Virus record (IMG/VR): IMGVR_UViG_3300037087_000760
Coordinates: 124,001-188,000 of that record
Reading direction: 5' to 3' (one strand)
Length of the DNA stretch: 64,000 nt
Part shown: positions 1 to 64,000 of the stretch, in pieces
Layout: each line of letters starts with the position of its first letter
How positions within the stretch are numbered: position 1 is the stretch's first letter
The notes under the pieces: generated by a model
What the model was told of the DNA's origin: nothing
What the model saw: only the letters and a program-made list of their open reading frames with translations
The model's database searches: none
Position numbers and translations under genes: made by a program

Positions 1-888
1 GAATATAAGGATATCATCAACGAAAACACCGTTATTATAAGAAAATTAAAAGTGGACATTGATGAATTGGAGAAAGTTATTGCTGAAAAGAATCTCATTA
101 AAAAGGGATTAGAAAAAAGGAAAGATTATATAATTAAAATGAATAAACTTTCTCAAGATAACAATACTCTGGAAAAGGCCATACAAAAGAACGAAACTTT
201 ATTAATAGACTACAACAAAAATCTTAAAAAAATTGAAGAAAACAAAGAAACGAATAGTAAAATTGAGCAATCAAGAGTCATTCTTAAACAAATGAACGAT
301 AAGAAGAAAGATCTGATAGATAAGAAGATTGTTATTACTAATATGATCACTTTACATCGTAAAACCATAGAAGATATGAGAGAAAGATTGAAGAAATATC
401 AGGAACAGGTATTAAGGGAAGAAATTCATAATGTTTATATCAGTATAATGAGCCGTACAGGATTACCCACTTATTTATTAAAGAAAAATATAGACTTACT
501 AAATGGGGAACTCTCAACTTTATTATCTAATACCAATTTTGATATGTTCTTTGACGATGAATTAAATTATAAATTAGAACATAATGGATTACCGGGTATT
601 CAGAACGCTATTGAATCATCTGGTATGGAAAGGACATTCGCTGCCCTTGTTTTGAAAGTCGTTCTAAGGACAATTAACTTCAGATCTAAACCAGCATTCA
701 TTTTCTTAGATGAAGTGATAAATAGATTATATGGAGAATCTGTTGATAAGTTCGTTGAACTATTAAATGTTATTAAGGAAAAAATTGATAAGATCGTAAT
801 CATTGAACACAATAATGAAATCATGGCTGATATGATTATTGATGTGAAAAAGGATAAAAACGGAATTTCAAGTTTTGAAATAATTTAA
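1..888 (+). CDS. SbcC/Rad50/T4 gp46-like recombination nuclease ATPase subunit, C-terminal part (5'-truncated by window)
   Basis: Frame open from base 1; coiled coil, then ABC signature SSGME and Walker B FLDE. Confidence 0.85.
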   Translation, partial: EYKDIINENTVIIRKLKVDIDELEKVIAEKNLIKKGLEKRKDYIIKMNKLSQDNNTLEKAIQKNETLLIDYNKNLKKIEENKETNSKIEQSRVILKQMNDKKKDLIDKKIVITNMITLHRKTIEDMRERLKKYQEQVLREEIHNVYISIMSRTGLPTYLLKKNIDLLNGELSTLLSNTNFDMFFDDELNYKLEHNGLPGIQNAIESSGMERTFAALVLKVVLRTINFRSKPAFIFLDEVINRLYGESVDKFVELLNVIKEKIDKIVIIEHNNEIMADMIIDVKKDKNGISSFEII

Positions 889-918
889 TATATACAATAG
901 AAAACAATAAATTATTTT

Positions 919-1668
919 ATGAAAAATTTTTGGTACAGACTCAGATTTTTATGGTTCGCTTATTTGACGAATTATTTTTATCAAGATCATTATCTATTAG
1001 GAACGACTAATCCAACACTTCTTGATGAAAAATTTCCTGATAATAAATATACTTACACTTGGGATAGACCGAGTTGGTCAACTTGGAATAATATAATTTT
1101 TAAAAATTCTCAGGTTAAACTCATTAATAATGAAGTTATCATGACAACAGATCATAATAATGTCCCAAATGAGCCAGCCATTATGAGTGGGGAAATAACC
1201 TCTGCTAATTTCTTAAATAGAACATATGGATATTATGAAGTAAATATGAAGCCTTGTGGATCATGGGATGCTACATGGCTTTTTCAGAGTGCTAATATTC
1301 CAGTAGGTATGGAACATTTTGAGATTGATTTCTCAGAATTCGAATGTGATACAGATAGTGCTTTTACTTGTACGATTTGGACTTATGGTATAGACGGAAA
1401 AGGAATAAATGGTAAAACCTCAGAAATAATAGCATCAAAGCGTTTTCAAGCAAAAAAGAATCTAACAAATAACTATCATATCTTTGGTTGTGATTGGCAA
1501 TCGGGATATGTCGCTATTTATTTGGATAATAAATTACTTTGGAAATATACTGGAAAAAAGATACCTAATACAAATATGTTTTTATGGGCTAATAACTCAT
1601 ATAAAGGTGGATCATTACCATCCTCTAATAGTACAAGAGCATTAAGAGTTAGTGAAAATAAATATTAA
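919..1668 (+). CDS. Glycoside hydrolase family 16 protein
   Basis: YGYYEV strand and catalytic EIDFSE (ExDxxE) motif. Confidence 0.75.
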   Translation: MKNFWYRLRFLWFAYLTNYFYQDHYLLGTTNPTLLDEKFPDNKYTYTWDRPSWSTWNNIIFKNSQVKLINNEVIMTTDHNNVPNEPAIMSGEITSANFLNRTYGYYEVNMKPCGSWDATWLFQSANIPVGMEHFEIDFSEFECDTDSAFTCTIWTYGIDGKGINGKTSEIIASKRFQAKKNLTNNYHIFGCDWQSGYVAIYLDNKLLWKYTGKKIPNTNMFLWANNSYKGGSLPSSNSTRALRVSENKY

Positions 1669-1864
1669 AATGAAAGATTTACTTACTAAAATTAATGAAG
1701 CTGCCAACTATATAGCTAAACATGAAAGGACAACAGGAGCCAATTATGTTGTGGTAAGTCCTAAGGTAGCTGATGCTTTTGAAGAAATCAAAATCATTCA
1801 AGATGCAAAAAATATCAATCAGGAAAGGTTCGAAAAATTAAAGAAAATATTAGATGAAGATTGA
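1652..1864 (+). CDS. Small protein resembling a major capsid protein fragment
   Basis: KINEAANYIAKHERTTGANYVVVSPKVA recalls a T4 gp23-type segment; ends RFEKLKKIL. Confidence 0.4.
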   Translation: MKINIKMKDLLTKINEAANYIAKHERTTGANYVVVSPKVADAFEEIKIIQDAKNINQERFEKLKKILDED

Positions 1865-2150
1865 TATAACATACAATCCATATGAAACTGGAAGTACATT
1901 AGTTAAAGTAGCACCTGATTTTCAAATCATTTCTACATTACAGAGAACGAATATCCAAGATCTATTGAAAGTTTATGATATGGATATTGTGAAAGAACTT
2001 GGAAGTATATTATCAGATGAACTTTCTAAAACAATTGATAAACAAATTATCAAAAATATGTTCGAAGAAACTTTAGAGGAAAGAAAGAAAAATATATGGA
2101 GAAAAATAGTATTGGGAAGAATTTTGGATGAACCCCCAAACATTCCATAA
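1854..2150 (+). CDS. Small protein resembling a major capsid protein fragment
   Basis: QDLLKVYDMDIVKELGSILSDELSKTIDKQII recalls the gp23 QDL..HG.D...EL..IL..EI...I segment. Confidence 0.45.
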   Translation: MKIDITYNPYETGSTLVKVAPDFQIISTLQRTNIQDLLKVYDMDIVKELGSILSDELSKTIDKQIIKNMFEETLEERKKNIWRKIVLGRILDEPPNIP

Positions 2151-2213
2151 ATGGAAAAATCAAACATTTGGTTTTTTTATATATAGAATACATAGTAAAA
2201 AAGGCCGATATTC

Positions 2214-2690
2214 ATGAAGTTGATTCATAAAGATATTATAAATGAGAGAGAAATTAATCATTATGATGAAGATTATTCATTTTCAAACAATGAATTAAGA
2301 GAATCTGAAAAAAATTTTTTTCAAATTTTCGAATTTAATCCATCTCCCATGTCTATTAATGACATAGATACTAATTTAATTATAGATGTCAATCGAGCCT
2401 TTGTAAAAATCATGGAAGTGGATTCTAAAAATGATTTGATAGGTAAAAATACAACAGAAAAGGAAGGATTAAATTTTCTTAAAGAAAAAGATAAATCATT
2501 TTTCTTCTCAGAATTAAAAAAGAATGGTATATTTGAAAATTATATTTTTTCTTTTAAAACAAAATCTGGAAAAAAACTAAAAGGCGTAGTTTCAGGGACT
2601 ATTATTGAATTAAATAAAAAAAATTATTTATTAACTGTTTGTCAAATAATTAGTTCAAGATGTCTTATGAGATTTTTTAATTTATTATGA
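2214..2690 (+). CDS. Stand-alone PAS domain protein
   Basis: FEFNPSPMSINDIDTNLIIDVNRAF...NDLIGK is a typical PAS N-terminal pattern. Confidence 0.7.
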   Translation: MKLIHKDIINEREINHYDEDYSFSNNELRESEKNFFQIFEFNPSPMSINDIDTNLIIDVNRAFVKIMEVDSKNDLIGKNTTEKEGLNFLKEKDKSFFFSELKKNGIFENYIFSFKTKSGKKLKGVVSGTIIELNKKNYLLTVCQIISSRCLMRFFNLL

Positions 2691-3255
2691 TGGAAAGTAT
2701 TCACGATTCAAGAAAATATAACAATGTAAATATTACTCCAAAGAAAAGTATAGAGCCGAGGAAGAATATTGATCAGCAAATTAGATTGAAAACAAGAACA
2801 GGGGAAGAACCACAAGTTCACCTGAGTATTCATGATTCAAGAAAAAAAGGTGTTGAAACTTGGCCTTTTTCTAAAAGATTAATTTTGTTTTATCAAAATA
2901 ATAGAAAAATCATCAAATGGTCATTTAGAGTTTGTGTTATTTTGATCATTGTATTGTTTCCTGTATGGTCAGGAACATTGATCGGTAATTGGATAAAGGA
3001 TTTTATCGGATCAATTATACATATTGTTAAAACGATTTAAAATGATGAAAATTACTATGTCTACTACCAATAAGGGAGAAAGAAATAGACTTACCCAAAT
3101 AAAATTTAAAAGAAGATTAAAAAGACTGAGAATTTTGGATAAGAGTGGTCAACCACAAGAAAATCAATATTGCTATAAAAGTCAAGGAAAACCATGTAGC
3201 TGCCGATTATGTTCCCCAGAGAAATATAAAAGAAATATTAAACATAAAGTAAGAT

Positions 3256-3558
3256 ATGACCGAGAAGAAGAAAAATGAATTAAATAGGGATTTCTATGTT
3301 AGTGAAATCGGTGTTTTAGATTGGTTATATGATGAAAATAAATTCCAGAAAATACGATTAGATCGTGCTGGTTGTTATCATTATAAATATAATAATCAAT
3401 TACATAGAGTACAGGGACCAGCCATCGAATATTTTAATGGTACTGGCAACCAATTTTACTTATTTGGTAAAAAGGTATCTTGGGAAGAACACACGAATAA
3501 AAAAAGAGATACTAATATAGATATATGTTTAATTCCACCACCTACTCCAATTATTTAG
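3256..3558 (+). CDS. H-R/N-x-x-GPA repeat family phage protein
   Basis: QLHRVQGPAIEY...QFYLFG, shared with the array at 5559-7301. Confidence 0.6.
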   Translation: MTEKKKNELNRDFYVSEIGVLDWLYDENKFQKIRLDRAGCYHYKYNNQLHRVQGPAIEYFNGTGNQFYLFGKKVSWEEHTNKKRDTNIDICLIPPPTPII

Positions 3559-4987
3559 TTTTCTTTTCTTTCTCTTTGTGCCTTTCGTTATTAACCATCT
3601 TTTGAATAAATTGAGCTTTATTCCTGAAAACTCTCACAATAAATTTATGTCTATCCTGATTTTTAGGGACCATAGTATCAACTAAGTGAATCAGATAGTT
3701 GGTAATTTCATCATCATTTGAATGTGATTTCATCGAATCGGTTTCAGATACTACTTCCCATATTTCTTTATCATTTTCTTTGGTACTATTTGGGAACACC
3801 CCCGTATTTTTCTGTTTACAATGATAAGTATAACCAGAGTAGTAGACCATATCATCTATTTCATATTCCCATTCTTCAATCCATTCTGAACACATGGATT
3901 TAAGGAACTTAACGATATTTTCAATATGTATTTTCTCTAAAGTTTCAAGAGGAATAGCTTTCAAATTATTCATAAGTTCAGTTGTACGAGCCCTATTGAA
4001 TGTAATAACATCCTCTTTTACTTCATCCCATCTTTCATAAATATCTTTTATACTGACCTGAACAGTATCATTACAGTATCTTACAAATTCTTGAAGTGAA
4101 GATCCTACACATCCAGTTCCAACTGTTTGAAAATTGATAGAAGAAACAACAGTAGCTAAATCTGGATTCTTTCCAAAGACAGTTAAGACATAATCAGAAA
4201 GATGTGTCCAACTACGAGCGGTAGCATATTGAAGAGTACCATCGGCGGGTGGTTTATAAATTTCGTCAGGATGACTAACGATATAATCCACTAACACATC
4301 CCAACAATGTTCTCTTGCGTATTCTCTTGCCCATTCATCAGCTGTTAATTCGTGTTCGAGGATAATAAGACGATTTGAAAGAGCTAAATCCATTTCTTCG
4401 ACTTCTGTTTTATCCATTTCACCGTAATTACCACTAGCCATCCAAAAAACATTCTTATTGAATTGAAAATTACTTCCAATTCTTTTTTCATTTAACAACT
4501 GGAGAGCTGCGTTACGAACCCTGATATCACAACGGTTTAATTCTTCGACATGAATAATAGATGGTGTAGTATTTGCTTTTATTGCCCAATCTGGGACAGC
4601 GAAACTTAAACTATCAATGTCATCTGAATTCAATACGATCAGATATTTCTTTTTTACTTTTTCAAATTCATCTGGAGTAATTAGTCCAGCCTGAACTAAT
4701 TGACTAAATCTGAGAATCTGTTCAAGTACATTTTTTAAAACTGGATAACTTCCTAAATCAGTTTCATCCTTATCAGATAATCGAAGATCAATATATTGAA
4801 TTCCTAAATGTCTTTCTTTTTGAGGATCTTCATCATCCCACCATATAATTTTTCGACATATTGCTTCTCCCATGGCTGATTTAGCTGATCCGGGAATACC
4901 CTGAAGGTATAATACTAATCCAGATCGCATTATATCGAAATACATTAATTGTAAAGGGGATAAATTAGATAGATCAAATTTTATCAT
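3551..4987 (-). CDS. MoxR-like AAA+ ATPase (partner of DUF2201/VWA protein)
   Basis: Walker A variant GIPGSAKS, IDLRLS, Walker B variant HVEELNR, ASGN sensor, ALSNR, ATARSW. Confidence 0.8.
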   Translation of the reverse strand: MIKFDLSNLSPLQLMYFDIMRSGLVLYLQGIPGSAKSAMGEAICRKIIWWDDEDPQKERHLGIQYIDLRLSDKDETDLGSYPVLKNVLEQILRFSQLVQAGLITPDEFEKVKKKYLIVLNSDDIDSLSFAVPDWAIKANTTPSIIHVEELNRCDIRVRNAALQLLNEKRIGSNFQFNKNVFWMASGNYGEMDKTEVEEMDLALSNRLIILEHELTADEWAREYAREHCWDVLVDYIVSHPDEIYKPPADGTLQYATARSWTHLSDYVLTVFGKNPDLATVVSSINFQTVGTGCVGSSLQEFVRYCNDTVQVSIKDIYERWDEVKEDVITFNRARTTELMNNLKAIPLETLEKIHIENIVKFLKSMCSEWIEEWEYEIDDMVYYSGYTYHCKQKNTGVFPNSTKENDKEIWEVVSETDSMKSHSNDDEITNYLIHLVDTMVPKNQDRHKFIVRVFRNKAQFIQKMVNNERHKEKEKKTK

Positions 4988-5050
4988 AGTATATTTAGAT
5001 ATTAAGTTTATTGTGTTGTTAATATAATAAAAGGAATTGTAAATAAAAAA

Positions 5051-5575
5051 TTATTCGGAGATTAATTGATCAAGAAGTTTCCACATATCTTCATATTCCC
5101 CAGCAACATAAAGCATTTCTTTGAAATGTTGATGTTCCTTTCTATACATATTTATAATTGTTTTCCTGTTAAGAATTCCTTGATTTACATTGGCTATTCT
5201 ATCACACAATTTTATAAAGGTGGCATATTTGGTATTTCTTATCTTTCTGTAATATTCATCACTCATTCTTTCTTTACGAGTGCCCTCTCCAGTTGTTACA
5301 GCTTTTACAATCATAGCCACCCTTAGATTTGTTATTTTAACAAGATCTGCAAAACTACAAATATCTTTACAATCTTCGAGAGTATCGTGCTCCCAAGCTA
5401 CAGCAAAAATATCATCCCTATCATCCTCTGGAATATGATGTTGAAAAGTGAGTGCCATATCTTTTACCAGTTGAAGATGATATTCATAATCTTTATCATT
5501 ATCATATTTATGATTTATCTTCTGGTGACATTCTATAGCATGTTTCTTAGCTATTTCTTCAATCGTCTGTTTCAT
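5051..5575 (-). CDS. HD-domain (p)ppGpp hydrolase-like protein (Mesh1/SpoT-HD family)
   Basis: H...Y...Y..HL, HDTLED, IKLCDRIAN motifs. Confidence 0.8.
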   Translation of the reverse strand: MKQTIEEIAKKHAIECHQKINHKYDNDKDYEYHLQLVKDMALTFQHHIPEDDRDDIFAVAWEHDTLEDCKDICSFADLVKITNLRVAMIVKAVTTGEGTRKERMSDEYYRKIRNTKYATFIKLCDRIANVNQGILNRKTIINMYRKEHQHFKEMLYVAGEYEDMWKLLDQLISE

Positions 5576-7301
5576 CGTCTAAAATACTTTTTAAAATTCT
5601 TTTTCTTAATTCATTTATATATTCTTCTTCTGTTTTATACTTATCACCATCCAAATATAAAGCACCTTCCCCATTGAGATATATAATAGCCGGTCCATGT
5701 TCATTGTGCATTTTATATTTTTTTGTATAGATAATAAAATGACCGCCCTTTTTAACTTTCATTGATAATTTGAAATCTGGTTTTTTTAAAAATTCAAAAT
5801 TTTCTTTTATAAATTTTTTCCATTCACCATGTTCATCATCATTTATTTCAATAACGACATATTCAATATCATTCTCTATTTCAATACTGTAAGGTTTCAT
5901 CCAATCTTATCTTTCTTAGCTCATTTTTAAATTCTTCTTCTTCACTATATTGTTCACCATTTAGATAGAAACTATTAAGAGTTTGCTCCCAAGTAAGAAT
6001 ATGACTTCTATTTCCAGTATTACTGGTATGATGAATTTTAATTTTCATGAGGGCTCTACCATATTCATTATGAATCTTTCCATCTTTGAATACCATTTCC
6101 TTAATGAGTTTATCATTCTCGAATTTCCTAATAATCGTATATTGATGCGATTTTGTATACTCAATTAATGATGAACCTTTAATTTCTTGATCATAAACTT
6201 CAATTACATGGTATTCTATATCATTATATATTTCTTTGTATTCTTTCATTATGATAAAATATCTTTTAATTTTTTATCCCTATCGTAATTAGTAAATTCT
6301 TCTTCACTTAAAGCATTTCCTTCGATATGATATAATCCACCTTTTATTCCTTCATATTCACCATGAATAGATTGTCCATATTCATTATGGTATTTTCCAT
6401 CCTTACCATAAGCAACAAAGTTATTTTTATTTTGTTTAAAAAATACATTCTTTCCAATCAATTTAACATACTTGTGTTTTTTAATAAATTCATCAAAAAA
6501 AGTTGGATTATCATCGAGATCTGTTTGTTCAAACTCGACTACATTATATTCGATTCCATTTTCTATTTCAATATATTCTTTCATATTAATATTTCATCAA
6601 GTCTGATTTTTCTTATTTCGTTTTTATATTCTTCTGTTTTTAGTTCCCTGTTATGATCCTTAAAAATTCCAAAGTAATAATATCTTTCACCATTCAACCA
6701 CCAAGCTTTATAGAAATATTCTATAACAGCTGGCCCACATTCATTATGTCTTTTCCCGTCCTTAAAAATTTCTATTCGGTGAAGTTTATCATCTTTATCA
6801 AGTTTTCTGACGATACAATTCATAAATCTCCTATGATGTAATAAGGGTTTTACTACCTTTTCAACAAAATCATAAATATACAATTCATTCTTCCTAAGTT
6901 CAAAGACACTATATTCAATTCCATTATATGTCTCTTTGTATTCTTTCATTTAATGTCTCTTTCAATATTTTACTTCTCTTGTAATTTATTACATATTCCG
7001 TCCAGTTATTACCAGTATATTTTATTTTCTTACCATCTAAATAGTATTCTCTGATCACATCAGATACGAGAATTCTTTCAATCGCTGGTTCGAATTCGTT
7101 ATGAAATTTACCATCTTTGAAATACATGGTTTCATTAATCTTAGCTCCATCTGTCCTTGTAAATGTTGTCTTTACTTTTGAATATTCCTTATCTTTTACA
7201 AAAATTCTCCATTCTCTTTTCATTTGAGTATGAGAGAGTTTTTTATTATCCAAAATTAAAACTTCATATCTAATATCATTATATATTTCCTTAGATTTCA
7301 T
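5559..7301 (-). repeat. Tandem array of five paralogous small ORFs (5559-5900, 5881-6249, 6249-6584, 6581-6949, 6924-7301)
   Basis: All share MKxYxEIxNxIxYxV, KDGKxHNExGxA, YLxG and a C-terminal RKxxLxxxL helix. Confidence 0.85.
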
Positions 7302-8626
7302 ATATCTTCTTCAGCTGGTAAATCATCTTGAATAACAATCTGTTTAGGTGAACCTGCTATAATACCACATTCCTTTCCTATGGAAAGAATTAATGTTTTC
7401 TTTAATTTAGACACATCCAAATTATCAGTAAAACCATCAGTAAGAATTACGGTATTCAATTGATTGATTTGACTACATCCTACTATAAAATCAATAGCTG
7501 GTTGGAGTGTTGTTCCACCACCACCTACTAATTGTATCTTCTTAAATTCCCTTTTATTGTTAATAACGGTATAATCTCTTTTCCCCTGTCTTTTTACCTC
7601 TACATCACATTGAATCAGATTAATTTTAATTTTATTTTGAAAAATATAAGACAATACTCTTTGAAAATAACCACCCATTGAACCAGACACATCAAGTATA
7701 ACATTTAATCCAAATCCGATTTTGAATCTACCTTTGATTCCTTCTATTGATCGTCTGTTTCTTTTCGAAATACTTTTTTCTTTATTATATCCTCTTATAG
7801 ATGATATAGCTGTTTTAATATCTCTCAGGTAATCTTTTCTTGATTTCTGTAATTTTTCCAAGGTTATTTTTATGTTAGCCTTTTCCAAACCACGACTTCT
7901 GAGATATCTTTGAACTCTACCAACTACTTCTTTTTTAAAATCATCAGATAGATCACAAGGTAAATGATTATCTAACCAATTTTTAATACCATCATCCATT
8001 CCATCAAAGACCTTCTTCAAATAATCACTTACTGGACAATCCCCAGATTTTCCTTCCTTCCCACTACCTTGTCCTTGACAACTTCCACCTTTTTTCCATT
8101 CATTATATTTTCTCTTTTCCTGTTTTAACCATTCATAAAGATCCTCGAATACATGCTGACCCTTATATTCCTTTGGCATCATAAGAACCCAAACATCATC
8201 AATTGTTTTATCTAAATAGCTAACCTTTTCCGTAGGAAGTTCGAGAAAATCTTTTGATGGTTTTGTAGTATCAATTAAATCGGAATAAATGGCTTGATTT
8301 ATACACATATCCTGAGCTATATTACTCATTTCATGATTGTATCCACCTCTACGGGTTCTTTTTGGATGATCAAACAATAAATGGAAAATTTCGTGAATGA
8401 CAATGAAATTAATGTGCTTCTGAGGGGTAGAGTTGACGAATTCTCTATTCCAATAACACACCATTCCATGAGTGTTCACAGTAACACCAATTCTTTCAAC
8501 ATGCTTTGATTCCTCGAAATTTATAAATTGACAAAATTCACCATAGTAATAGAGCAATAATACCATATCACTCATCATTTCGTCAATACACTTAACTATT
8601 TTCGGATGTAGATTACTTCTATTCAT
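7298..8626 (-). CDS. DUF2201-type metallopeptidase + VWA domain protein
   Basis: HEIFH (HExxH), NIAQDMCIN, MIDAS DVSGSMG, GGGGT, VILTDG. Confidence 0.85.
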   Translation of the reverse strand: MNRSNLHPKIVKCIDEMMSDMVLLLYYYGEFCQFINFEESKHVERIGVTVNTHGMVCYWNREFVNSTPQKHINFIVIHEIFHLLFDHPKRTRRGGYNHEMSNIAQDMCINQAIYSDLIDTTKPSKDFLELPTEKVSYLDKTIDDVWVLMMPKEYKGQHVFEDLYEWLKQEKRKYNEWKKGGSCQGQGSGKEGKSGDCPVSDYLKKVFDGMDDGIKNWLDNHLPCDLSDDFKKEVVGRVQRYLRSRGLEKANIKITLEKLQKSRKDYLRDIKTAISSIRGYNKEKSISKRNRRSIEGIKGRFKIGFGLNVILDVSGSMGGYFQRVLSYIFQNKIKINLIQCDVEVKRQGKRDYTVINNKREFKKIQLVGGGGTTLQPAIDFIVGCSQINQLNTVILTDGFTDNLDVSKLKKTLILSIGKECGIIAGSPKQIVIQDDLPAEEDI

Positions 8627-9253
8627 ATAAACTAATATAAGTAAAAATAATCAAACTAAAAAATTATTCTGGAAGAAATTTTATTATAAATATCCAATGA
8701 TATACCTTTATCAATGTGTACTTTTATTTTCATTTCTTCTCTCATGGATTTCTTAGGAGATTTAAAGGTTTTATCAAAATCTTCTGGATTTCTTTTCCCT
8801 ATTTTTTTATTTAAATCTTTAAGTCTTTCGATTTCAAATTTATTAATAGTTCTTATCCTATTAGAGTATAAAGTTTTCAATGAATCTAATGCTTCTTCTT
8901 TATTACCAAATATCCATTGAAGAACATCCAAATTCTTTACCTCGACATCTGTTGATTTAACCTTGTAAAGAATTAATACACCTGTTCTGTTTATTGAATA
9001 TTTCCTTCCTCTTATAGTAAAATTAATAAAATCCCCATTCTTGGTAATATCCTTAACTTGATTTTCACCAATCATTTGTTTTATATAATCAATAAGGTTT
9101 GGTAAGGATTGATCTTTGGAAAAAACAATTCCGAGTTGTTGGTTAACAACCGAGTCGTAATAATGTTCTAAAATAGGAAAGCTATAATCATAGAAGTCCA
9201 ACAAGAATTCCATTCCATTTGATATATTTTTAGGTATATATTAAAAATAAAAA

Positions 9254-9487
9254 AACAAAAACTGTTATCTCATAGCCGCGATTCTGTTTCTACTCTTACA
9301 TTTGTCTAATGCCTTTCGACATTCCCCGAAGGGTGCCCCAACCCGACCTCATAGGAAAACCGACATCCTCAGTCTGTTTGGGTTGCTACTTCCGCGGTTC
9401 AAACGACCTTACGGTCTCCCTCGTTAGGTTTTGTAGTCGCGAACTTCCTCTGGTTTCCCAGCGTAAGATCGAACAACAGTTTTTGTT
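9254..9487 (-). ncRNA. rnpB: RNase P RNA, minimal type with reduced specificity domain
   Basis: 13-bp P1 (9254-9266/9475-9487); GAGGAAGUUCGCGAC and ACAGAAUCGCGGCU form P4; P2 UCUUAC/GUAAGA; P5 CUAC/GUAG; P15; P18 with GAAA loop. Confidence 0.9.
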
Positions 9488-9565
9488 CTAAGTTACAAAG
9501 TTACAAAAGTACAAATTATAATCTTACCAAAAAAATCAATTGTCTTTTTAATATATATTAGTACT

Positions 9566-10923
9566 ATGATTACCAGTTTTAAAATATTCGAAAGTTCATT
9601 CAAACAATTATCTATTCCAGTAGTTAATAGATATGTTTATCATTCTTCTAATCCAATATTTAGGAAATCAATATTAGAAAAAGGTTTGATACCAAAAAAA
9701 GGGGACAAAGAATTGGAGAAGATCATTATGGTAAAGCTATATTTGTCACTAATTCAGATAAGAAAAAAGATTGGTTTGATTCGACCTATGATGACGATGT
9801 TTATAAGATTGATACAACAAAGACAAATAATTTATGGTATAAGGATCTAAATATGTATTCAAAAAGCATAGGATCTGATATTTATATTTTAACATTTGAA
9901 CCTATTCCTCCAGAATCCATAGAATTAATTTATAAGGGGAGTGGAAATGATAAACTAAAAAGAAATTGGAGAAAAAATAGAATTGTTGAAGAATTAGATT
10001 TAAAATCAAATCCATTAATATTTTGGCACGGAACAGCTAGTCAAGATTTAAGAGGAGGACTTAGTGGTTTACACTTAGGTACTTATGAAGCAGCCAAGAT
10101 AGCATTAGAAGCAACAATAGGGATTCCAGTAAAAGGAGAATGGGATGGGAAAAGAGAATATGGGAAAACAAAACTATCTGGTAAAAAAAGATTAAGAACA
10201 GGAGAAAAAGGTAAATATCGTATTTCTGGATATAATTGTGACATACCAGATGATGATTTTTTTCCAGTAGATAATCCATATAAAGCAAAATATTCAAATG
10301 GAGAAGAAATTTCTTTGAAATGTAAACCAATTATTTTTCCTTGTAAAATTGTTGGACCAATGACAAACACGATTCACAATCCACATTCTGATGATATGGC
10401 CAATTCAATGATGAAAGGACAATTAAAAAAAGGGAATGCTAAAAAAGGTTATTATTATATAAATGATGTGGAAGATTCAGGATCGATTTCAGTAGTAGTT
10501 CCAAATTATAAACATATAGAAATTATGAAAAATGTATCGGAAAATGTTACACCAAAAACGAGGATTGAAGATGAAATAGATCGTCTGATGGATAAGGGGT
10601 ATAAAAATCTTACTCCAGATGAACAGGATTTTTTAAAAAATCCATATAAATCAACTGAAGAACCAAAAGAAGAACCAAAAAAAGAAATTTTGAAATATTA
10701 TAGTATAGCTGAAGATTTCTTTCGTAGAGTCTTATCAACAGATGTCAGGAACTATGAATTAAATGATAATCTTGATATTTTTGATATTGTAAAAGATGAT
10801 AATGAAGCTTTTGATGTTGCCAATACAATCTATTATAAATATGGTATTCAAATAGATCCTGAAAACAACGATGAATTTAAATTAGTTAATATATTCAAGA
10901 AAATTAATAGTAAAATCAAATAA
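9566..10923 (+). CDS. Multi-domain ART-fold protein split by a -1 frameshift at A7 (9694-9700)
   Basis: YHSS...SILEKGLIP in frame 0 continues in the -1 frame (open 9700-9853) into TFEPIPPE; second WHGT domain; C-terminal ACP-like helices. Confidence 0.55.
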
Positions 10924-10926
10924 AAA

Positions 10927-11039
10927 ACTCCAACAGGGTTGCACCCTGATTCTGGGAATGTTACTGGATTTCTCCACCCAGCATCACATCTTGCTGACTT
11001 TTCAGACCTTTGTAGTTTACCTGCAATTGGATTGGAGTA
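10927..11039. ncRNA. Candidate structured RNA
   Basis: Intergenic, GC-elevated; closing stem ACTCCAA/TTGGAGT with nested hairpins. Confidence 0.35.
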
Positions 11040-11395
11040 TAATTTTTAACACAATCCCAATTTACCAGCATTTAGAATTTCAGTCTCAACCAATCTCAAC
11101 CATTCTTTAAAATCATTAATCTCTTGAACAGTTAATTTTTCATTGAGAGTATTACATACTATATTGGTCAGTTTCGAATTGTTTGAAACATGAACCATCT
11201 TTGATAATAAATTTCTATCCATTGTCTTTATATTTTTTATAAAGGTAAAAACTTTAATTGAATAAAAAAAATTCGTCTTATACCATTATATATTTTTTTA
11301 TCTCAGGGGATTGTTGTAATTTTGTACAGTAAACATAAAAATTTCATTTTTTTATTCGAAAAATGTTTCATATATTTGTAAAAAATAACTAAAAG

Positions 11396-12616
11396 ATGGA
11401 TAAGTATAGTTTCCTTGACCAAGACCAATACAAGTTTACGATGATGCAGGCCGTCATTCGACTTTTTCCAAATTTAATAGTCAGATACAAATTCATTAAT
11501 CGTGGAAAGACAGTTTGGCCAGAGGGAATGGCTCAAAAACTCAGAGAACGATTGAAACGATTTTCCGAGGAAGCAATTCTTACAAAAGAAGAATTGGAAT
11601 ATCTTTCTGGAATCCGTTTTTTCCTTCCATTCTTCCTTTGGGTTCTTTCAAAATATCGTTTCGATGTAAGTGAAGTTCATGTTACCGATAATATTGACGA
11701 TACCTATGTTGAGGGATACTGGTGGAGAACAATCCTTTGGGAATGTATATTTTTATCAATGTTATCTGAGTTATATCACGAGATGACAGGTCATAAACTT
11801 CCCGAAAGAAGTATCCTTACCAAACTTAATATGAGTAAAGGGTGGGATTTTTATAAAAACGACATCAATTTCGTTGAAGCTGGTTTCCGCCGTAGGTTTT
11901 CTTTCGATAACCAAGATTATGTTATCAATGATTTGATTAAATCCTCAAAAAGTTGTCTTATCGGTACAAGTAATGTATATTTCGCTAAAAAATACAATCT
12001 GATACCAATCGGGACTGTCGCTCACGAATGGTACATGGCTCATTCAGCTATGTTCGGATATCATGAAGCAAACCGTAAATCATTAGAAGATTGGATCAGG
12101 GTTTACAATGGAGATTTGGGTACGGTATTACCCGACACTTTCACATCAAAGGCATTTTTCAACATTTTCGATACACACTTCGCTAAATTGTTTGATGGGT
12201 TCAGACAAGATAGTGGTGATCCCTTTATCATCGGTCATTTGGGTCTTGATAATTATTACAGGACAATTCATGATAAACATATAATTCAGTCAAAGTCAGT
12301 TATTTTTAGTAACGCCTTGGATAATCTCAAATCAATCCTTGAAATCAGTGATGAATTCAAAAAAGAACTTATTACCCGTTTCATGATTGGAACTTGGTTA
12401 ACTTGTGATATTCCTATCATTTCGGATGAATCGAAGTCTGTTGATTTTTCTACTATGGAAAAAATAAAACCATTAAACATTGTCATGAAATTATCTCATG
12501 TGTTTATTGATGGTGTATGGATTCCTGTTGTTAAATTGGGAGATGGTAGTGGGGAGAAATATACAGGTGATCCCAATCAGATTGATTTAGCAAAAAGAAT
12601 TTTAAATATTAAGTAA
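11396..12616 (+). CDS. pncB: Nicotinate phosphoribosyltransferase
   Basis: LDQDQYKFTMMQAV, EAGFRRRFS, GTSNV, GTVAHEW, PDTF, RQDSGDP, VKLGD. Confidence 0.93.
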   Translation: MDKYSFLDQDQYKFTMMQAVIRLFPNLIVRYKFINRGKTVWPEGMAQKLRERLKRFSEEAILTKEELEYLSGIRFFLPFFLWVLSKYRFDVSEVHVTDNIDDTYVEGYWWRTILWECIFLSMLSELYHEMTGHKLPERSILTKLNMSKGWDFYKNDINFVEAGFRRRFSFDNQDYVINDLIKSSKSCLIGTSNVYFAKKYNLIPIGTVAHEWYMAHSAMFGYHEANRKSLEDWIRVYNGDLGTVLPDTFTSKAFFNIFDTHFAKLFDGFRQDSGDPFIIGHLGLDNYYRTIHDKHIIQSKSVIFSNALDNLKSILEISDEFKKELITRFMIGTWLTCDIPIISDESKSVDFSTMEKIKPLNIVMKLSHVFIDGVWIPVVKLGDGSGEKYTGDPNQIDLAKRILNIK

Positions 12617-14964
12617 GATGGAAAACTATTTAAGTCCAAAAACAGAAAAAATAATAGAAGTATTCGCTATTATTTTAACTTGTGTGTTCATGTTTGGTGT
12701 GATTCTTACACCAGTAATGATATCCTATTATTATTTTCATTTTGATACCTATTATATTGGTTTTTTAGTATCAGCTATAATTACAACAGAGATCAGTGTT
12801 GGTATCAAAATTTATGGAAAGAAAATAGAAAAAAAAGGAAAAATACCATTTAGAGAATATCTAAATCAATTAAAACCAAACATCATCACTGATATTTTTG
12901 TGATTCTCTCATCTTCCATACTACTTATGATTATATGTGCAGTAATCACTTTTATTTTAGCTCTCTTTGATATCAATCATTTTACAAATGGTTTTCTAAA
13001 TGGAATCATTTTGGCACTTGTGTTGATAGGAATTAATAAATTGTATAAAAAAGAAATTAAAGGAAAATCTTTGTTGGTATGATAATTACAAAACGAACAC
13101 CATTTGGAGTTAATACAATGGACATTCCTATTACGGATAGTCAATTGGATGAAATAGTGAATTCTGATAAACACATTCAATATATTTGTCCTGAATTACC
13201 TGCTTGTGAAAGGGAATTTCTTATTTCAGGAACTACACCTAAGGAATGGGAGAAAATGTTCGGTGGTTGTAGTAATCATTGTCAACCATGTAAATATAAT
13301 GTAATTCAAATCAATGAACCATGAAAAAAATATTAGAAAGAAAAGATTTTATCAAATTTACGCATCTGAAAAGTTATATAGAATCTGAGGTGATCGGATT
13401 AAATTTGGGTGATTACCCAAATACAGAATTCGATCAAACTAAATGGGGGGATTTGATTTTTAATCTAAAACTTATGTTTCATTGGTTGAACCATATGAAT
13501 TCACATTCTTATACAGGAATGTATCATGGATCAACAGGATTCTTACATATCAATAAAATTAAAACTGTACCTAATTCAGAATTGAAAATTGTTATCAATG
13601 AGAACAACGACATTGAATTTCTTGTAGTAAAACGAAATACTTATAAATTAAACTTATATAAATCTTAAACAAATGAAAAAATCAAATGTTAAAAGGCTTG
13701 TTGTCTATTTAAACAACATTGGAAAAAACAAAGATTTTCATACAACTTACACATACAAAGATGTTGTTGATGAATCTGAAGCAATACGTGTTGTTTGGGC
13801 TATGCATTTAGGGCCAACAGATAACACAAGTGATGTGTTGTTAAAAATAAAAAAGGTCATCTTCAACAATAAACCACTTACTTCTTTTGAGAAAAAGATA
13901 TAAATGAGAACATATGGAAATACTTGGGGGGTTTTTGATAAGGATGATGTGAATGTTCAATCCCAATTAGTTCTTGCTAATTTAAGAAAAGGCGATAAAC
14001 TGAAAATTGGTTCTATTGAATATGAAGTAACTGTCCAAACCAAGAAAACCCTAAGATTAAAATCCGATAAAAAATGTTATTCATTTAAAATTTGGATGTT
14101 GGAAGAATTTGGAAAGTGGTGTTGTAATGCGGGTAAAGGGTATGATCCAGCTGATAAAATATTGAGTGATATACAGGGTGATTTAATTCTGGATAGTATA
14201 AACTCTAATAACCCACTTCATGAATTGACCGATTCTGGGAAAATTTTATTGAGAGATCCGATTTATGAATTCTCAATAGGAATGAATACTTGGAAGAAAG
14301 CGATGGACAGAATACTTTCAGTAATAAAATGGCACAGCTTAGAAAATGATTTTAAAGATATTGTTATTGATAGTAAATTTATAACAGAAGCTAAACATAT
14401 TTTTTCACTTCCCTTTGTAAAAGAAGAAATTATAAGATATACCAAAGGATTCAAAGGTGAAGCAAAAGAATCAAAAGAGGCCTTTCTTATACTTGGTAAG
14501 TATATGAAAGGAGAAGATATAACGGAAGAAGAAAAGAACTTTTTTAAAGACCAGATGATTGACATTCTTAAAGGTATCGGGGTCATTCTTCCAATTCAAT
14601 TAATACCATTACCTTTTGTGAGTACAATTCTACTTATTGTTATGGATTATACACTAAAAAGTATGGGTATAAAAATTTTACCGAGTTCATTTTATGAGGA
14701 GGAAAAGAAAGATGAAAAATTATAAAGTATCTGATTTTAATCAGGGAGATAAAGTAAAGATTATTGGAAACATTGGATTTGCTCTATCTTCTGGTGGAAC
14801 TTATCCCCCAAAAGATTCGAAAGAATATCCAATGGTCGGAATTATCGAGAAAAAATCACCATGTTTATTATCCTTGATCCCAATTGGTTATTCTATCACG
14901 GTAAATGGATATGGGTTTCGTTTGGATACTCTTATTAAGAATGATTTAATTGAAAAAATAGAAA

Positions 14965-15192
14965 ATGAATCCTGATGAATGTATCGCTTGTGGAAAATGT
15001 TGTAATAAACATTGGTTGGTAAAATTAACGAATGACAGAGAAAAAAAGATGTTTAAAGGAAGTTTGGTTTCTGGTGAATTTATATGGACGAATGAATGTA
15101 AGTTTCTTTTAAAGAATGGTAAATGTAAAATTCACGGAGAAAAACAACCTTATAAATGTAAAGAATACTTTTGTGAGGGAAGAAAAATTTAA
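14965..15192 (+). CDS. YkgJ-like Cys-cluster (Zn/Fe-S) protein
   Basis: CIACGKCC...C.FL...KCKIH..QP..CK.YFC. Confidence 0.7.
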   Translation: MNPDECIACGKCCNKHWLVKLTNDREKKMFKGSLVSGEFIWTNECKFLLKNGKCKIHGEKQPYKCKEYFCEGRKI

Positions 15193-15195
15193 GTT

Positions 15196-15711
15196 ATGAA
15201 TTATCTAAGAATAATATTAAGTTGTTTCGTAATTTATTTGTTTATTGTAGTAGCAATTAGATTATTCGGGAAAAAGGAATTGTCCCAATTATCGGTTGTT
15301 GACTTGGTATTCATTCTTCTTATAAGTAATGCGGTTCAAAACGCGATGGTAGGGTCTGATTCATCTCTTTTAGGTGGATTGATCGCCGCTAGTACCTTAT
15401 TCATAGTAAATTATTTCTTTAAAATTTTCCTATTTAAATATCCCAGATTTAATAAACTGGTTCAGGGGAAACCTATACCACTTATCATACGGGGAGTTGT
15501 AAATGATGAAAATTTATTAAAGGCCAGAATGACTTTTGCTGAATTAAGAGAAACGATCCGTGAACATGGTATAGACCCGAATAATATAAAGAAAATTGAT
15601 TTGGTGTTACTGGAGGTGGATGGTAATATAAGTGTCCTGACTAATAATTTTGAATCCAAATCAAAGAAAAGAAGATCACCACATAAAATGTTAAAAAAAG
15701 ACGCAAATTGA
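15196..15711 (+). CDS. DUF421/YetF-family membrane protein
   Basis: RLFGKKELSQLSVVDLVFILLISNAVQNAM; LEVDGNISV. Confidence 0.85.
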   Translation: MNYLRIILSCFVIYLFIVVAIRLFGKKELSQLSVVDLVFILLISNAVQNAMVGSDSSLLGGLIAASTLFIVNYFFKIFLFKYPRFNKLVQGKPIPLIIRGVVNDENLLKARMTFAELRETIREHGIDPNNIKKIDLVLLEVDGNISVLTNNFESKSKKRRSPHKMLKKDAN

Positions 15712-15888
15712 AAAATATATTTTATTGGATTAACGAACATATTTGGTACAAACACTTTTTTCAAGATGGTAAACAGATTTATCATATTGTTGAAATGAAA
15801 GGTATCAGAACATTTTTGGTTGATGGACAAGGGGGACAAAGATCAACAATTACACCAATGATTAAAATAGGAAGAAATATATTATAAC

Positions 15889-16707
15889 ATGGAAACTTAT
15901 AAACCAGCTTTACTTATTTGGATGGAAAAAATGTTTAAACATGCACGAGAAAGACAATGGTTTGAAACATACCATTGTTTTGATGTACATGGTGTTATTT
16001 CTAATCCAGATTATAGAAAAACCGAAAAGGTCGGAAAGGAATTTAAGATTAATTATTATCCTTGGGCCAAGGAAACCCTTCAATATCTTACAAAGAATCG
16101 TCCAGATATGATTCTATTTATTTATACATCATCGTATAAAAAAGAAATAGAAAGATACATGGAACAATTCAAAAAAGATGGTATCCATTTTAAATATGTA
16201 AATGAAAATCCTGAAATTTCTGATGCCAAGGGAAGTTTTGGTTGTTACGATAAGAAACCTTACTGGAATTCTATATGGGAAGATAAAGCTGGTTTCGATC
16301 CAGAGATAGATTGGAAATCATTTTATGACTATTTCACAACTTCAGATTATAAACCAGATCCGAGTTGGAGTTTTAAATCAGATGAATCTTATCATGAAAA
16401 AATAAAACCAATAAGTTATAAAGATTTGACTGATGAACAATTGATAGAATTTGCTAAACTAAGAATTGATAATTCTCCTGAGTGGAAAAGTTATGGAAGA
16501 TTATACTATGAAAAGCATGTGAATAAAAAAATTACTATCAAAAAAATCACCATCGAGGACAAGCATAATTATGATTATTTTTGTGTGTCTTTTATTGTTA
16601 AAACAAAAGAATTTGCTGACGAAAGATTACCAATTCAATTTGATAGGTTTTATCCCAATGAAATATCATATCTTATTAAGTGTGGAATTAACTTTGAAAT
16701 GTTATGA
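15889..16707 (+). CDS. HAD-like phage protein
   Basis: CFDVHGVI, IYTSS, NENP. Confidence 0.5.
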   Translation: METYKPALLIWMEKMFKHARERQWFETYHCFDVHGVISNPDYRKTEKVGKEFKINYYPWAKETLQYLTKNRPDMILFIYTSSYKKEIERYMEQFKKDGIHFKYVNENPEISDAKGSFGCYDKKPYWNSIWEDKAGFDPEIDWKSFYDYFTTSDYKPDPSWSFKSDESYHEKIKPISYKDLTDEQLIEFAKLRIDNSPEWKSYGRLYYEKHVNKKITIKKITIEDKHNYDYFCVSFIVKTKEFADERLPIQFDRFYPNEISYLIKCGINFEML

Positions 16708-17994
16708 AAAATATTATATTATTTGTCCTTTTGTTTGTAGGAACACAAACGATGGCTCAAAAAATCGAATCAATCAGAGTAGATAGTTTACAATATAATT
16801 TTTACATACAGGGAATTCCGGGTGTAAAATATGAATGGATATTTACTACCCCTCCCGACTATAATGATCAGTATATAATCACTAAGAAGGACACTACATA
16901 TTTTCATTTTAGGTCGGTTGGGTCAGTCGCTGTTATGGTGAGATATAAAGACAAAGAGGGTAAATGGTCGGACAATTTATTTACAAATATTAAAGTAAAA
17001 TAATAATGAATAAAAAAGACATTTTAAAAGGAAAATTTGATAAGAAGTCAGTTGATTCTTTATCAACAAAAGAAAAATCAGATATGATTTATTCACTTCA
17101 TTCTCCATGTACTAAAGAAGTAAGTGCAAGACTTAAACCTCATCCATTGGAGGGAATCGGTGAATTTGGAATTGAAAATATTACCAAATTTTTAAAACTC
17201 TGTATGAAAACCAATCAGGATAATGTCGAATGGTTTTTACTTCATATTACTGATTTTATTAGATGTGATCATGATATGAAGAAATCTAAAAAGATTATTT
17301 CCGAATTTCAAAAAGTTAAAACTTTTAATATTCTTAGTAAATATTTAGCTAAAGATAAAGGAACGACACCTTGGAAATCTACTGAAATAGATAAATATAA
17401 TGTATGGTTCAGTGGTAATTCTCTTTTTCCTCTGGAAGATGAAATTAAGAGGATCGAAGAAAAGAAGAAATCTGATACGAAGAAAGAAGAAGAGAAAACG
17501 AAAAAACGAGTTGTATCAGAAATGATTCAAAAAAAGGTTAGGAAAAATATCAAAAAATTTGAAGTTGATACTATCCTTTACCTTGATGAATTATTCAGTA
17601 AAGGACAAATCACAAAAGAATATTATAATACATTCGTTAAGAAGGTTCACATGATTGGTTATAAAACTACGAGTGTGGTTTTTAGTAATTTTGAAACATG
17701 GATGATATGAATGAAAATCTAATTATTGGTAATATTGTTTATTTCGCCAAAACAGAAGAATTTTGGGATAAACCCTTTGTAATGAAACGACACCATGTTT
17801 ATGATACCAGAACCGTAATATTAAAAGGTAAAGTGACTGAGATAAAAGGGGATGAATTTAAAGCCAAACTTATTGATAATAACGGATTCGAAAAAGATGG
17901 TGAAGAATTTGTATTTCATAAGAATTCCCTTTTAGTCAATCAAGATTTTAAAAATTTTAATTTACTTGGGAAGTGGAAAATAAATGACATATAA

Positions 17995-19065
17995 ATGAAA
18001 ATACTAATTGGAATAACAGGTGGTATAGCGGCTTATAAGACATTGGATGTCATATCCATTCTTCAAAAGAAAGGACACGAAGTTCATGTTATTATGAGTG
18101 AAAACGCAAAACATTTCGTTACAGAAGAAGTGGTAAATGTTATCAGTAAAGAAAATCTGAAAACAGAAACATTCGGAGAAACAATTCATATCAAGGAATC
18201 AAAATGGTGTGATGCTTTTGTTCTTTGTCCAGCAACAGCCAATTCCATCGCTAAAATAAATTATGGGATATCAGATAGTTTTCTGTTGTCTACTGTTTTG
18301 GCACTTCCTGATAAAATTCGAATTTGTTGTCCGGCCATGAATACCAATATGTGGGAGAATCCCATCACCCAGCAAAATATTGATTCATTAAAGAAACATG
18401 GTTGGAAAATAATTTTTCCAGTTGAAGGTATGTTGGCTTGTAATGATTTCGGTATGGGTAAATTACCATCACCGAAAGTAATTGTTGAGAAAATCACTGA
18501 TATTATCAATCCACTTCCAATGTGGTGTTCACCATTCAAAAATAATTTGAATTATAAAGGAACGACCATAGATTCATTTTCTTTCCTTGATTATGAATGG
18601 AGAAAAGAATTCGAAATCAATATGTTTCCTCATGTGGGGTCTTTTGGAGTACGCCGTAGACACGATGTTCATAAGGGTATAGATTTATATGCCGAAGTTG
18701 GAACTGAGGTCTATTCAGTAGAATTTGGTGAAATAGTAGACATTTGTTGGTTTACTGGTGAACCTCTGGGGATGCCTTGGTGGGAAGATACTAAGGCTGT
18801 TTATGTAAAGGGAAAATCTGGAATTGTGGTATATGGTGAAATCGAACCAAATCCCTCCTTAGAGATTGGTCAAACTTGGTGTTCTGAAATGTTGATCGGT
18901 ACAGTGAAAAGAGTTCTCAAAAAGGATAATCACAGACCATTATCCATGTTACATTTGGAATTACATCATCCAGATCACATTCACACTCCACAGTGGGAAA
19001 TCGGTCAACCGAAACCAGTTGGCGTTCTTGATCCGACCCCTTATTTGTTAAATATTTACAAATAA
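17995..19065 (+). CDS. coaC: Phosphopantothenoylcysteine decarboxylase (CoaC) fused to an M23 peptidase-like domain
   Basis: GITGGIAAYK, PATANSIAK, PAMNTNMW, LACNDFGMG; C-terminal HKGIDLYA (HxxxD) and MLHLELH. Confidence 0.85.
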   Translation: MKILIGITGGIAAYKTLDVISILQKKGHEVHVIMSENAKHFVTEEVVNVISKENLKTETFGETIHIKESKWCDAFVLCPATANSIAKINYGISDSFLLSTVLALPDKIRICCPAMNTNMWENPITQQNIDSLKKHGWKIIFPVEGMLACNDFGMGKLPSPKVIVEKITDIINPLPMWCSPFKNNLNYKGTTIDSFSFLDYEWRKEFEINMFPHVGSFGVRRRHDVHKGIDLYAEVGTEVYSVEFGEIVDICWFTGEPLGMPWWEDTKAVYVKGKSGIVVYGEIEPNPSLEIGQTWCSEMLIGTVKRVLKKDNHRPLSMLHLELHHPDHIHTPQWEIGQPKPVGVLDPTPYLLNIYK

Positions 19066-19072
19066 AAATATC

Positions 19073-19786
19073 ATGAAAAAGATTTTAATTACTTCAGGTG
19101 GTACAAGAGAATATATTGATGAAGTTCGTGTACTCACCAATATATCATCTGGTAAATTGGGTTCATTAATAGCGGATCAATTTTCGATATTTAATGGTCC
19201 TTATTCCGTTTCTCATAAGTGTAATTTATATGAAGTACATTTCGTTTATGTGAAAGGTTCATTGAAACCATTTTTTGAGGGGGATGATGTTATATTACAT
19301 GAAGTAACTGATGTTAAATCCGTTTATGATATAATGGAAAAACTCGTTCCAGAAATGGATGTGGTTATTCATCCGATGGCCGTATCAGACTTTGGATTTA
19401 CCCCAATCAAAACAAAACTAAAAAGTAATGATCCAGAGGGTTTCATTCAAAGTATGAAAGAAAGAATTTATCAAACTCCAAAGATATTATCTCATATAAA
19501 AGAATGGAATCCCAATTGCTTTCTTATTTCTTTTAAATTTGAAAATGAATTAACAAGAGATGAATTACTTTTCTCCGCTGAAGAATCGATGAAGAAGAAT
19601 GGTTCTGATATTGTCATTGCTAATGATAAATCAGAAATGAAAAAATTGGGTGTTCACAAGGCTTATGTTATCAGGAAAGAACCAGTACCAACTTATGGTG
19701 TTTATGGAAGATTGGATTGTGAATTAAATGGAAAAGATGAAATAGCCAGAAAAATTTTTAAAATAGTAAACGAATTGAATGATTGA
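19073..19786 (+). CDS. coaB: Phosphopantothenate--cysteine ligase
   Basis: ITSGGTREYIDEVRVLTNISSGKLG, AVSDF, ISFKFE, IAND. Confidence 0.9.
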   Translation: MKKILITSGGTREYIDEVRVLTNISSGKLGSLIADQFSIFNGPYSVSHKCNLYEVHFVYVKGSLKPFFEGDDVILHEVTDVKSVYDIMEKLVPEMDVVIHPMAVSDFGFTPIKTKLKSNDPEGFIQSMKERIYQTPKILSHIKEWNPNCFLISFKFENELTRDELLFSAEESMKKNGSDIVIANDKSEMKKLGVHKAYVIRKEPVPTYGVYGRLDCELNGKDEIARKIFKIVNELND

Positions 19787-20318
19787 TTTTATAAAAATAT
19801 TAGATCCTGAAACAGAATTAGAAAGAAAAATTTTAATTGACCCTATTTTCATAAAAGGTGTTCAGTACGGTAGATCAAGACCCGGCCATCCCGAAGGACA
19901 AATCATATTTCATATTAGAGATATTTTTAGAAATATTGATAATTGTAAATATGTTAACCCCGAAGAAAGAAGAAAACTCAGACTGATTGCTCTTTTTCAT
20001 GACACTTGTAAATTTCAAGTGAATTACGATTTACCAAGAGTAGGTGATAATCATCATGGTTATTTGGCTCGCAAATTCGCTGAAAAATATATCACTGATG
20101 AAGATATACTCCAGATAATAGACCATCATGATGACGCTTATAACATATGGAAAAGATCCAGTAAGAGAAATGAATGGGATAAAGGTGAAAAAGATTTACT
20201 TAAACTCGTTGATAAAATAAATGATATAAATTTATACTCTTGGTTTTATTTCTGTGATAATAGTACTGGAAACAAAAGTCAAGGTGATTATGAATGGTTT
20301 TTAAATATAACAGCATGA
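19779..20318 (+). CDS. HD-domain phosphohydrolase
   Basis: FHIRD, LFHDTCK, HHGY, HHD. Confidence 0.7.
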   Translation: MIDFIKILDPETELERKILIDPIFIKGVQYGRSRPGHPEGQIIFHIRDIFRNIDNCKYVNPEERRKLRLIALFHDTCKFQVNYDLPRVGDNHHGYLARKFAEKYITDEDILQIIDHHDDAYNIWKRSSKRNEWDKGEKDLLKLVDKINDINLYSWFYFCDNSTGNKSQGDYEWFLNITA

Positions 20319-20437
20319 AAAAATTAGTATTCGTATTTGTATCTTTTCTGGTATCATCATGTGTACATGAAAGATGTGCAGCGTATGGTGGTGAAAAAAG
20401 ACACTATCAGATAGATTCCAGAAGTTTTAAAAAATAG
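20315..20437 (+). CDS. Small lipoprotein (40 aa, not in ORF track)
   Basis: MKKLVFVFVSFLVSSC lipobox then CAAYG; paralog follows. Confidence 0.55.
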   Translation: MKKLVFVFVSFLVSSCVHERCAAYGGEKRHYQIDSRSFKK

Positions 20438-20441
20438 TATC

Positions 20442-20582
20442 ATGAGAAAAATTATTTTTTTTCTACTATTCGTATTTGTATCTTTTTTGGTTTCATCCTG
20501 TGTGGTGGAACAACCGAAATGTTCAGCATATGGAGAAAAGCAAAGATATCAAAAAAATCCCAGTGATTGGGAAAGAAAATAA
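20442..20582 (+). CDS. Small lipoprotein (46 aa, not in ORF track)
   Basis: MRKIIFFLLFVFVSFLVSSC then CSAYG; overlaps the start of the next ORF. Confidence 0.45.
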   Translation: MRKIIFFLLFVFVSFLVSSCVVEQPKCSAYGEKQRYQKNPSDWERK

Positions 20583-21145
20583 TGGAATTATTGATTTTGA
20601 GGGTACAATTGTAAAACCAAATAAATCAGGTGTTTACAAATGTCCATTTCATTGTGGTGATCCCCGTTATTCATTGCCAAAATGGAAAACCGAAAAAGGG
20701 TTCAGACAACATATGGAGAAATGTCCAAAAAGACCATTTCATGTCAATTCTATAAAAGAAAAGGAAACTGTCATTAAGGAACTTTTCGATAAGATGAAAG
20801 AAGAACTTATTCCTACCTTACCTTATACAATCGGACAAAAGTTAATCTATGTAAAAGAGATAATTCTGAAACCGACCCATGTTCAAAGAGGGAATAGAAT
20901 GGTTAAAGTCAGATATGAGGCCGTTAAAGATTTTCAAGCAAGAGAAGAAGAATTAAAAACTATTGATGTCCGATGGCTTGGATTTGTACCAAAAAATTTG
21001 GAGGATATGAAACATTATATTCTTCTGAATAACCATATAAGTCCTTCGGAATTATGTAAAACTATGGAAGAAGCTGAGTTGAAAGCACGATCAGATAAAA
21101 AATCATATCAAGAAGATTGTGATTTTGCTTCCATGTGTAGATAAT

Positions 21146-21994
21146 TTATAAAGTGAATTGATATTTATTCTGTAAATATTTTTCGTAAATTTCTAAATTC
21201 TGTTTTATCTTCGGTAGTTTTTTAAGGAAAGATTCTACACTTAAATTGGTATAAGATACTTTGAGTCTTTCATAATAATGTAAATCTTCATCGTCAACAT
21301 CTCCCCTCATATTTTTATACATATTATCAATAGCTTTATTCCAAAGTTCGTCCTCTTCCTTTTGTTCTTCTGGTGTCGGTTCAATATATTGATCACTCAA
21401 TGGATTACGATTCATATTAAATAACTGGTTTATTGGAGATGTACTTTCTTCACCGGGATCTTTTGGATTCTTTGGTTCTTTCATCATATTAAACAAATTA
21501 TTATCTTTTTGGATTTTATTGATATGAGTTACGAATAAAAGTTTTATTTTTCCTTTTTTATATCCTAAATAACTATCTCCCGGTTCAAGTTTGGCTCTGT
21601 ATTGAACCCACATTTCTATACTGGCGGTATATCCTTTTTTCTTTTCAATTTCTTTCTCTTTTTTAAAATGTAAAGCATAATCCTTTTCGTGTTCGTACCC
21701 CGTATTACATTCAAAATTTTTAAATTGTGGAATTTCTTTTATTATCTTATGGTATAACATTTCAGCTATACCGTATGTTCCGCCAAATCTTTTTCTCATT
21801 GCATCAGACATTGACATATTTAAATCGACTGAAGCTGGACCAGAAAATAACTGATGCCTAAATCTCTTATATGGCTCCTTGAATGGAGAATCTGCTTTAG
21901 TCATCCCTTTTATTTCCTCAGGTGAAAATTTACCTACAAGATCAGGTGAATCGGCCTGTTCGAAAAATTTTTTCCAATTTTTAAGATATTTCAT
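21146..21994 (-). CDS. Hypothetical protein with capsid-targeting-like N-terminus
   Basis: MKYLKNWKKFFE; AATATATA box upstream (22016-22023). Confidence 0.5.
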   Translation of the reverse strand: MKYLKNWKKFFEQADSPDLVGKFSPEEIKGMTKADSPFKEPYKRFRHQLFSGPASVDLNMSMSDAMRKRFGGTYGIAEMLYHKIIKEIPQFKNFECNTGYEHEKDYALHFKKEKEIEKKKGYTASIEMWVQYRAKLEPGDSYLGYKKGKIKLLFVTHINKIQKDNNLFNMMKEPKNPKDPGEESTSPINQLFNMNRNPLSDQYIEPTPEEQKEEDELWNKAIDNMYKNMRGDVDDEDLHYYERLKVSYTNLSVESFLKKLPKIKQNLEIYEKYLQNKYQFTL

Positions 21995-22078
21995 TGAAAC
22001 TATCCTCTTTTTGTTTATATATTATTTTTTTATTCCAGAAAAACTTCGTAATTTTGTTTAAAATTAAGTAGTATCCAT

Positions 22079-23851
22079 ATGAATAAGAACATTAAGATAT
22101 CCCTCAACCAGATTAATACCGTAACTGGTGATATCAAAGGAAATTACAGTAAAATATTGGATCTTACCCATAAGGCTATTTCTGATGGAGCGGACATCAT
22201 TGTATTTCCCGAAACATCGGTAACAGGATATTGTGTTGGTTCTCTGTGGGATAATGTAGATTTTATTTTTGAACAGGAAAATTGTATCAAAGATTTGATT
22301 AAAATTATTCCTCATGATAAAGCCCTTATCATTGGTTATATCAGTTATCATGGAGCTAAACCTGATGGTTTCCCATTACTTCGTAATAGTGTCGCTGTTA
22401 TCAATCAAAATAAATTACAGAGGTACGACAAACAACTTCTCGCCAACGCTGATCATCACGAGGATAGAAAATATTTTAAGCCGGGAAAGAAATCCAAAGT
22501 ATTTGAACTTCATTTAAAAGATGGTGAAACCTTAAAGGTAGGTGTTCCTATTTGTGAAGATGCTTGGTATATGAATCATTTCCGTAATATTCCAAAAGAA
22601 ATGATTAATTTGGGGGCCGAAATTTTGATTATTCCCAATCAATCTTATTTCTATTATGGTAAGGATTTACTCCGTGAAAAACTTTTCAGTACCATCGCTA
22701 ATGAGTATCATATTCCAGTTATCACCCTCAATTCTGTTGGAATTGGTGATATTGTAAAGAACATCATCATATATGATGGAAGTTCAATGGTATTCAACGA
22801 AAACGGTGAAAAACTAAGACATTTCAAGAAATTCGGGGAACAATCTGATATTATTGATTTATTTACCAGTAAATCTTCTTTATATCATAATGAATACTTC
22901 GAAAATTATACCACAAAACCAAAATTTGAAGAAATCATTGACGCTATCTGTTTTGAACAGAAAGAAATGTTTCGTCTGTTGGGTATAAAGAAGGCTCAGG
23001 TTCATCTTTCTGGTGGAATTGATAGTATCATAGTCGCGGTTCTTTGTATCCTCTCTATGGGGAAAGAAAACTGTGTTTTTATAACAAATCCGACTTCACT
23101 TAACACTAAAAGTCTGAAACTTGTTCATAAGATGGTTAAAACTCTTGGAGTTGACTTATACACCGATGAATTAGATGAAATTGTTAACGCTCTCAAAAAG
23201 GCTGATACCAAAGCATTCGGAGAAACCACATCCAAAATTCAGGGTGAAATTGAAACAGTGTTTCACGCCGTTGGTAGGACAGTTCAGGGATTAGCGGCCA
23301 CTCATCGTTTCGGTAGTGGTATAGTCGCCACAGGTAATCATACAGAAATCGTTCTTGGTTGGTGTAACTTTCATGACATTGGTTCAATTGGAGTACATTC
23401 AATCATTGGTGATTTAACCAAATTGGAACTCTATCAATTATCTCAGGTATTGAATGATAAATGTCGTGAGATGTACAATGGTGAGAATGTTATTCCTGAG
23501 GAATTGTTTAATGGAAAAGTTCTCCCCGCAGCTGATTTACCAGATAGTAAACTTGACCCATTTGATTATTACATTCAGTCTGGATTATGTGCCGCTTACA
23601 TTCGTGAAAGAAAATCCAGAAATCAGTTGATCGAAGATTTTAAAAATCACAGATTGAATCCTGATTTCTTTCCCTCAAATGTATATGAGAAATATACTAT
23701 GGAACAGTTTATCAAGGAAGTTGAAATCACAATGTCAAGAAGTAGAACTTCCGTATTCAAGGCCGCACAGCATGCACCTATTGTGATATTAAGTCCTCGT
23801 AGTAGGGGGTTCTCAAATCGTGAAACCATTTTGAACAAATATATATCATGA
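22079..23851 (+). CDS. nadE: Glutamine-dependent NAD+ synthetase
   Basis: Nitrilase domain (FPETSVTGY, YDK, ICEDAW) plus synthetase domain (LSGGIDS, TGNHTE, GDLTK). Confidence 0.92.
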   Translation: MNKNIKISLNQINTVTGDIKGNYSKILDLTHKAISDGADIIVFPETSVTGYCVGSLWDNVDFIFEQENCIKDLIKIIPHDKALIIGYISYHGAKPDGFPLLRNSVAVINQNKLQRYDKQLLANADHHEDRKYFKPGKKSKVFELHLKDGETLKVGVPICEDAWYMNHFRNIPKEMINLGAEILIIPNQSYFYYGKDLLREKLFSTIANEYHIPVITLNSVGIGDIVKNIIIYDGSSMVFNENGEKLRHFKKFGEQSDIIDLFTSKSSLYHNEYFENYTTKPKFEEIIDAICFEQKEMFRLLGIKKAQVHLSGGIDSIIVAVLCILSMGKENCVFITNPTSLNTKSLKLVHKMVKTLGVDLYTDELDEIVNALKKADTKAFGETTSKIQGEIETVFHAVGRTVQGLAATHRFGSGIVATGNHTEIVLGWCNFHDIGSIGVHSIIGDLTKLELYQLSQVLNDKCREMYNGENVIPEELFNGKVLPAADLPDSKLDPFDYYIQSGLCAAYIRERKSRNQLIEDFKNHRLNPDFFPSNVYEKYTMEQFIKEVEITMSRSRTSVFKAAQHAPIVILSPRSRGFSNRETILNKYIS

Positions 23852-24120
23852 ATAAAAAAATTGAAATATTCGATGAACTTATTGAATTAACTCAAAATGA
23901 GATTGATAAAATTCAGAAAGATATATACAAAATAGAAGATAAGAATCTTTCAAAAAAATCCAAAAGATATTTTATATCCAATTTAGAAAAGCAAATTAAA
24001 AAATTGGAGAGAAATATAAAGAACATCGAAGAAATAAAAAAGGACTTAAAAGATTATTATAAACTGAAAAAGAAAAACAAAAAGAATATTTAATTATATA
24101 ATCTAAAAAGAAACTCTGAT

Positions 24121-24843
24121 ATGAACTTAGAATTTACAGAAATCGACAATGTGATAATTGTACCCGAATGTACAGCATCAATGAATGTAGATCCACAAAA
24201 AGGATTTACTCCATTATGTCCTGAAGAACTTCCTGTTCCAGAAGGTGACAAAATTGTCAATGAATTGAATGGTCAAAACTCTATCACTAAATATAAACTT
24301 GTGTCTAAGGATGTTCATCCTAAAAACGCAGCTTGGATCGCTACACCAGAGAATCCCCAATTATCAGTTGTCGGACTTCCTGATGTTGATGTTCGTTGGA
24401 ACAGACATTGTGAATCTGGTACTCGTGGAATGGAACTTCTTGATGGATTACCAAAAATGACAGAATACGACTTTTTTGTTGGTAAGGGTTTCGAACCGAA
24501 TCTTCATCCATATTCAGCTTGTTATCATGATGTGGCAAAAACAATATCTACTGGTGTCATTGAATGGTTGAATCAACATAATATTTTAACGGTTATTGTT
24601 GGTGGATTGGCACTTAATGTAGAAGAAACCCCTCTTTGCGTTGGTCATACAGTAATTGATCTCGCTGAGGCTGGTTTTCAGGTCGTTCTTAATTTAGGAG
24701 CTGTTCGTGGACTTGGAACAATTGAAGGTCAGGAAAAATTTATTGAAATGTTGAAAAATAAATATAATGTATTTGTTGTTAATTCTTATAAAGATATTAG
24801 CACCAATCTTACATTTGATTTACCATATACTGGAACAGTTTAA
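24121..24843 (+). CDS. pncA: Nicotinamidase
   Basis: VDPQKGF, ELPVPEGD, KDVH, WNRHC, GKG, YSAC, GGLA...CV. Confidence 0.88.
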   Translation: MNLEFTEIDNVIIVPECTASMNVDPQKGFTPLCPEELPVPEGDKIVNELNGQNSITKYKLVSKDVHPKNAAWIATPENPQLSVVGLPDVDVRWNRHCESGTRGMELLDGLPKMTEYDFFVGKGFEPNLHPYSACYHDVAKTISTGVIEWLNQHNILTVIVGGLALNVEETPLCVGHTVIDLAEAGFQVVLNLGAVRGLGTIEGQEKFIEMLKNKYNVFVVNSYKDISTNLTFDLPYTGTV

Positions 24844-26186
24844 TATTCTGTATTATGAACTCAACTGAAAAAATAGAACAGTTACAATCTGAAATCGAGA
24901 AAGAACAACAAAAGATTAAGAATTGTAAACACACATGGGGTAAAGTGAAATATGATCCATATACAATAAAAGAACCAACTTTTTCACATTTCATTCCACA
25001 TGGTTCAGACCCAGAACCAGTTTATAACTGGTCAAATAAAACTGTTTCAAGATGGAGTAGGACTTGTACTGAATGTGGACATACTGAATATACAGAAAAA
25101 ACGGGTCCTGTTGAACCTCTAAAAAATGAACCAAAATTTTAATGTTTGATATAAATAATTTCTTAGAAGGATATGACTTTCTTCTCAATAAAATGTTTCA
25201 AATCTTCGAATTAAAAAAGAAATACTCAACAAAAGTATTACTTAATTTGGATTTGAAAGACGCCTATCTTACTTTTGATAAACATCCCAACGGTAAAATT
25301 GAAATTAATCTAAGGAATAAGCAATTCGGGGGAGCCCCTGTTTGTGGTGTATTCAATGATGAAATAGATCAGCCATTGGAGATTTTTGAAAAGAATTTAA
25401 AAGAATTTCAAGAGGATTTTCTAAAAAAGAAAAAAGAAGAAGAAGCTGATATTACCAAAAAGGGATTTACTGAATTACAGTCAATTACAATCGGATTAAA
25501 AACTTATCCACAAATTAAGATTATAAAGAGTACTGGTATAATTGATTTTAGAACCAGTAAAATGATAAAATGTTCTTGGGAAAGACCAATTGAGAAATCA
25601 ACGGCTGATAAATTATTGAAACTAAAAAAAAGAGATCTGGTTTTAACCGATGGTGATGTGAATTTTATTTGTCATAAGATAAGTAAAATCGAATTAATAA
25701 CAAATAAAACATCAGCAGGAACGAATGTTTGTTTCGGTATGACCATTGAATTTAAAAATGGAGAAAGGAAATGATGTATGGACAACAGGAGAGAAATATT
25801 AGAACAGAGGATTGAAGAACTTAAAAAGAAAAGAGGGGTTGATTGGGTAAGTCCTTATGATCCTGAACTTGGATTTGTAACAGAAGCTGATGAAATTAGA
25901 AAAATTGTTTTAAATGCTCATAAAACAGGTGATACTTCCGAATTGAATAAAATTCATCCAGATAGAGATTTTGTGGGATTATATCCTGAGGAAATGAAAA
26001 CTTATGATAAGGATGGTAAAATAATTGATTTAAAAGATCTTCTCAAAAAAGATCCTTTCTTAGCTATACTTCTTAAAGATAGAAAAAGACTTAAAGAAAA
26101 ATTAATAGAGGATGAACAACAAATAGAAAAATTACAAAAAGAACTGAACGATCTCAAAGAACAGTTAAAAAAACAATAAACGAAAT

Positions 26187-26858
26187 ATGGACGAATTCAC
26201 AAAATATGCTACCCGACATATGGGTATTAACAGTTTAACACTGGATAAATATAAATCAATAGCCTCAAATTACATTTCACCAACTATTATTGAAGAAAGA
26301 CAACTCAATGTTGTTACGATGGATGTGTTTTCACGATTGATGATGGATAGAATTATTTTTTTGGGTGTTCCCATTGATGATTATGTTGCTAATATCATTC
26401 AAGCACAATTATTATTCTTAGAATCGGTTGATAGTGGTAAAGATATTCAAATTTATCTTAACAGTCCGGGTGGATCTGTTTACGCTGGACTTGGTATCTA
26501 CGATACAATGCAATATATCAACTCAGAGGTTGCTACTATTTGTACAGGTATGGCCGCCTCAATGGCCGCCATTCTTTTATGTGCCGGAACAAATGGTAAG
26601 AGAACTGCTTTACAACATTCTCGTATTTTGATCCATCAACCTATGGGAATGGCTGAAGGTCAAGCATCAGATATGGAGATCACAGTTAAAGAAATTAATA
26701 AACTCAAAAAAGAGTTATACGAAATCATAGCTTTACATTCTGGTCAGACTTTTAAAAAAGTGGAGAAAGATTCGGATCGTGATTATTGGATGACTTCAAT
26801 CGAAGCTAAGAATTATGGTATTATTGATGAAATCCTTGAGAAGAAAATAGTCGGATAA
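26187..26858 (+). CDS. clpP: ATP-dependent Clp protease proteolytic subunit
   Basis: DVFSRLMMDRIIFLG, NSPGG, AASM, IHQP, DRDYW; Bacteroidota-like N-terminus ISPTIIEERQLNV. Confidence 0.97.
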   Translation: MDEFTKYATRHMGINSLTLDKYKSIASNYISPTIIEERQLNVVTMDVFSRLMMDRIIFLGVPIDDYVANIIQAQLLFLESVDSGKDIQIYLNSPGGSVYAGLGIYDTMQYINSEVATICTGMAASMAAILLCAGTNGKRTALQHSRILIHQPMGMAEGQASDMEITVKEINKLKKELYEIIALHSGQTFKKVEKDSDRDYWMTSIEAKNYGIIDEILEKKIVG

Positions 26859-27844
26859 TTTTTTTATTCAATAATATTTCTTATATTTGAGGAAATAAGA
26901 AAATTATGAAGATAAGAATTCAAGTGATTGAAAATAGTAATGAGTCACTATCAATATCCTATACTTTACAGAAACTAACCTTAGTTGGTTGGGTTAATTT
27001 ACAATTATCTGATGTCTGGAAAGAAAAACTTCCCTATTTAGATGGAATTTCACCCATCCGATTCTTCGGAAAGGCCGGGAGTAGTTGTACTGATTCAGAA
27101 AAAGCTAAAACAGTCAAGACTTTTTTGAATAAATCCAAATATCTTGATGATTCTATGTACGAACTAATTTTTGGTTATAAACCTATACATAAGAAAGTTA
27201 GTTATCTCTATTAAGATGAAAAAAGAACCAATTCTTATTACAGAAGATGGTGTACCATACTATGATGAAAATAAGTTGGTCTGGGATACACATGATTTTT
27301 CCTCTGGTGATCCTGCTATAATAGTTAATCCTACATTTTTAGATCAAACACCTGTAAAATATGCTAAAAATATTGATCGAATGTTTTTTCATAGTAAGAA
27401 AAAAGCATTGGAATATATGAAAGATAACATAAGATTTTTAGCTTTGACTGACATTGATAAACTATCAAATGGTATTAATGAAGGAAATATAATTATCAAT
27501 AGAAAAGATTTAATAAAATTACTCAGAAAAAGAATAAACGATGAAAACTGTTAGTATACCAGCTAATGTTCATTTACCCAAGGTCGAAGTCGAAATCGAT
27601 CCACTTGATGTCTTAAAAGAATTAGAGGAAGAATTTTTAGATAAATATGGATGGATTGAAAAAAAAGGAAAGAAATATTTTTTAATGTATCCAGAACTCA
27701 GCTTTGATGAAAAGAGTTATCAAGTACGTCAAGTATCTACGAATGAAGTGAAATTTATTGATGCTATTCATACGATGCAAACTTTTTTACAAGAAAAAAA
27801 TAAGAAATCAAAATCAAAACCAAAATCTTAACAAAAAACTCACA

Positions 27845-29890
27845 ATGAAAAAACTCGCAATTATTTTTATGTCATTACTATTTGTAGTAATGGTTGGTTA
27901 TTCTCAGAAATTCAATCCTGATTCGGGATACAGATTAACAAAGGATACCTTACAATTAAATGAGGTTACTATCAGTTCCTTTCTTCCATACCAAGCAACA
28001 ACCTTGATGCCAATCACTTTTAAGAATTTATATAAAGCTGATTTGGGATTGAAAAATTATGGTCAAGAACCAAGTAGGATTTTAAATACCACTCCATCTA
28101 TAACCACTTATTCGGAATCAGGTGGTGATTGGGGTTATTCTTATATAAGATTAAGAGGTATTGATCAAACCAGAATAAACACCACTCTTAATGGTGTTCC
28201 AATGAATGAACCAGAGGATCAAGGATGTTATTTCTCAAATTATCCTGATTTTCTTCAGTCTGTTGATATGTTACAAATACAGAGAGGAACAGGAATGACT
28301 AAAAATGGGTCAGCCAGTTATGTTGGAAGTATGAATTTCGAATCATATAAACCATCTACATCAAGTGTAGGGGCCTTTTTCGGAGCTGGATCATTCGGAT
28401 CAACCAAAATTTCAATGAATACTGAACAAAATTGGAAAAAAGGTGGGTTATATGCTTCATTTTCTGACCTTGAAACAAAAGGTTATAAATATCATTCTGG
28501 TAATCATTCCAGAAGTGCTTTTCTTGTGGGAAATTATACAACTGGAAGAAATCAATTTAAATTTGTTGGTTTTGCTGGTGAACAAATGAACCAATTAGCT
28601 TGGTTGGGTGTTCCAATAGATAGTATCAATTTAGACCGTAGATATAACACTTGTACCACTCGTGAAAATGATCATTTTAATCAATATCATTTGCAATTTC
28701 ATCACACCTATATTATAGATAATAAATCCAGATTTAATTATTGTGTCTATTATAATTATTTGAATGGTTTCTATACTTATGATGGAATTCATAATGGAAC
28801 ATGGGATACTATATCATCTGGTAAATATAATTTATATGCATATCATCTTTATTCTAACTTCTTAGGTACTAATGTAAACTATTATATTAAACTTGGACCA
28901 TTGGATTTTTATACAGGGGTTAATGGTTCTAAGTATGATAGGGAACATCATGGAACAACAAATGATATCTATACTTACAAAAATACAGGATTCAGAGATG
29001 ATTTAAGTGGATTTGTTAAAGGTATTTTAAACGCTGGAAGTTTCAATTTTTATGGTGATGTTCAATATCGTTATACTACTTTTGTTTATAATGGTGATGT
29101 TTATCTACAACATTTTATTTGGAATTTTCTGAATTATAGTGTTGGTGTTGAATATAAAGCCAAACACAACATCCTTTATTATTCCATTGGTAAAACACAT
29201 CGAGAACCTATTCGTAATGATATGTTTGGTGGTTATGATAATCTATCGTCTGATCCTCTTGGAAAAGCTGTTTTTTATGATTTAAAACCAGAATCAGTAT
29301 TGGATCAGGAATTTGGCTATCGTTATATCATAGGAAATTTAAATTTGAACATCAATCTATATTATATGTTATTCAAAGATGAATTAGTATTAACGGGAGC
29401 TTACGGGCCAACAGGATTACCACTTCATGAAAATGTAGATAACAGTTTCAGGTCAGGATTTGAATTCGATTTTAAATACAGATGGAAATTTGGATTAACA
29501 TTACTTCAAAATGTATCCTATAATTATAGTAAAATAACATGGACAAATAAACAAACAACTCCTGTCTTAACACCAGAATGGCTATCAAATACTGAAGTAA
29601 ATTATAATTACAAATGGTTTATAATCGGTTTGAGTGGTAGGTATCAAAGTTGGTCTTATATTGATCAAAGAAACAACTTCACCATTCCAAGTTTTTATAC
29701 ACTGAATGCTATGATTGGATTAAAATGGTCATGGGGAGAATGGGATATTTATTTGAATAACATAACTGATCAAAAAACTTTATCGAGTGGTATGGTTTCT
29801 GGTGATGGGACTCCTTATAATCAATTTATTCCTCTGTATTATGTGAATGCACCATTTAATTTCTTTACTGGACTTAAATTTAAAATGTAA
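27845..29890 (+). CDS. TonB-dependent outer-membrane receptor (vitamin-uptake type)
   Basis: Signal peptide ending SQ; plug IRLRGIDQTRINTTLNGVPMNEPE, LQIQRG; aromatic beta-barrel ending GLKFKM. Confidence 0.9.
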   Translation: MKKLAIIFMSLLFVVMVGYSQKFNPDSGYRLTKDTLQLNEVTISSFLPYQATTLMPITFKNLYKADLGLKNYGQEPSRILNTTPSITTYSESGGDWGYSYIRLRGIDQTRINTTLNGVPMNEPEDQGCYFSNYPDFLQSVDMLQIQRGTGMTKNGSASYVGSMNFESYKPSTSSVGAFFGAGSFGSTKISMNTEQNWKKGGLYASFSDLETKGYKYHSGNHSRSAFLVGNYTTGRNQFKFVGFAGEQMNQLAWLGVPIDSINLDRRYNTCTTRENDHFNQYHLQFHHTYIIDNKSRFNYCVYYNYLNGFYTYDGIHNGTWDTISSGKYNLYAYHLYSNFLGTNVNYYIKLGPLDFYTGVNGSKYDREHHGTTNDIYTYKNTGFRDDLSGFVKGILNAGSFNFYGDVQYRYTTFVYNGDVYLQHFIWNFLNYSVGVEYKAKHNILYYSIGKTHREPIRNDMFGGYDNLSSDPLGKAVFYDLKPESVLDQEFGYRYIIGNLNLNINLYYMLFKDELVLTGAYGPTGLPLHENVDNSFRSGFEFDFKYRWKFGLTLLQNVSYNYSKITWTNKQTTPVLTPEWLSNTEVNYNYKWFIIGLSGRYQSWSYIDQRNNFTIPSFYTLNAMIGLKWSWGEWDIYLNNITDQKTLSSGMVSGDGTPYNQFIPLYYVNAPFNFFTGLKFKM

Positions 29891-30408
29891 TGAAAACGGA
29901 AGAAGCCATTAAAATTATAAAGTTAAATGAAAGAAAACCGAGATTCACCAAGAAAGGTGGTTTTATGGTTTCTTTTGAGAAAAAAGAGGGTCATATTTTA
30001 GCATCTCATCATTTTCCTGATAAACATACTGGTGAACCATTGATTCGAACTGAGGAAGAAGCTTGGAATTTAGCTAAAAGATTTGCCACATCTACTGATG
30101 ATTCATATGTAAATATATATGTAACCGATAGTGAATGGCGTCCAGTAAAAGGATATTACGAAAAAACAATCAGGAGATATTAATGATGGAGAAAACATGG
30201 AAAGATCTCAACGAAGATCAAAAAATAAAATACAAAGAATATTGTGATAACAAATATGGTAAAACCGTTGTATTTTGTGAAACAGGTGAGCCTTTGTATT
30301 TTGATGAAAATATAAATTTAAGAATGTCATGGGTCGTTATCGAATTACTCTTTGGTAATTTAGAACCATTATTTTAATTGAAACTTCGTTCTAAAAATAT
30401 ATATAATT

Positions 30409-30492
30409 GGCTGGGTGGCGGAACTGGTAGACGCGCGGGACTTAAAATCCCGTTCCTGTATGGGAGTGTGGGTTCAATTCCCATCCCGGCTA
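30409..30492 (+). tRNA. tRNA-Leu(TAA), long variable arm
   Basis: Full cloverleaf, loop CT-TAA-AA. Confidence 0.93.
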
Positions 30493-30493
30493 C

Positions 30494-30604
30494 AATCTCT
30501 GACATGGCACCCACTCTAAGGGACCAATACGAAAAGTTTGGGAGCTATCTGGAACAAGGCCGGAAGGCAGAAGGGATGGTAGTGGGGAGCCTAAATCAGA
30601 GATT
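30494..30604 (+). ncRNA. Structured ~111-nt RNA with SRP helix-8-like GCC-GGAA-GGC hairpin
   Basis: 9-bp terminal stem AATCTCTGA/TCAGAGATT; CCCACT/AGTGGG; GCTATC/GATGGT; CAAG-GCC-GGAA-GGC-AGAA. Confidence 0.4.
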
Positions 30605-30669
30605 TTTTAAATATTTTTATCAAATAATTTTTTTTATTCAGAAATTTGACATAATTTTGTAGTCCCTTG

Positions 30670-31072
30670 TTTGATAAAGAGTGTGAGTCAAAGGAAACAA
30701 TAAAGATTTTTAAGTCTTGAGTTCCGGCTGTAAAGGTAGCATACTCTTGTTCTTTGATTTAATGATGAAAAAGTTAGTTCTCGAAGATTAACGGCACCAG
30801 AAAGGTGTACGACACTCGTTGAGAGTGTACGATACTAAGAGGTGTATCAGAATCTTTGAAACGGGTATAAACCCGTTTGGGGAGGCGAGCAGCCGAACCA
30901 AATACAAACTCATATAACTCCGGCCCGCAAGTCGGATGAAAATTGAGTATTCAGTTTTGCGGAACTGTTGGGATAGCTAACATAAATTTATTTGTTGTGG
31001 TGATAAGTCCAAATCGATATGATTTAGTTCAGGAAGTATCGGACTAATTTGGTGAAAAACAAACACAACAAC
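30670..31072 (+). ncRNA. Candidate large ornate ncRNA
   Basis: No ORF of 60 aa or more, GC-elevated, dense hairpins (AAACGGGT/ACCCGTTT, ACACTC/GAGTGT, TGTTGTG/CACAACA), crossing helices at the 5' end. Confidence 0.5.
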
Positions 31073-31074
31073 AC

Positions 31075-31136
31075 GGACAGGTAGCTTAAGAGAGAGCCGT
31101 ATCAACGAGACGGTGGTTTAAACCCACCTCTGTCCA
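31075..31136 (+). ncRNA. 62-nt tRNA-like element lacking a normal anticodon arm
   Basis: Acceptor GGACAGG/TCTGTCC+A, D stem GCT/AGC, T arm GGTGG-TTTAAAC-CCACC; only 14 nt between D and T arms. Confidence 0.6.
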
Positions 31137-31309
31137 CAATATAAAGGGTGCAAAACTTGTTTTAACAATGTTTTTCGGGACGGTTTAGTTAAATCGGTTA
31201 TTCTTAACCAGCCCTTCTTAGAAAATTAGAAGAATCTGATACCCGATGGTGTATAGGATACCCGAAGTACAAGGGATGATCGGTGGCAACACAATCAACT
31301 TCTTTTAAC

Positions 31310-31441
31310 GAGTGTATTAGTGTAACGAAAGCACAGGCTGTTTGATGTTAGAGTAAGTTTTAGACGGCGGTCTTGGTCATTAGATTGACAAAACTGAAAT
31401 ATCGTAGGTCGGATGAGGGTTCAAATCCCTCATACATTCCA
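31310..31441 (+). ncRNA. ~130-nt tRNA-like element with expanded anticodon and variable regions
   Basis: GAGTGTAT/ATACATTC acceptor, D stem GTG/CAC, T arm GAGGG-TTCAAAT-CCCTC, GCTGTTT/AGACGGC stem closing an oversized loop. Confidence 0.55.
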
Positions 31442-31713
31442 AAAGGTGATGTGATGGAATAGTTTTTTCCATCCTGTTTTAAGGAGAGAACATTTGAGGA
31501 TAAAGCGAGCCTACATCACAAACAGGATCACCAAATAAGGTGAGGGAAACAAAGTAGAGTACCTTTTCTTCGGATTGAGGCCTTCGGGCCGAGGGAAATG
31601 ACCTGTTCTCCCTCAACTTTTTTAAAAAACGAAATTAAATTAAACTTTTTGAAAAAAAAGTTCTAAAATAGAAAAAAGAGACTTTATAAGTTAAATATAT
31701 AATAAAAAAACAT

Positions 31714-31784
31714 ATCCAGTAGGAACGTAAGTTCCGTTTTGGGACGCTCAGCGACCCAGAGGGGAAAACTCCCCGCAACTGGAT
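31714..31784 (+). promoter_or_regulatory. Four-way-junction RNA at the 5' end of the rplL-tRNA transcript
   Basis: ATCCAGT/ACTGGAT enclosing GGAAC-GTAA-GTTCC, TGGG..CCCA and GGGG..CCCC hairpins. Confidence 0.5.
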
Positions 31785-31888
31785 AAACTTTTTGAAATGA
31801 TTATGACACAGAACATCCAAAATATGATTATTAATCAGATACCCGGTAAAAATACCGATTGGATGAACTTTGTCTATAACGAATATAG

Positions 31889-31921
31889 AAAAAACCCAAT
31901 CGGAAACGATTGGGTTTTTTT
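31889..31921 (+). terminator. Intrinsic terminator of the attenuator
   Basis: ACCCAATCG-GAAA-CGATTGGGT followed by a T-run. Confidence 0.9.
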
Positions 31922-31952
31922 GTTTTATATGTCCACCATAGTTTTTAACTGG

Positions 31953-31965
31953 TGTTCTTTGAAAT
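31953..31965 (+). promoter_or_regulatory. boxA-like antitermination site
   Basis: TGTTCTTTGAAAT; copies at 32414-32426 (+) and 45905-45917 (-). Confidence 0.6.
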
Positions 31966-32044
31966 AATGATAAATCATATTCGGATTATAAGTTCAAAAC
32001 TGATAATCTGAACATAAAATGTAAATAAAAATAAATTAGAAACT

Positions 32045-32422
32045 ATGGAAGATTTAAAAAAATTAGCGGATGATCTGAGTAATCTCACCGTATTAGAGTG
32101 TTACCAGTTAGCTAAGATAATGAAAGAAGAATACGGAATAGAATCAAATACAAAAATTGTTGGTGTGAATGTATCACCAGTTCCAACTAAGGTAGTTGAA
32201 ATTGAAAAAACAAGTTTTGATGTGATTCTAAAATCAGCAGGAACAACCAACAAACTTGGTGTTATCAAATCCATCAAAGAAATGACAGGACAAAGTTTAT
32301 TGGAAATTAAGAATCTCGTTGATAATGCACCAGCGAAACTAAAAGAAAATGTAAGTAAAGATGAAGCTATGTCTTTACTGAATATTCTGAAAGAATTAGG
32401 TGCAGAAATTGAAGTTCTTTGA
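32045..32422 (+). CDS. rplL: Ribosomal protein bL12 (L7/L12)
   Basis: LSNLTVLE, EKTSFDVILK, KLGVIKSIKEMTG, LVDNAP, LKELGAEIEV. Confidence 0.93.
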   Translation: MEDLKKLADDLSNLTVLECYQLAKIMKEEYGIESNTKIVGVNVSPVPTKVVEIEKTSFDVILKSAGTTNKLGVIKSIKEMTGQSLLEIKNLVDNAPAKLKENVSKDEAMSLLNILKELGAEIEVL

Positions 32423-32449
32423 AAATAATAAAAAATGTAGTAGCGAGTT

Positions 32450-32546
32450 TGAGTGTTACTTCGTAGCTCAACAGTCGAGCATCAATCAGTTAAATTGAAA
32501 GTTGTGGGTGCGATTCCCACCGAACCCGAAAGGGTAATATCACTCA
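32450..32546 (+). ncRNA. tRNA-Asn(GTT)-like RNA with a hairpin inserted in the acceptor stem
   Basis: D arm GCTC/GAGC, loop CA-GTT-AA, T arm GTGGG/CCCAC; acceptor TTCG/CGAA interrupted by CCC-GAAA-GGG then TGAGTG/CACTCA. Confidence 0.65.
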
Positions 32547-32571
32547 ATGATTATCTCTACATTTTTTTAAT

Positions 32572-32649
32572 GGGTGTGTAGCTCAGTAGCGTTAGAGCGC
32601 GACACTGATAATGTCGAGGTCGTAGGTTCAAGTCCTACCATACCCACCA
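32572..32649 (+). tRNA. tRNA-Ile(GAT)
   Basis: Canonical cloverleaf with encoded CCA. Confidence 0.96.
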
Positions 32650-32659
32650 AAAATAACAC

Positions 32660-32741
32660 TGTGTCGTACGCAGCCGATCCTGATAAGATCGAGAACTTGT
32701 AACTGGTGTTGAAAATGTGGGTTCGAATCCCACCGGCACAA
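32660..32741 (+). tRNA. D-armless tRNA-Ile(GAT) with 25-nt variable region
   Basis: TGTGTCG/CGGCACA+A; CGATC-CTGATAA-GATCG; canonical T arm; only 8 nt between acceptor and anticodon stems. Confidence 0.65.
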
Positions 32742-32750
32742 CAAAAATTT

Positions 32751-32822
32751 GGGTTGGTAGTACTAATGAAAAACGGCGGCCTGTTAAGCCGCGAGATGTG
32801 GGTTCAAGTCCCACCCGGCCCT
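32751..32822 (+). tRNA. tRNA-Asn(GTT), weak D arm, U73
   Basis: GCGGC-CTGTTAA-GCCGC; T arm GTGGG-TTCAAGT-CCCAC. Confidence 0.8.
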
Positions 32823-32831
32823 CAATATTAT

Positions 32832-32905
32832 TCCTCAGTAGCTCAGCTGGTTAGAGCATTTGACTGTTAATCAAAGGGTCACAGGTCCAAATCCTGTCTG
32901 GGGAG
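32832..32905 (+). tRNA. tRNA-Asn(GTT)
   Basis: Canonical TCCTCAG/CTGGGGA+G; T loop variant TCCAAAT. Confidence 0.93.
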
Positions 32906-32910
32906 CAAAA

Positions 32911-32987
32911 TTCGGAATGTTTGTCTGTGATTGGGTGCACCACACAGATAATAAAGGAAAAATGTGGTTCAATTCCACCATTCCGAG
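32911..32987 (+). ncRNA. tRNA-like element with acceptor and T arm but a single long hairpin replacing D and anticodon arms
   Basis: TCGGAATG/CATTCCGA; TTGTCTGTG/CACAGATAA; GTGG-TTCAATT-CCAC. Confidence 0.55.
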
Positions 32988-32995
32988 CAAAAATA

Positions 32996-33087
32996 GGGAG
33001 TGTAGCTGATTTGGTTTAGCGGCAGACCGTTAATCTGTGACTGAAAATATTGAAATAAAGTTGGTTCGACCCCATCCTCTCCCGCCA
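32996..33087 (+). tRNA. tRNA-Asn(GTT) with 21-nt AT-rich variable region
   Basis: GCAGA-CCGTTAA-TCTGT; G73 plus CCA encoded; C33. Confidence 0.7.
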
Positions 33088-33095
33088 GTACATAT

Positions 33096-33175
33096 TGTGG
33101 TGTATCCCCCATGTCTTATAAACATGCATTAAAAGGGTAATAGCGTGTATGTGGGTTCGAGTCCCACCACCACAA
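33096..33175 (+). tRNA. D-armless tRNA-Ile(TAT) with 24-nt variable region
   Basis: TGTGGTG/CACCACA+A; CATGT-CTTATAA-ACATG; canonical T arm. Confidence 0.65.
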
Positions 33176-33180
33176 CAAAT

Positions 33181-33252
33181 GGTCGGGTAAGCTAACGGTT
33201 AAACTGGATGTCTTATACACATCTTTTAAGAGTTCGAATCTCTTCCTGACTA
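33181..33252 (+). tRNA. tRNA-Ile(TAT)
   Basis: GATGT-CTTATAC-ACATC; full cloverleaf. Confidence 0.85.
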
Positions 33253-33257
33253 CAAAT

Positions 33258-33333
33258 GGCGAGATAGCTCAGACGGTTTTAGAGCGTCGGATTCATAACC
33301 CGGAGGTCGAGGGTTCAACTCCCTCTCTCGCTA
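33258..33333 (+). tRNA. tRNA-Met(CAT), elongator type
   Basis: Canonical cloverleaf, loop TT-CAT-AA. Confidence 0.93.
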
Positions 33334-33341
33334 CCCAAAAT

Positions 33342-33413
33342 AGTCCTATGGCGTAACGCGAAGCGTGACTCCCCTTGAAGGAGATGGTACTGGTTCGAAT
33401 CCAGTTAGGACTG
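33342..33413 (+). tRNA. tRNA-Gln(TTG), C33 variant
   Basis: AGTCCTA/TAGGACT+G; loop CC-TTG-AA. Confidence 0.8.
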
Positions 33414-33418
33414 CAAAT

Positions 33419-33504
33419 ATCAATGTGAACGGAATGGTTATCGTAGAGGTCTCATAAGCCTTTCAACTCGTTGAGTTGTGGTGGTTCGAATCCACTCATT
33501 GATA
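33419..33504 (+). tRNA. tRNA(CAT), Met or Ile2, with long variable arm
   Basis: GAGGT-CTCATAA-GCCTT; variable hairpin TCAAC/GTTGA. Confidence 0.75.
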
Positions 33505-33510
33505 CAAAAT

Positions 33511-33581
33511 AGTCCTGTGGTGTAACGGTAGCATGCGAGCCTTTGAAGCTTTGGGTACAGATTCGAATTCTGTCAGGACTG
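33511..33581 (+). tRNA. tRNA-Gln(TTG)
   Basis: AGTCCTG/CAGGACT+G; loop CT-TTG-AA. Confidence 0.88.
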
Positions 33582-33587
33582 CAAAAT

Positions 33588-33660
33588 TGTTCTGTCGTAT
33601 AATTGGCAGTACAGCACCCTCTGAAGGTGTATGGTGTAGGTTCGAGTCCTACTGGAACAG
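33588..33660 (+). tRNA. tRNA-Gln(CTG)
   Basis: GCACC-CTCTGAA-GGTGT; G73. Confidence 0.88.
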
Positions 33661-33665
33661 CAAAT

Positions 33666-33737
33666 GGTTCTGTGGTGTAATGCGTAGCACGAGTGATTCT
33701 GAATCACTTGGTTAAGGTTCGAATCCTTACAGAACTA
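33666..33737 (+). tRNA. tRNA-Gln(CTG), A73
   Basis: AGTGA-TTCTGAA-TCACT; full cloverleaf. Confidence 0.85.
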
Positions 33738-33738
33738 C

Positions 33739-34053
33739 ATGAAAAAGGACATAAGAAAGACATTTCGTAAAGAGGTATTCACCAGAGATAAGTATACTTG
33801 TAAAGGATGTGATCAAAAACTTGATGAATCTGAATTGGATGCACATCACATCACTGACCGCAATGAAATGCCAAATGGTGGATATGTGAAAGAGAACGGT
33901 ATAACTCTTTGTAAGAAAGATTGTCATATAAAAGCTGAAAAATTTCATATAACAGATGGAAAAGAATGGGTAGAGGGATTTCATCCAGATGACTTATACG
34001 AGAAGATTGATTCATCTAAGGGGAAGGCTGTTTTAATGTCTCAAATTATTTAG
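33739..34053 (+). CDS. HNH endonuclease
   Basis: RDKYTCKGC, LDAHHI, ENGITLC...CHIKAE. Confidence 0.85.
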   Translation: MKKDIRKTFRKEVFTRDKYTCKGCDQKLDESELDAHHITDRNEMPNGGYVKENGITLCKKDCHIKAEKFHITDGKEWVEGFHPDDLYEKIDSSKGKAVLMSQII

Positions 34054-34419
34054 AATAATGAGAAATAATTTTTTTATTGATTTAATTTTTGTATCTTTGT
34101 ATTGTATAAATTTAAATTATATGAAACAGTTTATTAAACCATCAACATTCAAAGAAAGAAAAAAAAGACCAGATAAAACGAAAGTTGATGAATTTATCGA
34201 AAAGTTCAACAAACTTATAAAAAAGGGAGAATTAGAGGCTAATGATGTACTCAATAAACTCCCATACTTAAATGAATCTGAGTTTAATCTGGCTGTTGCT
34301 ATTGCTCGTGAAAATGGTTGGCAATTAACTCAATTTGAAGATAATTACAACACGACATCTTACCAACTTACAGAAATAAAACTTTCTGTTTAAAAAACAA
34401 TATATAATCATTGTTGTAT

Positions 34420-34490
34420 TGTCCTATGGTGTAATGGCAACACGTGGGTTTTTGGAGCCTTAGTTCTAAGTTCGAATCTTAGTAGGACAA
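34420..34490 (+). tRNA. tRNA-Gln(TTG), solitary
   Basis: TGTCCTA/TAGGACA; loop TT-TTG-GA; weak anticodon stem; AATATATA box at 34399. Confidence 0.75.
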
Positions 34491-34585
34491 CTCTATCACA
34501 ATATACAAGAAGTCAACTACGATGGGAATCGAGGCCAACACGACAAGGATCAAACTTCGTTATAAAGATATTGTGGATTTTTTCT

Positions 34586-34611
34586 CCCAACCCGAAAGGG
34601 TTGGGTTTTTT
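34586..34611 (+). terminator. Intrinsic terminator
   Basis: CCCAACCC-GAAA-GGGTTGGG plus T6. Confidence 0.9.
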
Positions 34612-34837
34612 ATTAAATTAATTATGATTAACATGAGTACAATTTTAGAACAGAGAATCAAGATGGATAACGATGTCTTAAAACGAATAAGACGCGAGAT
34701 CTTAAAGAGTGCCAAGAAAGGTAATTTATATTACTATTGGGAAGTTACTGGATTGAATGAATCCACTATCAGATATATTGTTGATATATTGGAATCTGAG
34801 GGAAAAATGTTTAAGAATAAAGGAAGTTGTAAGATTA

Positions 34838-35830
34838 TCAGGTGGTAATTGGTTGTTTATTACTATATTCATTTTTTAAAATATTCATCATATCTATATG
34901 ATTATGAACAGTTTTTATCTGATAAATATGGTCTAATCCGTATTCCTTTATTATATTATCTATTCTTTCCTTTTCCATTCCATGCGAACTATAATCACTT
35001 ACTCTTCTTCCACCTTCTTCTTTAAAATATAAAATACTTCCCTTTGGGATCTTGAATGATTTATCATTAACAGCCCATTCTCCCTCAGTTTCGAATGTTA
35101 CACTATTTATTTCAAAGGCTTTTGAAAAAAGTTTCCTCAGTTCAGGAAATTCTAATTTGTCTTTTATGTAATCTTCAATTGGTTTCCAATTTTTCCAAGG
35201 ATAATCCTTTGTCATTGGATAATCAACAACATATTCTTTTAGCATTTCCAAAATTATCTTGACAAAATCATCAAGATTATTTATATGTAATTGACCTAAA
35301 TGATAAAGATCATCTATTTTTTCCGACAAAGTATAATGAATATCCTGAATATAATTAATTATACCGTTTTTATCATGATAAGTATCAAATTTAAGTCCAC
35401 CATCTCTTTTTTTCTTAATATTTCTATAAGCTAAATTTTGAAACAATTTATCTAATGCCCCAGTGAAGGTTATATCTCTTTTACGGCCATTTTTATATTC
35501 GATAAATTGTGGATCATTCATTACTAATCTTCTCCAGTACTTAAAATTTTGTTTACAAAAGAAATCTGGATTGAAGTATTCTATGGGTTCTAAGTTTTTA
35601 TTCAATTTCAAGACTTCAGAACCATTCATTATGACAAGCAACTCTCTGATGTCAAACCAGTGTTTTGCTATCCCATAATGGTCTGAAATTCCCTTTAAAT
35701 TCAAAAATTCCATCCTCATTAAAGAATCCCACACTTTATCATCTCCAACTCTTAAAACTAAATAGAACCAATTAGGTTCATTCTTGGGAATCCATTTCTT
35801 TTCGAATATTTGAAAATCAGTAATCATCAA
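34838..35830 (-). CDS. Hypothetical protein with capsid-targeting-like N-terminus
   Basis: MMITDFQIFE; AATATATA box at 35833-35840. Confidence 0.5.
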   Translation of the reverse strand: MMITDFQIFEKKWIPKNEPNWFYLVLRVGDDKVWDSLMRMEFLNLKGISDHYGIAKHWFDIRELLVIMNGSEVLKLNKNLEPIEYFNPDFFCKQNFKYWRRLVMNDPQFIEYKNGRKRDITFTGALDKLFQNLAYRNIKKKRDGGLKFDTYHDKNGIINYIQDIHYTLSEKIDDLYHLGQLHINNLDDFVKIILEMLKEYVVDYPMTKDYPWKNWKPIEDYIKDKLEFPELRKLFSKAFEINSVTFETEGEWAVNDKSFKIPKGSILYFKEEGGRRVSDYSSHGMEKERIDNIIKEYGLDHIYQIKTVHNHIDMMNILKNEYSNKQPITT

Positions 35831-35859
35831 TGTATATATTATTTTTTATGGGCACAAAA

Positions 35860-35879
35860 AAACCGTGAATTCACGGTTT
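35860..35879 (-). terminator. Intrinsic terminator
   Basis: AAACCGTG-AATT-CACGGTTT with U-run on the minus strand. Confidence 0.65.
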
Positions 35880-37236
35880 AATGTTATATTATATTAGAAG
35901 TTAAAAGTTAATACCAGTATAATCAATAAGATCTTTCATATGTTCATTCTTATGTCCTTCGGCGTGTTCCATAGCTTCAAAGATATCTGTCTTACTTCTT
36001 TCAGTTTTGAATCCATTTGTAATTATATCAACATATTTAGGATCTGTCCAACTTTTAAATCCAGTTCCATTGATTGCATATGGGTTGAATCCCCAATGAG
36101 CTTTACACTCAACACCATCTTCAATTGTTGGTTGAAAAAAATCCAAAGATCCATAATTTCCAACAAAAAATCTTTTCTTTGTTAGTTTATCTTCAAACAT
36201 CAATCTATATACATTCTTTAAGTCTATCCAATAATATCCGTAGCAAATTCTATATCCGTATTTTTGGGTTTCGCTGAATTTATTTGGATTGAATGAAACA
36301 TTTATCTTTTTTGGATTTTTTGCTTCTATTACTTTATAGTAATTGTCGAATGTAATTCCAATCTCATGAAATTGACCATCTATTAATCCTGCATAAGATC
36401 TCCAACCCAGACCAAAAGCACAATCATACCAATCCCATTCACGGGCAGGGATATTCTCTTTATAAAGTGGTTGAACGACTAACTTTCCTTTACGGATAGT
36501 CAGTCTTTCAATCGGATTTATTGTTTTCATTTTCTGACGGCTAAAAGAATGATACCGAAAATAATTATAATTACTGCAAAAGGAATCCACAATGGAGAAG
36601 TAACCCACCACCATGACCATGTTATAGCACCTGTTAATTTAAGAATTAGGAATACGATGAACAATACTGTTCCGAAACTCATTCCACCACTTGCTGTTGA
36701 ATTTTTTGACATAATATTAATTTTTAATTGTTATTACTTAATAATTGTTGATAATAATTATATTTGTATTTATCATAGTTATCTTTTGTCATAAAAAGTA
36801 GATATATTGTTCCTTTATTAATATTTTTGATTAACCAACGATATACAAATGTATTTCCTTTTGGTTCTTTCCATATATTATTTTTCTTGTCAAAATTATC
36901 AGCATCCGTAGAATTAATAAAGGCTCTTAGATATTTATTGTCGTAATCTTCAATATAAAGTTTGAAAAGGTCAGTATTATACTCCATCATAATTATATAG
37001 AAGTAACAAAAATCACTCTTAGTAAAATAATATAAATTTGTACTCGATTGAAATTTAATCACTATGGAATAATAACCACTATCTATTTTTTCGGGTTTAC
37101 TAATAGAAATAGAAATTGGTTTCAATTGTTTCAGAATGTTTTTTTTGGTTTCACCTATAAATGATTGTGAAAATACGAAATTGAACATTACAATACCAAC
37201 GAGTGTTAAAAATAGTTTTTTCATTATCATTTGATT

Positions 37237-38103
37237 TTAGATTCCTAATAAATGTTTTGCTAGTGAAACCTCTGGGATATGTTGAAAATAGTACATTACT
37301 CCGAATAAAGATAGAGCCAATGAAAAGAAGAAAAACAAAGCCCATCCAATTTGTTTGTGGGTCATACTTTGATAATTATGTAATTTTTTCCATTCGAACC
37401 AAATTTCGATAACTCCCAGAATCATAAGTAAAGCAAATAATCCTATTTTTAACCAGAAAAACAGAACAGTTGAAGCTAATAGTCCAAATGATAAAATTCC
37501 CAATCCCAACCAAGATTTTAATGAGAAACCAATTGATTTAAATATTCTTCCACCATCCAATGGACTTATTGGTAAAAGGTTGAATAAATTTACAAAGGCC
37601 ATCCATCCGGCTATCGCCGCGAATAATGGATTCAGAGTAATAAAATATACTATTCCAGTAATAATAGTTAGGGCAAATCCCCAAACTGGTCCCATTATAG
37701 CAACAACGAATTCCGTATTTCTTGATTTGAAATCATTCTCAATAACAGCGGCACCACCAATGAATGGTATAAAATAAATGCCCTTAACTTTTAATCCATG
37801 TCTTTTGGCAGCCCATATATGACCAGATTCATGAACAAATAAACAAACCATGATAGCTATGGCGAATGTCCAAGTAGTGAGAAATGCATAACTCACAACA
37901 CTTCCAACGGCCAAACCTATTTTTACCACCTTTGCCCCTTTTAATAATTTTGTTACAACTGGAATGGCTTTAGATCCAATTTTTCCAAGAGCCACAAAAA
38001 ATCCTACAAAGATATTTTTCTTCTTCGGTTTTTCTTCAATCTTTGGTTGATAATTATAAGATGCTTTTACAAAAATTTTTTCTGGTTTTTCTCCAATCAT
38101 CAT
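37237..38103 (-). CDS. Site-2 (M50) intramembrane metalloprotease
   Basis: HESGH, FIPFIGG, MGP, NLLPISPLDGGR. Confidence 0.92.
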   Translation of the reverse strand: MMIGEKPEKIFVKASYNYQPKIEEKPKKKNIFVGFFVALGKIGSKAIPVVTKLLKGAKVVKIGLAVGSVVSYAFLTTWTFAIAIMVCLFVHESGHIWAAKRHGLKVKGIYFIPFIGGAAVIENDFKSRNTEFVVAIMGPVWGFALTIITGIVYFITLNPLFAAIAGWMAFVNLFNLLPISPLDGGRIFKSIGFSLKSWLGLGILSFGLLASTVLFFWLKIGLFALLMILGVIEIWFEWKKLHNYQSMTHKQIGWALFFFFSLALSLFGVMYYFQHIPEVSLAKHLLGI

Positions 38104-38714
38104 AATGTAACTTTTTTGAGGTTATAAATTTTTATCCAGTTTATAAATCCATAAATTGCCGTTCCTGTAAAAATCAATGATTCTATAGCGACAAGGTATA
38201 TTCCACTAAATCCAAACAAAAAAACACAAACTATATCACTTATTATCCAGACTAACCAAGATTCAATGTATTTAAAGGATAGTAGGTTGACACCAAGGAT
38301 ACTGAGAACTGTTACTGTGATGTCTAAGAATAGGTTTGCTGACTGTTTTTCTACTGGAAGTATCTGTCGAACTATGAAATCAATAACAAAAATGGAAATT
38401 ATAGTAATTATACTCCAAATTAGACGCTGTTTATTCGTCAACCATCTTAATCCCTTACCTTCGTTTTTATCTGTTTTTCTCCAATAAAATATGGCAACAA
38501 TACAGATGTAAGTAAAGTAAATTTGTAGAATGGCATTAGCGTAAAGTGAATTATTCCAGAAAAGAAAGAAGAAACACACTTGACCGATAATACTACAAAT
38601 CCAATTCCACCAATTAGCTTTTGTGGCAAATATAACGGAAACAAAATTGAAAATCGATCCGATCAATTCCAAGTAAGTTAAATGATAACCATATATTGTT
38701 AAGGCTGTTTCCAT
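38100..38714 (-). CDS. pnuC: Nicotinamide riboside transporter PnuC
   Basis: Multi-pass membrane protein; LYANAILQ, KYIESWLVWIISD, YGFINW. Confidence 0.88.
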   Translation of the reverse strand: METALTIYGYHLTYLELIGSIFNFVSVIFATKANWWNWICSIIGQVCFFFLFWNNSLYANAILQIYFTYICIVAIFYWRKTDKNEGKGLRWLTNKQRLIWSIITIISIFVIDFIVRQILPVEKQSANLFLDITVTVLSILGVNLLSFKYIESWLVWIISDIVCVFLFGFSGIYLVAIESLIFTGTAIYGFINWIKIYNLKKVTL

Positions 38715-39203
38715 TATATTAAGTTAAATTCATAAATTTTTCTCGTAAAGATTCTTCCATATTTTGTAGAAAAATTTGTTTGTTTTGTAAAACCCATTCA
38801 ACAGCTTCCTGTGATGATGTGAAATAATCCTTTTCGAGTACAAGATCTTTAATATCCATTATCATATATCGTTTAGGTAATGAATATAAAGCTCCATTTC
38901 TATCATAACAATTAGATCCCTGAATATTATAATCTGCCACTAAAATGTGTCTCCACACACCATCATCTGATGGTTTCCCAAAAATTGTATTACTCCATGC
39001 TGGTAAACCAATATTATAAATCTCTAATTCACAAAAATTATTCATTTTTGAATTTTCAGAAAATATAAAATATTGACATAACCCACAAACAATGCCACAA
39101 TAGAAATACTGAAAACAACCAAAAAGGATGAAAGAAATCACCATCTAAATATGATTTTTCACCCGGTATAATCATAAATCCACCAAAGATTGGTATCCAA
39201 AAT

Positions 39204-40001
39204 TTAATTTTTTCCATTTTCTTTTATAAATTCATCAATATGTTTAAGTCCACATTGGGTTTGTAATATATCATTGATATCCATGTTGAAATTGGCATAA
39301 TCCCTATGACTATGATCTTCATTTAATAATTTAGTAATTAATTCAATACAATAATTACCCCATACCCTTTTAATCTCCTTTACTCTCCAACTATCATTGA
39401 GGGCTTTATTATATTCAAATTCTCGTTTTTCTATCAATGAATTGAATTTCTCTGATAAATCATTTTCATCGAACTTGACTTTTTTTGACTGTTCGATTTC
39501 CCAGAGATAATAATATACAGTATCTAAGTGTGATTTTATTATATCAGAAGAAGAAACCCAATTCCATTTCTCTTTTTTCCATTCATGTTGACAATCATTA
39601 CATTTGTTAACTTCATTCGTATCCATTTCTCCGTGCATACTACCACTCATACTACCAGAAAATAAGAAAAAATCTCCTTCCACATGACCATCTACCTGAC
39701 CTTGAACTCTCTTTATTCTATCGTTTACTTTCGAACTACCACATTTGGGACATTTATTATTGTGTCTGTTAGCATAACCTTTGTCCTTTTCCTCTTTCTC
39801 TGAAGCTTCATTTTTACAAATTTCATCGAATGATTGATATTGATTCTTTAAAACAGCCAATCTTTTTTCCTTAATAACAGGATCGACAGATTCGAGTTCT
39901 ATTTTCTGAAAAGATCTTTTAATTGAATGCCAAACACCATACCAATTAGTAGTGAATATAATGAATAATACTACTACAGCAACAATAAAAATATATTCCA
40001 T
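39204..40001 (-). CDS. Membrane-anchored zinc-ribbon protein
   Basis: N-terminal TM helix; CPKCGS and CNDCQHEW. Confidence 0.55.
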   Translation of the reverse strand: MEYIFIVAVVVLFIIFTTNWYGVWHSIKRSFQKIELESVDPVIKEKRLAVLKNQYQSFDEICKNEASEKEEKDKGYANRHNNKCPKCGSSKVNDRIKRVQGQVDGHVEGDFFLFSGSMSGSMHGEMDTNEVNKCNDCQHEWKKEKWNWVSSSDIIKSHLDTVYYYLWEIEQSKKVKFDENDLSEKFNSLIEKREFEYNKALNDSWRVKEIKRVWGNYCIELITKLLNEDHSHRDYANFNMDINDILQTQCGLKHIDEFIKENGKN

Positions 40002-41414
40002 AATTATTTAGTTTATCAATTTTACTAAATGTATGAAAAATAAGTGGAATAAAAAAATTAAATTTGGATAAATTTACCAGTAATCATCCCTTTGCGAATC
40101 CATCTCATTAGGGTAATAGATTTGAATGTTGGAGTAAAATATATATCTTTGTTCTCTTTCTCGTCAAGAGTATCAATTTGTAATTCATAATAAGTATCGT
40201 CTACCTTTATATGATAGTAAACCCATCCATTACAAATATGAGATAATTTAGCTGTTGTTCCGTTTACTATTTCAGTTAGTGTGTGTTTATAGTCCATTAC
40301 TTTTTTGCTAATTTTTTGGTATATTTAATGATATTTTTTGTGTTGTTATTTAATCTTTTAATTTCGTCTGGAGACATTTTAATCAACATCTGTTCTGGTG
40401 TCCATTCGGTAATTCTCCTTATAACCTCGACATCTTCTACTATATAATTATATTTGGGTATTTCCTGTTTTAACATTTCTATTTGATGTTGAATATCTCG
40501 TTCCTTTTTAGCGTCATCACAATCACATTCCCAATATTCATCATAATCATCCCATTTTTTCTTTTCTTCTTCACCACAATATAAGCAAATATGACTTATA
40601 TAACCTATTTCATCGATGAATTTTCTTTCATTTTTTCTTAGCTTTCTCATAAATCTATGTTGTATTTCTCTTTGATTTCTTCTTTGGTATATAGGTGATA
40701 ATTACAATCCTCATATTCTCCCCATTCCAATATACAATGATAAAGTTGAGGTTCGCTCCATCCAGATTTAATAATCTTCAAACCAACTATATTTTGAGTA
40801 TCAATATAAGATCTAACAAGTTGTTCAGAACTTTTTTCAAAATTGAGTTTTATTACATCTAATCCGTCATTCAATCCTGACATACTTCATCCTCCTCTTC
40901 TCCATTATTAAATCCTTTGCCATAAAATGGGCCACTGGTTTCATCGGTTTCGATTTTTTCATCATCTTCTAAACCGTTATTAAAACCTTTACCATAAAAA
41001 GGACCAGATTGTTCATCTACTGGTTTCTTTTTCTTTTTAGGTTCATCTTCTTCGTATTTTCCATACCACATACTATTTATATATGATTTTTCAAGGAAAG
41101 TTTTTTTATTTCACTATTTTTTCGTACTTTTGTAGTCTAATAAATTCTCTTATGAAAATAGATAAGGTAATACATGGATTTACTTTCAGGTACAATGTAT
41201 CTCTTATTCCGAATACGATGAAATGTAAGGTCTATTTCTTATCAAAGGATGAAGAAGTAATCGGAGAAATAAGCCCTGATTTCAAATATATTATCCTACC
41301 CGATACTTACACCAGCCCATATATAACTGATTATGGTAATGTGAAAGTCGGAAAATTAAAGATGAATAAGTTTCAACAGGCAGATGCTCGTGATTACAAT
41401 TCCATAAATACAAA

Positions 41415-41810
41415 ATGAAAATAAGTGATTTTTTAAAAGGACAAGGTGTTTTCAGTAATGAAATTAAAGCCAGATTCCAAAACGGACAAATCAAAATAAA
41501 TGGGGAGTCCGTTAAGGAAGATATTGATTTGAATGTGAAAAAACAAATTCCAGATCCAAAAGTTGATGATATTCCATTTGAAGCTGGAGATTGGATTTTT
41601 CACAATTTAATAACTTCGTTATCAGAGGATAAAAAGAAAAAACTATTTCTCATTACTACCTTATTTGATATTGAAACTCTGTTCTCAGGTGGATGTCAGA
41701 TTAACGACAAACCAGTTGAAGATATTTTACCAGAATTGAATATTATGAAAGGTCATATATTTTTAAAAACTTCCAAAAAACAATGTTTCATCCTAAAACT
41801 TAACAAATAA
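41415..41810 (+). CDS. S4-like RNA-binding protein resembling the TyrRS C-terminal domain
   Basis: SNEIKARFQNGQIKINGE and terminal LKTSKKQCFIL. Confidence 0.45.
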   Translation: MKISDFLKGQGVFSNEIKARFQNGQIKINGESVKEDIDLNVKKQIPDPKVDDIPFEAGDWIFHNLITSLSEDKKKKLFLITTLFDIETLFSGGCQINDKPVEDILPELNIMKGHIFLKTSKKQCFILKLNK

Positions 41811-41818
41811 AAACTAAT

Positions 41819-42808
41819 ATGACTAACAAAAAAGATAAAAAAATAGGACTTGTATTTGGAAAGTTCATGCCCCTTCATAATGGACACATGGCCTTGATTC
41901 GATTTGCACAATCTCAGTGTGATAAACTATATGTATTGTTATGTGAGGCTAATGATGAACCAATATGTGGAAAAATTCGATTAGGATGGTTATTGGACAC
42001 ATTCAAAGATGATTTGAACATAGAAGTGAGAATTACTGATGTTCAATTACCATTAGTTCCCTATTCATCTAAATTAATAGCTAAAATGTGGGCCAAATTT
42101 TTCAAGGAAGAATTTCCTGATGTGAATATTCTATTTACTTCGGAAAGATATGGTGATTTCACAGCAGAATTCATGGGTATAAAACATATACTTTTTGATA
42201 ATGACAGAGAAGAAGTTTTTGTATCAGCCACCAAGATTCGTAATCATCCACTCATTTATTGGGATTATATTCCCGACATTGTAAAACCGTACTTTGTTAA
42301 GAAAATTTGTATTTGTGGAACAGAATCAACGGGAAAAAGTATATTAACCGAAAAACTTGCTAAGAGATTTCATACTAACTTTGTTCCAGAATGGGGTAGA
42401 ACTTTATGTCCGTCTACAACTGAATGTACCATAGATATAATTAAACAAATCGGTAAATCCCACGCTACTGACATTCACAATAAAATACAATTCTCACATA
42501 AATTTTTATTTTCAGATACCGACCTGAATACAACAAAAATGTATTCCTATTTCTTATTCAATGAAATACCGAAATTTGATGATTGGATTGAACAAGAAAA
42601 TAAGTTCGATTTGTACATTTTTCTTGAAAACGATGCCCCTTTTATTCAGGATGGAACACGACTGACAAAAGAAAGAAGGGATGAACTACGAGATTACCAT
42701 TACGACTACCTTATATCTCAAGGATGTAAAGTTGAAATTGTAACTGGTAGTGATTGGGAAATCAGGTATGAAAAAGCTGTCAGAATAATTGAGGAAAATT
42801 TCGGATAA
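41819..42808 (+). CDS. nadR: NadR-type NMN adenylyltransferase / ribosylnicotinamide kinase
   Basis: GKFMPLHNGH, FTSERYG, VSATKIR, GTESTGKS, EWGR, DTD, QDGTR. Confidence 0.92.
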   Translation: MTNKKDKKIGLVFGKFMPLHNGHMALIRFAQSQCDKLYVLLCEANDEPICGKIRLGWLLDTFKDDLNIEVRITDVQLPLVPYSSKLIAKMWAKFFKEEFPDVNILFTSERYGDFTAEFMGIKHILFDNDREEVFVSATKIRNHPLIYWDYIPDIVKPYFVKKICICGTESTGKSILTEKLAKRFHTNFVPEWGRTLCPSTTECTIDIIKQIGKSHATDIHNKIQFSHKFLFSDTDLNTTKMYSYFLFNEIPKFDDWIEQENKFDLYIFLENDAPFIQDGTRLTKERRDELRDYHYDYLISQGCKVEIVTGSDWEIRYEKAVRIIEENFG

Positions 42809-42813
42809 GAATC

Positions 42814-43104
42814 ATGAGAAATTACAAATTAGAAAAATTACAAGCCGGAGAAAGTTTCGTTACCAGTGAAAAAGGTAATTCCATGTCACCAATTATTAAG
42901 TCGGGACAAAAACATAAACTTGTTCCCGCCACTTGGAGAGATGTAGATGTAGATGATATAGTCTATTGTAAAGTCAAAGGAAACTTCTACACTCACCTTG
43001 TAAAAGCAAAAAATGAAGATAAGGGTTGCTTAATAGGTAACAACAAAGGTGGAGTTAACGGATGGACTAAACAAGTCTATGGTAAGGTTGTAAAAATCCT
43101 TTAA
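42814..43104 (+). CDS. S24/S26 peptidase-like small protein
   Basis: KGNSMSPII.SG. Confidence 0.5.
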   Translation: MRNYKLEKLQAGESFVTSEKGNSMSPIIKSGQKHKLVPATWRDVDVDDIVYCKVKGNFYTHLVKAKNEDKGCLIGNNKGGVNGWTKQVYGKVVKIL

Positions 43105-44360
43105 ATATAAATATTCAGAATTTCATTCAGTTTAATTTTGGTTTCCTCATTCAGTGATTTCCCCTTATTTTCATTATACAGAATCATAAAGGAACTTACC
43201 ACTTTATTGAATTTGAAACTATCCGTATAACCAAATACAGTTTCCTTAAACTTTTCAATATCAACAGTTTCCTTACCAGTTCTTGACATCCATTCATCCC
43301 ATTTTTTGAAGAATCTGATGATACCATTGATGTTCTGGTCTGACCATTGACCACCATCGAAATAATGTCCGATGAACATCAGATAAAACCTCAGAACCTT
43401 TGGATCATAGTTATCTGGATTAACAATATTTCCTTTACTTTTGGCCATCTTGATTCCATTATTCAGAATCATTCCCTGATGCACCACTTTTTTAAAAGGT
43501 TCTTCCTCACTGATCATCCCAATATCATACAGGAACATATTAATAAAACGAGCATATATCAGGTGCATGCAAGCGTGTTCACTTCCCCCGATGTACAGAT
43601 CAACTTGTTTATATTTATCTTTACTACACAGTTCATTTTCGTTGTACGAATCACAATAACGGATAAAATAGAAACTACTATCTACGAAAGTATCCAGAGT
43701 ATCAGTCTCACCTTCAATTGGAATAGGACATCCCCAACTTCTTTGTCTACTGACACACCAATCATGTTGATTCTCCAGCCAATCTCTTTGAGAATTGATT
43801 GTTTTCTTTGGGTAATCAATCCAATCCAGATTTTTTATCAGTCGGTCTTTATATTCGGTGATTTTAAAATACCATTGTTCCATTTGACGAATTTCAATGG
43901 TCGTATTACATCTATCACATTTACCATCTTTGACCTGTTCACGAGCCAGAACAGTTCCACAACTTGGACACCAATTTACTTCACCCCAAGCTTTGTAAGC
44001 CAGTCCATGTTCTTTCAGTTTGATAAATATCCATTGTGTCCACTTCTGGTAAGATGGATCTGAAGTAATTACTTTTTCTTCAAAAGAAGTGTCCATTCTT
44101 TCCATCTGTTTACGGAAATTCTCAATGTTTTCATAGGTAACTTCTCTGGGATCTCTATTGACTGATTTGGCGTAATTTTCAGCTGGAAGTCCAAAGGAAT
44201 CATACCCAAACGGTTGAAAAACTTTAACTCCTTTATATCTTTGGTATCGACAATAACTGTCTACGATAGCGTAATTATAATAATGTCCGATGTGCAGTCC
44301 GTTTCCGCTCGGATAAGGAAACATGACAACCACCATTTTTTCATTTTTTATGTCGTTCAT
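43101..44360 (-). CDS. leuS: Minimal leucyl-tRNA synthetase (no CP1 editing domain, no C-terminal domain)
   Basis: MFPYPSG, HIGH, DSFGLPAEN, CPSC/CDRC, DWCVSRQRSWG, ETDTLDTF, GGSEHA, KMAKSKGN. Confidence 0.92.
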   Translation of the reverse strand: MNDIKNEKMVVVMFPYPSGNGLHIGHYYNYAIVDSYCRYQRYKGVKVFQPFGYDSFGLPAENYAKSVNRDPREVTYENIENFRKQMERMDTSFEEKVITSDPSYQKWTQWIFIKLKEHGLAYKAWGEVNWCPSCGTVLAREQVKDGKCDRCNTTIEIRQMEQWYFKITEYKDRLIKNLDWIDYPKKTINSQRDWLENQHDWCVSRQRSWGCPIPIEGETDTLDTFVDSSFYFIRYCDSYNENELCSKDKYKQVDLYIGGSEHACMHLIYARFINMFLYDIGMISEEEPFKKVVHQGMILNNGIKMAKSKGNIVNPDNYDPKVLRFYLMFIGHYFDGGQWSDQNINGIIRFFKKWDEWMSRTGKETVDIEKFKETVFGYTDSFKFNKVVSSFMILYNENKGKSLNEETKIKLNEILNIYI

Positions 44361-45120
44361 TGTCTTTTAATTTGTTTGAGAAATGTTCAATTGAGATATT
44401 ATGTTTTTTGATTGTTTTATAAATAAGACTTCTATTACTTTCGTTATATTCCATATTTAAATTTTTCATAATATCTCTATAAGATTTTGATTTAGAAATA
44501 ATCCCTTTAAAAAGATTAATATCATAATCGAAATAATCATAATTTCTTTTATTTGTGAAATCTTTCCAATCATCTTTTTCAATTATTTCCTTATCTTCGT
44601 ATCTAAAATAACACCCACCAGCCGTCCCTTTCAATTGACAACTAAATTTAATTTGTTGTCTAAAAATACCTGTTTCTCTTTCAGCTCCTCGAAGGCTAAT
44701 GAATTTTTTTAAAGGAGTAAAATTTTTATCATACATTATAATTGATTTCTTATTTGGATTGGATATTTTCATTAGTTTTTTACTTTTATCAGAATGTTTT
44801 TTTCCTGTCCAATCTACACCATCTCCACCATCTGTACTATTCTTCAATCTAAATCCCCAGCATTTAAATTGAGAAATCCAATATCTTTCTAATGAATCAA
44901 TATTATTTTTATCACCGATATCAAGTATTTCTATTATTGGTGAAAGATTTTTATTTTTGAGATATTTTAACCATTTATTTTTTCTTGTCCAAGGTTCTTG
45001 ACGGATACTCCAATTTGACATATGTCCCCTCAATCTTTTTTCTAAATTTTTGGTCTTACCTACATATTTTATAATTTTATCTTCTGGGTCTGTTAATGTA
45101 TAAATATAAAATTCCATCAT
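44341..45120 (-). mobile_element. Free-standing GIY-YIG homing endonuclease with NUMOD-type DNA-binding motifs
   Basis: YIYTL...YVGKT...R...H, LERYWI, NSTDGGDG, GKKHSDKSK, FISLRGAERETG. Confidence 0.88.
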
Positions 45121-45169
45121 AGATTTTTATTTCTATATATAAAAATTTATGTGTAATGTTTCATAGTTG

Positions 45170-45243
45170 TAACCCCACCCGGACTTGAACCGAGATATTT
45201 AGTTTCTAAAACTAACGCCGCTAACCAATTAGGCCATGGGGTC
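45170..45243 (-). tRNA. tRNA-Leu(TAG) with short variable loop
   Basis: TTAGT-TTTAGAA-ACTAA; 4-nt variable loop; A73. Confidence 0.8.
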
Positions 45244-45253
45244 ATTATTTTAG

Positions 45254-45327
45254 TAGTTCTGTTCGGACTTGAACCGAAATATTTGGTTTTTGAAACCAAC
45301 GCCGCTAACCAATTAGGCCACAGAACC
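45254..45327 (-). tRNA. tRNA-Leu(CAA) with short variable loop
   Basis: TTGGT-TTCAAAA-ACCAA; near-copy of the neighbouring D arm; A73. Confidence 0.8.
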
Positions 45328-45332
45328 TTTTG

Positions 45333-45417
45333 TATCGATGGTGGGACTCGAACCCACACCCTCGTAATGAGGAACGGCTTCTGAGGCCGTCGCGTCTACC
45401 AATTCCGCCACACCGAC
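45333..45417 (-). tRNA. tRNA-Leu(CAG), long arm
   Basis: Canonical Leu D arm GCG-GAATTGGTAGA-CGC; CT-CAG-AA. Confidence 0.94.
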
Positions 45418-45469
45418 AAATTTCAAATATTTACCAGTTTTTTGAAAAACTGTTCAAAATTTGATTTTG

Positions 45470-45543
45470 TAGCACCTGTCGGATTCGAACCGACAAACTT
45501 GGATTTTAAGACCAATATGGTTGCTCTATTACATCAAGGTGCC
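45470..45543 (-). tRNA. tRNA-Leu(TAA) with short variable loop
   Basis: TTGGT-CTTAAAA-TCCAA; A73. Confidence 0.75.
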
Positions 45544-45548
45544 ATTTG

Positions 45549-45632
45549 TAGCCTCTGTGGGAATCGAACCCACACGGTCTTTCGACCACTGGATTTTGAG
45601 TCCAGAGCGTCTACCAATTCCGCCAAGAGGCC
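45549..45632 (-). tRNA. tRNA-Leu(CAA), long arm
   Basis: Canonical cloverleaf, CT-CAA-AA. Confidence 0.95.
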
Positions 45633-45637
45633 ATTTG

Positions 45638-45722
45638 TGGGAGTTGATGGAGTTGCACCACCCGAGCCCTGAGGACAACAGATTTACAGTCTGCCCCGCT
45701 ACTACTTACGGAATAAACTCCC
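45638..45722 (-). tRNA. tRNA-Tyr(GTA), long arm
   Basis: GCAGA-CTGTAAA-TCTGT; atypical T loop TGCAACT. Confidence 0.88.
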
Positions 45723-45726
45723 AAAG

Positions 45727-45811
45727 TGACCAAGGTGGGATTCGAACCCACACGGGCGTAAAGCCCAACGGATTTTAAGTCCGTCGCGTCTACCAGTTCC
45801 GCCACAAGGCC
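45727..45811 (-). tRNA. tRNA-Leu(TAA), long arm
   Basis: CT-TAA-AA; two T-T mismatches in acceptor stem. Confidence 0.88.
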
Positions 45812-45819
45812 AATTTCAG

Positions 45820-45901
45820 TGTCCATAGGGGGACTCGAACCCCCACGCCTTTCGACAATAGTTTCTTAGGCTATCGCGTCTACCAGTTCCGCCATACGGA
45901 C
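45820..45901 (-). tRNA. tRNA-Leu(AAG), long arm
   Basis: ATAGC-CTAAGAA-ACTAT; canonical Leu D arm. Confidence 0.88.
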
Positions 45902-45918
45902 AATTTCAAAGAACTCAG

Positions 45919-45990
45919 TGGGAATAGAAGGATTCGAACCTACAAATCACGATTTTACAGACCGCTGAGCGACCACTGCTCAATATTCCC
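45919..45990 (-). tRNA. tRNA-Tyr(GTA) with short variable loop
   Basis: GGGAATA/TATTCCC+A; CT-GTA-AA; 5-nt variable loop. Confidence 0.85.
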
Positions 45991-45995
45991 GTTTG

Positions 45996-46068
45996 TGGAA
46001 GTACAAGGATTCGAACCTCGAATACACGGTGTTACAAGCCGCTGAGCGACCATCCGCTCACTACTTCC
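45996..46068 (-). tRNA. tRNA-Tyr(GTA) with short variable loop
   Basis: GGAAGTA/TACTTCC+A; TT-GTA-AC. Confidence 0.85.
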
Positions 46069-46069
46069 T

Positions 46070-46225
46070 TGGTGGGGGTGGATGGAATTTCACACATCGG
46101 ATGATAAGTTTACAGCTTACGAAGTAACTGTTTTACATCACTACAATTGATTGGCCTTCGATAAAGGAAACAGTCCAATTCAGAATCCTTATCAATCGAG
46201 ATACTTTGGTACAGTAATCACCCCC
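46070..46225 (-). ncRNA. tRNA-Tyr(GTA)-like RNA with ~80-nt structured insertion in the D loop
   Basis: GGGGGTG/CACCCCC+ACCA; ACTGT/ACAGT D stem; GTAAG-CTGTAAA-CTTAT; degenerate T arm. Confidence 0.65.
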
Positions 46226-46257
46226 TTTTATTTTCAATATGTTTAAGAACATGCAAC

Positions 46258-46289
46258 AAAAAACCCATCACTTTTTCAAGGACGGGTCT
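46258..46289 (-). terminator. Intrinsic terminator of the Leu/Tyr attenuator
   Basis: GACCCGTC-CTTGAAAAAGT-GATGGGTT followed by a T-run. Confidence 0.8.
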
Positions 46290-46316
46290 TTCTGATTCTA
46301 TGATAATATTTAAAGT

Positions 46317-46403
46317 TTATCTTTCAGCAATACTAACCCATCCTCGATTTTGATAGAGGTATAAATACAAATAATATAGGTTAATATTTACTCTGTTTTT
46401 CAT
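46317..46403 (-). promoter_or_regulatory. Attenuator leader peptide MKNRVNINLYYLYLYLYQNRGWVSIAER
   Basis: Codons CTA TAT TAT TTG TAT TTA TAC CTC TAT; 13-bp 1:2 stem, 10-bp 2:3 antiterminator, stop codon before segment 3. Confidence 0.85.
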
Positions 46404-46467
46404 AACTTTTATTCTTTCTGAAAATTATATATTAAATAATTTTAGTCTGTTTTTTCTATTTATACGA

Positions 46468-46475
46468 CAAAGGTA
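46468..46475 (-). promoter_or_regulatory. Bacteroidota sigma70-type -7 box (TAnnTTTG)
   Basis: TACCTTTG upstream of the leader; similar boxes just upstream of pncB, rnpB, the 26906 ORF and the 34121 and 41152 starts. Confidence 0.6.
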
Positions 46476-46499
46476 TGTAAAAGTTTTAAAATAAAAAAA

Positions 46500-47111
46500 T
46501 TATTTTGAAGTTTTCTTGAAATAGTCTATCACTTCTTTGAATTTAACATCAGATTTTATTTCATTAAAATCTAAATCATAGATGTCATATACATATTCTT
46601 TTGTGTTGTTTTGGTCTACATATATATAAACTATAAACTTGGGATTAACAAGTCTAACATCGAATATGACCTGTGATTCTTTATCTTGATCGTTATAGGA
46701 TTTTATTGCCTCTGGTGAAGTGAATACTAATCCATATCTACCATAAGAACCCAGATTCTTAGTGTATCTACTGTCCATTTTCTTAGTAGTACAATCCCAA
46801 GCCACACTGAAATTACCTGATTGTACTTCTTTCATTCCTGTTTTGGTTTTAGTCAGGGATGAATACCAAGAACCGATACCTCTGAATCCTGTTTTAAGGA
46901 TTCCCTCGATATTTTCTTTTTTGGTAAAGTGTATAATGGGTGAATCGGATGGTAATTTTTTAGAACCTATCCAAGAAAATCCTCTTTGTGGTCTTTTATT
47001 CTCAAAAGAAAGGATACAATTATGAAAATCATCGATTGTTTCGATTCTTTGGATGACTTCCTTATTCTTTCTGGTAAACTCAGTGAAATTATCCATATAC
47101 TGAAGGTTCAT
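46500..47111 (-). CDS. ART-fold-like protein with capsid-targeting-like N-terminus
   Basis: MDNFTEF; IIHFTKKENIEGILKTGF; QVIF. Confidence 0.4.
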   Translation of the reverse strand: MNLQYMDNFTEFTRKNKEVIQRIETIDDFHNCILSFENKRPQRGFSWIGSKKLPSDSPIIHFTKKENIEGILKTGFRGIGSWYSSLTKTKTGMKEVQSGNFSVAWDCTTKKMDSRYTKNLGSYGRYGLVFTSPEAIKSYNDQDKESQVIFDVRLVNPKFIVYIYVDQNNTKEYVYDIYDLDFNEIKSDVKFKEVIDYFKKTSK

Positions 47112-47547
47112 TTTCAGTATATATTAAATCAAATTGAATGGTTTATTTTCAATTTCCTTATACCATTCGAGTATTATTTCAGCGTTTCTTTTATTAGAAT
47201 ATCCTTCAAAACTATCAGCTATCTTCCATGAATAACCAGCAGCACCGCCCGAAAGAATAGTTCGCCATCTCCATCTTATTTTTATCTGAGGATAAAACAT
47301 ACCACCTTTCTCACGGATTCTACTTTTTCTCATAATTAATTTTTTGAGGCCTGATCATTCTCCATATTTTTTTTAAGACTTGGAATGAGAACATCTTTGG
47401 TGAATTCTCGTACCTTATCGGCCAATAACCCGGCTTGTCCAGAAAGAATTGAACCACCCAAAGAATGAATAACGATCAAAAAATTAGGATCATTATATTT
47501 TTTCTCCAGTTCTTCCAAGTCTTGAATAATAAATTTTTCCTGATCTG

Positions 47548-48033
47548 TCATGATTTCCAATTTTTGAATGGGATTTTAGCTAAATTACAATTATAATATT
47601 TACTATCCCCTGTAACTTCTTCTTTAATCCAATCTGGTTTTTCAAATGATTCATTTTCAGAATCCAGTTCAATCTCAGCTACTATTAATCCACCGTTATG
47701 TCCAAAAAACACATCAACTTCCCAAGTATGTCCTTTGTATGGAATGATGTATCTCGATTTGACAATGAAATTTTTCTCACAATAGTCTACGATAAGATCA
47801 ACGGCATCCCCAAAAGGAATTTCATATTCATATTCTTTTCGTGATATAAGTCCAGATCCTTTGACAGTCATGAATCCTTTCTTTCCAAAAGTTCTAATTC
47901 GAACTAATTTTTCATTATCTTCGAACATGAAACCTTGACGAACCTCCACAGATTTATATTTATCTTTAATCTGTAAAAACTTTTCTTCGTCAACAAGAAA
48001 TTTTCTTTCGATTTCTAAATTTTTATTTTTCAT
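47548..48033 (-). CDS. CYTH-domain protein
   Basis: EIERKFLV, VRIR, TVKG, EYEYEI, KSRY, WEVDVF, AEIEL, YYNCNL. Confidence 0.92.
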   Translation of the reverse strand: MKNKNLEIERKFLVDEEKFLQIKDKYKSVEVRQGFMFEDNEKLVRIRTFGKKGFMTVKGSGLISRKEYEYEIPFGDAVDLIVDYCEKNFIVKSRYIIPYKGHTWEVDVFFGHNGGLIVAEIELDSENESFEKPDWIKEEVTGDSKYYNCNLAKIPFKNWKS

Positions 48034-50157
48034 AATCTGTCGAGCTCATCTTCTAAGAAAGAGATTGATCCATATAATACTCCGAGTAAAGTGGAATTTA
48101 AAATAAAGGCCCTTTGTTCTGATTTACTTCCGTGTTTAACTGGTGTAATTTTTCTACGAATTAATTCCTTTTTTTCATCGATATAATCAGAATATGAATA
48201 AATATCATATTTTTTAAATTTATTCAGAATATATGATGACGATGATTGATCTCTTATAGTGGATGATAGGAAGAAATCAAGAATTTCTAAATCAATTGAT
48301 TTTTCGATTCCATGTTCCAAACGGCTTCTAATAATCTTTAAACCTTCAACAGTAAGATTAGGATTTTCATCTTTTCCAAGATGTCTATCGGTATCTTCGT
48401 GTTTTTTCGAAGAAAAACATTTTAAAATTGACATAGTATTAATCAATAAAAGCGTTGATAGTATTATTTGAATTGTTTTCAGTAGAGAGATGAATTTCGT
48501 GCCATCCGATAAGTTCGATTGTATGATGATCAGGATGTTTTACTTTACCACGACCAAGAACCCTTGCTCCACTAACTCTTTGGGTGTATCCTATACGATC
48601 AAATGGTTTAAGTTTGTTGTATTGGAGTACGGAAATAATCGAATCCCCTTTAACATAGACTGTTTCACCACCAGAACGAACAACTTCAGCTACATAGTGA
48701 GGTTTTCCACCAGTAGGTCTTGAAATAGGTTCATTTTTATGAATGATAGTGTTTTTATCGGGTTCGAAATGTACAGGAACGAAAAACCATTCACCCTGAC
48801 GGACAAATCCTTTGTTTTTACGTTTTCTCCATTCTTTGGTTTTAACACCTTTCTGTTGCATTGCCACGGTTACGGCTTTTGGACGAAGTAAGGAGAAAGC
48901 TTCACGAATATTTTTAGCCACGGTAACACCTGCGACAAACCAGTGCATTTCATCACGACCAACCAGAAGTCTTTCGGTTGTCGTATCACCATGTTTGAAA
49001 TCTTTTACTCTTTCAGTGATCATATGACCACCAGACCATCTTTGATTCATTCTTGGTGAACGAACAAGAAGTAACATTTGTCTTAATTTCGGATCGTAAT
49101 CGAGAACATTGATATTAATTTCGGAATCATCAATATCGGGATGAATAGTGAGAGTAAAATGTTCACCTTGTTTATCGGTGGCAACATTTAATCTCAGAAT
49201 ACCACCTCTTGGTGAAGTACCTTTGCGGATGGTGATTCTTGCTCCCATCTTCTCGAATTGTTTTTCTAACCAATTTCTTTCCATGACACTATATATTGTA
49301 ACAAATTTATCTTAAATTTCCATTTTCATTTAAAAATATTTCTTTTCCATGAGTTACAAAGATAAGAAATACTTTCAAATAAAAAAATTATAAATCAACT
49401 TTTTCGAACAACTTCTTATTAAGTTCCAAAAACTTAGTTTCAAAAAGAGCCTTCACATATACTCCATCATTTTTAAGGAACACTTCGTTTTCGAAACAAA
49501 TTAATGTCGTGCCGGGTTTAGCGGTGATGTGATTTGAATCATCAACTGGTATATTAAAAAATTGAGTTGTCTTATATACCTTAATGTCTCTTTCTGTTTT
49601 TGAAACTTTCTGTGCTTCAATTGGTCTCCTACTTTCGTTTATAAATTCCATAGGTGATTTAATATTTTTATAATCCATTCCATATTATTATTTTTTTGTA
49701 AGAAAGTCTACGATATCACTCACTGAGTTCTTAGCTGTTTTGTAAGCACTTTCTGAATCAAAACCTAATGACTGTATATATTCATAATAATTGTACCTCT
49801 TTTTATTGAAGATGTACCAAAAACAAATATTAATCTTTTTCATCTATTCTATCGTTTAAAAATTTAGCTAATTTTTTAGCTTCCTCAGATTCCAAAACAA
49901 TTTGATCATCATATATTCTACCAGTAAAAAGATGATAAAAAGCGTATCTGATACGACCAAAAATCAAACTCCTTATAGTCTGTTGACCATTAGTATATAT
50001 GGCAATGTAAAACAATTTATCTTCTTCATCGTACTGAATTTGGATCAAATGAGTTCCACAACTACACTCTGATACATGCTTCGTTTTCATGTTGAATAAA
50101 TTTTTATGGTTTTATATTATATCCTTGAATATAGTGAAATGTTTCGAAATAAAAAAT

Positions 50158-51120
50158 TTATTTGATTTCTATTTTTATGTTTGGTATGAAAATATTTACT
50201 TTATCAAGATCATCTATTAAATCTTTCTTGTATAATTTAGGATACCAATTTGAATCATATTCGATACCAATTATATATTTATTAATACCTTTTATACAAT
50301 CAAAATTATTTGATGGATCATATTTCAAATTAAGTTCAGTATGAGAATTACATTCTACTCTTTCTTCAGCTTCGTGTTTAAAATATGGATCTTTATGATA
50401 TAAATGAGATCTAATTTTAAAATGATGGCTCATTCTATCACCATCGAATGTTATTTTAACTGGATGGTTATTATAATTTAGATTTTTATTTCTCGAAAAA
50501 GATATAAAATGAAATAAGGAAATCATTCTATCATCTTTTAAAATATTCTTCAAATTATCCAAAGTTGTCCAATGATATAAGAATCCAACCTGTTTTGACT
50601 CTTTTAATTCACAACCCCAATTATAATTTCTCTCCCTTTGATATTGTTTTATTATTTCAACTAAACTTGACCAAAAGACAACAGCTGTAGTTCCTACCCC
50701 TTCTTTAAATTTTATTGAATCGTATCCTTTCTTTTTAAGTTTGGGAACTATATGATATTCCCTATCCAATATTTCTAAAACTTTATATGGTGAAAAATAA
50801 TCATAACCATAGAATCTTTGTTTCCTCATAAGATCATTTAATTCTGTTTCGGGTATAGGTAACGATCTCAATAATTTTTCATAATTATCAATTCCTTGCT
50901 CTCCATAAGGTGTTAAATCCAATGTTTTTTCCAAGTGAAGTTTAACTACATAGATATATTTTCCATATCTTTTCGATTCCTTTTCCGTATCGGAGAAATA
51001 TATTCCCATTCTACTTTTTGTAGTATCTCGTCTGGTTTTAAATGATGTAATATCATCATTATAACTTCCATGATACCAAATTTCATTATCATTATTGAAT
51101 TTTTCAAAAGTGGTTAACAT
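50158..51120 (-). CDS. Tandem ART-fold (ART-PolyVal-like) protein
   Basis: MLTTFEKF; WYHGS...GIYFSD...YDSI; second domain LYHWT...ISFSR...EAEE. Confidence 0.55.
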   Translation of the reverse strand: MLTTFEKFNNDNEIWYHGSYNDDITSFKTRRDTTKSRMGIYFSDTEKESKRYGKYIYVVKLHLEKTLDLTPYGEQGIDNYEKLLRSLPIPETELNDLMRKQRFYGYDYFSPYKVLEILDREYHIVPKLKKKGYDSIKFKEGVGTTAVVFWSSLVEIIKQYQRERNYNWGCELKESKQVGFLYHWTTLDNLKNILKDDRMISLFHFISFSRNKNLNYNNHPVKITFDGDRMSHHFKIRSHLYHKDPYFKHEAEERVECNSHTELNLKYDPSNNFDCIKGINKYIIGIEYDSNWYPKLYKKDLIDDLDKVNIFIPNIKIEIK

Positions 51121-51129
51121 ATGATGTAT

Positions 51130-51765
51130 TTATCTTTTCTTTCTATCTGGTTGATCATATGGAATGACATATCCAATCTTATTCTTATCATCATATACAC
51201 CGAATACGAATCCGAATTGCTTTATCATATCTAAATATGGAATATGCTGATTCTTTTCATCATTTACCCAAGAATGTCCACAACTAAAAAATCTACAATT
51301 TTGGATAGCCTTATCATATTCTTCTTTACTATGAACGACTGTAACCTGTGGATGCTTTTTTAAATGTTCCTCGGCTATTTTATAACCATAAATATCACTT
51401 TCAACTCTTAATTCTGGATGTTCGTTTGTTCCGATTTCAGGAAATTCGAGTAATCCCGGCATTGGTTTTTGACCCAACATTAAATCTTCATTTGTTTCAT
51501 CCTCTAAATCAAAAACAACATCATATAATAATTCTCTGACATATTCTATTTCTTTTGGATATAAATAAGTTCTGTATTTAAAAAGAACTTGTCTTACAAT
51601 CTTTTTGAATTTATTATAATCATCATCATTCATTATCATAGCCCCAATATATGGCTGAATTTGTGGATCTTGTTTAATTCTTTCAAACCATTTTTTGGCT
51701 CTTTCGTAGGTGAAAACAGGTTCATCTTCAAATCTTTCATTAACAAATTCTTGAAACTTTTTCAT
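51130..51765 (-). CDS. Hypothetical protein with capsid-targeting-like N-terminus
   Basis: MKKFQEFVNE; TATATATA box at 51784-51791. Confidence 0.55.
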   Translation of the reverse strand: MKKFQEFVNERFEDEPVFTYERAKKWFERIKQDPQIQPYIGAMIMNDDDYNKFKKIVRQVLFKYRTYLYPKEIEYVRELLYDVVFDLEDETNEDLMLGQKPMPGLLEFPEIGTNEHPELRVESDIYGYKIAEEHLKKHPQVTVVHSKEEYDKAIQNCRFFSCGHSWVNDEKNQHIPYLDMIKQFGFVFGVYDDKNKIGYVIPYDQPDRKKR

Positions 51766-51818
51766 GATGTTGTTTTTTATTGATATATATAAAATAAAAA
51801 AACCGGATGTTATCCGGC

Positions 51819-52103
51819 TCAAATGTAAAGATCATATATTAATAACATATGATCTCTAAAATTTTCTCGATCCACACTATCACCAGCAAATTCGTGTTTC
51901 TTGATATATTTATTATACCATCCATTAAATAAATCATTAACCATTTTTCGAGTTAATTGATTTCGGAAAATATCACTATGAACTTTCCCTTTACAATAAA
52001 ACTCACATACATAATCAATAAACTCTTTTTTCATTTCTGGTGAAAGATCTGAATTTTCATTTAAAGACTGAGAGAAAGATTCAAAAGTTTTTAAGTTTTT
52101 CAT
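51819..52103 (-). CDS. Hypothetical protein with capsid-targeting-like N-terminus
   Basis: MKNLKTFESF...LNE. Confidence 0.55.
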   Translation of the reverse strand: MKNLKTFESFSQSLNENSDLSPEMKKEFIDYVCEFYCKGKVHSDIFRNQLTRKMVNDLFNGWYNKYIKKHEFAGDSVDRENFRDHMLLIYDLYI

Positions 52104-52105
52104 TC

Positions 52106-53191
52106 TTATTTTTTCTTCTTTTTTTCTTCTGGTATTGATGGTGGAAAATATTCCAATAACCAAGAATCTAAATTATCAGCAGATGGTTTATAATTATGTT
52201 TTGAATATAAATGACGAACCTTATCGAATTCATCATCAGTTACTTTTGTTCCACAATCTGTACATTCAACTGTCTTGGCTGGTTTTGGAACTGAATTTTC
52301 AACAAGTTCATCTTCAATATTGATATCAATATCATCAATATTTATATCTTCTTCGATAGTATCTGGTTTTATATGAAGTCTATTCATTATAAAATCTGAA
52401 AATTTTTCTATCTTAATTTCTTTTTTTTCACCAATATCATCACTATCATGATTTCTTCCGAGATATTCTTCTTCTGGTTCACCATTTATCATCAAAATAA
52501 CATCCTCACCAGCAGCTCTTCCGTGTCCTGATTTAGATTGTTCCACATATTCTTGATATGTTTTTCTTGCCTCTTCTTCTGTATCACAAGGAATATTACC
52601 GATGTTTCCTACATTTACAATGAATTCATCTGGAACAATCACTTTTTCTTCGATAGGTTTTTCAACTGATTCTAAGATTTCATCTTCTTCAACTTCCTTA
52701 ATAGCCTTAACGGTATTAGCCGCGAAATTTTCCCATTTCTTTTCCCAAAGTTGTTTTTCCTCAGACTTTTTTTCATTCAGGTTTAATATTTTACTTAAAA
52801 GATCTTTATCGGTTTCATTTAATTCTGGTTGTTTTACTTCCTCTACATTAATAGTAGATTCATAAGTTTTTTCTGCATCCTTCTTTTCTTTCTTATAAGC
52901 TTTATGAAACTCTTTTAAAAATTCGGGTAATGAATATTCTTTGATTTCTTTACTCAATCTATCTTCTACATAAACGATACTATCTTTTACACTTTTGATT
53001 ATACCATCTATCTTATCGGTTGTAATTTGGCGACCTCTAATACCTAAATTATCAAGAGGATCTAAATCACCCCTATTGATGGTCTGTCTTGGAGATGGTT
53101 TGATAAATAAATCAGTATCACCACCAACACCCTTACCTTTATTTTCGGTACTTTCTTTCATGAAATCTTCAAATTTTTTAATATTCTTCAT
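52106..53191 (-). CDS. Acidic protein with capsid-targeting-like N-terminus and C-terminal Zn finger
   Basis: MKNIKKFEDFMKE; CTDC...HLYSKH. Confidence 0.55.
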   Translation of the reverse strand: MKNIKKFEDFMKESTENKGKGVGGDTDLFIKPSPRQTINRGDLDPLDNLGIRGRQITTDKIDGIIKSVKDSIVYVEDRLSKEIKEYSLPEFLKEFHKAYKKEKKDAEKTYESTINVEEVKQPELNETDKDLLSKILNLNEKKSEEKQLWEKKWENFAANTVKAIKEVEEDEILESVEKPIEEKVIVPDEFIVNVGNIGNIPCDTEEEARKTYQEYVEQSKSGHGRAAGEDVILMINGEPEEEYLGRNHDSDDIGEKKEIKIEKFSDFIMNRLHIKPDTIEEDINIDDIDINIEDELVENSVPKPAKTVECTDCGTKVTDDEFDKVRHLYSKHNYKPSADNLDSWLLEYFPPSIPEEKKKKK

Positions 53192-54024
53192 TTTGTTATT
53201 CTTTCTTTTTAGACTATATATTGAAATAATTAGTCCTCATCTTCCCACTTATATCCCCTTTTTCGTGTAATTTTTAATATCATCTATCCAAGTTTGGATT
53301 TTCCCCTCATCTTCGGTTGCATCTGCTGCCTCTTGAAGCCTTCTCAATAAAATATCAACCTCTGATTTATGAAAATTGAAAACATATCTATGACCATTTT
53401 TAAAAAAATTTGATTTTACAAAACCTTCTAAATGAGAATCAATTCCTTTATTAATCATATCTTTAAACAACTTAAAATCATCAGATCCGATGGGAGTTGT
53501 TATTTCCATGAACTCACTTTCGTTCTCTTTTTCTTCTTTTATAAAATCTTTAAATCTTTTCATTATTTATAATGACTTATTTTACCAGTTAAAGCATTTC
53601 TTCCACCAGATGATTTCATAGATTTATTTTTTCCTGATTTCTTTCCCAACTTTTTAATTTTCTTTACTGTCGAACTTCTTGGTAAAGCTGGTGAATTTGG
53701 TGATCCCGTGCCGATGCAGCTACATCTCCACTTCCACCTCCACCACCTCCGGCACATTCTTGAACACCCTCTTCTTCTCTTTCAATAATTAATCGAAATG
53801 GGACACCCATGTATTTAAAAGTGATTTCCGCTGTTTCCATATCCAGAGTATTATCTTCTACCTGAGAAGTACTAAATGTATCTCCACCATTATTCATGAT
53901 AGTGTCGTAAATCAATTCTATCATTTTTAATTTACTGATAGGATCATCATTACGATAATCATTATCTGTCAATTTCTCAACTAATTCTTCGAATGTTTTC
54001 AAATATTTCAGCTTCGTATTCATA

Positions 54025-54561
54025 TTATTTTAATCTTTTATGTTGTTCAGGATCACCTAATAAACCAAGTGATCTTAAATGTTTACAGGAACGAACTCCA
54101 TTTCTTGCATTTCTCCATCCCGGACAATCACAACCCCACTCACCAGTTTTTTTATTCTGTGCAACTGTGTAAACTCTATCACTGGTTTCTGATTCGATTT
54201 CAAATCTATTTGTCCATAGAGCATTATCATCTAATTTATGTTTACCTCTTAAAGATGCTGGTACTGGATAGTTATGTTCATGTTCTTCATCGTGCTCTTT
54301 CACGATGTCTAAACCAACCTCAGTACGCTTTGTTTTCTTTTGATCTTCGGGTTCCCATTCCTTTTCAAAATTTTCGAAATCCAAGAGATTATTTAATTTT
54401 TTGTCAATGCCACCTTTTAAATCAGAAACTGCGATTCCCGGTTCATTTTCTTCCTTAACAATGTCTAAACCAACTTCAGTTCTTTTGGTTTTCTTTTGTT
54501 CTTCGGGTTTCCAATCTTTTGAAAATTCATCGAAGTTTAATAAATTGTTGAGCTTTTCCAT
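54025..54561 (-). CDS. Repeat-containing SWIM zinc-finger protein
   Basis: Two KLNNLLxFxxFxKxWxPExQKKTKRTEVGLDIVKE repeats; WGCDCPGW...CKHL. Confidence 0.7.
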   Translation of the reverse strand: MEKLNNLLNFDEFSKDWKPEEQKKTKRTEVGLDIVKEENEPGIAVSDLKGGIDKKLNNLLDFENFEKEWEPEDQKKTKRTEVGLDIVKEHDEEHEHNYPVPASLRGKHKLDDNALWTNRFEIESETSDRVYTVAQNKKTGEWGCDCPGWRNARNGVRSCKHLRSLGLLGDPEQHKRLK

Positions 54562-56220
54562 TTTTTATTTTTTATTTTTTAACAACTTCTAAACCACTCG
54601 TATTGGTATCAGTTGATTTAGGCATTTTCTTTGGGTCTTTTTCTGGGATATCAGTTGGTACTGGTTTTTTATCATCATCCACAGTATAACCTAAACTCTT
54701 TCGAGCATCATTTTTAACAAAATCTTCATAAGAACAAATATATCTATCAATTGGATTATCCCACCAGAATAAATTATTTTGTTGATGTTTTTTTAAATCA
54801 GAAATTACCCTATCACCAATATCAGAATGCATCGTTTTGGTTTCTGGACCAATTTTTACTTCTTGATTCCCCATGATTTCTGCACGAATTCTTTTCAACT
54901 GATCAACAGTTGATTGTCTTGGTAAACTTTCATACAATTTATCTCTAAATATGCTAAATTTTGCAATCATATGGGTATATATTAATTTTTTAAATCAAAT
55001 ATTCGTAATCTATTCTATCAGTAGTATCTATATCAAATCCAGTAACAACACTAATCCAAAATAAGATATCACCAATTTGAACATCTCCATCATTCACTCT
55101 TGCTTGAGATGGATCTCCATTAGCTGACACTGAAGTGAAATAAGTTCCTATTTTTCCCCAAGGTCCATCTGGAATACCAGCATATACTTGACCTCCAGAA
55201 TTAACGATAATCTTAACTCTCGATTTTGGTTTTTGTAAAACTGGAGCATTTCCGTACAAAGCAGGTGTTCCACCACTAACAAACATAGGTGTAATACCTG
55301 ATGTTGATTGACAAATCATTTGAATGTTCAATGTATTAAATGTAGGTCTTTCTCCTTCCACCATTTCACCAGTTTGAACAAGTAATGTTTTTCTTATAGA
55401 TTCTAATTTATCCAATGCAAGTTGGGCCGTTTCACGAGAATCGAAACTCAACATAATATCATTTCGATTAGTAATTTTGATAACCACACAATTATTCTTA
55501 ACAAACCAATGAGATAAATCCAGAATAATACTATATCTGAAATTCCCATCCTTATCCACTATAATTATTCTGGTTGTATCTCCATTTGGAATTGAAACAA
55601 AATTCTCTAATTTGTAATTGTATGTCATTCTTTTTTATTTTTTAATTTTTTATTTCATCATCGGAATAATTTCACTATCTTCCCCTACTGTTGATACTAT
55701 TTGCCATCCCATCTTTAACCAAGATTTTAACTCCGCTTCCAATTCTTCCACTTCTTTTAATACATCTTTTAATTCATATTCACCAACTGGTAATCTTAAA
55801 TAAGTGGAATTAAATCTCAAACCTTCATTAATAGATTTGGACTCTTTTATAATGTCTTTAAATCTTTTTACTTTATAACTCTCTTTATGTATATCTGAAT
55901 CACTACTTCTATGATTCTGATGTGGTTTAAATCCCATTTCGAAATCCAAAATTCTGGCATATTTATTAAATAACATTTTTTCATCACCCTCTAAATATTT
56001 CCAAAGTTCATCGTCATAAGCGTCCATTCCACCAATAGAACCTTCGTGCCCACTTCCATGTAAATCATCATTCAATAACTTTAGAGCTTTTCTTCTAAGT
56101 TCTCTATATTTTATTCTGAGTTCGTCTTTATCGAAACTTTTGAGTTTAAGATATTCATCATAATACTCTTTATCCCTTTTGAAAAATTCATCATCTATCA
56201 TATTCATTTAATTATTTTTA

Positions 56221-57414
56221 TTAAACACTAATATAAACCGTTACCCATGTTGTACTGTTTGCCCAATAACCAGTTATCCATTGTCCACCAACATATGTGG
56301 CTATAACTATATATTTTTGTTCTGTCCTGAAATTATTTGCTAAATCGTTTATTTCAAAATACACATCATAAATTCCAATATCTGTCATTCCAGTTATTGG
56401 AACTAAATCATTATACCCATATATCGTGATAACAGAATCATATTTACTAATTATTCCATCTACATTATCTGTTATTCCAGAAATAAATATATCTTGAAGA
56501 TTAATTGAATTATATGTTGTTCCACTTGTAAGAATAAAAGCGGTTGTTGAACCACTGGTGATTCCAGTTGTTACCCCAGAAAGAACAGGATTCCATGTAA
56601 AAACAGGTGGAGTAGTATCAATTGGAGGATTATTAATAGTTAAGTTTCTATATCTTTCAGATCTCAATACCCAATTTATTCTACTATTTGCTTGGTCTGT
56701 ATTAAATTCACTTAGGAATTGCAATTTCACTTTTTCTTCTGTATCTAAACCAATCAATAATGTCAAAGCATCAATTTTTTCAATGGTTCTGATATTAGCA
56801 TATGGTATATAAATTAATGAATTACCATCTATATCAATAACTTTTAATTCGGTAGAACCAGTTGAGGTTGGGATTGTATAATTAACATAATCAGATATAA
56901 TTGAATTGTAATAAAGTCCACTGAAGAAACTTGTTCTTTTGAATTGATCAGGATTTGATAGTGAACTTTGTCCAAGGTTTGCCATAAGTATTTCCAAAAC
57001 CACTTTGTTCTTCGTTGATTTATTATTGAAATAAATTTGTGGAATTCTTTTAGCACTATTACCAGTTAAAACTAACATTTGACCCATTGTTCTTATTTGA
57101 GTTGGATCATCAGCGTAATAATATTCTATGTATTGTTCGGTTTCTTGAACCCACATCGGATCTATTGGAGTATATTTTGCTCTAACCATTAAAAAAGTTA
57201 TATTATTACCCAAGAATCCATATAAAAGTGGTTGATCAGAAGATTCAGGATTTAATATCATTTGAGCCAGATTAAAATTTTCATAATGAAACTCTAATCC
57301 CTCTAAATTTAATTTACCTTTTAAGTTAGGTCCTTCTACCACAATCATTGCACATTCATAAGGTCTAATAATCTTATCAGCGGCGTAGAACATATTTGGT
57401 TGTATATATGGCAT
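56221..57414 (-). CDS. Probable virion structural protein with Ig-like C-terminal domain
   Basis: T/G-rich, DTTPPVFTW, GITDNVDG, NDLANN. Confidence 0.45.
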   Translation of the reverse strand: MPYIQPNMFYAADKIIRPYECAMIVVEGPNLKGKLNLEGLEFHYENFNLAQMILNPESSDQPLLYGFLGNNITFLMVRAKYTPIDPMWVQETEQYIEYYYADDPTQIRTMGQMLVLTGNSAKRIPQIYFNNKSTKNKVVLEILMANLGQSSLSNPDQFKRTSFFSGLYYNSIISDYVNYTIPTSTGSTELKVIDIDGNSLIYIPYANIRTIEKIDALTLLIGLDTEEKVKLQFLSEFNTDQANSRINWVLRSERYRNLTINNPPIDTTPPVFTWNPVLSGVTTGITSGSTTAFILTSGTTYNSINLQDIFISGITDNVDGIISKYDSVITIYGYNDLVPITGMTDIGIYDVYFEINDLANNFRTEQKYIVIATYVGGQWITGYWANSTTWVTVYISV

Positions 57415-57425
57415 TTTATTTTAAT

Positions 57426-57815
57426 TTATTTTTTATTTGGATTTTTTTGGGCCCATTCAACTCCAGCTTTAAAAGTATCTACTATCATATGTTCTAAATA
57501 AGTTGGATGCATTTCTTTCATATCCGGTCCCGTCTCTTTTCTCACATGATTAATTTGAACATTATCAACTAATAAATCTTTACAATAATTCCAAGCAGCT
57601 CCCTGTGAATTTCCAGCTGATAGAGTTTCTGGTGTTAATTCTTCTTTAATTACATCAAGACCAGTTTCAGTCCTCTTAGTCTTTTTTTGTTCTTCTGGAT
57701 TCCATGTTTTTTCGAAATCTTCAAAATCCATAAGATTGTTCAATTTTTTATCAGAACCAGCTTTCATTTGAGAAACTTCGATTCCCGGTTCATTACACTC
57801 ATTCTTTATTTTCAT
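57426..57815 (-). CDS. Protein carrying a third copy of the KLNNL...KKTKRTE module
   Basis: NEPGIEVS...KKLNNLMDFEDFEKTWNPEEQKKTKRTETGLDVIKEE. Confidence 0.6.
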   Translation of the reverse strand: MKIKNECNEPGIEVSQMKAGSDKKLNNLMDFEDFEKTWNPEEQKKTKRTETGLDVIKEELTPETLSAGNSQGAAWNYCKDLLVDNVQINHVRKETGPDMKEMHPTYLEHMIVDTFKAGVEWAQKNPNKK

Positions 57816-58486
57816 TTTTATTTTAATTTATTTTTGATCACCGAATAAAACATTATCTATAAGTGGATTATACGGATGAAAGTTTACATCAATAATTGTT
57901 TCTCCTTTATATATATTTCCAATTAAATACTTTAATTTAGCCTTTTCAAATTGTCCCTTTGTATTCAATAGTATTCTGATACTTCCAAATCTGATATCAA
58001 ATGGTTTATCGGGATGATTTGTCGAAAATTCTTTCTTAGTTCTGTCTGTAACTATTAAGCAAACCCATTTCTTTCCTATCTTTCTTCGTATCTTTTGATA
58101 CTCTTTTGCATATGCAGTCATCTTAGGCTTTTTCGGTTTCTTCAATTTCTTTTTTTCTAATAAGAATTCATCAAATCTTAATATTATCATATTCGTATAA
58201 TTTTATTTTCCCCAATCTTTTCCCTCAGGTGAAATTTTTACCAGTTCTTTAATTCTTGTTATTGCTTTATCAAAACAATCAAAGAGCTCATCGTCACCTA
58301 CTAAATTATAGAGTTCACCCTTTAAAGATTCTATTGTTTTAATATAAGACTTAGCCACTTTTTGTTCTTCTGGATTTTTGGGTAATGCCCATGTTCCTTC
58401 ATTAACAAACTCATTAAATTTCTTCATTTTCATGGATTTTGATTTCTTTTCTTTAATATATATTAAAAAACTAAAATACTTTTTCA

Positions 58487-60955
58487 ATGAATTATCTTCT
58501 TAGTAAAAAATATGATGGAACATTCACTATTAACTTTATCGGAACTGAAATGTTAAGCCAAACAGGTAATACTTTGAAATTGGTTACTACAGCTCCAATT
58601 AGTGGAATAAAGGATATATATCTAACAGGGGCAACGATTGATGGGTCTAATAGTTATCAATATTTGAAGATATTCTTTAAATATAAAAATATACCAGATA
58701 TAAATGATCTAAAATGTGGAGATTGTTGGAGTGATTTAATACCGATTGAACAAATAACAGGTATAACTTTCAGTGAAAGTGTTCCTTTTAACATCGAATT
58801 ATACATATATCGAATTGATGATGGTCCTTTTGATAGTTTTCATCCGAGATCGTCCATTTACATTTCAAACATAACTTTATATGGTGATTACGATTTGAAT
58901 TATACTGATGGGGCATTTACCATAAGTGGAACAACAGAATCAATCATTCTAAAACCAAAAGATATCTATAAAGTATTTTCAGTATCAGATTTTCAAGTTA
59001 TCGGAAATTTAAATATTTCAAACCTTGATATTAAATGGCGTGTTACACAAACTGATGGAAGAACATTCTCACAATGGGAGCCATTAACAAAAGAAAATAT
59101 ATCTTCATATAAATTCAATGAATTGAGATTTGCACAGGTTCAATATCTTATAACTCCACTAACCAATGATCCTGAACCAGCAAATATTTACGATATTATA
59201 TTAATCGGTGATTTTCAGAATGTATCGGCCAATTATTTAAAAACTAATAAATATGGATTAAGAGAAGATTGTTTAACAACATATTTACAAGCAACTGGAA
59301 CAACACAAATTTGTGGCTTGAATGTACAATCAACTGATCCGAATGATCCTTCAAATTGGAATACAGTAAAACCAGCCAATGCACCTCTTAGTGATCGTGA
59401 ATTAAACTTGAATGCTTATACACAAGGATTGAGTTGTTATAGTAATCCAGACGCTAATGTGGAGGGTGCTTTAACGGCTGAAAATACAGCCAACTCTTCT
59501 ACTTTTTGGCAACCGTATAATATAGATGCAATAACGGCCTATTATAATTCATTAGCCAATCAAGTAAGTCAATTATTTGGATGGAATGTTGACTACCACT
59601 TGACAGATCCAGATAGAAATGGTATAGATTATATCTTACACGAATACCAGTTGAAGAATATTATTGATGTAAAAACTATAAGAGTAATTGTTCCAGAAAA
59701 TAAATTTCCAGAAAATCAACCAAGAGCAAATACGGTTTATTTAGATTTATTTGACAAATTCGAAATTCATATATTAAAAGATGAATTCAAAAGTAAATTC
59801 GGTGTTCATCGCCGTCCAAGTGAAGATGATATTATCTTTTTCTGTCCTTTAAATAGGTTATATTATGTTTCAAGTTCAAATGTATACAGAGATGTTATGA
59901 ACGCTGGAATATATTATAAAGTCATGTTAGAAAAATACGAACAGAAAGCCAATATTCTTAATCTTTCCGCTGAAAGTAAAGCCAAATTGGGAGATCTTAC
60001 AAGAAGTACAACAATGGAAGAATTATTTGGTCAGGAAATTAAAGAAGATTCCGACAAAATAGCAAATAAAGATCAATTCAAACCATTTACCTTCGATGTA
60101 ATGAGATATATTGTGAATAATAAGGTAATTCGTGTAAAGCAAGACATTTGGAATGGGAATATAAACTATGCGGTGAATTATTATAACTTTAAAGATGCCA
60201 TCAGTAAACAATGTGTTTTATACAAAAAAACAGATAACTCAGTTAAGGTATCAGATAACAGAAGTTTCACTTTATGGTTTAATTTTAATAATGGTTGGGA
60301 TGCTTTGAATCCAGCCAGAAATGCTTGGAAACAATATGACATAGACCAGACTACTAATTTCCAATTGTTGAATAATTTTGATGAAACAAATAAATTGGGA
60401 TATAGAATTTGGTATTTCAAAAAAGATATCAATTTCCAAATCAACAATTCATTTTATAAATTACAAAATCTGTCATTACTAACAAATATTTGGTATGGAT
60501 TAGTTGTCATGTTAGATAACAGACAAAGAGTAGTTGAATTGAAATTATACCAGAGAGATAATGATTATGATATTACTTTCATTGAACCTAACAGTTATCA
60601 GGTCGAAACTATTTCTTGGATGGATACAACTGGTTATACTTCATTAATAAGTAGTGGGTTTAAACCAGTTAATAATACAGAACTTCATTCAGTAAATACA
60701 ACATTCAAGACGATAAACGAAACATTTTATGATGGATTTGATCCATTTAGTTTTGATCATGATGTTGATATTCAAATTTTGGGAAGTAATATAAAATATA
60801 CGAATCTCAGAATATTTAACGATGTTATTCCTACTGATGAAATTAATAATACATTGAATGAAAATATTATCAGGAATGCCGATAAGTTGATATTGGCAGA
60901 TAATGCGGATAAGAATATTTACGCTGAAAACTTTGTAAATCTTAATTGGGTGTAA
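58487..60955 (+). CDS. Virion structural protein with T4 gp14-like neck domain
   Basis: LFDKFEIHILKDEFKSKFG..RPSEDDIIFF...NRLYYV...YYKVML.KYE; beta-rich flanks. Confidence 0.55.
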   Translation: MNYLLSKKYDGTFTINFIGTEMLSQTGNTLKLVTTAPISGIKDIYLTGATIDGSNSYQYLKIFFKYKNIPDINDLKCGDCWSDLIPIEQITGITFSESVPFNIELYIYRIDDGPFDSFHPRSSIYISNITLYGDYDLNYTDGAFTISGTTESIILKPKDIYKVFSVSDFQVIGNLNISNLDIKWRVTQTDGRTFSQWEPLTKENISSYKFNELRFAQVQYLITPLTNDPEPANIYDIILIGDFQNVSANYLKTNKYGLREDCLTTYLQATGTTQICGLNVQSTDPNDPSNWNTVKPANAPLSDRELNLNAYTQGLSCYSNPDANVEGALTAENTANSSTFWQPYNIDAITAYYNSLANQVSQLFGWNVDYHLTDPDRNGIDYILHEYQLKNIIDVKTIRVIVPENKFPENQPRANTVYLDLFDKFEIHILKDEFKSKFGVHRRPSEDDIIFFCPLNRLYYVSSSNVYRDVMNAGIYYKVMLEKYEQKANILNLSAESKAKLGDLTRSTTMEELFGQEIKEDSDKIANKDQFKPFTFDVMRYIVNNKVIRVKQDIWNGNINYAVNYYNFKDAISKQCVLYKKTDNSVKVSDNRSFTLWFNFNNGWDALNPARNAWKQYDIDQTTNFQLLNNFDETNKLGYRIWYFKKDINFQINNSFYKLQNLSLLTNIWYGLVVMLDNRQRVVELKLYQRDNDYDITFIEPNSYQVETISWMDTTGYTSLISSGFKPVNNTELHSVNTTFKTINETFYDGFDPFSFDHDVDIQILGSNIKYTNLRIFNDVIPTDEINNTLNENIIRNADKLILADNADKNIYAENFVNLNWV

Positions 60956-60986
60956 ACATTTTTCTTATTTTTTGATATAATATATT

Positions 60987-61793
60987 ATGATAAAGAAATT
61001 TAATGCCTATAAATCATTGACATTGAAATACATGATATTTGATTGGGATAACAACATTCTACATATGCCCACTCCAATTCATATCGAAGTCTTAAAAAAA
61101 GGCAAATGGATTCCAAAAGATATACTACCAGAAGAATTTGCCAAAATAAGAACAAATGAAAATTGGAGAAACAGGAATAATGATTTTGTATTGACATTTC
61201 AAGAATTTAGAGATACAGGGCCAAGGGGTAATAAATCTTTTCTCGAAGATGCTAAGAAATCTGTTTTGAGGGGTAATTTTGGTCCCTGTTTTCAAGATTT
61301 TATCAAAACATTAATCAATGGTAATATTTTTCTTATTATTACCGCTCGTGGTCATGAACCAGAAACAATAAAACATTTTGTTAAATGGCTGATTTGTAAT
61401 TATTTGACTCCAGAACAAAGAATAAAAATGAAAAAAAATCTGGAGAAATTTCAAAAACTTTTTAATTCAAAAGATTCCACCATTCATTCTTATTTGGATA
61501 CTTGTGAGTTTATTGGTATTATGTCTCAATATTTTAGAAATAGATTTGGATTGGACTTTGAGAATACCCAAAATGTTGAAGAGGGTAAGGAATTGGCCAT
61601 TGATTCATTCTTGATTAGATTACAAAATTTTGCCACTAAAATCGGAGCTAAATTAAAAGTAGGTTTCTCCGATGATGATGAAAATACTGTAAGACATATG
61701 ACAGATTTCTTTAAAGAGAAAGATCTTGATGTCGCTGTTGATTATTATATTTTCAATACTTCAAATAAGGGGAAAGAAAAAGTTAAGATATAA
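60987..61793 (+). CDS. HAD-superfamily phage protein
   Basis: IFDWDNNI, ITARGH, GFSDDD. Confidence 0.65.
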   Translation: MIKKFNAYKSLTLKYMIFDWDNNILHMPTPIHIEVLKKGKWIPKDILPEEFAKIRTNENWRNRNNDFVLTFQEFRDTGPRGNKSFLEDAKKSVLRGNFGPCFQDFIKTLINGNIFLIITARGHEPETIKHFVKWLICNYLTPEQRIKMKKNLEKFQKLFNSKDSTIHSYLDTCEFIGIMSQYFRNRFGLDFENTQNVEEGKELAIDSFLIRLQNFATKIGAKLKVGFSDDDENTVRHMTDFFKEKDLDVAVDYYIFNTSNKGKEKVKI

Positions 61794-62316
61794 CCTCTAT
61801 TTTCAATATATCTGAATAAAAAGTATCAAACACTAATATTTCTTTTTCTGAATTATATTCAGACCATCCAGAGATTTGTGATCTGGTTATTGGATTTGTT
61901 ATTAATTTTTTTTGTCTTTCAGTTATTTTATCCATAACCAAATCCAAAGATACTGGATATTTAACATCTTTTAAGTCTAAGGTATATAAGTAAGAAAACA
62001 TATCTTCCGAATCTGGTTCAATAAAACCCATGGCAATTTCCTTTTCGTATGACCAAGATATACCAGCGTTGTTCTTAGGTGAAAATCTAATTGGTTTCGT
62101 TATTTCATAATCTCTTGATTCTCCCCTATAAACTAAAGTATTTTTTGTCATTTCTTTAACTAAGTTATAACTTTCCTGAAACAAATTTGAAGGTATTTTG
62201 TTTACATCTTCAATAAACTTTATAGTTTGTTGTGCAAAGAAATCCATAAACCAGATGGCTAATTCATCTGGTATTGATTCTTTCATTCCCTCAAATACTT
62301 TAAAATTTACAATCAT
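61783..62316 (-). CDS. ART-fold-like protein with capsid-targeting-like N-terminus
   Basis: MIVNFKVFE; LVYRGE, GISWS, SEKEI (R-S-E-type pattern). Confidence 0.5.
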   Translation of the reverse strand: MIVNFKVFEGMKESIPDELAIWFMDFFAQQTIKFIEDVNKIPSNLFQESYNLVKEMTKNTLVYRGESRDYEITKPIRFSPKNNAGISWSYEKEIAMGFIEPDSEDMFSYLYTLDLKDVKYPVSLDLVMDKITERQKKLITNPITRSQISGWSEYNSEKEILVFDTFYSDILKIEVIS

Positions 62317-62489
62317 AGATTTATATATTAAAATCCACAATTATTTTCTTATCGTCTGGACTGAATTCGATATTCACTGAATGAATATGATTTTTTAATT
62401 CCTCTGTTAATTCCAAAACTCTTTTCATTATTTTTGATTTAATCTGATCGTTGTTCATTTTATCTTTTTATTTTTATATATAGAAAGTG

Positions 62490-64000
62490 ATGAAGTTAGA
62501 CAAAGAAACATATGAGAAAATCATTCATTCCAAAGAGTTTAAGGATTGGTTTGGTGATTGGGAACATCCGAATAAAAAGACCAGTAAAATAGTGGATAAA
62601 AATGGTAAACCATTGGTAGTTTATCATGGAAGCCCTTATAAATTCACAGAATTCAAATATGGTATGAATGATACTTCTGGTCAGATGGGTGCTGAATATG
62701 CTTTTTGGTTTTCAAACCTGAATGTTGCAACACATTATTCACAATGTTATCCAAGATCGTATTACAATGAAAGGAATGAGGTTAACGAGAAATATAACGA
62801 GAAAATAGAAAAAGACAAGATTGAATTTTTAAAGACGGTAGATATGTCGGTATGGGATGGAATGTTATCTTTCATAGAAAAGGAGTATGGTAAGTCTACT
62901 GGTTATTATAATTTAAGTAGTTGGGTGAAATCAGATAATTGGAAAGAAGTATCAAAGACATTGATGGATTTATTGTTTTGGATAGGTAAGAAGAACATAG
63001 ATGAAATCAGTCCAAAACTAAGTGAATTTGTACACTTGGATAAAAAATACGATATTGAATTGAATAAGGAATTGGAAGAAATTCAAAGTAAATACGACAA
63101 TCAAGAGGGTTACATATATCCATGCTTTATAAAAGCGACAATTATTGAGGAAGAAGATGGGGAGAATGTAGGTGTGGGTTTAAATCGAGTTCCAGATAGT
63201 AGTATTCATTGTAAAATAATCAGGAATGCGGACACTGGAGCACAGTTCGCTGATGAATATGTGGTAACAAATCCTAAACGAATAAAAATAGCAACTGGTG
63301 AAAACACAACTTTCAATGGAAAGAGTAAAAATATTTATGAAAATCATCATAGAATGATAATCAATTTTGGAGAATTTGAATTTGTATTATTAGAGAAGAA
63401 TAATGAATCGATAGATGGTCAGACTATGTATAACAAGTTAATAAAAAGGTTTCCTGAAATTAACATTGACAGACCAGAAGGTATAAGTGGTGAATCCATA
63501 ACGATATGGGGTATTTATAAAGGTCATGATAAATATGAAGATATTTACAAGTGGTATGAAGATTTAGATGATAAAGAGTTTATTGACAAGTTATTGAAAT
63601 ACATAAACAAATTTGGTTGGTATTCAAGGGCATCAATGACAAGGATTAAGAACACACATACATTAAGTATTTCTCCGAAGTGGAGTAAGGGGTATGTATT
63701 AATTCCAGATACATTATATCATGCTTGTCCAATGTCCAGATTAAATGATATTTTGAAACATGGTTTAAAATCCAAGTCGGAAGATATTCGACACAAGTAC
63801 CCACCGAGAATCTATATGTCTACGAACAAAGAGGTTTTATATTCATTAATAAAGGAATTAAAAGTATGGAAGCAGATAGATAAAACAGATAAAGAACCAT
63901 ATGCGATTGTGGGTATAAATACAGATGATTTGAATTTAGGTATATTATATAAAGACCAAATGAGTTTATTTACAGGTAATTGTTACATACAAGGAAAGAG
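62490..64000 (+). CDS. Polyvalent protein with ART-PolyVal domain(s), 3'-truncated by window (not in ORF track)
   Basis: Open to window end; FKDWFGDWE...SKIVDKNGKPLVVYHGS; later LYHAC...ILKHGLK..RIYMS. Confidence 0.7.
   Translation, partial: MKLDKETYEKIIHSKEFKDWFGDWEHPNKKTSKIVDKNGKPLVVYHGSPYKFTEFKYGMNDTSGQMGAEYAFWFSNLNVATHYSQCYPRSYYNERNEVNEKYNEKIEKDKIEFLKTVDMSVWDGMLSFIEKEYGKSTGYYNLSSWVKSDNWKEVSKTLMDLLFWIGKKNIDEISPKLSEFVHLDKKYDIELNKELEEIQSKYDNQEGYIYPCFIKATIIEEEDGENVGVGLNRVPDSSIHCKIIRNADTGAQFADEYVVTNPKRIKIATGENTTFNGKSKNIYENHHRMIINFGEFEFVLLEKNNESIDGQTMYNKLIKRFPEINIDRPEGISGESITIWGIYKGHDKYEDIYKWYEDLDDKEFIDKLLKYINKFGWYSRASMTRIKNTHTLSISPKWSKGYVLIPDTLYHACPMSRLNDILKHGLKSKSEDIRHKYPPRIYMSTNKEVLYSLIKELKVWKQIDKTDKEPYAIVGINTDDLNLGILYKDQMSLFTGNCYIQGK

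Follow-up and report, generated by a model that had tools for sequence, protein, structure and literature searches.

The stretch of DNA analysed here (the window, 64,000 nucleotides) spans positions 124,001 to 188,000 of the IMG/VR record IMGVR_UViG_3300037087_000760, a 210,983-bp sequence of a large bacteriophage from a peat metagenome that is estimated to be 71% complete. Window positions 9254-9487 form a GC-rich island (50% GC in a record of 30.6% GC) that, read on the minus strand, encodes a 234-nt RNA with every element of a bacterial type-A RNase P catalytic domain, while only 43 nt replace the specificity domain (S-domain) of about 150-200 nt. The region is flanked by a nicotinate phosphoribosyltransferase gene (11396-12616, plus strand) and a DUF2201 metallopeptidase/VWA-like gene (7298-8626, minus strand), and the immediate neighbours (8656-9213, 9566-9850 and 9853-10923) have no Pfam match. 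A DNA run contains the same region in a 116-kb contig at 24x coverage. The features of the locus are as follows.

9254-9487, minus strand: the whole mini RNase P RNA gene (234 nt, P1 to P1').
9496-9503, minus strand: TAACTTTG, a Bacteroidota-type -7 promoter box (TAnnTTTG) about 10 nt upstream of P1, a candidate promoter of the gene (inference only).
9475-9487, minus strand: P1 5' strand, 13 bp, pairing with 9254-9266.
9463-9468, minus strand: P2 5' strand UCUUAC, pairing with GUAAGA at 9294-9299.
9450-9461, minus strand: P3 hairpin CUGG-GAAA-CCAG.
9438-9450, minus strand: CR-I and P4 5' strand, GAGGAAGUUCGCG, with a bulged U.
9433-9436, minus strand: P5 5' strand CUAC, pairing with GUAG at 9386-9389.
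9427-9432, minus strand: P6 5' strand AAAACC, forming a pseudoknot with GGUUUU at 9356-9361 in L17.
9393-9423, minus strand: mini S-domain, consisting of P7 (CGAGG/CCGCG), the 5' joiner GA, the hairpin GACC-GUAA-GGUC and a 7-nt 3' bulge GUUUGAA.
9383-9385, minus strand: J5/15 CAA (GCAA motif as in the bacterial consensus, in invariant columns).
9337-9382, minus strand: P15 (CCC at 9380-9382 with GGG at 9337-9339), the L15 internal loop (J15/16 AAACA and J16/15 GGGUU), P16 (GACU:GGUC) and P17 (AGGA:UCCU), with L17 carrying P6'.
9324-9333, minus strand: extra hairpin CCC-UUCG-GGG between P15 and P18.
9308-9323, minus strand: P18, AAUGUC-GAAA-GGCAUU.
9299-9308, minus strand: CR-IV / J18-2, UAGACAAAUG (consensus CuAGAugAAUG).
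9273-9293, minus strand: J2/4 and CR-V (ACAGAAUCGCGGCUA), including the P4 3' strand at 9274-9280.
9235-9253, minus strand: U-rich tract directly after P1, a possible transcript end (inference only).

Further hallmark strings of bacterial RNase P RNA are GCAA-CCC-AAACAG (J5/15, P15 and J15/16) and CGGGUUGGGGCA (J16/15 and P15'). The minimum-free-energy fold closes the molecule with the 13-bp P1 and has a z-score of -3.0 against shuffles. The observation made in the earlier note, namely an RNase P RNA of about 234 nt with a complete catalytic domain and an almost deleted specificity domain, is therefore confirmed: all of the elements named there are present, and no CR-II/III-like motif lies between the P5 strands. 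The note did not state the strand, and its P15 (CAACCC:GGGUUG) is rejected, since the 5' CCC varies in the relatives while the GGG of GGGUU never changes. The true partner is the triplet following GGGUU, with which the three bases after GCAA covary (CCC:GGG, CAC:GUG, GUC:GAU, UUC:GAA and so on). P15 is thus a 3-bp helix, and this leaves the internal loop AAACA / GGGUU, which equals the bacterial L15 (consensus AAAUA / GGGUa), the element that binds the tRNA 3' end. The conserved internal loop of the S-domain remnant and the large phage family described below, including phage-encoded RnpA in some members, had also escaped the note.

The curated Rfam models do not detect the window copy: no RNase P family was found in the window at gathering thresholds, in positions 9100-9650 at E<=10, or with RF00010 on the whole record. 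The absence of a significant covariance-model hit for the catalytic domain had been put forward in advance as an outcome that would count against the identification, and for the window copy that is, taken literally, what was observed. It is overridden by an RF00010 hit to a close family member and by the covariation evidence, both obtained when homology was tested in another way. By blastn the region was found in the huge-phage genomes LR756501/LR756503 (735 kb) and LR745206 (635 kb), and pattern scans of IMG/VR and JGI metagenomes with conserved strings gave many loci. From 30 distinct sequences we built a covariance model, R1 (188 positions from P1b to P1b'), which finds about 150 matches in the fetched loci (numbered below with the prefix L) from phage and metagenome contigs and scores the window copy at 176.8 bits (E 2e-40). 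The window copy is the only one in its genome. Single copies also occur in LR756501, LR745206 and LR756502, and blastn with a family member additionally matches LR756511, whereas blastn of the divergent member L275 against cultured phages found no match. Most copies lie inside or beside tRNA arrays, some next to tmRNA genes. In L076:8624-9307 (IMGVR_UViG_3300033069_001170), and also in L074 and L112, the gene appears to be split: the 5' part ends inside P16/P17 and the 3' part resumes about 300 nt later with an ORF (ATGAAAACAGTT...) in between, which may be an intron or a homing-endonuclease-type insertion in the ribozyme gene.

The secondary structure was examined in a model-based alignment of 96 matches (95 distinct rows), onto which the helices were mapped from the window row. 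The 45 core pairs are 95.7% paired and 40 of them show changes on both sides, while sliding the 3' partner by 1-3 columns gives 29-44% paired and column shuffles give 72.4% (maximum 73.4%). P4 (7 pairs) and P6 (5 pairs) were not part of the structure of the model, so their covariation is independent; both are 96.7% paired with 4 compensatory pairs each. In P2 6 of 6 pairs are compensatory and 98.8% of cells pair. RNAalifold independently predicts P2, P5, P7, P15, P16 and P17 from the same alignment, and 24 of its 26 pairs show compensatory changes. A separate count of structure pairs in the family alignment gives 97.3% paired and 25 of 30 pairs with double changes, against 35-49% in slid controls and with none of 500 shuffles reaching the observed value. 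P1 differs in sequence in nearly every relative but stays complementary. A protein-coding reading of the overlapping plus-strand ORF (9309-9491, 60 aa) was considered, but an open antisense frame is present in 27 of 95 relatives, as expected for a GC-richer island, and the compensatory and pseudoknot covariation argue for RNA.

The homology to RNase P RNA is supported by the match of RF00010 (RNaseP_bact_a) to family member L313:312-540 over model positions 1-367, at 40 bits and E 1e-9 to 3e-11 depending on search size. This member scores 183 bits on R1, next to the window's 177. The alignment assigns P1, P2, P3, CR-I, P5, P15/L15, P16-P17, the P18 region, CR-IV and CR-V exactly as above and collapses about 140 S-domain model positions onto about 40 nt. 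RF00373 hits two other members at E about 2e-4. The score of the best family member on RF00010 (40 bits) is nevertheless below the Rfam gathering threshold of 100 bits, and R1 in its turn does not hit bona fide rnpB of an Acidobacterium (L311) or of a Bacteroidota MAG (L312), simple local alignments to those genes being uninformative. L313 (also L307) derives from JAAXWV010000224.1, a 3-kb contig of a Roizmanbacteria MAG that is packed with about 12 tRNAs plus the mini RNA, which is the only RF00010 match in that MAG; it is probably a phage contig binned into a CPR genome and could mislead RNase P surveys of CPR.

The conserved regions match the bacterial consensus base for base in register, as exemplified by GGAAGUUC fitting GNAANNUC with the bulged U, by GCAA, AAACA/GGGUU and UAGAnAAAUG, and by ACAGAAnCGnGGCUA. 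In P4, GGAAGUUCGCG pairs with CGCGGCU in the register of the consensus (GGAA-GU-U-CGCG / CGCG-GC-U corresponds to GGAA-AG-U-CCGG / CCGG-CU-U), so that the bulged U is at the same place. Some members (L007, L275 and L282) carry the canonical GAGGAAAGUC. CR-IV and ACAGAA of J2/4 lie in near-invariant columns. J16/15 GGGUU is invariant while the flanking P15 covaries, and its CGGGU aligns to the RF00010 consensus CGGGUa, although binding of the tRNA 3' end was not assayed. The P6 pseudoknot between J5/7 and the P17 loop and the P15-P16-P17 arm, which distinguish type A from type B, are present and covary, and no hit to the type B model (RF00011), in which P5.1, P10.1 and P15.1 replace P6/P16/P17, was seen. 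The specificity domain P8-P14 with CR-II/CR-III is absent, and the distance between the P5 strands in the alignment has a median of 45 nt. R1 also finds relatives of 250-395 nt in phage tRNA/tmRNA arrays whose S-region is long and contains a CR-II-like GAGUGAAAGGCUC; these long forms also fail the Rfam gathering thresholds, and in four loci (L226, L216, L212 and L268) tmRNA genes (104-124 bits) lie 1-2 kb from them inside tRNA arrays. The loss of the S-domain is therefore graded within one phage lineage of RNase P RNAs.

The remnant of the S-domain is a conserved module and not debris. P7 (5 bp) and the hairpin covary, the 5' joiner is GA in 83 of 95 sequences, and the 3' joiner is exactly 7 nt in 88 of 95, with G at -7, U at -5 (84 of 88) and A at -1 (88 of 88), giving G-U-U-W-N-N-A. 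The U-N-N-N-A spacing recalls a T-loop motif, which is an inference on our part that was not put to any test here. A K-turn reading of this loop was dropped because the would-be tandem G.A position on the long strand is variable. P18 and the preceding hairpin are optional: the whole region is absent in 60 of 95 members, and where it is present 24 of 30 distinct inserts fold into two hairpins, the loop of P18 being GNRA in at least 17 of the 30.

As to the protein partner, no RnpA (PF00825 / TIGR00188) was found in the 211-kb record, which is incomplete. RnpA genes do lie in three phage records that also carry the mini RNA, namely IMGVR_UViG_3300032236_002285 (476 kb; L316:1498-1797, minus strand, 99 aa), LR745206 (635 kb; L315:1465-1812, plus strand) and a 58-kb fragment (G010) in which the two genes are about 10 kb apart; the phage RnpA loci are L316, L315 and L320. 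The first two are nearly complete huge phages; their RnpA proteins, two of the three, score above the cut-off for PF00825, also pass TIGR00188, and have an intact RNR motif (KRAVDRNRIKRL). In L316 the gene lies beside a ClpP-like ORF. A phage encoding both subunits argues strongly that the RNA is a working RNase P subunit and not a decoy.

The record has 67 tRNA genes in five arrays, two of them in the window at 30409-34491 and 45169-45990, covering most amino acids. Of these, 56 have a canonical GTTCRA T-loop, most others differ by one base, and only about 7 encode CCA, while 20 of 23 tRNAs in the window score above 47 bits on the general tRNA model. Many isoacceptors are paired as a version of about 73 nt and one of about 85 nt (for example Leu, 75 versus 85 nt, and Gln, Lys, Glu, Thr, Val and Met), a feature that we did not analyse, and two tRNAs have odd anticodon loops. 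A 129-nt tRNA match at 30.5 bits (31311-31439, plus strand), possibly an intron-containing tRNA, and a 65-nt truncated tRNA-like match (32460-32524, plus strand) were not called by ARAGORN. We see no excess of aberrant elbows. The interpretation offered in the earlier note is thus only partly supported: the homology to RNase P RNA, the complete type-A-like catalytic domain with a nearly deleted specificity domain, and the architectural parallel to archaeal type T hold, but the suggestion that the RNA is suited to phage tRNA-like RNAs with abnormal D/T elbows is not supported.

The sigma-70 promoter and intrinsic terminator scans gave nothing above chance. The TAnnTTTG motif, however, sits 18-20 nt before the core in 8 family members (among them L174, L184, L313, L033, L044, L139 and L189), and 21 of 91 upstream regions hold it against about 6 expected, which hints at a Bacteroidota host and independent transcription, whereas other members are flanked directly by tRNAs. 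R1 found nothing in 151 sampled Bacteroidota genomes, so the mini form is not their cellular RNase P RNA. The bona fide rnpB of the Bacteroidota MAG (L312:1501-1869, minus strand) shares GCAUAGAUAAAUGAUGG with the phage family and goes from P15' straight to CR-IV without P18, like 60% of the phage RNAs, which may be a clue to the donor lineage. No RNA run is recorded as containing the stretch, and no contig over the RNA was seen in three metatranscriptomes of the same study; as these are contigs only, this is uninformative and does not prove absence. The cultured Stenotrophomonas phage vB_SmaS-DLP_6 (DLP6) has an unannotated member of the family (L324:2309-2541, KU682439.2 about 105,780-106,012) of 233 nt that scores 70.2 bits on R1 (E 1.5e-16) and lies in the 30-tRNA region between a hypothetical gene and tRNA-Arg-CCG, 13 nt upstream of the latter. 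The genome paper of this phage does not mention RNase P (PMC5349666), and its copy provides an experimentally tractable member with which the question is directly testable at the bench.

We consider it very highly probable that the RNA is a genuine RNase P RNA homologue, and most likely, with good confidence, that it is the functional RNA subunit of a phage-borne, bacterial-type (type-A-derived) RNase P that uses host RnpA. In this view it would be transcribed from its own promoter or within the RNA-gene regions of the phage, would bind the host RnpA protein (some related phages supplying their own), and would cleave the 5' leaders from the at least 67 phage pre-tRNAs, the substrate being positioned mainly through catalytic-domain contacts (the J5/15 A, the L15 GGGUU loop with the 3' end, the P4 metal site, and RnpA with the leader) and not through the CR-II/III T-loop reader. 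The sequence motifs, the covarying helices, the distribution of the family and its co-occurrence with RnpA are established by our data, while the catalysis, the protein partner and the substrates are inferred. Cleavage of pre-tRNA, with or without RnpA, was not measured, and the loss of CR-II/III lowers the activity of bacterial RNase P RNAs (RPRs) in vitro. The C-domain-only RPR of E. coli is nevertheless catalytically active, needs a P6-like contact and does not need P18 (PMC5839562), and the natural family matches this, P6 being kept and covarying while P18 is frequently lost.

Among the alternatives, a ribozyme of relaxed or altered specificity, whose main job would be to cleave substrates other than ordinary pre-tRNAs (unusual tRNA-like RNAs as the earlier note proposed, pre-tmRNA, phage or host mRNAs, or hairpins recognised only through L15 and the acceptor-like stem), appears unlikely. 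It is favoured by the absence of CR-II/III, the paired tRNA versions and a few low-scoring tRNAs, the tmRNA genes next to some long-form relatives, and the cleavage of hairpin model substrates by C-domain-only RPRs (PMC5839562), but it is opposed by the prevalence of canonical T-loops, by the location in or near ordinary tRNA arrays in most relatives, and by the conservation of the S-remnant, which suggests retained rather than abandoned substrate or domain contacts. A non-catalytic decoy or regulator that captures host RnpA, or other RNase P RNA-binding factors, and so depresses host tRNA maturation is somewhat less likely still. The RnpA-contacting regions (CR-I, CR-IV, CR-V and P15) are conserved, no RnpA gene is found in this record, and a viral RNase P-like RNA has been discussed as a decoy (PMC3001073). 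However, related phages encode RnpA together with the mini RNA, which makes no sense for a decoy, elements needed for catalysis and substrate binding but not for protein binding (the register-exact bulged U in P4, the L15 GGGUU and J5/15) are conserved, and the phage itself needs 67 tRNAs processed. A decaying remnant of a captured host rnpB that lost its S-domain, in spite of the 'provirus' label of the record in IMG/VR, the failure of the window copy in Rfam and the interruption of the gene in at least one relative (L076), is very improbable and already contradicted by the covariation, since about 150 relatives keep all helices through compensatory changes, there is one copy per complete huge-phage genome, the mini form was not found in the Bacteroidota genomes sampled, and the deletion boundary is a conserved structured loop.

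RNase P RNA is treated as a cellular or organellar hallmark, and phage tRNAs are textbook substrates of the host enzyme, the only way in which a 2024 review describes them (PMC11143913). We found no report of a phage-encoded RNase P RNA or of this family, although our literature search did not extend to most subscription journals and an earlier description cannot be excluded. Lui et al. ran all Rfam models on circular megaphages and saw only tRNAs and tmRNA (PMC8172020), an outcome of Rfam-based annotation that the present finding explains. A widespread phage-encoded RNase P RNA, sometimes with a phage RnpA, would add tRNA 5' maturation to the translation functions that huge phages carry themselves. 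It would also give the RNase P field a natural, bacterial-lineage counterpart of archaeal type T, an evolutionary experiment showing which parts of the ribozyme are dispensable (P8-P14 and often P18) and which are not (P4, P6, L15 and a small conserved loop). A more far-reaching reading, which we regard as only slightly more likely than not, is that large phages (huge phages of 385-735 kb and at least one cultured T4-like phage, DLP6) carry their own RNase P with a previously unrecognised, S-domain-free class of bacterial-type RNA, in some genomes paired with a phage-encoded RnpA to form a fully viral tRNA 5'-processing enzyme, and that the conserved 2x7-nt loop would be a new minimal replacement for the CR-II/III tRNA-elbow reader or an inter-domain brace.

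Of the known systems, bacterial type A RNase P RNA (RF00010; E. coli M1 RNA, T. maritima RPR) shares with the phage RNA P1-P5, the P4 pseudoknot with the bulged U, the P6 pseudoknot, P15/L15 (GGU-type loop)-P16-P17, P18 with a GNRA loop, CR-I/IV/V in register and the partner protein RnpA, encoded by some relatives. The phage RNA differs in lacking P8-P14 and CR-II/III, in its length of 234 nt against about 350-400, in a P15 of only 3 bp, in the extra hairpin between P15 and P18, in a score far below the Rfam gathering threshold and in being encoded by a phage. Archaeal type T (PMC3579882), the nearest architectural precedent, is likewise a natural RPR of about 200 nt with an intact catalytic domain and most of the S-domain gone, the P10-like stem being capped by a small loop, and is likewise missed by the standard Rfam model. 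Here the reduced S-domain consists of P7 plus a 4-bp hairpin with a GUAA loop, which is an analogy and not membership. Type T is built on the archaeal type-A scaffold, has a 3-bp P2, a shortened P5/P15 linker and no L18, and works with Pop5/Rpp30, whereas in the phage RNA P2 is 6 bp, J5/15 is 3 nt, P18 with a GAAA loop is present, P6/P16/P17/P18 are bacterial and the inferred partner is RnpA. No type-T model hit was seen in the Rfam scans, and the reduction is convergent rather than a matter of shared ancestry.

The engineered C-domain-only bacterial RPRs (Eco CP RPR; PMC5839562) show that the catalytic domain alone is active, with dependence on a P6-like contact and a dispensable P18, but they are laboratory truncations with reduced efficiency, while the phage RNA is a naturally selected form that keeps a conserved P7/hairpin/internal-loop module. 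The reduced cellular RPRs of Mycoplasma fermentans and of some CPR bacteria lacking P12 (PMC8172020) also lose S-domain helices and fall below Rfam thresholds, yet they keep most of the S-domain and are the only RNase P RNA of the cell, whereas the phage RNA loses nearly all of it and is viral. The camelpox RNase P-like RNA (PMC3001073), the nearest viral precedent, is also virus-encoded and resembles RNase P RNA, but it is in a eukaryotic virus, is eukaryote-type, is discussed as a possible decoy with little effect on RNase P, and has no co-encoded protein subunit and no tRNA arrays. Finally, the phage theta (HDV-like) ribozymes linked to tRNAs (PMC10879173) are phage-encoded ribozymes associated with phage tRNA maturation, but they are of an unrelated fold and chemistry, being self-cleaving and acting in cis rather than as a trans-acting RNase P.

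What the first reader, a model, noticed from the sequence alone, without database searches (positions are those of the whole stretch)
9566..63400. About 15 proteins share a T4 capsid-targeting-like N-terminus, also repeated internally
Examples: MKKFQEFVNE, MKNIKKFEDFMKE, MKRFKDFIKE, MKMKKFNEFVNE, MIILRFDEFLLE, MKNLKTFESF, MITSFKIFE, MIVNFKVFE, MLTTFEKF. Established: T4 internal proteins carry an MKTYxEF-type targeting peptide removed by the prohead protease after Glu. Similar motifs recur between domains (VKRFKDIIKES; MIINFGEFEFVLLE), suggesting cleavable polyproteins. Most have the AATATATA box upstream. Inference: a large packaged and injected protein cargo.
Basis: partly seen in the sequence, partly recalled or inferred. 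Interest (0 to 1): 0.62.

Follow-up and report, generated by a model that had tools for sequence, protein, structure and literature searches.

The report
Capsid-targeting-like tags in a huge phage
About one in eight proteins of this giant uncultivated phage begins with a short peptide that matches phage T4's capsid-targeting signal, which suggests the phage packs dozens of enzymes into its head and injects them with its DNA, though no virion has yet been examined.

Summary
In the window, 13 ORFs start with a 9-16-residue motif and 2-3 more carry weaker versions. Across the 211-kb record the count is 41 of 345 ORFs.

There are two forms:
- Class I: M-K-x(0-4)-F-x-[E/D]-F-[V/I/L]-x-E
- Class II: M-I-T-x-F-x-[I/L/V]-F-E

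A strict pattern hits 34 N-termini against about 4.4 expected. Once the tag is trimmed, the proteins are not paralogues. Synonymous sites are free, so selection acts on the peptide.

A weight matrix built only from this phage picks out T4 IPI, IPII and IPIII among 94 T4 ORFs. Its four conserved positions are the ones shown in T4 to drive targeting and cleavage.

Relatives carrying the same tag and promoter box belong to the roughly 0.7-Mb Mahaphage group. They encode a T4-like portal, capsid protein and gp21-like protease. That protease is fused to a scaffold made of 11-13 copies of Y-S-E-Y-[I/L]-A-E, the same heptad as the tag.

Cargo includes ADP-ribosyltransferase-fold enzymes. In multi-module homologues the tag, or at least its hydrophobic-x-Glu end, recurs at every module junction examined.

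Packaging and cleavage are inferred. No protease or scaffold was found in this record.

The parts
9566..9850 (+). 94-aa ORF, class II tag MITSFKIFE. AATATATA box at 9550-9557, 8 nt before the ATG. An ART-type VYHSS follows the tag.
34838..35827 (-). 329-aa ORF, class II tag MITDFQIFE. Box at 35833-35840, 5 nt before the ATG. No family or fold lead.
46500..47111 (-). 203-aa ORF with the tag set back (MNLQYMDNFTEFTRKN). Box at 47118-47125, 6 nt before the ATG.
50158..51120 (-). 320-aa two-module protein. Tag MLTTFEKFNN, then ART-PolyVal (aa 15-151), then a second ART-fold module (aa 174-320, Tpt1/DarT-like by fold). The junction WGCELKES (50596-50619) keeps hydrophobic-x-Glu just before the module.
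51130..51765 (-). 211-aa ORF, class I tag MKKFQEFVNE, the closest to T4 MKTYQEFIAE.
51819..52103 (-). 94-aa ORF, tag MKNLKTFESF...LNE. Residues 26-90 hit phrog_7799, a family of unknown function.
52106..53191 (-). 361-aa ORF, class I tag MKNIKKFEDFMKE. Box at 53215-53222, 23 nt upstream, heading the string 53191 to 50158.
53249..53563 (-). 104-aa ORF, class I tag MKRFKDFIKE.
53664..54023 (-). 119-aa ORF, weak tag MNTKLKYLKTFEELVEK (8.4 bits).
54025..54561 (-). 178-aa ORF, tag MEKLNNLLNFDEFSKD. The same unit is repeated at aa 56-69 (54355-54396) as part of a roughly 55-aa tandem duplication.
54572..54970 (-). 132-aa ORF, class II-like tag MIAKFSIFRDKLYE. Box at 54976-54983, 5 nt before the ATG, heading the string 54970 to 53249.
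55650..56207 (-). 185-aa ORF without an N-terminal tag. Internal tag-like VKRFKDIIKES at aa 113-123 (55839-55871; 9.7 bits).
57426..57815 (-). 129-aa paralogue of 54025-54561. The tag-like unit LNNLMDFEDFEKTW sits at aa 25-38 (57702-57743).
57828..58190 (-). 120-aa ORF, class I tag MIILRFDEFLLE followed by a Lys-rich stretch.
58203..58433 (-). 76-aa ORF, class I tag MKMKKFNEFVNE. Box at 58457-58464, 23 nt upstream, heading the string 58433 to 54990. A relative (L051) has an orthologue.
61783..62316 (-). 177-aa ORF, class II tag MIVNFKVFE. Box at 62322-62329, 5 nt before the ATG.
62490..64000 (+). 517-aa protein that runs 43 nt past the window. No N-terminal tag. ART-PolyVal (aa 36-275), then internal MIINFGEFEFVLLE at aa 289-302 (63354-63395), then a C-terminal module. 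Homologues of that module in relatives are separate proteins that start with the tag.
21146..21994 (-). 282-aa ORF with a marginal tag MKYLKNWKKFFEQ. Box at 22016-22023, 21 nt upstream. Doubtful member.

Best explanation
The shared N-terminus is most likely a T4-type capsid-targeting propeptide used on a very large scale by a huge phage of about 0.7 Mb. Its relatives are predicted to infect Bacteroidota.

Proposed mechanism (inferred unless marked otherwise):
- The tagged genes are transcribed from the same -35-less AATATATA promoters as the head and tail genes.
- The first 9-16 residues carry two aromatic residues three apart. They resemble one repeat of the phage's own scaffold (Y-S-E-Y-[I/L]-A-E, 11-13 copies with a 14-residue period).
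- The tagged proteins therefore co-assemble into the scaffolding core before the shell closes.
- The gp21-like serine protease fused to that scaffold cuts after the Glu of hydrophobic-x-Glu. This removes the tag, separates modules in multi-module proteins, and chops up the scaffold.
- The freed proteins stay in the head and enter the host with the DNA. Several are ADP-ribosyltransferase-fold enzymes.

Shown by computation: the motif and its enrichment, its fit to the T4 targeting sequences, the lack of homology among carriers, the disordered tag in front of a folded domain, the T4-like head genes and scaffold repeats in relatives, and the conserved hydrophobic-x-Glu at module junctions.
For: 1. 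Enrichment and position: 34 N-termini against 4.4 expected, shuffle maximum 13; 41 of 345 ORFs at 9 bits or more.
2. After trimming the tag, all-against-all BLASTP joins almost none of the carriers.
3. Orthologues in relatives keep a tag but switch between class I and class II.
4. Codon use at the two Phe positions matches the genome, and third positions carry half the information of first and second positions.
5. The matrix scores T4 IPI, IPII and IPIII at 12.5-12.6 bits at residue 1. Among 94 T4 ORFs it returns those three plus one unannotated ORF. It returns 0 of 54 in PTm1.
6. In T4, targeting depends on residues 4 and 7 and processing on residues 8 and 10 (PMC9026906). These correspond to the conserved F, F, hydrophobic and E positions here.
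7. 34 of 41 tags end in [I/L/V/M/F]-x-E at residue 9-16, against 29% of other ORFs.
8. Relative G002 has the same box and tag. It also has a gp20-like portal, a gp21-like protease (29% identity, with the GE-x-x-HP and VSSR motifs aligned), a gp23-like capsid protein and gp17-like TerL in T4 order.
9. That protease-scaffold family has 2261 members, including one on the published 735,411-bp genome. All 8 sampled have 11-13 heptads at 14-residue spacing.
10. The published 735-kb genome holds about 14 class II starts, against 2 in the reversed-pattern control.
11. Cargo content: three tagged ART-PolyVal proteins and a fourth with only an internal tag copy, plus a Tpt1/DarT-like fold. An ART-type YH[G/S][S/T] start occurs in 6 of 41 tagged proteins against 2 of 304 others. 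This parallels packaged T4 Alt and the predicted packaged polyvalent proteins (PMC5512222).
12. 12 of 12 module boundaries in the homologue family keep hydrophobic-x-Glu.
13. The AlphaFold model has residues 1-11 below pLDDT 50, and the fold starts at residue 13.
14. 0 of 41 tagged proteins have a membrane-like segment, against 43 of 304 others.
15. The box has no -35 element. It also precedes the portal and capsid genes in G002 and large structural-looking ORFs in this record.
Against: - No virion proteomics exists, and no isolate of this clade is available.
- No gp21-like protease or scaffold was found in the 211-kb record. Its portal-, capsid- and terminase-like ORFs are partial. The link to T4-type assembly therefore rests on relatives, and on an exact protein match to a 736,551-bp contig that could not be read.
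- Forty or more cargo species is far beyond T4's handful.
- One carrier is a Mom-family DNA-modification enzyme, which has no obvious need to be injected.
- 7 of 41 tags lack a hydrophobic-x-Glu.
- Class II differs from the T4 consensus.
- The pI of carriers does not differ from other proteins.
- The box is not shown to be a late promoter.
- Class I is common only in this phage: 9 hits, against 0 in G002 and 3 in the 735-kb genome.
Confidence: 0.6

Rival explanations
1. The peptide is a sorting or regulatory tag for some other purpose. Examples are delivery to another phage-built compartment, recognition by a phage chaperone or modifying enzyme, or a degradation signal. On this reading the likeness to the T4 signal is convergent.
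For: A shared, disordered N-terminal peptide on unrelated soluble proteins fits any sorting tag. The number of carriers (41) and the presence of a Mom-family enzyme are unusual for head cargo. No protease or scaffold was found in this record.
Against: The four conserved positions coincide with the experimentally defined targeting and cleavage positions in T4. The matrix retrieves exactly the T4 internal proteins. The heptad is the repeat unit of the clade's own scaffold. Hydrophobic-x-Glu is kept at every module junction examined. No gene for another compartment was looked for, so that version remains untested.
Confidence: 0.22
2. The conserved element is really in the nucleic acid. It would be a promoter-proximal or translation-start signal for leaderless mRNAs, or a recombination cassette that shuffles genes, and the peptide would be a by-product.
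For: In 16 genes the AATATATA box ends 5-6 nt before the ATG, so those mRNAs are probably leaderless or nearly so. T4-type phages are known to shuffle genes through conserved regulatory cassettes (PMC2839356, listed).
Against: Synonymous positions vary freely. TTT:TTC is 31:6 and 24:15 at the two Phe positions, against 66:34 genome-wide, and Ile and Thr codons are mixed. Over half of the tagged genes have no box of their own. The motif recurs inside proteins at module junctions, far from any start.
Confidence: 0.06
3. The motif is a composition artefact of an AT-rich genome, or the conserved start of one expanded paralogous family.
For: K, N, I, F and E are the cheapest residues at 30% GC. Several carriers share an ART-type YH[G/S][S/T] start.
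Against: Shuffling the first 30 residues gives 4.5 ± 2.1 hits against 34 observed. PTm1 at 31% GC has none. Trimmed proteins do not cluster. Pfam finds different families or none.
Confidence: 0.03

Closest known systems
Capsid targeting sequence (CTS) of phage T4 internal proteins IPI, IPII, IPIII
   Same: An N-terminal peptide of about 10 residues on otherwise unrelated proteins. Aromatic residues three apart, then a hydrophobic residue, one more residue, and Glu. The T4 peptides score 12.5-12.6 bits on this phage's matrix. A gp21-type protease is present in the clade.
   Different: Forty or more carriers per 211 kb rather than three or four. Two sequence classes. Copies at internal module junctions. 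The protease is fused to a scaffold built of the same heptad. The phage is about 0.7 Mb with a predicted Bacteroidota host. Nothing has been tested experimentally.
T4 Alt, a packaged ADP-ribosyltransferase trimmed by gp21 and injected with the DNA
   Same: ART-fold enzymes carrying a short N-terminal propeptide-like extension, in a phage lineage with T4-type head genes.
   Different: The enzymes here are ART-PolyVal and a Tpt1/DarT-like fold, not the Alt/VIP2 R-S-E clade. There are several per genome. Targets are unknown.
Ejection or inner-body proteins of phiKZ, 201phi2-1 and SPN3US, processed by gp21-related S80 proteases at [S/A/G]-x-Glu
   Same: A large, diverse set of head-internal proteins in a giant phage, all cut after Glu by a T4-related prohead protease (PMC5694885).
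   Different: Those propeptides are long and share no common short N-terminal tag. The residue at P3 is small there, but hydrophobic here as in T4.
Polyvalent proteins of phages and conjugative elements (Iyer et al. 2017)
   Same: ART-PolyVal and other effector modules predicted to be delivered with the DNA. Some proteins here and in relatives string 2-3 modules together.
   Different: Most modules here are separate genes, each with its own tag. Where modules are fused, the tag or its hydrophobic-x-Glu end marks each junction, which suggests release by the prohead protease.

Membership tests
T4-type capsid targeting sequence | Short N-terminal peptide (10-19 aa in T4) shared by proteins that are otherwise unrelated | tested here: met
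   41 ORFs carry it. The presumptive propeptides are 9-16 aa in 33 of the 34 tags that end in hydrophobic-x-Glu. Trimmed proteins do not cluster by BLASTP.
T4-type capsid targeting sequence | Aromatic residues at CTS positions 4 and 7 (targeting), and a hydrophobic residue at 8 with Glu at 10 (processing) | tested here: met
   The columns are F 37/39, F 39/39, V/I/L at +4 and E 19/39 at +6 for class I. Class II has I/L/V-F-E instead. The T4 determinants are taken from PMC9026906.
T4-type capsid targeting sequence | The genuine T4 sequences fit the same model, and other T4 proteins do not | tested here: met
   IPI, IPII and IPIII are the only annotated genes among 94 T4 ORFs that score 9 bits or more.
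T4-type capsid targeting sequence | The phage builds its head on a scaffolding core with a gp21-type (S77) protease | tested here: inconclusive
   Not found in the 211-kb record. Present in relative G002 and in the 735-kb published genome, both of which carry the same tag. The window's phage also occurs on a 736,551-bp contig that could not be read.
T4-type capsid targeting sequence | The peptide is removed after Glu and the mature protein is found in the virion | not testable with these tools
   Needs virion mass spectrometry with N-terminal mapping.
T4-type capsid targeting sequence | The peptide alone carries a foreign protein into the capsid | not testable with these tools
   Needs a fusion experiment.
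ART-PolyVal (PF18760) | Pfam score above the curated cut-off of 31.2 bits | tested here: met
   Window 50158-51120 scores 41.2 bits and window 62490-63998 scores 39.3. Elsewhere in the record, 91783-92607 scores 78 and 189818-190408 scores 41.2.
Mahaphage clade of huge phages (Al-Shayeb et al. 2020) | Large terminase groups with the 634-735-kb genomes, and the genome is of that size class | tested here: inconclusive
   The best TerL matches are those genomes at 41-44% identity, but only half a TerL is present. An exact cargo protein lies on a 736,551-bp contig. No tree was built.
Protease-cleaved polyprotein | Several independent modules in one chain with a recognisable cleavage motif at each junction | tested here: met
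   All 5 internal junctions in P0001-P0008 keep hydrophobic-x-Glu directly before the module (12 of 12 when the 7 N-terminal boundaries are included). Three of the five also keep much or all of the upstream tag. Internal tags in G000 190890-191633 and in window 62490-64043 correspond to N-termini of separate genes in relatives. Cleavage itself is untested.

The most novel reading that the evidence does not exclude
The tag is a single copy of the phage's 14-residue scaffold repeat, so cargo is loaded by scaffold mimicry. On this reading roughly an eighth of the proteome is pre-packed and injected as a host-takeover and counter-defence arsenal rich in NAD-using ADP-ribosyltransferases. That is more than 40 proteins in 211 kb, and possibly well over 100 in the roughly 0.74-Mb genome. 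Multi-module polyproteins would be cut at their junctions by the prohead protease. The tag would then be a sequence rule for reading injected effectors straight out of uncultivated huge-phage genomes.
Probability: 0.4. Interest if true: 0.82.

Novelty: new variant of a known kind. Interest (0 to 1): 0.68.

Why it matters
Huge phages carry hundreds of genes of unknown function and none of this clade has been cultured. A short tag that marks proteins loaded into the head and delivered with the DNA would sort a large share of those unknowns into one functional class, namely first-minute effectors. It would also predict their mature N-termini and name a candidate mechanism, scaffold mimicry followed by cleavage after Glu. 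That mechanism can be tested with three recombinant parts: the protease-scaffold, a tagged reporter, and point mutants. It would also extend a T4 textbook mechanism, which is already used to load foreign proteins into capsids, to a distant phage lineage that appears to use it far more heavily.

Tried and rejected
- Megablast of 8.5 kb of the cluster against 50,697 phage records found no match.
- Pfam S77 and the T4 portal family gave no match in the own record.
- phmmer and tblastn with 19 T4 structural proteins hit only gp17.
- PHROGs and Pfam on the large ORFs and on 40 tagged proteins were mostly empty.
- The search for related loci with two cluster proteins found nothing. With TerL it found only relatives at about 32% identity.
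- PTm1 shares only TerL and has no tag in its first 50 kb.
- The ESM Atlas gave no usable lead for two cargo proteins.
- The composite DNA pattern has 0 hits in 596 Gb of bacterial and archaeal genomes. That gives no host clue but serves as a negative control.
- A class I pattern with fixed spacing was too narrow.
- The protease of the window's own phage was sought through the homologue list, but no hit among the best 120 lay on the 736,551-bp contig.
- Isoelectric point does not separate carriers from other proteins.
- Rejected: a composition artefact, one paralogous family, and a purely nucleotide-level signal (see the rival explanations).

Full report
**What the window is.** The window is bases 124,001-188,000 of a 210,983-bp IMG/VR virus record (G000). 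It has about 30% GC and 21 tRNA genes. Its terminase-like ORF resembles T4 gp17. The best matches to that ORF are the 634-735-kb uncultured phages at 41-44% identity, then Tenacibaculum phage PTm1 and the Lak phages. Al-Shayeb et al. place those largest genomes in the 'Mahaphage' clade and predict Bacteroidetes hosts (PMC7162821). One window protein (50158-51120, minus strand) occurs letter for letter on other assemblies, the longest being 736,551 bp. The record is therefore probably under a third of a roughly 0.74-Mb genome, and the stored 71% completeness estimate looks too high.

- The motif is genome-wide, not a feature of this window only. With a 10-column weight matrix built from 39 aligned starts, 41 of 345 ORFs score at least 9 bits, 13 of them in the window.
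- [F/Y]xxF begins at residues 4-10 in 56 cases against 16 expected (p = 7e-15).
- A stricter pattern hits 34 N-termini against 4.4 expected from its internal frequency. In 1000 shuffles of each protein's first 30 residues the mean was 4.5 and the maximum 13.
- Only 9 of 51,827 internal positions reach 10 bits.
- Composition is not the cause. Fifty kilobases of PTm1, also 31% GC, give 0 of 54.

Two forms are seen:
- Class I: M-K-x(0-4)-F-x-[E/D]-F-[V/I/L/M]-x-E
- Class II: M-I-T-x-F-x-[I/L/V/M]-F-E

Both end in hydrophobic-x-Glu. 34 of 41 tags have such a site; in 33 of them it ends at residue 9-16 and in one at residue 20. Among other ORFs, 29% have such a site in a similar span. That comparison is partly circular, because the matrix rewards those positions.

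**It is a peptide-level module, not a family or a nucleic-acid signal.**
- After trimming the tag, all-against-all BLASTP links almost none of the carriers.
- Pfam finds different families or none.
- Orthologues in related contigs keep a tag while the rest diverges, and they swap class. For example, MMRFEDFVIINE here corresponds to MITKFEKLYE, MITNFYLFE and MITKFKIFE in relatives.
- Codon choice at the two invariant Phe positions (TTT:TTC 31:6 and 24:15) is close to the genome's 66:34. Third codon positions carry half the information of first and second positions.
- An AlphaFold model of a homologous module (pLDDT 74.9, pTM 0.71) leaves residues 1-11, the tag, below pLDDT 50 and unstructured. 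The fold starts at residue 13.
- None of the 41 carriers has a membrane-like segment, against 43 of 304 other ORFs (p = 0.005).

**Fit to the T4 capsid-targeting sequence.** I read the T4 genes from AF158101. IPI (MKTFKEFTST) and IPII/IPIII (MKTYQEFIAE) score 12.5-12.6 bits at residue 1 on the matrix built only from this phage. Among 94 ORFs in 58 kb of T4, the matrix returns those three plus one unannotated ORF lying over tRNA genes. The review of Black's work states that in IPIII targeting depends mainly on residues 4 and 7 and processing on residues 8 and 10. It also notes that diverse T-even internal proteins share only this sequence (PMC9026906; PMC3012670). Those four positions are the two aromatic residues, the hydrophobic residue and the Glu conserved here. 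All gp21-related proteases studied so far cut after Glu (PMC5694885).

**The clade has T4-type head assembly, and its scaffold is built from the tag.** A composite DNA pattern (box, 5 nt, then M-I-T-x-F-x-x-F-E) has 24 exact hits in IMG/VR contigs of 20-31% GC. It has none in 596 Gb of cellular genomes. In these contigs 42 of 345 ORFs score at least 9 bits, up to five per locus. Some of the contigs are true relatives at 57-85% protein identity.

One of them, G002, is 154,853 bp and estimated at 22% of a genome. I read it in full.
- It encodes a gp20-like portal, a 790-aa protein, a gp23-like capsid protein and a gp17-like terminase in T4 order.
- The first 190 residues of the 790-aa protein align to T4 gp21 at 29% identity, with the GE-x-x-HP and VSSR motifs conserved (Pfam S77).
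- The remainder of that protein is a scaffold-like region holding ten copies, 14 residues apart, of Y-S-E-Y-[I/L]-A-E.
- This protease-scaffold family has 2261 members at E ≤ 1e-5. They include one on the published 735,411-bp genome and one on a contig binned as Saprospiraceae.
- All eight members sampled have 11-13 such heptads.
- The heptad has the same pattern as class I and as T4's Y-Q-E-F-I-A-E. In G000 it occurs 20 times, 15 of them at N-termini.
- T4 gp22 itself begins MLKEQLIAEA and contains EWLAEN.

My inference is that the tag works as one scaffold repeat, and that scaffold and tags are cut at the same kind of site.

The published 735-kb genome also has about 14 class II starts such as MIKKFKLFE, against 2 in the reversed control. 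Class I is common only in the window's phage: 9 hits, against 0 in G002 and 3 in the 735-kb genome.

**Cargo.** Pfam finds ART-PolyVal in four proteins, three of them tagged, and a Mom-family enzyme in one tagged protein. An ART-type YH[G/S][S/T] start follows the tag in 6 of 41 carriers, against 2 of 304 other ORFs (p = 5e-5). The window protein 50158-51120 has two modules. Its second module (aa 174-320) folds most like tRNA 2'-phosphotransferase and DarT, both ART-superfamily enzymes. The Foldseek matches are sub-threshold but consistent (E 2e-3 to 3e-2, probability 0.9-1.0). T4 Alt is the precedent for a packaged, gp21-trimmed, injected ADP-ribosyltransferase. ART domains of the polyvalent-protein type are predicted to be delivered with DNA (PMC5512222). 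Most other carriers have no detectable relatives outside this group.

**Internal copies and the polyprotein idea.** Internal matches are rare, 13 at 8 bits or more, but they are informative.
- The seven homologues of the second module of 50158-51120 all start with a class II tag.
- The multi-module homologues repeat it at their junctions, for example MITNYKIFEN, IITSYKLFES and TKLKMFEA.
- All 12 module boundaries in that family (7 N-terminal and 5 internal, the window's own CELKES junction among them) keep hydrophobic-x-Glu directly before the domain. The aromatic pair is lost at some internal junctions.
- The internal MIINFGEFEFVLLE of 62490-64043 precedes a module whose homologues in relatives are separate, tagged proteins.
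- The same holds for G000 190890-191633.
- The copies in 54025-54561 and 57426-57815 belong to a duplicated 55-residue unit.

This supports cleavage sites between fused modules in a handful of proteins. It is not a general architecture.

**Promoter.** AATATATA, preferably preceded by T-T, has no conserved -35 element. It lies within 100 nt upstream of 56 ORFs, at two preferred distances from the ATG: 5-6 nt (16 genes, probably leaderless mRNAs) and 18-24 nt. It is enriched before tagged genes, 16 of 39 against 35 of 306. In the window it precedes 7 of 14 directly, and the rest follow in tight same-strand strings. It also precedes large structural-looking ORFs here, and the portal and capsid genes of G002. 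This fits a T4-late-like promoter, but its timing is not shown.

**Limits.**
- Nothing shows physically that these proteins are in virions or are cut.
- The record itself has no protease or scaffold.
- Its head-gene homologues are partial: a 295-aa portal-like ORF, capsid-like similarity split over two frames and scattered fragments, and half a terminase.
- I could not read the 0.74-Mb contig.

**Verdict.** The T4-like reading is the best-supported explanation, at about 0.6. Against what is known, this is a new variant of a known kind: a T4-type targeting propeptide used on an unprecedented number of genes in a distant huge-phage clade, apparently derived from the scaffold's own repeat. I found no description of it in the searchable literature.

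Noticed in passing
window 1670-1864(+) and 1854-2150(+); G000 31553-33782, 44536-45423, 83159-84079, 196838-197323: Head-gene homologues in this record are only pieces. Two small window ORFs hit Pfam Gp23 (E 1.6e-7 and 1e-4). Capsid-like similarity is split over two adjacent ORFs in different frames, with a further 161-aa fragment elsewhere. The portal-like ORF is 295 aa and the terminase-like ORF covers only the ATPase half. These may be remnants or paralogues, interrupted genes, or assembly errors. This is unresolved.
   Followed up: partly
window 11396-12616(+), 22079-23851(+), 41819-42808(+): A set of NAD+ synthesis and salvage genes: nicotinate phosphoribosyltransferase, glutamine-dependent NAD synthase, and a NadR-like cytidylyltransferase plus AAA_28 protein. 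This is notable beside a cargo rich in NAD-consuming ADP-ribosyltransferases.
   Followed up: partly
window 27761-29890(+): A phage-encoded TonB-dependent receptor with plug and beta-barrel domains (Pfam E 3e-19 and 6e-8).
   Followed up: no
window 30409-34491(+) and 45169-45990(-): Two tRNA arrays with 21 genes in all and heavy redundancy: 8 Leu, 6 Gln, 3 Asn, 2 Ile, 2 Met-type and 1 Tyr.
   Followed up: no
window 5559-7301(-): Five tandem paralogues of 111-125 aa that all start MKEYKE...Y/NxIEY. This is the only sizeable paralogue cluster in the record.
   Followed up: no
window 43101-44360(-) and 44341-45120(-): A 419-aa class I tRNA-synthetase fragment (PF00133, PF09334) directly beside a GIY-YIG endonuclease gene (gene calls). 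The synthetase gene may be split by a homing endonuclease.
   Followed up: no
window 17995-19065(+) and 19073-19786(+): The two halves of a CoaBC-type enzyme (Flavoprotein and DFP domains) are encoded as separate adjacent ORFs.
   Followed up: no
genome-wide, e.g. window 35833-35840, 54976-54983, 62322-62329: The AATATATA box ends exactly 5-6 nt before the ATG of 16 genes, which implies leaderless or near-leaderless mRNAs. Several boxes occur as divergent back-to-back pairs.
   Followed up: partly
L060:639-3011 (G002 20639-23011) and proteins P0009-P0128: A very abundant family (2261 hits) of gp21-like protease fused to a scaffold. The scaffold has 11-13 heptad-bearing repeats of 14 residues, followed by an acidic or Gln/Ala/Pro-rich spacer and a conserved C-terminal domain.
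   Followed up: partly
window 919-1668(+), 37237-38103(-), 47548-48033(-): A glycoside hydrolase family 16 protein, an M50 peptidase and a CYTH-domain protein are encoded in the window.
   Followed up: no

What the first reader, a model, noticed from the sequence alone, without database searches (positions are those of the whole stretch)
11396..42808. Dispersed but near-complete NAD+ uptake and salvage network
pncA, pncB, Gln-dependent nadE, pnuC, nadR and a vitamin-type TonB receptor all occur in this window. Established: phage NARP1 (ADPR-PP route) and NARP2 (NAMPT plus NMNAT) rebuild NAD+ depleted by Thoeris/SIR2-type defences. This set differs, combining the deamidating Preiss-Handler route with nicotinamide riboside import. 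Caveat: no NadD is visible, so NadR or a host enzyme would have to adenylate NaMN.
Basis: partly seen in the sequence, partly recalled or inferred. Interest (0 to 1): 0.7.

Follow-up and report, generated by a model that had tools for sequence, protein, structure and literature searches.

The report
Megaphage NAD+ import and salvage set
A giant phage from peat carries six intact genes for importing and recycling the building blocks of NAD+, including an outer-membrane transporter not previously tied to this job. The general idea of phage NAD+ salvage is already published, so this is a new variant, not a new kind.

Summary
All six genes are real and intact: pncB, glutamine-dependent nadE, pncA, a TonB-dependent receptor (TBDR), pnuC and an HTH-less nadR. 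The window belongs to a phage with a large terminase and more than 21 tRNAs. The same NadR protein, in the same gene order, lies on a 597-kb peat contig.

The set is not a chance scatter. In the 735-kb phage LR756501 and another relative, the same six functions form one compact island of about 8.5 kb.

The TBDR is not BtuB-like. In 72 of 80 Bacteroidota loci its orthologue sits just upstream of nadR, and 57 of those read TBDR-pnuC-nadR. Phage copies form their own clades. It is therefore probably the outer-membrane step of nicotinamide riboside uptake.

No NadD lies in the 211 kb that could be searched, which is about a third of the genome. Two relatives encode a MazG-NadD fusion.

PnuC+NadR is the experimentally shown NARP3 pathway (2026), and Preiss-Handler and riboside-salvage sets in jumbo phages were catalogued in 2024. 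What I did not find in the literature searched is the TBDR link and the six-gene island. The record also encodes five ADP-ribosyltransferase-like ORFs, so the purpose may be feeding the phage's own NAD+ use as much as counter-defence.

The parts
11396..12616 (+). pncB, nicotinate phosphoribosyltransferase (nicotinate to NaMN)
   Evidence: NAPRTase_N and NAPRTase domains. TIGR01514 scores 306.6 bits, above its cut-off. It matches PDB 2im5 at E 2e-58, and the His of GTVAHEW aligns with GTHPHEW. It is 50% identical to the copy in LR756501.
15889..16707 (+). HAD-like ORF, a possible accessory member of unknown role
   Evidence: It is 69-70% identical to the ORF directly downstream of pncB in LR756501 and in L007. 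It matches PHROG 1238. Its Atlas neighbours are viral HAD-like proteins. Pfam and NCBIfam gave no hit.
22079..23851 (+). nadE, glutamine-dependent NAD+ synthetase (NaAD to NAD+)
   Evidence: CN_hydrolase and NAD_synthase domains. It matches PDB 5kha at E 8e-39, with FPE, K, ICED and SGGIDS aligned. It matches PHROG 36784. It is 50% identical over its full length to the copy in L009.
24121..24843 (+). pncA, nicotinamidase (nicotinamide to nicotinate)
   Evidence: Isochorismatase domain. All best PDB hits are nicotinamidases (2wt9 at E 1e-12), and the Asp, Lys, Cys and D-H-H metal ligands are aligned. It is 81% identical to the copy in L006.
27842..29890 (+). TonB-dependent outer-membrane transporter, probably for nicotinamide riboside or NMN
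   Evidence: Plug and barrel domains. The model's barrel has pLDDT of about 80. Its orthologues head TBDR-pnuC-nadR operons in Bacteroidota. Phage copies form their own clades. In the alignment, 79 columns are invariant across phage and bacterial members.
38100..38714 (-). pnuC, inner-membrane nicotinamide riboside transporter
   Evidence: PF04973 scores 144 bits. TIGR01528 scores 95 bits against a cut-off of 42. It matches PHROG 1880 and PDB 4qtn. In relatives it lies directly after the TBDR.
41819..42808 (+). nadR, bifunctional riboside kinase and NMN adenylyltransferase, without the HTH
   Evidence: PRK08099 profile positions 60-405 are matched, so the regulator domain is absent. It matches PDB 8x7f, 1lw7 and 9x6f (the NARP3 enzyme Bas30_86, E 8e-35), with the motifs kept. 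It matches PHROG 3462.
50158..51120 (-). ART-PolyVal ADP-ribosyltransferase-like ORF, a likely NAD+ consumer
   Evidence: PF18760 scores 41 bits, above its cut-off. It is one of five such ORFs in the record.
62487..64000 (+). Second ART-PolyVal ORF, which runs past the end of the window
   Evidence: PF18760 scores 39 bits.

Best explanation
This is a stretch of a megaphage of at least 597 kb from peat, most likely infecting Bacteroidota. It carries a two-branch kit for keeping NAD+ up in the infected cell.

Branch 1 is import. The TonB-dependent transporter takes nicotinamide riboside (or NMN) across the outer membrane, and PnuC takes riboside across the inner membrane. NadR then phosphorylates and adenylates it to NAD+. 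This is the NARP3 logic with an added outer-membrane step, copied from a Bacteroidota TBDR-pnuC-nadR operon.

Branch 2 is recycling. PncA deamidates the nicotinamide released whenever NAD+ is cleaved, and PncB makes NaMN. A NadD, either from the host or from the unseen part of the phage genome, makes NaAD. NadE then amidates NaAD to NAD+.

The gene identities, intact motifs, phage origin and gene linkage are shown. The substrates, the timing and the benefit (escape from NAD+-depleting defence, supply for the phage's own ADP-ribosyltransferases, or both) are inferred.
For: - Family and motif checks support all six genes.
- The record is a phage: large terminase PHROG 5989 at E 4e-40, 21 tRNAs, and the best phage hits are in the 735-kb phage LR756501.
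- The same NadR protein, in the same gene order, lies on contigs of 597,284 bp and 229,679 bp.
- The same six functions are contiguous in LR756501 and L007. In L009 the order is nadE-pncA-pnuC-TBDR-NadD-macro-nadR.
- Of 80 bacterial loci with a TBDR orthologue, 72 have nadR and 60 have pnuC. In 57 the order is TBDR-pnuC-nadR on one strand, with a median gap of 36 bp to pnuC.
- Of 28 IMG/VR loci, 26 have nadR within 10 kb.
- Phage TBDRs fall into two clades apart from the bacterial ones, with 2 label changes on the tree against 25.5 for shuffled labels.
- NadE is the glutamine type here and in L009 but the ammonia type in LR756501. The step is kept although the gene was replaced.
- NARP3 shows experimentally that phage PnuC+NadR restores NAD+ against Sir2-HerA.
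Against: - No expression or activity data exist. No RNA run was listed as holding the stretch, and three metatranscriptomes from the same study gave only short ClpP-like pieces from other organisms.
- No NadD lies in the 211 kb searched, so branch 2 is incomplete as seen.
- The TBDR substrate rests on gene neighbourhood alone. The plug part of the model is poorly predicted.
- In this genome the genes are spread over 31 kb on both strands, so they are not co-transcribed as one unit.
- The host is inferred, not shown.
Confidence: 0.7

Rival explanations
1. The kit mainly supplies the phage's own NAD+-consuming enzymes. Several ADP-ribosyltransferases modify host or phage targets and release nicotinamide, which PncA and PncB recycle. 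Defence escape would then be secondary or absent. This overlaps with the best explanation and differs only in the selective reason.
For: The 211-kb record holds five ART-PolyVal ORFs, two of them in the window. PMC11662467 reports that NAD-jumbo phages also carry many NAD+-consuming genes.
Against: The targets and activity of the ARTs are unknown. No NAD+-dependent ligase, NADAR or macro domain lies in the record. For PnuC+NadR, the only experimentally shown role in phages is counter-defence.
Confidence: 0.3
2. The TonB receptor is not part of NAD+ metabolism in the phage. It would import another nutrient, or alter the cell surface, for example to block superinfection.
For: There is no sequence match to any characterised transporter. 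The fold hits are generic, with PqqU, YncD, FhuA and FecA at 12-14% identity. A 2026 preprint lists phage outer-membrane proteins, including a TonB receptor, as envelope remodelling genes.
Against: The linkage to nadR and pnuC is tight and ancient in both bacteria and phages.
Confidence: 0.1
3. The genes are bacterial, from a host flank of a mis-called provirus or a mis-binned bacterial contig, and say nothing about phage biology.
For: IMG/VR labels the record 'provirus'. The stretch also carries cell-like genes: L7/L12, ClpP, an EF-G-like gene and CoA synthesis genes.
Against: GC is uniform at about 30% over the whole record. A terminase is present. tRNA arrays and many ORFs without any family are present. 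The same gene order lies on a 597-kb contig. The closest homologues are in the huge phage LR756501. The phage TBDRs form clades apart from the bacterial ones. The 'provirus' label probably reflects trimming of the 229.7-kb contig (inference).
Confidence: 0.03

Closest known systems
NARP3 (phage PnuC + NadR, Bas30_87/Bas30_86; Sci Adv 2026, PMC13464706)
   Same: Both have a PnuC-family transporter and an HTH-less bifunctional NadR. The window's NadR matches the Bas30_86 structure 9x6f at E 8e-35. The route is the same: riboside to NMN to NAD+.
   Different: - This system adds an outer-membrane TonB-dependent transporter, which that paper does not mention.
- The host is probably Bacteroidota, whereas NARP3 was reported largely in phages of Enterobacteriaceae.
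- In this genome the two genes are 3.1 kb apart on opposite strands.
- The set is joined to pncA, pncB and nadE.
NAD-jumbo phages (Microbiome 2024, PMC11662467)
   Same: Both are jumbo phages carrying riboside-salvage and Preiss-Handler genes (pncA, pncB, nadD, nadE, nadR, pnuC) together with NAD+ consumers. The paper also proposes a counter-defence role.
   Different: - That survey does not mention a TonB receptor.
- It states that the 735-kb phage lacks a complete riboside pathway. I find pncB, nadE, TBDR, pnuC, nadR and pncA side by side in that genome.
- This phage comes from peat, not from a gut.
NARP1 and NARP2 (Osterman et al. 2024, bioRxiv 10.1101/2024.02.11.579819)
   Same: The proposed purpose is the same: rebuilding NAD+ after it is cleaved to ADP-ribose and nicotinamide.
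   Different: - The record has no PRPS-like Adps and no Namat. Its only NAPRTase-family gene is a PncB equivalog.
- The record has no NAMPT.
- Nicotinamide is handled by deamidation, and ADP-ribose is not reused.
Bacteroidota TBDR-pnuC-nadR operon (for example Kaistella L005; Paraflavitalea L004 with NrtR, NAMPT and NADAR)
   Same: The three-gene module is the same. The TBDR is about 42% identical and NadR 38% identical.
   Different: The bacterial loci almost never have pncA, pncB or nadE beside the module (1, 0 and 0 of 80). The phage lineage joined these genes to it. I found no paper describing this bacterial operon.

Membership tests
NARP3 | PnuC-family riboside transporter | tested here: met
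   TIGR01528 scores 95 bits against a cut-off of 42, and PF04973 scores 144 bits. It also matches PHROG 1880 and PDB 4qtn.
NARP3 | NadR-like enzyme with NMNAT and riboside kinase domains | tested here: met
   It matches 9x6f (Bas30_86) at E 8e-35 and 8x7f at E 4e-42. The HxGH and Walker A motifs are kept, and the HTH is absent.
NARP3 | The two genes form an adjacent operon | tested here: not met
   In the window, pnuC (38100-38714, minus strand) and nadR (41819-42808, plus strand) are 3.1 kb apart on opposite strands. They are adjacent in LR756501 and in L006-L008.
NARP3 | Riboside-dependent NAD+ restoration and rescue from Sir2-type defence | not testable with these tools
   This needs infection assays.
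NARP1 | PRPS-like Adps plus Namat | tested here: not met
   The 211 kb holds no Pribosyltran_N hit. Its single NAPRTase-family gene is a PncB equivalog. The rest of the genome was not seen.
NARP2 | NAMPT plus NMNAT | tested here: not met
   There is no NAMPT: PF04095 finds only pncB. An NMNAT domain is present within NadR.
Preiss-Handler pathway with nicotinamidase | PncA, PncB and NadE present and intact | tested here: met
Preiss-Handler pathway with nicotinamidase | NadD (NaMN adenylyltransferase) | tested here: inconclusive
   The 211 kb holds none. The 597-kb contig could not be searched, and a metagenome scan returned no contig from that sample. The relatives LR756501 and G004 have a MazG-NadD fusion scoring above the TIGR00482 cut-off.
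NAD-jumbo phage (PMC11662467) | A phage genome over 200 kb with at least one complete NAD+ synthesis route | tested here: met
   The record is 211 kb and a contig with the same NadR and gene order is 597 kb. NadR alone completes the route from riboside to NAD+, and PnuC supplies the riboside.
TonB-dependent transporter | Signal peptide, plug and 22-strand barrel | tested here: met
   PF07715 and PF00593 both match. The barrel is modelled with about 22 strands and resembles solved TBDTs at probability 1.0. The signal peptide and a TonB-box-like stretch are read from the sequence and from conserved alignment columns.
BtuB-type vitamin receptor | Sequence or profile match to a characterised vitamin transporter | tested here: not met
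   There was no NCBIfam hit and no PDB sequence hit. The nearest folds are PqqU and YncD at 13-14% identity.

The most novel reading that the evidence does not exclude
This TBDR family is the hitherto undescribed outer-membrane importer of nicotinamide riboside or NMN in Bacteroidota. Two megaphage lineages have carried it for a long time together with PnuC and NadR. A phage would then install a complete import line across both membranes and couple it to nicotinamide recycling, as one ancestral six-gene island.
Probability: 0.5. Interest if true: 0.6.

Novelty: new variant of a known kind. Interest (0 to 1): 0.45.

Why it matters
Several bacterial defences work by depleting NAD+, and three phage pathways for rebuilding it are known. 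This case extends the newest one (NARP3) in two ways.

First, it shows how a phage of a double-membraned host with selective outer-membrane uptake might solve precursor access. It would bring the host's own TonB-dependent gate along with it.

Second, it shows the import route fused with a deamidating route that reuses nicotinamide, the product released by NAD+-cleaving enzymes.

It also gives a testable substrate prediction for a TBDR family found here in at least 335 stretches of species genomes, nearly all of the 80 examined being Bacteroidota. Finally, it corrects the published gene inventory of the 735-kb phage.

Tried and rejected
- **NadD in the rest of the genome.** A metagenome scan with a MazG-NadD alignment returned 80 loci, none from that sample. 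A protein search with the LR756501 NadD listed no hit on a 597-kb contig among the best 120 of 374. The question stays open.
- **Transcription.** No RNA run was listed as holding the stretch. Three metatranscriptomes from the same study gave only 33-52-base pieces on the conserved ClpP gene, at 90-95% likeness, so they come from other organisms.
- **Single-protein scan of viral contigs for the TBDR.** It found nothing. An alignment was needed.
- **TBDR substrate from structure.** The plug was poorly modelled, and the fold hits are generic.
- **The small membrane ORF after pncB (12618-13082) as a conserved transporter.** It shows no similarity to the ORF after pncB in LR756501.
- **The M50 peptidase overlapping pnuC as a member of the system.** It is not conserved near the TBDR in relatives.
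- **Other NAD+-linked genes in the record.** The only Nudix is a generic MutT-like protein. No macro domain, NADAR, NAD+-dependent ligase or Prs was found.
- **Host-flank artefact.** Rejected; see the rival explanations.


Full report
**What the sequence is**

The window is bases 124,001-188,000 of a 210,983-bp IMG/VR virus record. GC is uniform at about 30%. ORFs are small and tightly packed, and many match no family.

ARAGORN finds 21 tRNA genes in two arrays, and Rfam adds two weaker tRNA hits. The record encodes a large terminase subunit (PF03237; PHROG 5989 at E 3.9e-40). It also encodes an EF-G-like protein and an SbcC-like nuclease.

The exact NadR protein of the window, with the same neighbouring genes, lies on a JGI contig of 597,284 bp and an ENA contig of 229,679 bp. 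The phage genome is therefore at least 597 kb, and the record is about a third of it. The 'provirus' label most likely reflects trimming of the 229.7-kb contig. That is my inference.

DNA of the stretch is present in at least 15 peat metagenome runs dated 2018-2025. The closest phage in GenBank is the 735-kb uncultured phage LR756501.

| Gene | Coordinates | Main evidence |
|---|---|---|
| pncB | 11396-12616 (+) | TIGR01514 306.6 bits, above its cut-off. Best solved relative is a Porphyromonas NAPRTase. The His of GTVAHEW aligns with GTHPHEW. |
| nadE | 22079-23851 (+) | Nitrilase-type glutaminase domain with its Glu, Lys and Cys, plus a synthetase domain with the SGGIDS loop. It scores below the equivalog cut-off. 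|
| pncA | 24121-24843 (+) | Weak on profile scores, but its best solved relatives are all nicotinamidases. The catalytic Asp, Lys and Cys and the Asp-His-His metal site are aligned. |
| TonB receptor | 27842-29890 (+) | Plug and barrel domains. A Bacteroidota-style signal peptide ends before an invariant Gln. The ORF list begins it at a TTG at 27758. |
| pnuC | 38100-38714 (-) | TIGR01528 95 bits, cut-off 42. |
| nadR | 41819-42808 (+) | Covers profile positions 60-405 of enterobacterial NadR, so the DNA-binding domain is absent. The HxGH, ISxT-like and Walker A motifs are kept. |

**The set is a unit, not a coincidence**

In LR756501 the same functions lie on one strand within about 8.5 kb. 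The order is pncB, two small ORFs, nadE, TBDR, two small ORFs, pnuC, nadR, one small ORF, pncA. IMG/VR locus L007 has the same order.

Locus L009 reads nadE, pncA, pnuC, TBDR, MazG-NadD, a macro domain, nadR. The closest relative, L006, has a TBDR 76% identical to the window's. There TBDR, pnuC and nadR lie within 5.5 kb, with pncA 5 kb upstream.

In the window the genes are spread over 31.4 kb. CoA genes, a ClpP gene, a tRNA array and an inverted block carrying pnuC lie between them. The dispersal is therefore a local rearrangement.

The NadE step is filled by the glutamine-dependent type here and in L009. In LR756501 it is filled by the ammonia-dependent type. Retention of the step despite a change of gene argues for selection on the pathway.

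**The TonB receptor**

It matches no characterised transporter by sequence. A model built from 27 homologues gives a confident barrel and a poor plug. Foldseek places it among small TonB-dependent transporters, with PqqU and YncD first at 13-14% identity. 'Vitamin-type' in the BtuB sense is therefore not supported.

Its gene neighbourhood is informative.
- Orthologues about 42% identical occur widely in Bacteroidota.
- In Kaistella the order is TBDR-pnuC-nadR.
- In Paraflavitalea the gene sits among NrtR, Nudix, NAMPT, NADAR, a NadR-like gene and KptA.
- Across 80 species genomes, 72 have nadR and 60 have pnuC within 6 kb.
- 57 show TBDR-pnuC-nadR on one strand, with a median gap of 36 bp to pnuC, and 14 more show TBDR followed by nadR.
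- Three of the eight loci without nadR are cut by a contig end.

Across 28 IMG/VR loci, 26 have nadR within 10 kb, 13 have pnuC, 9 pncB, 6 pncA and 2 nadE.

On a FastTree of 109 sequences, the viral-database copies form two clades with support 99 and 89. The window and LR756501 are in the first. Only 2 label changes are needed, against 25.5 for shuffled labels. This is a quick tree with midpoint rooting, so it shows clustering, not the direction of transfer.

I found no paper describing this bacterial operon or linking a TonB receptor to riboside uptake. A preprint of October 2026 reports a transcribed TonB receptor in Lak phages. The words PnuC and NadR do not occur in it.

**How it most likely works**

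The import branch has three steps.
1. The TBDR, energised by the host's TonB system, brings riboside or NMN into the periplasm.
2. PnuC carries riboside inward.
3. NadR converts it to NMN and then to NAD+.

The recycling branch has four steps.
1. PncA converts nicotinamide to nicotinate.
2. PncB makes NaMN.
3. A NadD makes NaAD.
4. NadE makes NAD+.

Nicotinamide is the product of NAD+ cleavage both by defence NADases and by ADP-ribosyltransferases. The record holds five ART-PolyVal ORFs, two of them in the window. The kit may therefore serve defence escape, the phage's own NAD+ use, or both. Gene identity and linkage are shown. Substrates and benefit are inferred.

**The NadD gap**

The only cytidylyltransferase-fold gene in the 211 kb is nadR. 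LR756501 and the IMG/VR record behind L009 each encode a NadD with an N-terminal MazG-like part. Both score above the TIGR00482 cut-off. At least 374 protein clusters match this fusion protein. I could not search the unseen two thirds of this genome. Host NadD is nearly universal, which I state from general knowledge, so the branch would work in either case.

**Comparison with what is known**

- PnuC+NadR is NARP3. It was shown in 2026 to import riboside, rebuild NAD+ and defeat Sir2-HerA, and it was reported largely in phages of Enterobacteriaceae. The window's NadR matches its crystal structure.
- A 2024 survey named 'NAD-jumbo phages' that carry riboside, nicotinamide or Preiss-Handler routes together with NAD+ consumers. 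It proposed counter-defence.
- Neither paper mentions a TonB receptor.
- The 2024 survey states that the 735-kb phage lacks a complete riboside pathway. My comparison finds it there.
- NARP1 and NARP2 membership is not met in the record.

**Verdict**

What remains undescribed in the literature I could search is the TonB-dependent outer-membrane step, the ancestral six-gene island in a megaphage lineage of probable Bacteroidota hosts, and its association with a MazG-NadD fusion in relatives. I rate it a new variant of a known kind, of moderate interest.

Noticed in passing
window 17995-20318: Separate coaC (with a weak C-terminal M23-like part) and coaB genes, followed by an HD-domain ORF, lie between pncB and nadE. 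LR756501 encodes a coaD (L131:1492-1941). The lineage therefore also carries CoA synthesis steps, which suggests a broader cofactor theme.
   Followed up: partly
window 15889-16707: A HAD-like ORF is 69-70% identical to the ORF directly after pncB in LR756501 and L007. That is better conserved than pncB itself. Its Atlas neighbours are viral HAD-like proteins, and there are weak structural rows for Tad3/WDGH (TM 0.36-0.37).
   Followed up: partly
window 43101-45990: A truncated LeuRS-like gene (419 aa, catalytic core only) and a GIY-YIG gene lie beside an array of seven tRNA-Leu genes and one tRNA-Tyr gene.
   Followed up: no
window 30500-32040: An ORF-poor stretch of about 1.5 kb has higher GC (0.37-0.40). 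It contains a 129-nt tRNA-like Rfam hit at 31311-31439, possibly an intron-bearing tRNA, and nothing else was identified in it.
   Followed up: partly
window 32045-32422 and 26187-26858: A ribosomal protein L7/L12 gene and a genuine ClpP (not a prohead protease) both score above their NCBIfam cut-offs.
   Followed up: partly
window 50158-51120, 62487-64000; G000:C1:91870-92571, 189300-189776, 189869-190390: The record holds five ART-PolyVal ADP-ribosyltransferase-like ORFs. Four score above the Pfam cut-off.
   Followed up: partly
window 37237-38103: An M50-family membrane metalloprotease overlaps the end of pnuC by 4 nt, so the two are probably co-transcribed. It is not found near the TBDR in relatives.
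   Followed up: partly
L130 (LR756501 410260-451423), L132, L134: The 735-kb phage holds a compact pncB-nadE-TBDR-pnuC-nadR-pncA island, contrary to a published statement that it lacks a complete riboside pathway. Its NadD is fused to a MazG-like domain, and at least 374 metagenomic protein clusters match this fusion protein. In L009 a DarG-like macro domain lies between NadD and NadR.
   Followed up: partly
window 47548-48033 and 15196-15711: A CYTH-domain ORF and a YetF/DUF421 membrane ORF. Their role is unknown.
   Followed up: no

What the first reader, a model, noticed from the sequence alone, without database searches (positions are those of the whole stretch)
30670..31072. Candidate large ornate ncRNA in a tRNA island
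About 400 nt with no ORF and a dense series of hairpins. At the 5' end, helices AAGAGTGTG:CATACTCTT and GTCAAAGG:TTCTTTGAT cross (pseudoknot or switch). GOLLD and ROOL RNAs occupy such phage tRNA-adjacent positions, but I cannot match this sequence to either from memory.
Basis: inference. Interest (0 to 1): 0.65.

Follow-up and report, generated by a model that had tools for sequence, protein, structure and literature searches.

The report
New structured RNA in huge-phage tRNA island
The flagged 400 bases are a real folded non-coding RNA with its own promoter, kept by evolution in a small clade of giant (over 700 kb) Bacteroidota phages; it matches no known RNA family and its function is unknown.

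Summary
The region is ORF-free and folds much better than shuffled sequence on the + strand (z -4.1). Three diverged homologs were found upstream of the phage L7/L12 gene, 53-60% identical to the window in the core. They share a promoter-like block ending at 30664 and a roughly 230-nt core (30749-30981). The helices keep pairing while their sequences change, and two hairpin loops, CCGCAA and TTGCGG, are invariant and complementary. Rfam gives no match to GOLLD, ROOL, raiA, tmRNA or group I intron, so this is a new family and not a member of those. The RNA is the first module of a roughly 960-nt non-coding unit (30665-31626). That unit also holds a tRNA-derived element with a stunted anticodon arm (31075-31137), a second tRNA-like element and a conserved tail. 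I infer that tRNA-processing enzymes release the RNA and that it acts as a folded particle. No expression data could be obtained. The family is rare, with four sequence types, and is absent from several close relatives.

The parts
30617..30664 (+). Conserved promoter-like block (...TCAAATAATTTTTTTTAT...AAATTTGACATAATTTTGTAGTC). It contains TAATTTTG (30652-30659), which fits the Bacteroidota -7 box TAnnTTTG. The inferred transcription start is at about 30662-30668.
   Evidence: 96% identical copy elsewhere in the same genome. Aligned copies lie upstream of tRNA arrays in the own genome. The block is conserved in L029 and L113 up to GTAGTC, after which the sequences diverge. The -7 consensus is from established knowledge of Bacteroides promoters.
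30677..30748 (+).
   Evidence: A helix sits at the same place in all four homologs with unrelated sequences. Window: AAGAGTGTG/CATACTCTT. L029: (AAAGT-T-)AATCTCT/AGAGATT(ACTTT). L113: GTAGAT-T-GTGTG/CACATATCTAC. L125: GATTGA..TGG..TCTCT/AGAGA..CCA..TCAATC. Window, L029 and L113 were verified by script. The L125 helix and the outer AAAGT/ACTTT extension of L029 were read by eye from the sequences.
30749..30772 (+). J1/2: conserved, apparently single-stranded linker GTTCTTTGAtTTAATGA... Its first 9 bases are a motif that recurs 3' of tRNA genes in this genome.
   Evidence: Invariant or near-invariant in four homologs. No partner is conserved across homologs. GTTCTTTGA occurs 6 times in the window against 1.3 expected. 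About half of the 14 genome copies lie just 3' of tRNA or RNA modules.
30773..30981 (+). Conserved core, a multi-helix junction closed by P2 (30773-30777 + 30779-30782 with 30970-30973 + 30977-30981). P3: 30783-30789 with 30851-30857. P4: 30860-30866 with 30871-30877, plus a window-only hairpin up to 30902. P5: 30908-30912 with 30944-30948. P5a: 30919-30924 with 30931-30936. P6: 30952-30956 with 30963-30967.
   Evidence: Helices verified in three sequences by script. RNAalifold on four sequences recovers P2, P5, P5a and P6, with 11 predicted pairs changed on both sides; some of those lie in the poorly aligned P3 apex. The count of structure pairs: 85% of cells paired, 8 pairs changed on both sides, 0-1 of 500 shuffles as high, and slid controls far lower. 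CM R1 scores 110-151 bits on the four homologs only. P2 and the base of P3 are invariant, so they are predicted and not proven.
30925..30962 (+). Candidate kissing-loop pair: loop of P5a, CCGCAA (30925-30930), and loop of P6, TTGCGG (30957-30962).
   Evidence: Both loops are invariant in all four homologs while their stems change. They are the only complementary pair among 6-mers conserved in all four cores. There is no covariation because they are invariant, so the pairing is inferred.
30804..30846 (+). Swappable apex of P3: GGTGTACGAC - hairpin - GTACGATAC - N5 - GGTGTA.
   Evidence: Present in the window and L029 with compensatory changes in the hairpin (ACACTC/GAGTGT against ACCCC/GGGGT). 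It is replaced by unrelated hairpins in L113 and L125.
30990..31072 (+). Accessory long hairpin (M4).
   Evidence: Strongly similar to L113 4098-4177 (nhmmer E 1e-13), where it sits directly after the promoter instead of after the core. L029 and L125 carry other hairpins at this position. The module has been shuffled.
31075..31137 (+). TLS1: tRNA-derived element. Acceptor GGACAGG/TCTGTCC, D arm, T arm GGTGG-TTTAAAC-CCACC and discriminator A, but only a 3-bp mini 'anticodon' arm. It is the presumed 3' processing signal for the upstream RNA.
   Evidence: Folds as a cloverleaf (z -3.15). The acceptor covaries: L113 GGACAAG/CTTGTCC followed by ACCA, L125 GGATAGG/CCTATCC. The L125 copy scores 44.6 bits on Rfam tRNA. 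The window copy gives no tRNA hit at E<=10 and no ARAGORN call. The 3' part is deleted in L029.
31138..31308 (+). Spacer module between the two tRNA-like elements. It holds the conserved ACCCGAAGTACAAGGG hairpin.
   Evidence: Partly conserved with L029, L113 and L125. Not analysed further.
31309..31440 (+). TLS2: tRNA-like element with normal acceptor, D and T arms and a roughly 60-nt insertion where the anticodon region should be.
   Evidence: Rfam tRNA 30.5 bits. ARAGORN calls it only when an intron is allowed. Homologs are L029 5594-5720 (35.4 bits) and L125, where the insertion is about 150 nt.
31441..31626 (+). Conserved non-coding tail module. It ends in a hairpin followed by a T-run (GAGGGA...TCCCTC AAC TTTTTT), the likely end of the transcription unit.
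   Evidence: nhmmer match of window 31421-31627 to L113 4866-5090, E 6e-18. Three-way alignment with L125 shows the conserved complementary pair CCTGTTT/AAACAGG.

Best explanation
Window 30665-31074 encodes a genuine, selectively maintained structured non-coding RNA of a previously undescribed family.

Shown:
- It sits behind a conserved promoter-like block.
- It has a P1 helix whose sequence is completely different in each homolog.
- It has a conserved single-stranded linker.
- It has a roughly 210-nt multi-helix junction (P2-P6) whose peripheral hairpins are freely exchanged, while two hairpin loops (CCGCAA and TTGCGG) stay invariant and complementary.

Inferred:
- It is transcribed by host RNA polymerase, as the first module of a roughly 960-nt non-coding 'RNA operon', from the promoter class that also lies upstream of tRNA arrays in this phage.
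- It is cut out by the tRNA-processing machinery. RNase P would act at the 5' side of the tRNA-derived element TLS1 at 31075, much as tRNAs punctuate precursors.
- It then works as a folded RNA particle, held together within one molecule or between molecules by the loop-loop pairing, and not as a cis-regulator.

Given its place among more than 20 phage tRNAs and a phage L7/L12 gene, I think the most likely role is in the phage's takeover of host translation or tRNA metabolism. That last step is a guess.
For: - ORF-free, with strand-specific excess folding.
- Three diverged homologs found by walking phage L12 homologs: L029/L030, L113/L112 and L125. Core identity to the window is 53-60%.
- P1, P4, P5, P5a and P6 keep pairing with changed sequences.
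- 8 pairs with double changes, against 3.3 +/- 1.5 in shuffles and 0-5 in slid controls.
- The only conserved complementary 6-mers in the core are the two loops.
- The promoter block is conserved to the base and also lies upstream of tRNA arrays.
- No ORF lies between the promoter and the T-run at about 31626.
- TLS1 has a covarying acceptor stem and conserved D and T arms but a non-conserved, stunted anticodon arm. This is the pattern expected of a processing or recognition signal and not of a decoding tRNA.
- No Rfam family matches in the window, L029 or L125. The same tool did detect the group I intron in a relative, which serves as a positive control.
Against:
- Only four sequence types exist. 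Three of them are 74-83% alike, so the covariation rests mostly on window-versus-rest comparisons.
- P2, the base of P3 and the loop-loop pairing are invariant and therefore unproven.
- The RNA is missing upstream of L12 in related phages (L004, L026, L115, L116 and the 735-kb LR756501), so it is accessory.
- TLS1 is half deleted in L029.
- One assembly of the window's own phage (L018) lacks 49 nt, including the 3' strands of P6 and P2.
- Modules are shuffled between phages, which could also fit selfish or decaying elements.
Confidence: 0.6

Rival explanations
1. One large ornate RNA. The whole 30665-31626 stretch (about 960 nt) functions as a single multi-domain RNA of the GOLLD/ROOL type: a 5' conserved core, tRNA-like domains in a variable linker and a 3' conserved tail. 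It may self-assemble through intermolecular kissing of the CCGCAA and TTGCGG loops.
For: One promoter and one terminator-like end with no ORF between them. Both the core and the tail are conserved while the middle is variable. GOLLD has a variable and a conserved half, sometimes carries tRNAs in its linker, and lies near phage tRNA islands. GOLLD and ROOL oligomerise through kissing loops (bioRxiv 10.1101/2024.12.08.627333).
Against: L029 lacks the tail module and L113 lacks an intact TLS2, so the parts are not always together. No conserved complementarity was found between core and tail. tRNA-like elements with full acceptor and T arms are normally cleaved out by RNase P and RNase Z. No Rfam GOLLD or ROOL match.
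Confidence: 0.17
2. Evolutionary debris. The region is a graveyard of decaying tRNA genes, intron remnants and small mobile hairpins. It is transcribed, if at all, only as spacer of a tRNA operon, and its structure is inherited and not selected.
For: TLS1 and TLS2 are degenerate tRNAs. Modules are shuffled, swapped and deleted between close relatives. The region is absent from several relatives.
Against: Stems change by compensatory double substitutions while loops and junction sequences stay invariant at 53-60% overall identity. That pattern indicates purifying selection on a fold. The core shows no tRNA, intron or other Rfam similarity even at E<=10.
Confidence: 0.12
3. Cis-regulatory leader. 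The structure is a riboswitch- or attenuator-like leader, or an L10/L12-type autoregulatory rRNA mimic, that controls the downstream RNAs or the L7/L12 gene.
For: It lies upstream of, and on the same strand as, the phage L7/L12 gene in all four loci. In the window, GCACC can pair with either of two GGTGT copies (seen in the sequence).
Against: The first ORF is 1.4 kb downstream. It is separated by two tRNA-like elements, a terminator-like T-run at about 31626, a second promoter-like block (31640-31710) and a strong terminator at 31888-31921. No L10_leader or riboswitch match. The alternative-pairing apex is absent in L113 and L125.
Confidence: 0.06
4. Hidden small protein gene(s) on either strand.
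For: Stop-free stretches of 35-62 codons exist in the region.
Against: None is conserved in position. Homologs differ by 1-nt and other non-triplet indels and by whole-hairpin replacements. Substitutions are paired across stems instead of falling at third codon positions.
Confidence: 0.03

Closest known systems
GOLLD and ROOL RNAs (Rfam; large ornate phage/prophage RNAs)
   Same: Large, ORF-free, multi-helix RNA encoded by a phage next to a tRNA island. It has a conserved domain plus a variable domain, tRNA-like elements in or next to the RNA, and conserved complementary hairpin loops. Function is unknown (context from bioRxiv 10.1101/2024.12.08.627333).
   Different: No match to either covariance model at gathering score or at E<=10. 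The conserved core is much smaller (about 230 nt, against about 580 nt for ROOL and over 800 nt for GOLLD, sizes partly from my own knowledge). Distribution is very narrow, four sequence types in one clade of huge Bacteroidota phages. Oligomerisation was not tested.
Stable non-tRNA RNAs of the phage T4 tRNA operon (species 1 and 2 / rnaC, rnaD) - from established knowledge, not tested here
   Same: Non-coding RNAs of unknown function co-transcribed with phage tRNAs and released by the tRNA-processing machinery.
   Different: The T4 RNAs are about 120-140 nt and unrelated in sequence. Here the RNA is about 400 nt and is flanked by degenerate tRNA-like elements, not functional tRNAs.
tRNA-like 3' processing signals (MALAT1/mascRNA type) and tRNA punctuation - from established knowledge
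   Same: A cloverleaf with intact acceptor and T arms but no usable anticodon arm lies directly 3' of a long ncRNA. It could recruit RNase P to define the 3' end of that RNA.
   Different: Known examples are eukaryotic or mitochondrial. Cleavage is not shown here. The element is partly deleted in one homolog (L029).
tmRNA and YrlA (tRNA-mimic ncRNAs also found in phages)
   Same: tRNA-like domains combined with extra structured RNA. Both occur in phage genomes.
   Different: ARAGORN finds no tmRNA. The Rfam tmRNA hit is 18 bits against a 47-bit threshold and lies on TLS2, not on the flagged RNA. The YrlA hit is 18 bits against 69 and lies on a real tRNA. TLS1 has A3-U70, not the G3-U70 needed for alanine charging, and no tag reading frame was seen.

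Membership tests
GOLLD RNA (Rfam) | Match to the family covariance model (conserved 3' domain with its pseudoknots) | tested here: not met
   cmscan of the whole window at gathering score and of 30300-32700 at E<=10 gave no GOLLD hit. The same holds for homologs L029 and L125.
GOLLD RNA (Rfam) | Phage or prophage location near tRNA genes, sometimes with tRNA inside the RNA | tested here: met
   21 tRNA genes in the window. tRNA-Leu lies 170 nt upstream, and tRNA-like elements sit at 31075 and 31309.
ROOL RNA (Rfam) | Match to the family covariance model | tested here: not met
   No hit at gathering score or at E<=10.
ROOL/GOLLD kind (RNA-only multimeric cages) | Homo-oligomerisation through intermolecular kissing loops and A-minor contacts | not testable with these tools
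   Conserved complementary loops exist, but sequence alone cannot tell whether they pair within one molecule or between molecules.
raiA, OLE, HEARO and other large Rfam ncRNAs | Match to the family covariance model | tested here: not met
   None of the 4227 Rfam models matches 30494-31300 at E<=10, apart from a chance-level sroD hit of 16 bits.
tRNA (for TLS1, 31075-31137) | Cloverleaf with a 5-bp anticodon stem and 7-nt loop; match to RF00005 | tested here: not met
   The window copy gives no RF00005 hit at E<=10 and no ARAGORN call. The anticodon arm is a 3-bp stem with a 4-nt loop. The L125 copy reaches 44.6 bits, which shows tRNA ancestry.
tmRNA | tRNA-like domain with G3-U70, pseudoknots and a tag reading frame; ARAGORN or Rfam detection | tested here: not met
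   ARAGORN finds no tmRNA. RF00023 gives 18.2 bits against a 47-bit threshold, on TLS2 only.
Group I intron | Match to RF00028; insertion inside a host gene (for example the tRNA-Leu anticodon loop) | tested here: not met
   No RF00028 hit in the window region, and tRNA-Leu at 30409-30493 is uninterrupted. Positive control: the relative LR756501 has an RF00028 hit of 56.6 bits inside its tRNA-Leu(UAA).
Riboswitch / cis-regulatory leader | Lies in the 5' UTR directly upstream of the regulated ORF on the same transcript | tested here: not met
   The nearest downstream ORF above 60 aa starts at 32045, beyond a terminator-like T-run, a second promoter-like block and a strong terminator.

The most novel reading that the evidence does not exclude
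The whole 30665-31626 unit is a new class of large, multi-domain 'ornate' phage RNA with embedded tRNA-like domains. It would be specific to phages with genomes over 700 kb. Its invariant CCGCAA/TTGCGG loops would pair between molecules to build an RNA-only assembly, as in ROOL and GOLLD cages, and that assembly would act on tRNAs or ribosomes during infection.
Probability: 0.12. Interest if true: 0.85.

Novelty: new variant of a known kind. Interest (0 to 1): 0.55.

Why it matters
Large structured RNAs next to phage tRNA islands (GOLLD, ROOL) are among the most striking RNAs without a known function, and they were recently shown to build RNA-only cages. This is an independent, much smaller family in the same genomic niche, found in the largest phages known. 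It has a compact core of about 230 nt, a clear candidate tertiary contact and natural module-swap variants. That gives a tractable new case for asking what such RNAs do. It also shows that degenerate tRNAs may be retained as processing signals in phage RNA operons.

Tried and rejected
- Rfam at gathering score and at E<=10 on the window, L029 and L125: only tRNAs and chance-level hits.
- blastn of the region against 50,697 phage records: only tRNA or chance matches.
- IMG/VR scans with conserved blocks or with neighbouring proteins: chance hits only, apart from one L12 relative (L004) that lacks the RNA.
- Metagenome scan with the GTACGA motif: two coding chance hits.
- GTDB genome scans with two core patterns: nothing, or chance hits.
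- CM R1 on the 735-kb phage LR756501, on G001 and on other L12 loci: nothing credible. The best hit, 18.6 bits, lacks P5a.
- nhmmer of the core against the phage's own 211-kb record: no paralog.
- A conserved partner for the J1/2 linker: none found.
- A resemblance of the reverse complement of J1/2 to the 23S rRNA GTPase-centre sequence, recalled from memory, was dropped because the matching bases are not the conserved ones.
- A resemblance of the CCGCAA and TTGCGG loops to the group I intron P and Q elements was dropped. The order is reversed, and RF00028 does not match although it works on the control.
- One genome search failed and was repeated successfully.
- My early note that the promoter copy in L003 precedes a protein gene was wrong. 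The ATG there opens only a 6-codon frame, and tRNA-Glu genes follow.

Full report
**Setting.** The window is bases 124001-188000 of a 211-kb IMG/VR virus record. The same phage occurs on contigs of up to 597 kb and 736 kb. It has about 30% G+C. It is related to the 735-kb 'uncultured phage' LR756501. The nearest cellular relatives of its ribosomal protein L7/L12 gene (32045-32422) are from Bacteroidota at about 55% identity, so the host is probably a member of that phylum. The window carries 21 tRNA genes.

**The observation.** Between tRNA-Leu(UAA) (30409-30493) and the L7/L12 gene there is no ORF above 61 aa on either strand, and G+C rises to 37%. The flagged 30660-31080 folds to -115.7 kcal/mol on the + strand, against -94.6 +/- 5.2 for shuffles (z -4.06). 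The - strand gives z -1.96.

**Known families.** Rfam found only tRNAs in the window at gathering thresholds. At E<=10 on 30300-32700, nothing better than chance-level hits fell on 30494-31300. There was no GOLLD, ROOL, raiA, tmRNA, RNase P or group I intron match. The method does work on this kind of DNA: the relative LR756501 has its tRNA-Leu(UAA) split by about 200 nt, and that insert scores 56.6 bits as a group I intron.

**Homologs.**
- DNA searches of phage records, IMG/VR, JGI metagenomes and GTDB genomes gave nothing real.
- Ten contigs encoding the identical L12 protein all carry the identical RNA region. One of them (L018) has a 49-nt deletion at about 30961-31009.
- Walking through the phage L12 clade and fetching the encoding contigs gave three diverged homologs. 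These are L029/L030, L113/L112 and L125.
- In the core the window is 53-60% identical to them. They are 74-83% identical to each other.
- Other relatives lack the RNA upstream of L12: L004, L026, L115, L116 and LR756501.

**Anatomy (+ strand).**
1. *Promoter-like block, 30617-30664.* It is conserved to the base in L029 and L113, up to ...TTTGACATAnnTTTGTAGTC, and the sequences diverge immediately afterwards. TAATTTTG fits the Bacteroidota -7 box TAnnTTTG (established knowledge). Other copies in the phage's own genome lie upstream of tRNA arrays. This looks like a stable-RNA promoter, with the start at about 30665 (inferred).
2. *P1.* P1 is present in all four sequences with unrelated sequences (for three; by eye for L125 and for the outer part of L029).
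3. *Linker.* The linker GTTCTTTGAtTTAATGA is conserved, with no partner conserved across homologs.
4. *Core, 30773-30981.* P2 closes a junction that holds the following helices:
   - P3: invariant base CGAAG/CTTTG, with an apex that is freely exchanged.
   - P4: AACGGGT/ACCCGTT in the window, TCCGACC/GGTCGGA in L029, AGGTC/GGCCT in L125.
   - P5: ACTCA/TGAGT in the window, AACCTC/GAGATT in L029, AACCTT/AAGATT in L113.
   - P5a: TCCGGC/GTCGGA in the window against CCTCGT/ACGGGG in L029, with invariant loop CCGCAA.
   - P6: CAGTT/AACTG in the window against CAGCT/GGCTG in L029, with a loop containing invariant TTGCGG.
5. *Accessory hairpin, 30990-31072.* It is strongly similar to a hairpin in L113 that sits right after the promoter instead.

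**Statistics.** A covariance model of P4-P6 scores 110-151 bits on the four homologs and nothing credible elsewhere. On the model-guided four-sequence alignment:
- 84.8% of cells pair, against 73.4 +/- 2.2 in shuffles (0 of 500 as high).
- 8 pairs changed on both sides, against 3.3 +/- 1.5 (1 of 500 as high).
- Sliding the partners by 1-3 columns drops pairing to 30-50% (three-sequence version).

The window row is mis-registered in P4 and P6 in that alignment, so these numbers understate the support. The correct registers were checked by script. RNAalifold on an independent MAFFT alignment recovers P2, P5, P5a and P6, with 11 predicted pairs changed on both sides; some of those lie in the poorly aligned P3 apex. 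Among 6-mers conserved in all four cores, the only complementary pair is CCGCAA/TTGCGG. Because P5a and P6 are themselves supported, that pairing would be a kissing-loop or pseudoknot contact. It is invariant, so it is inferred and not shown. With only four sequences, three of them close, all these statistics are indicative and not conclusive.

**What follows the RNA.**
- *TLS1, 31075-31137.* This is a cloverleaf with a 7-bp acceptor, a D arm and a T arm, but only a 3-bp 'anticodon' arm. Its acceptor covaries in L113, where it is followed by ACCA, and in L125. Its D and T arms are conserved and its anticodon region is not. The L125 copy still scores 44.6 bits as tRNA. L029 has lost the 3' part.
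- *Spacer, TLS2 and tail.* Next come a spacer; TLS2 (31309-31440), which is tRNA-like with a 60-nt insertion; and a tail module conserved in L113 and L125 that ends in a hairpin plus T-run at about 31626.
- *Separate downstream unit.* A second, different promoter-like repeat (31640-31710; many copies in relatives), a strong terminator (31888-31921) and the L12 gene form a separate unit.

**Interpretation.** The flagged stretch is a real structured ncRNA of a new family. It is the first module of a roughly 960-nt non-coding unit. I infer that RNase P cutting at TLS1 releases it, and that it acts as a folded particle connected with the translation and tRNA functions that surround it. An alternative I cannot exclude is that the whole unit is one large GOLLD-like RNA with tRNA-like domains in its linker, and that the loops pair between molecules (context). 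Against strong claims stand the lack of expression data, the few homologs, the patchy distribution, the natural deletions and the module shuffling.

**Verdict.** This is not GOLLD or ROOL. It is a new family of the same general kind, and its function is unknown.

Noticed in passing
L005 1927-2205 (LR756501.1, about 190.2-190.5 kb): In the related 735-kb phage, tRNA-Leu(UAA) is split at the anticodon by about 200 nt. The insert scores 56.6 bits as a group I intron (RF00028). This is the classic tRNA-Leu(UAA) intron site, here in a huge phage. The window's own tRNA-Leu is intact.
   Followed up: partly
window 31714-31786 (and L113 5398-5470): A very stable 4-way-junction, cloverleaf-like element of about 70 nt (z -6.1) lies just after the second promoter-like block. 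It is flanked by the 14-nt direct repeat TAAACTTTTTGAAA. It is present in the window and L113, where the third hairpin covaries, and absent from L029, L125 and L004. It could be a small mobile or insertable structured RNA. No Rfam match.
   Followed up: partly
window 546, 26154(-), 30749, 31954, 32414, 45906(-); 14 copies in G000: The 9-mer GTTCTTTGA is about 4-fold over-represented (6 copies against 1.3 expected). About half of its genome copies lie a few bases 3' of tRNA genes, tRNA-like elements or RNA modules. It may be a processing or recognition signal of the phage's stable-RNA operons.
   Followed up: partly
window 31309-31440; L029 5594-5720; L125 about 782-958: TLS2 is a tRNA-like gene with good acceptor, D and T arms (T arm covaries). 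The anticodon region carries an insertion of 57-60 nt, or about 150 nt in L125. It is too short for a group I intron, and ARAGORN reads a TTA 'anticodon' only when an intron is allowed. Its nature is unknown.
   Followed up: partly
window 31441-31626: A conserved non-coding tail module, shared with L113 and L125, with its own conserved helix (CCTGTTT/AAACAGG) and a terminator-like end. It may be a second novel structured RNA.
   Followed up: partly
window 30495-30608; L029 about 4722-4817: Directly after tRNA-Leu there is a roughly 110-nt element closed by an 8-bp stem (ATCTCTGA/TCAGAGAT) and followed by a T-run. It looks like an unusually large, structured terminator. An analogous element with a different sequence follows tRNA-Leu in L029.
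   Followed up: no
window 30804-30846; L029 5019-5059: The motif GGTGTACGAC - hairpin - GTACGATAC - N5 - GGTGTA is conserved between the window and L029, which are not each other's closest relatives, while its inner hairpin covaries. It is absent from L113 and L125. It behaves as an exchangeable RNA module, perhaps a protein-binding site.
   Followed up: partly
L018 (JGI 3300037091), equivalent to window about 30961-31009: One assembly of the same phage lacks 49 nt, removing the 3' strands of P6 and P2. It is either a natural defective variant or an assembly error. All nine other contigs examined are 100% identical over the parts they cover.
   Followed up: partly
window 27758-29890: A 710-aa ORF with TonB-dependent receptor Plug and beta-barrel domains is encoded by the phage. 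It is syntenic with the RNA locus in the window, L029 and L112. An outer-membrane receptor gene is unusual in a phage.
   Followed up: no
window 32045-32422: The phage encodes ribosomal protein L7/L12. It belongs to a distinct clade of about 47 phage-type L12 proteins at 60-100% identity, well separated from Bacteroidota L12 at about 55%.
   Followed up: partly
whole record: The identical L12 protein lies on contigs of up to 736,551 bp and 597,284 bp. This phage is therefore as large as the largest phage genomes described. IMG/VR labels the 211-kb record 'provirus', which is probably a misclassification.
   Followed up: no
window 31640-31710: A second promoter-like repeat (TAAACTTTTTGAAAAAAAAGTTCTAAAATAGAAAAAAGAGACTTTATAAGTTAAATATATAA) has many copies in this phage, in G001 and in LR756501. 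In G000 (about 73.7 kb, - strand) it directly follows a copy of the first promoter block, upstream of four tRNA-Glu genes.
   Followed up: partly
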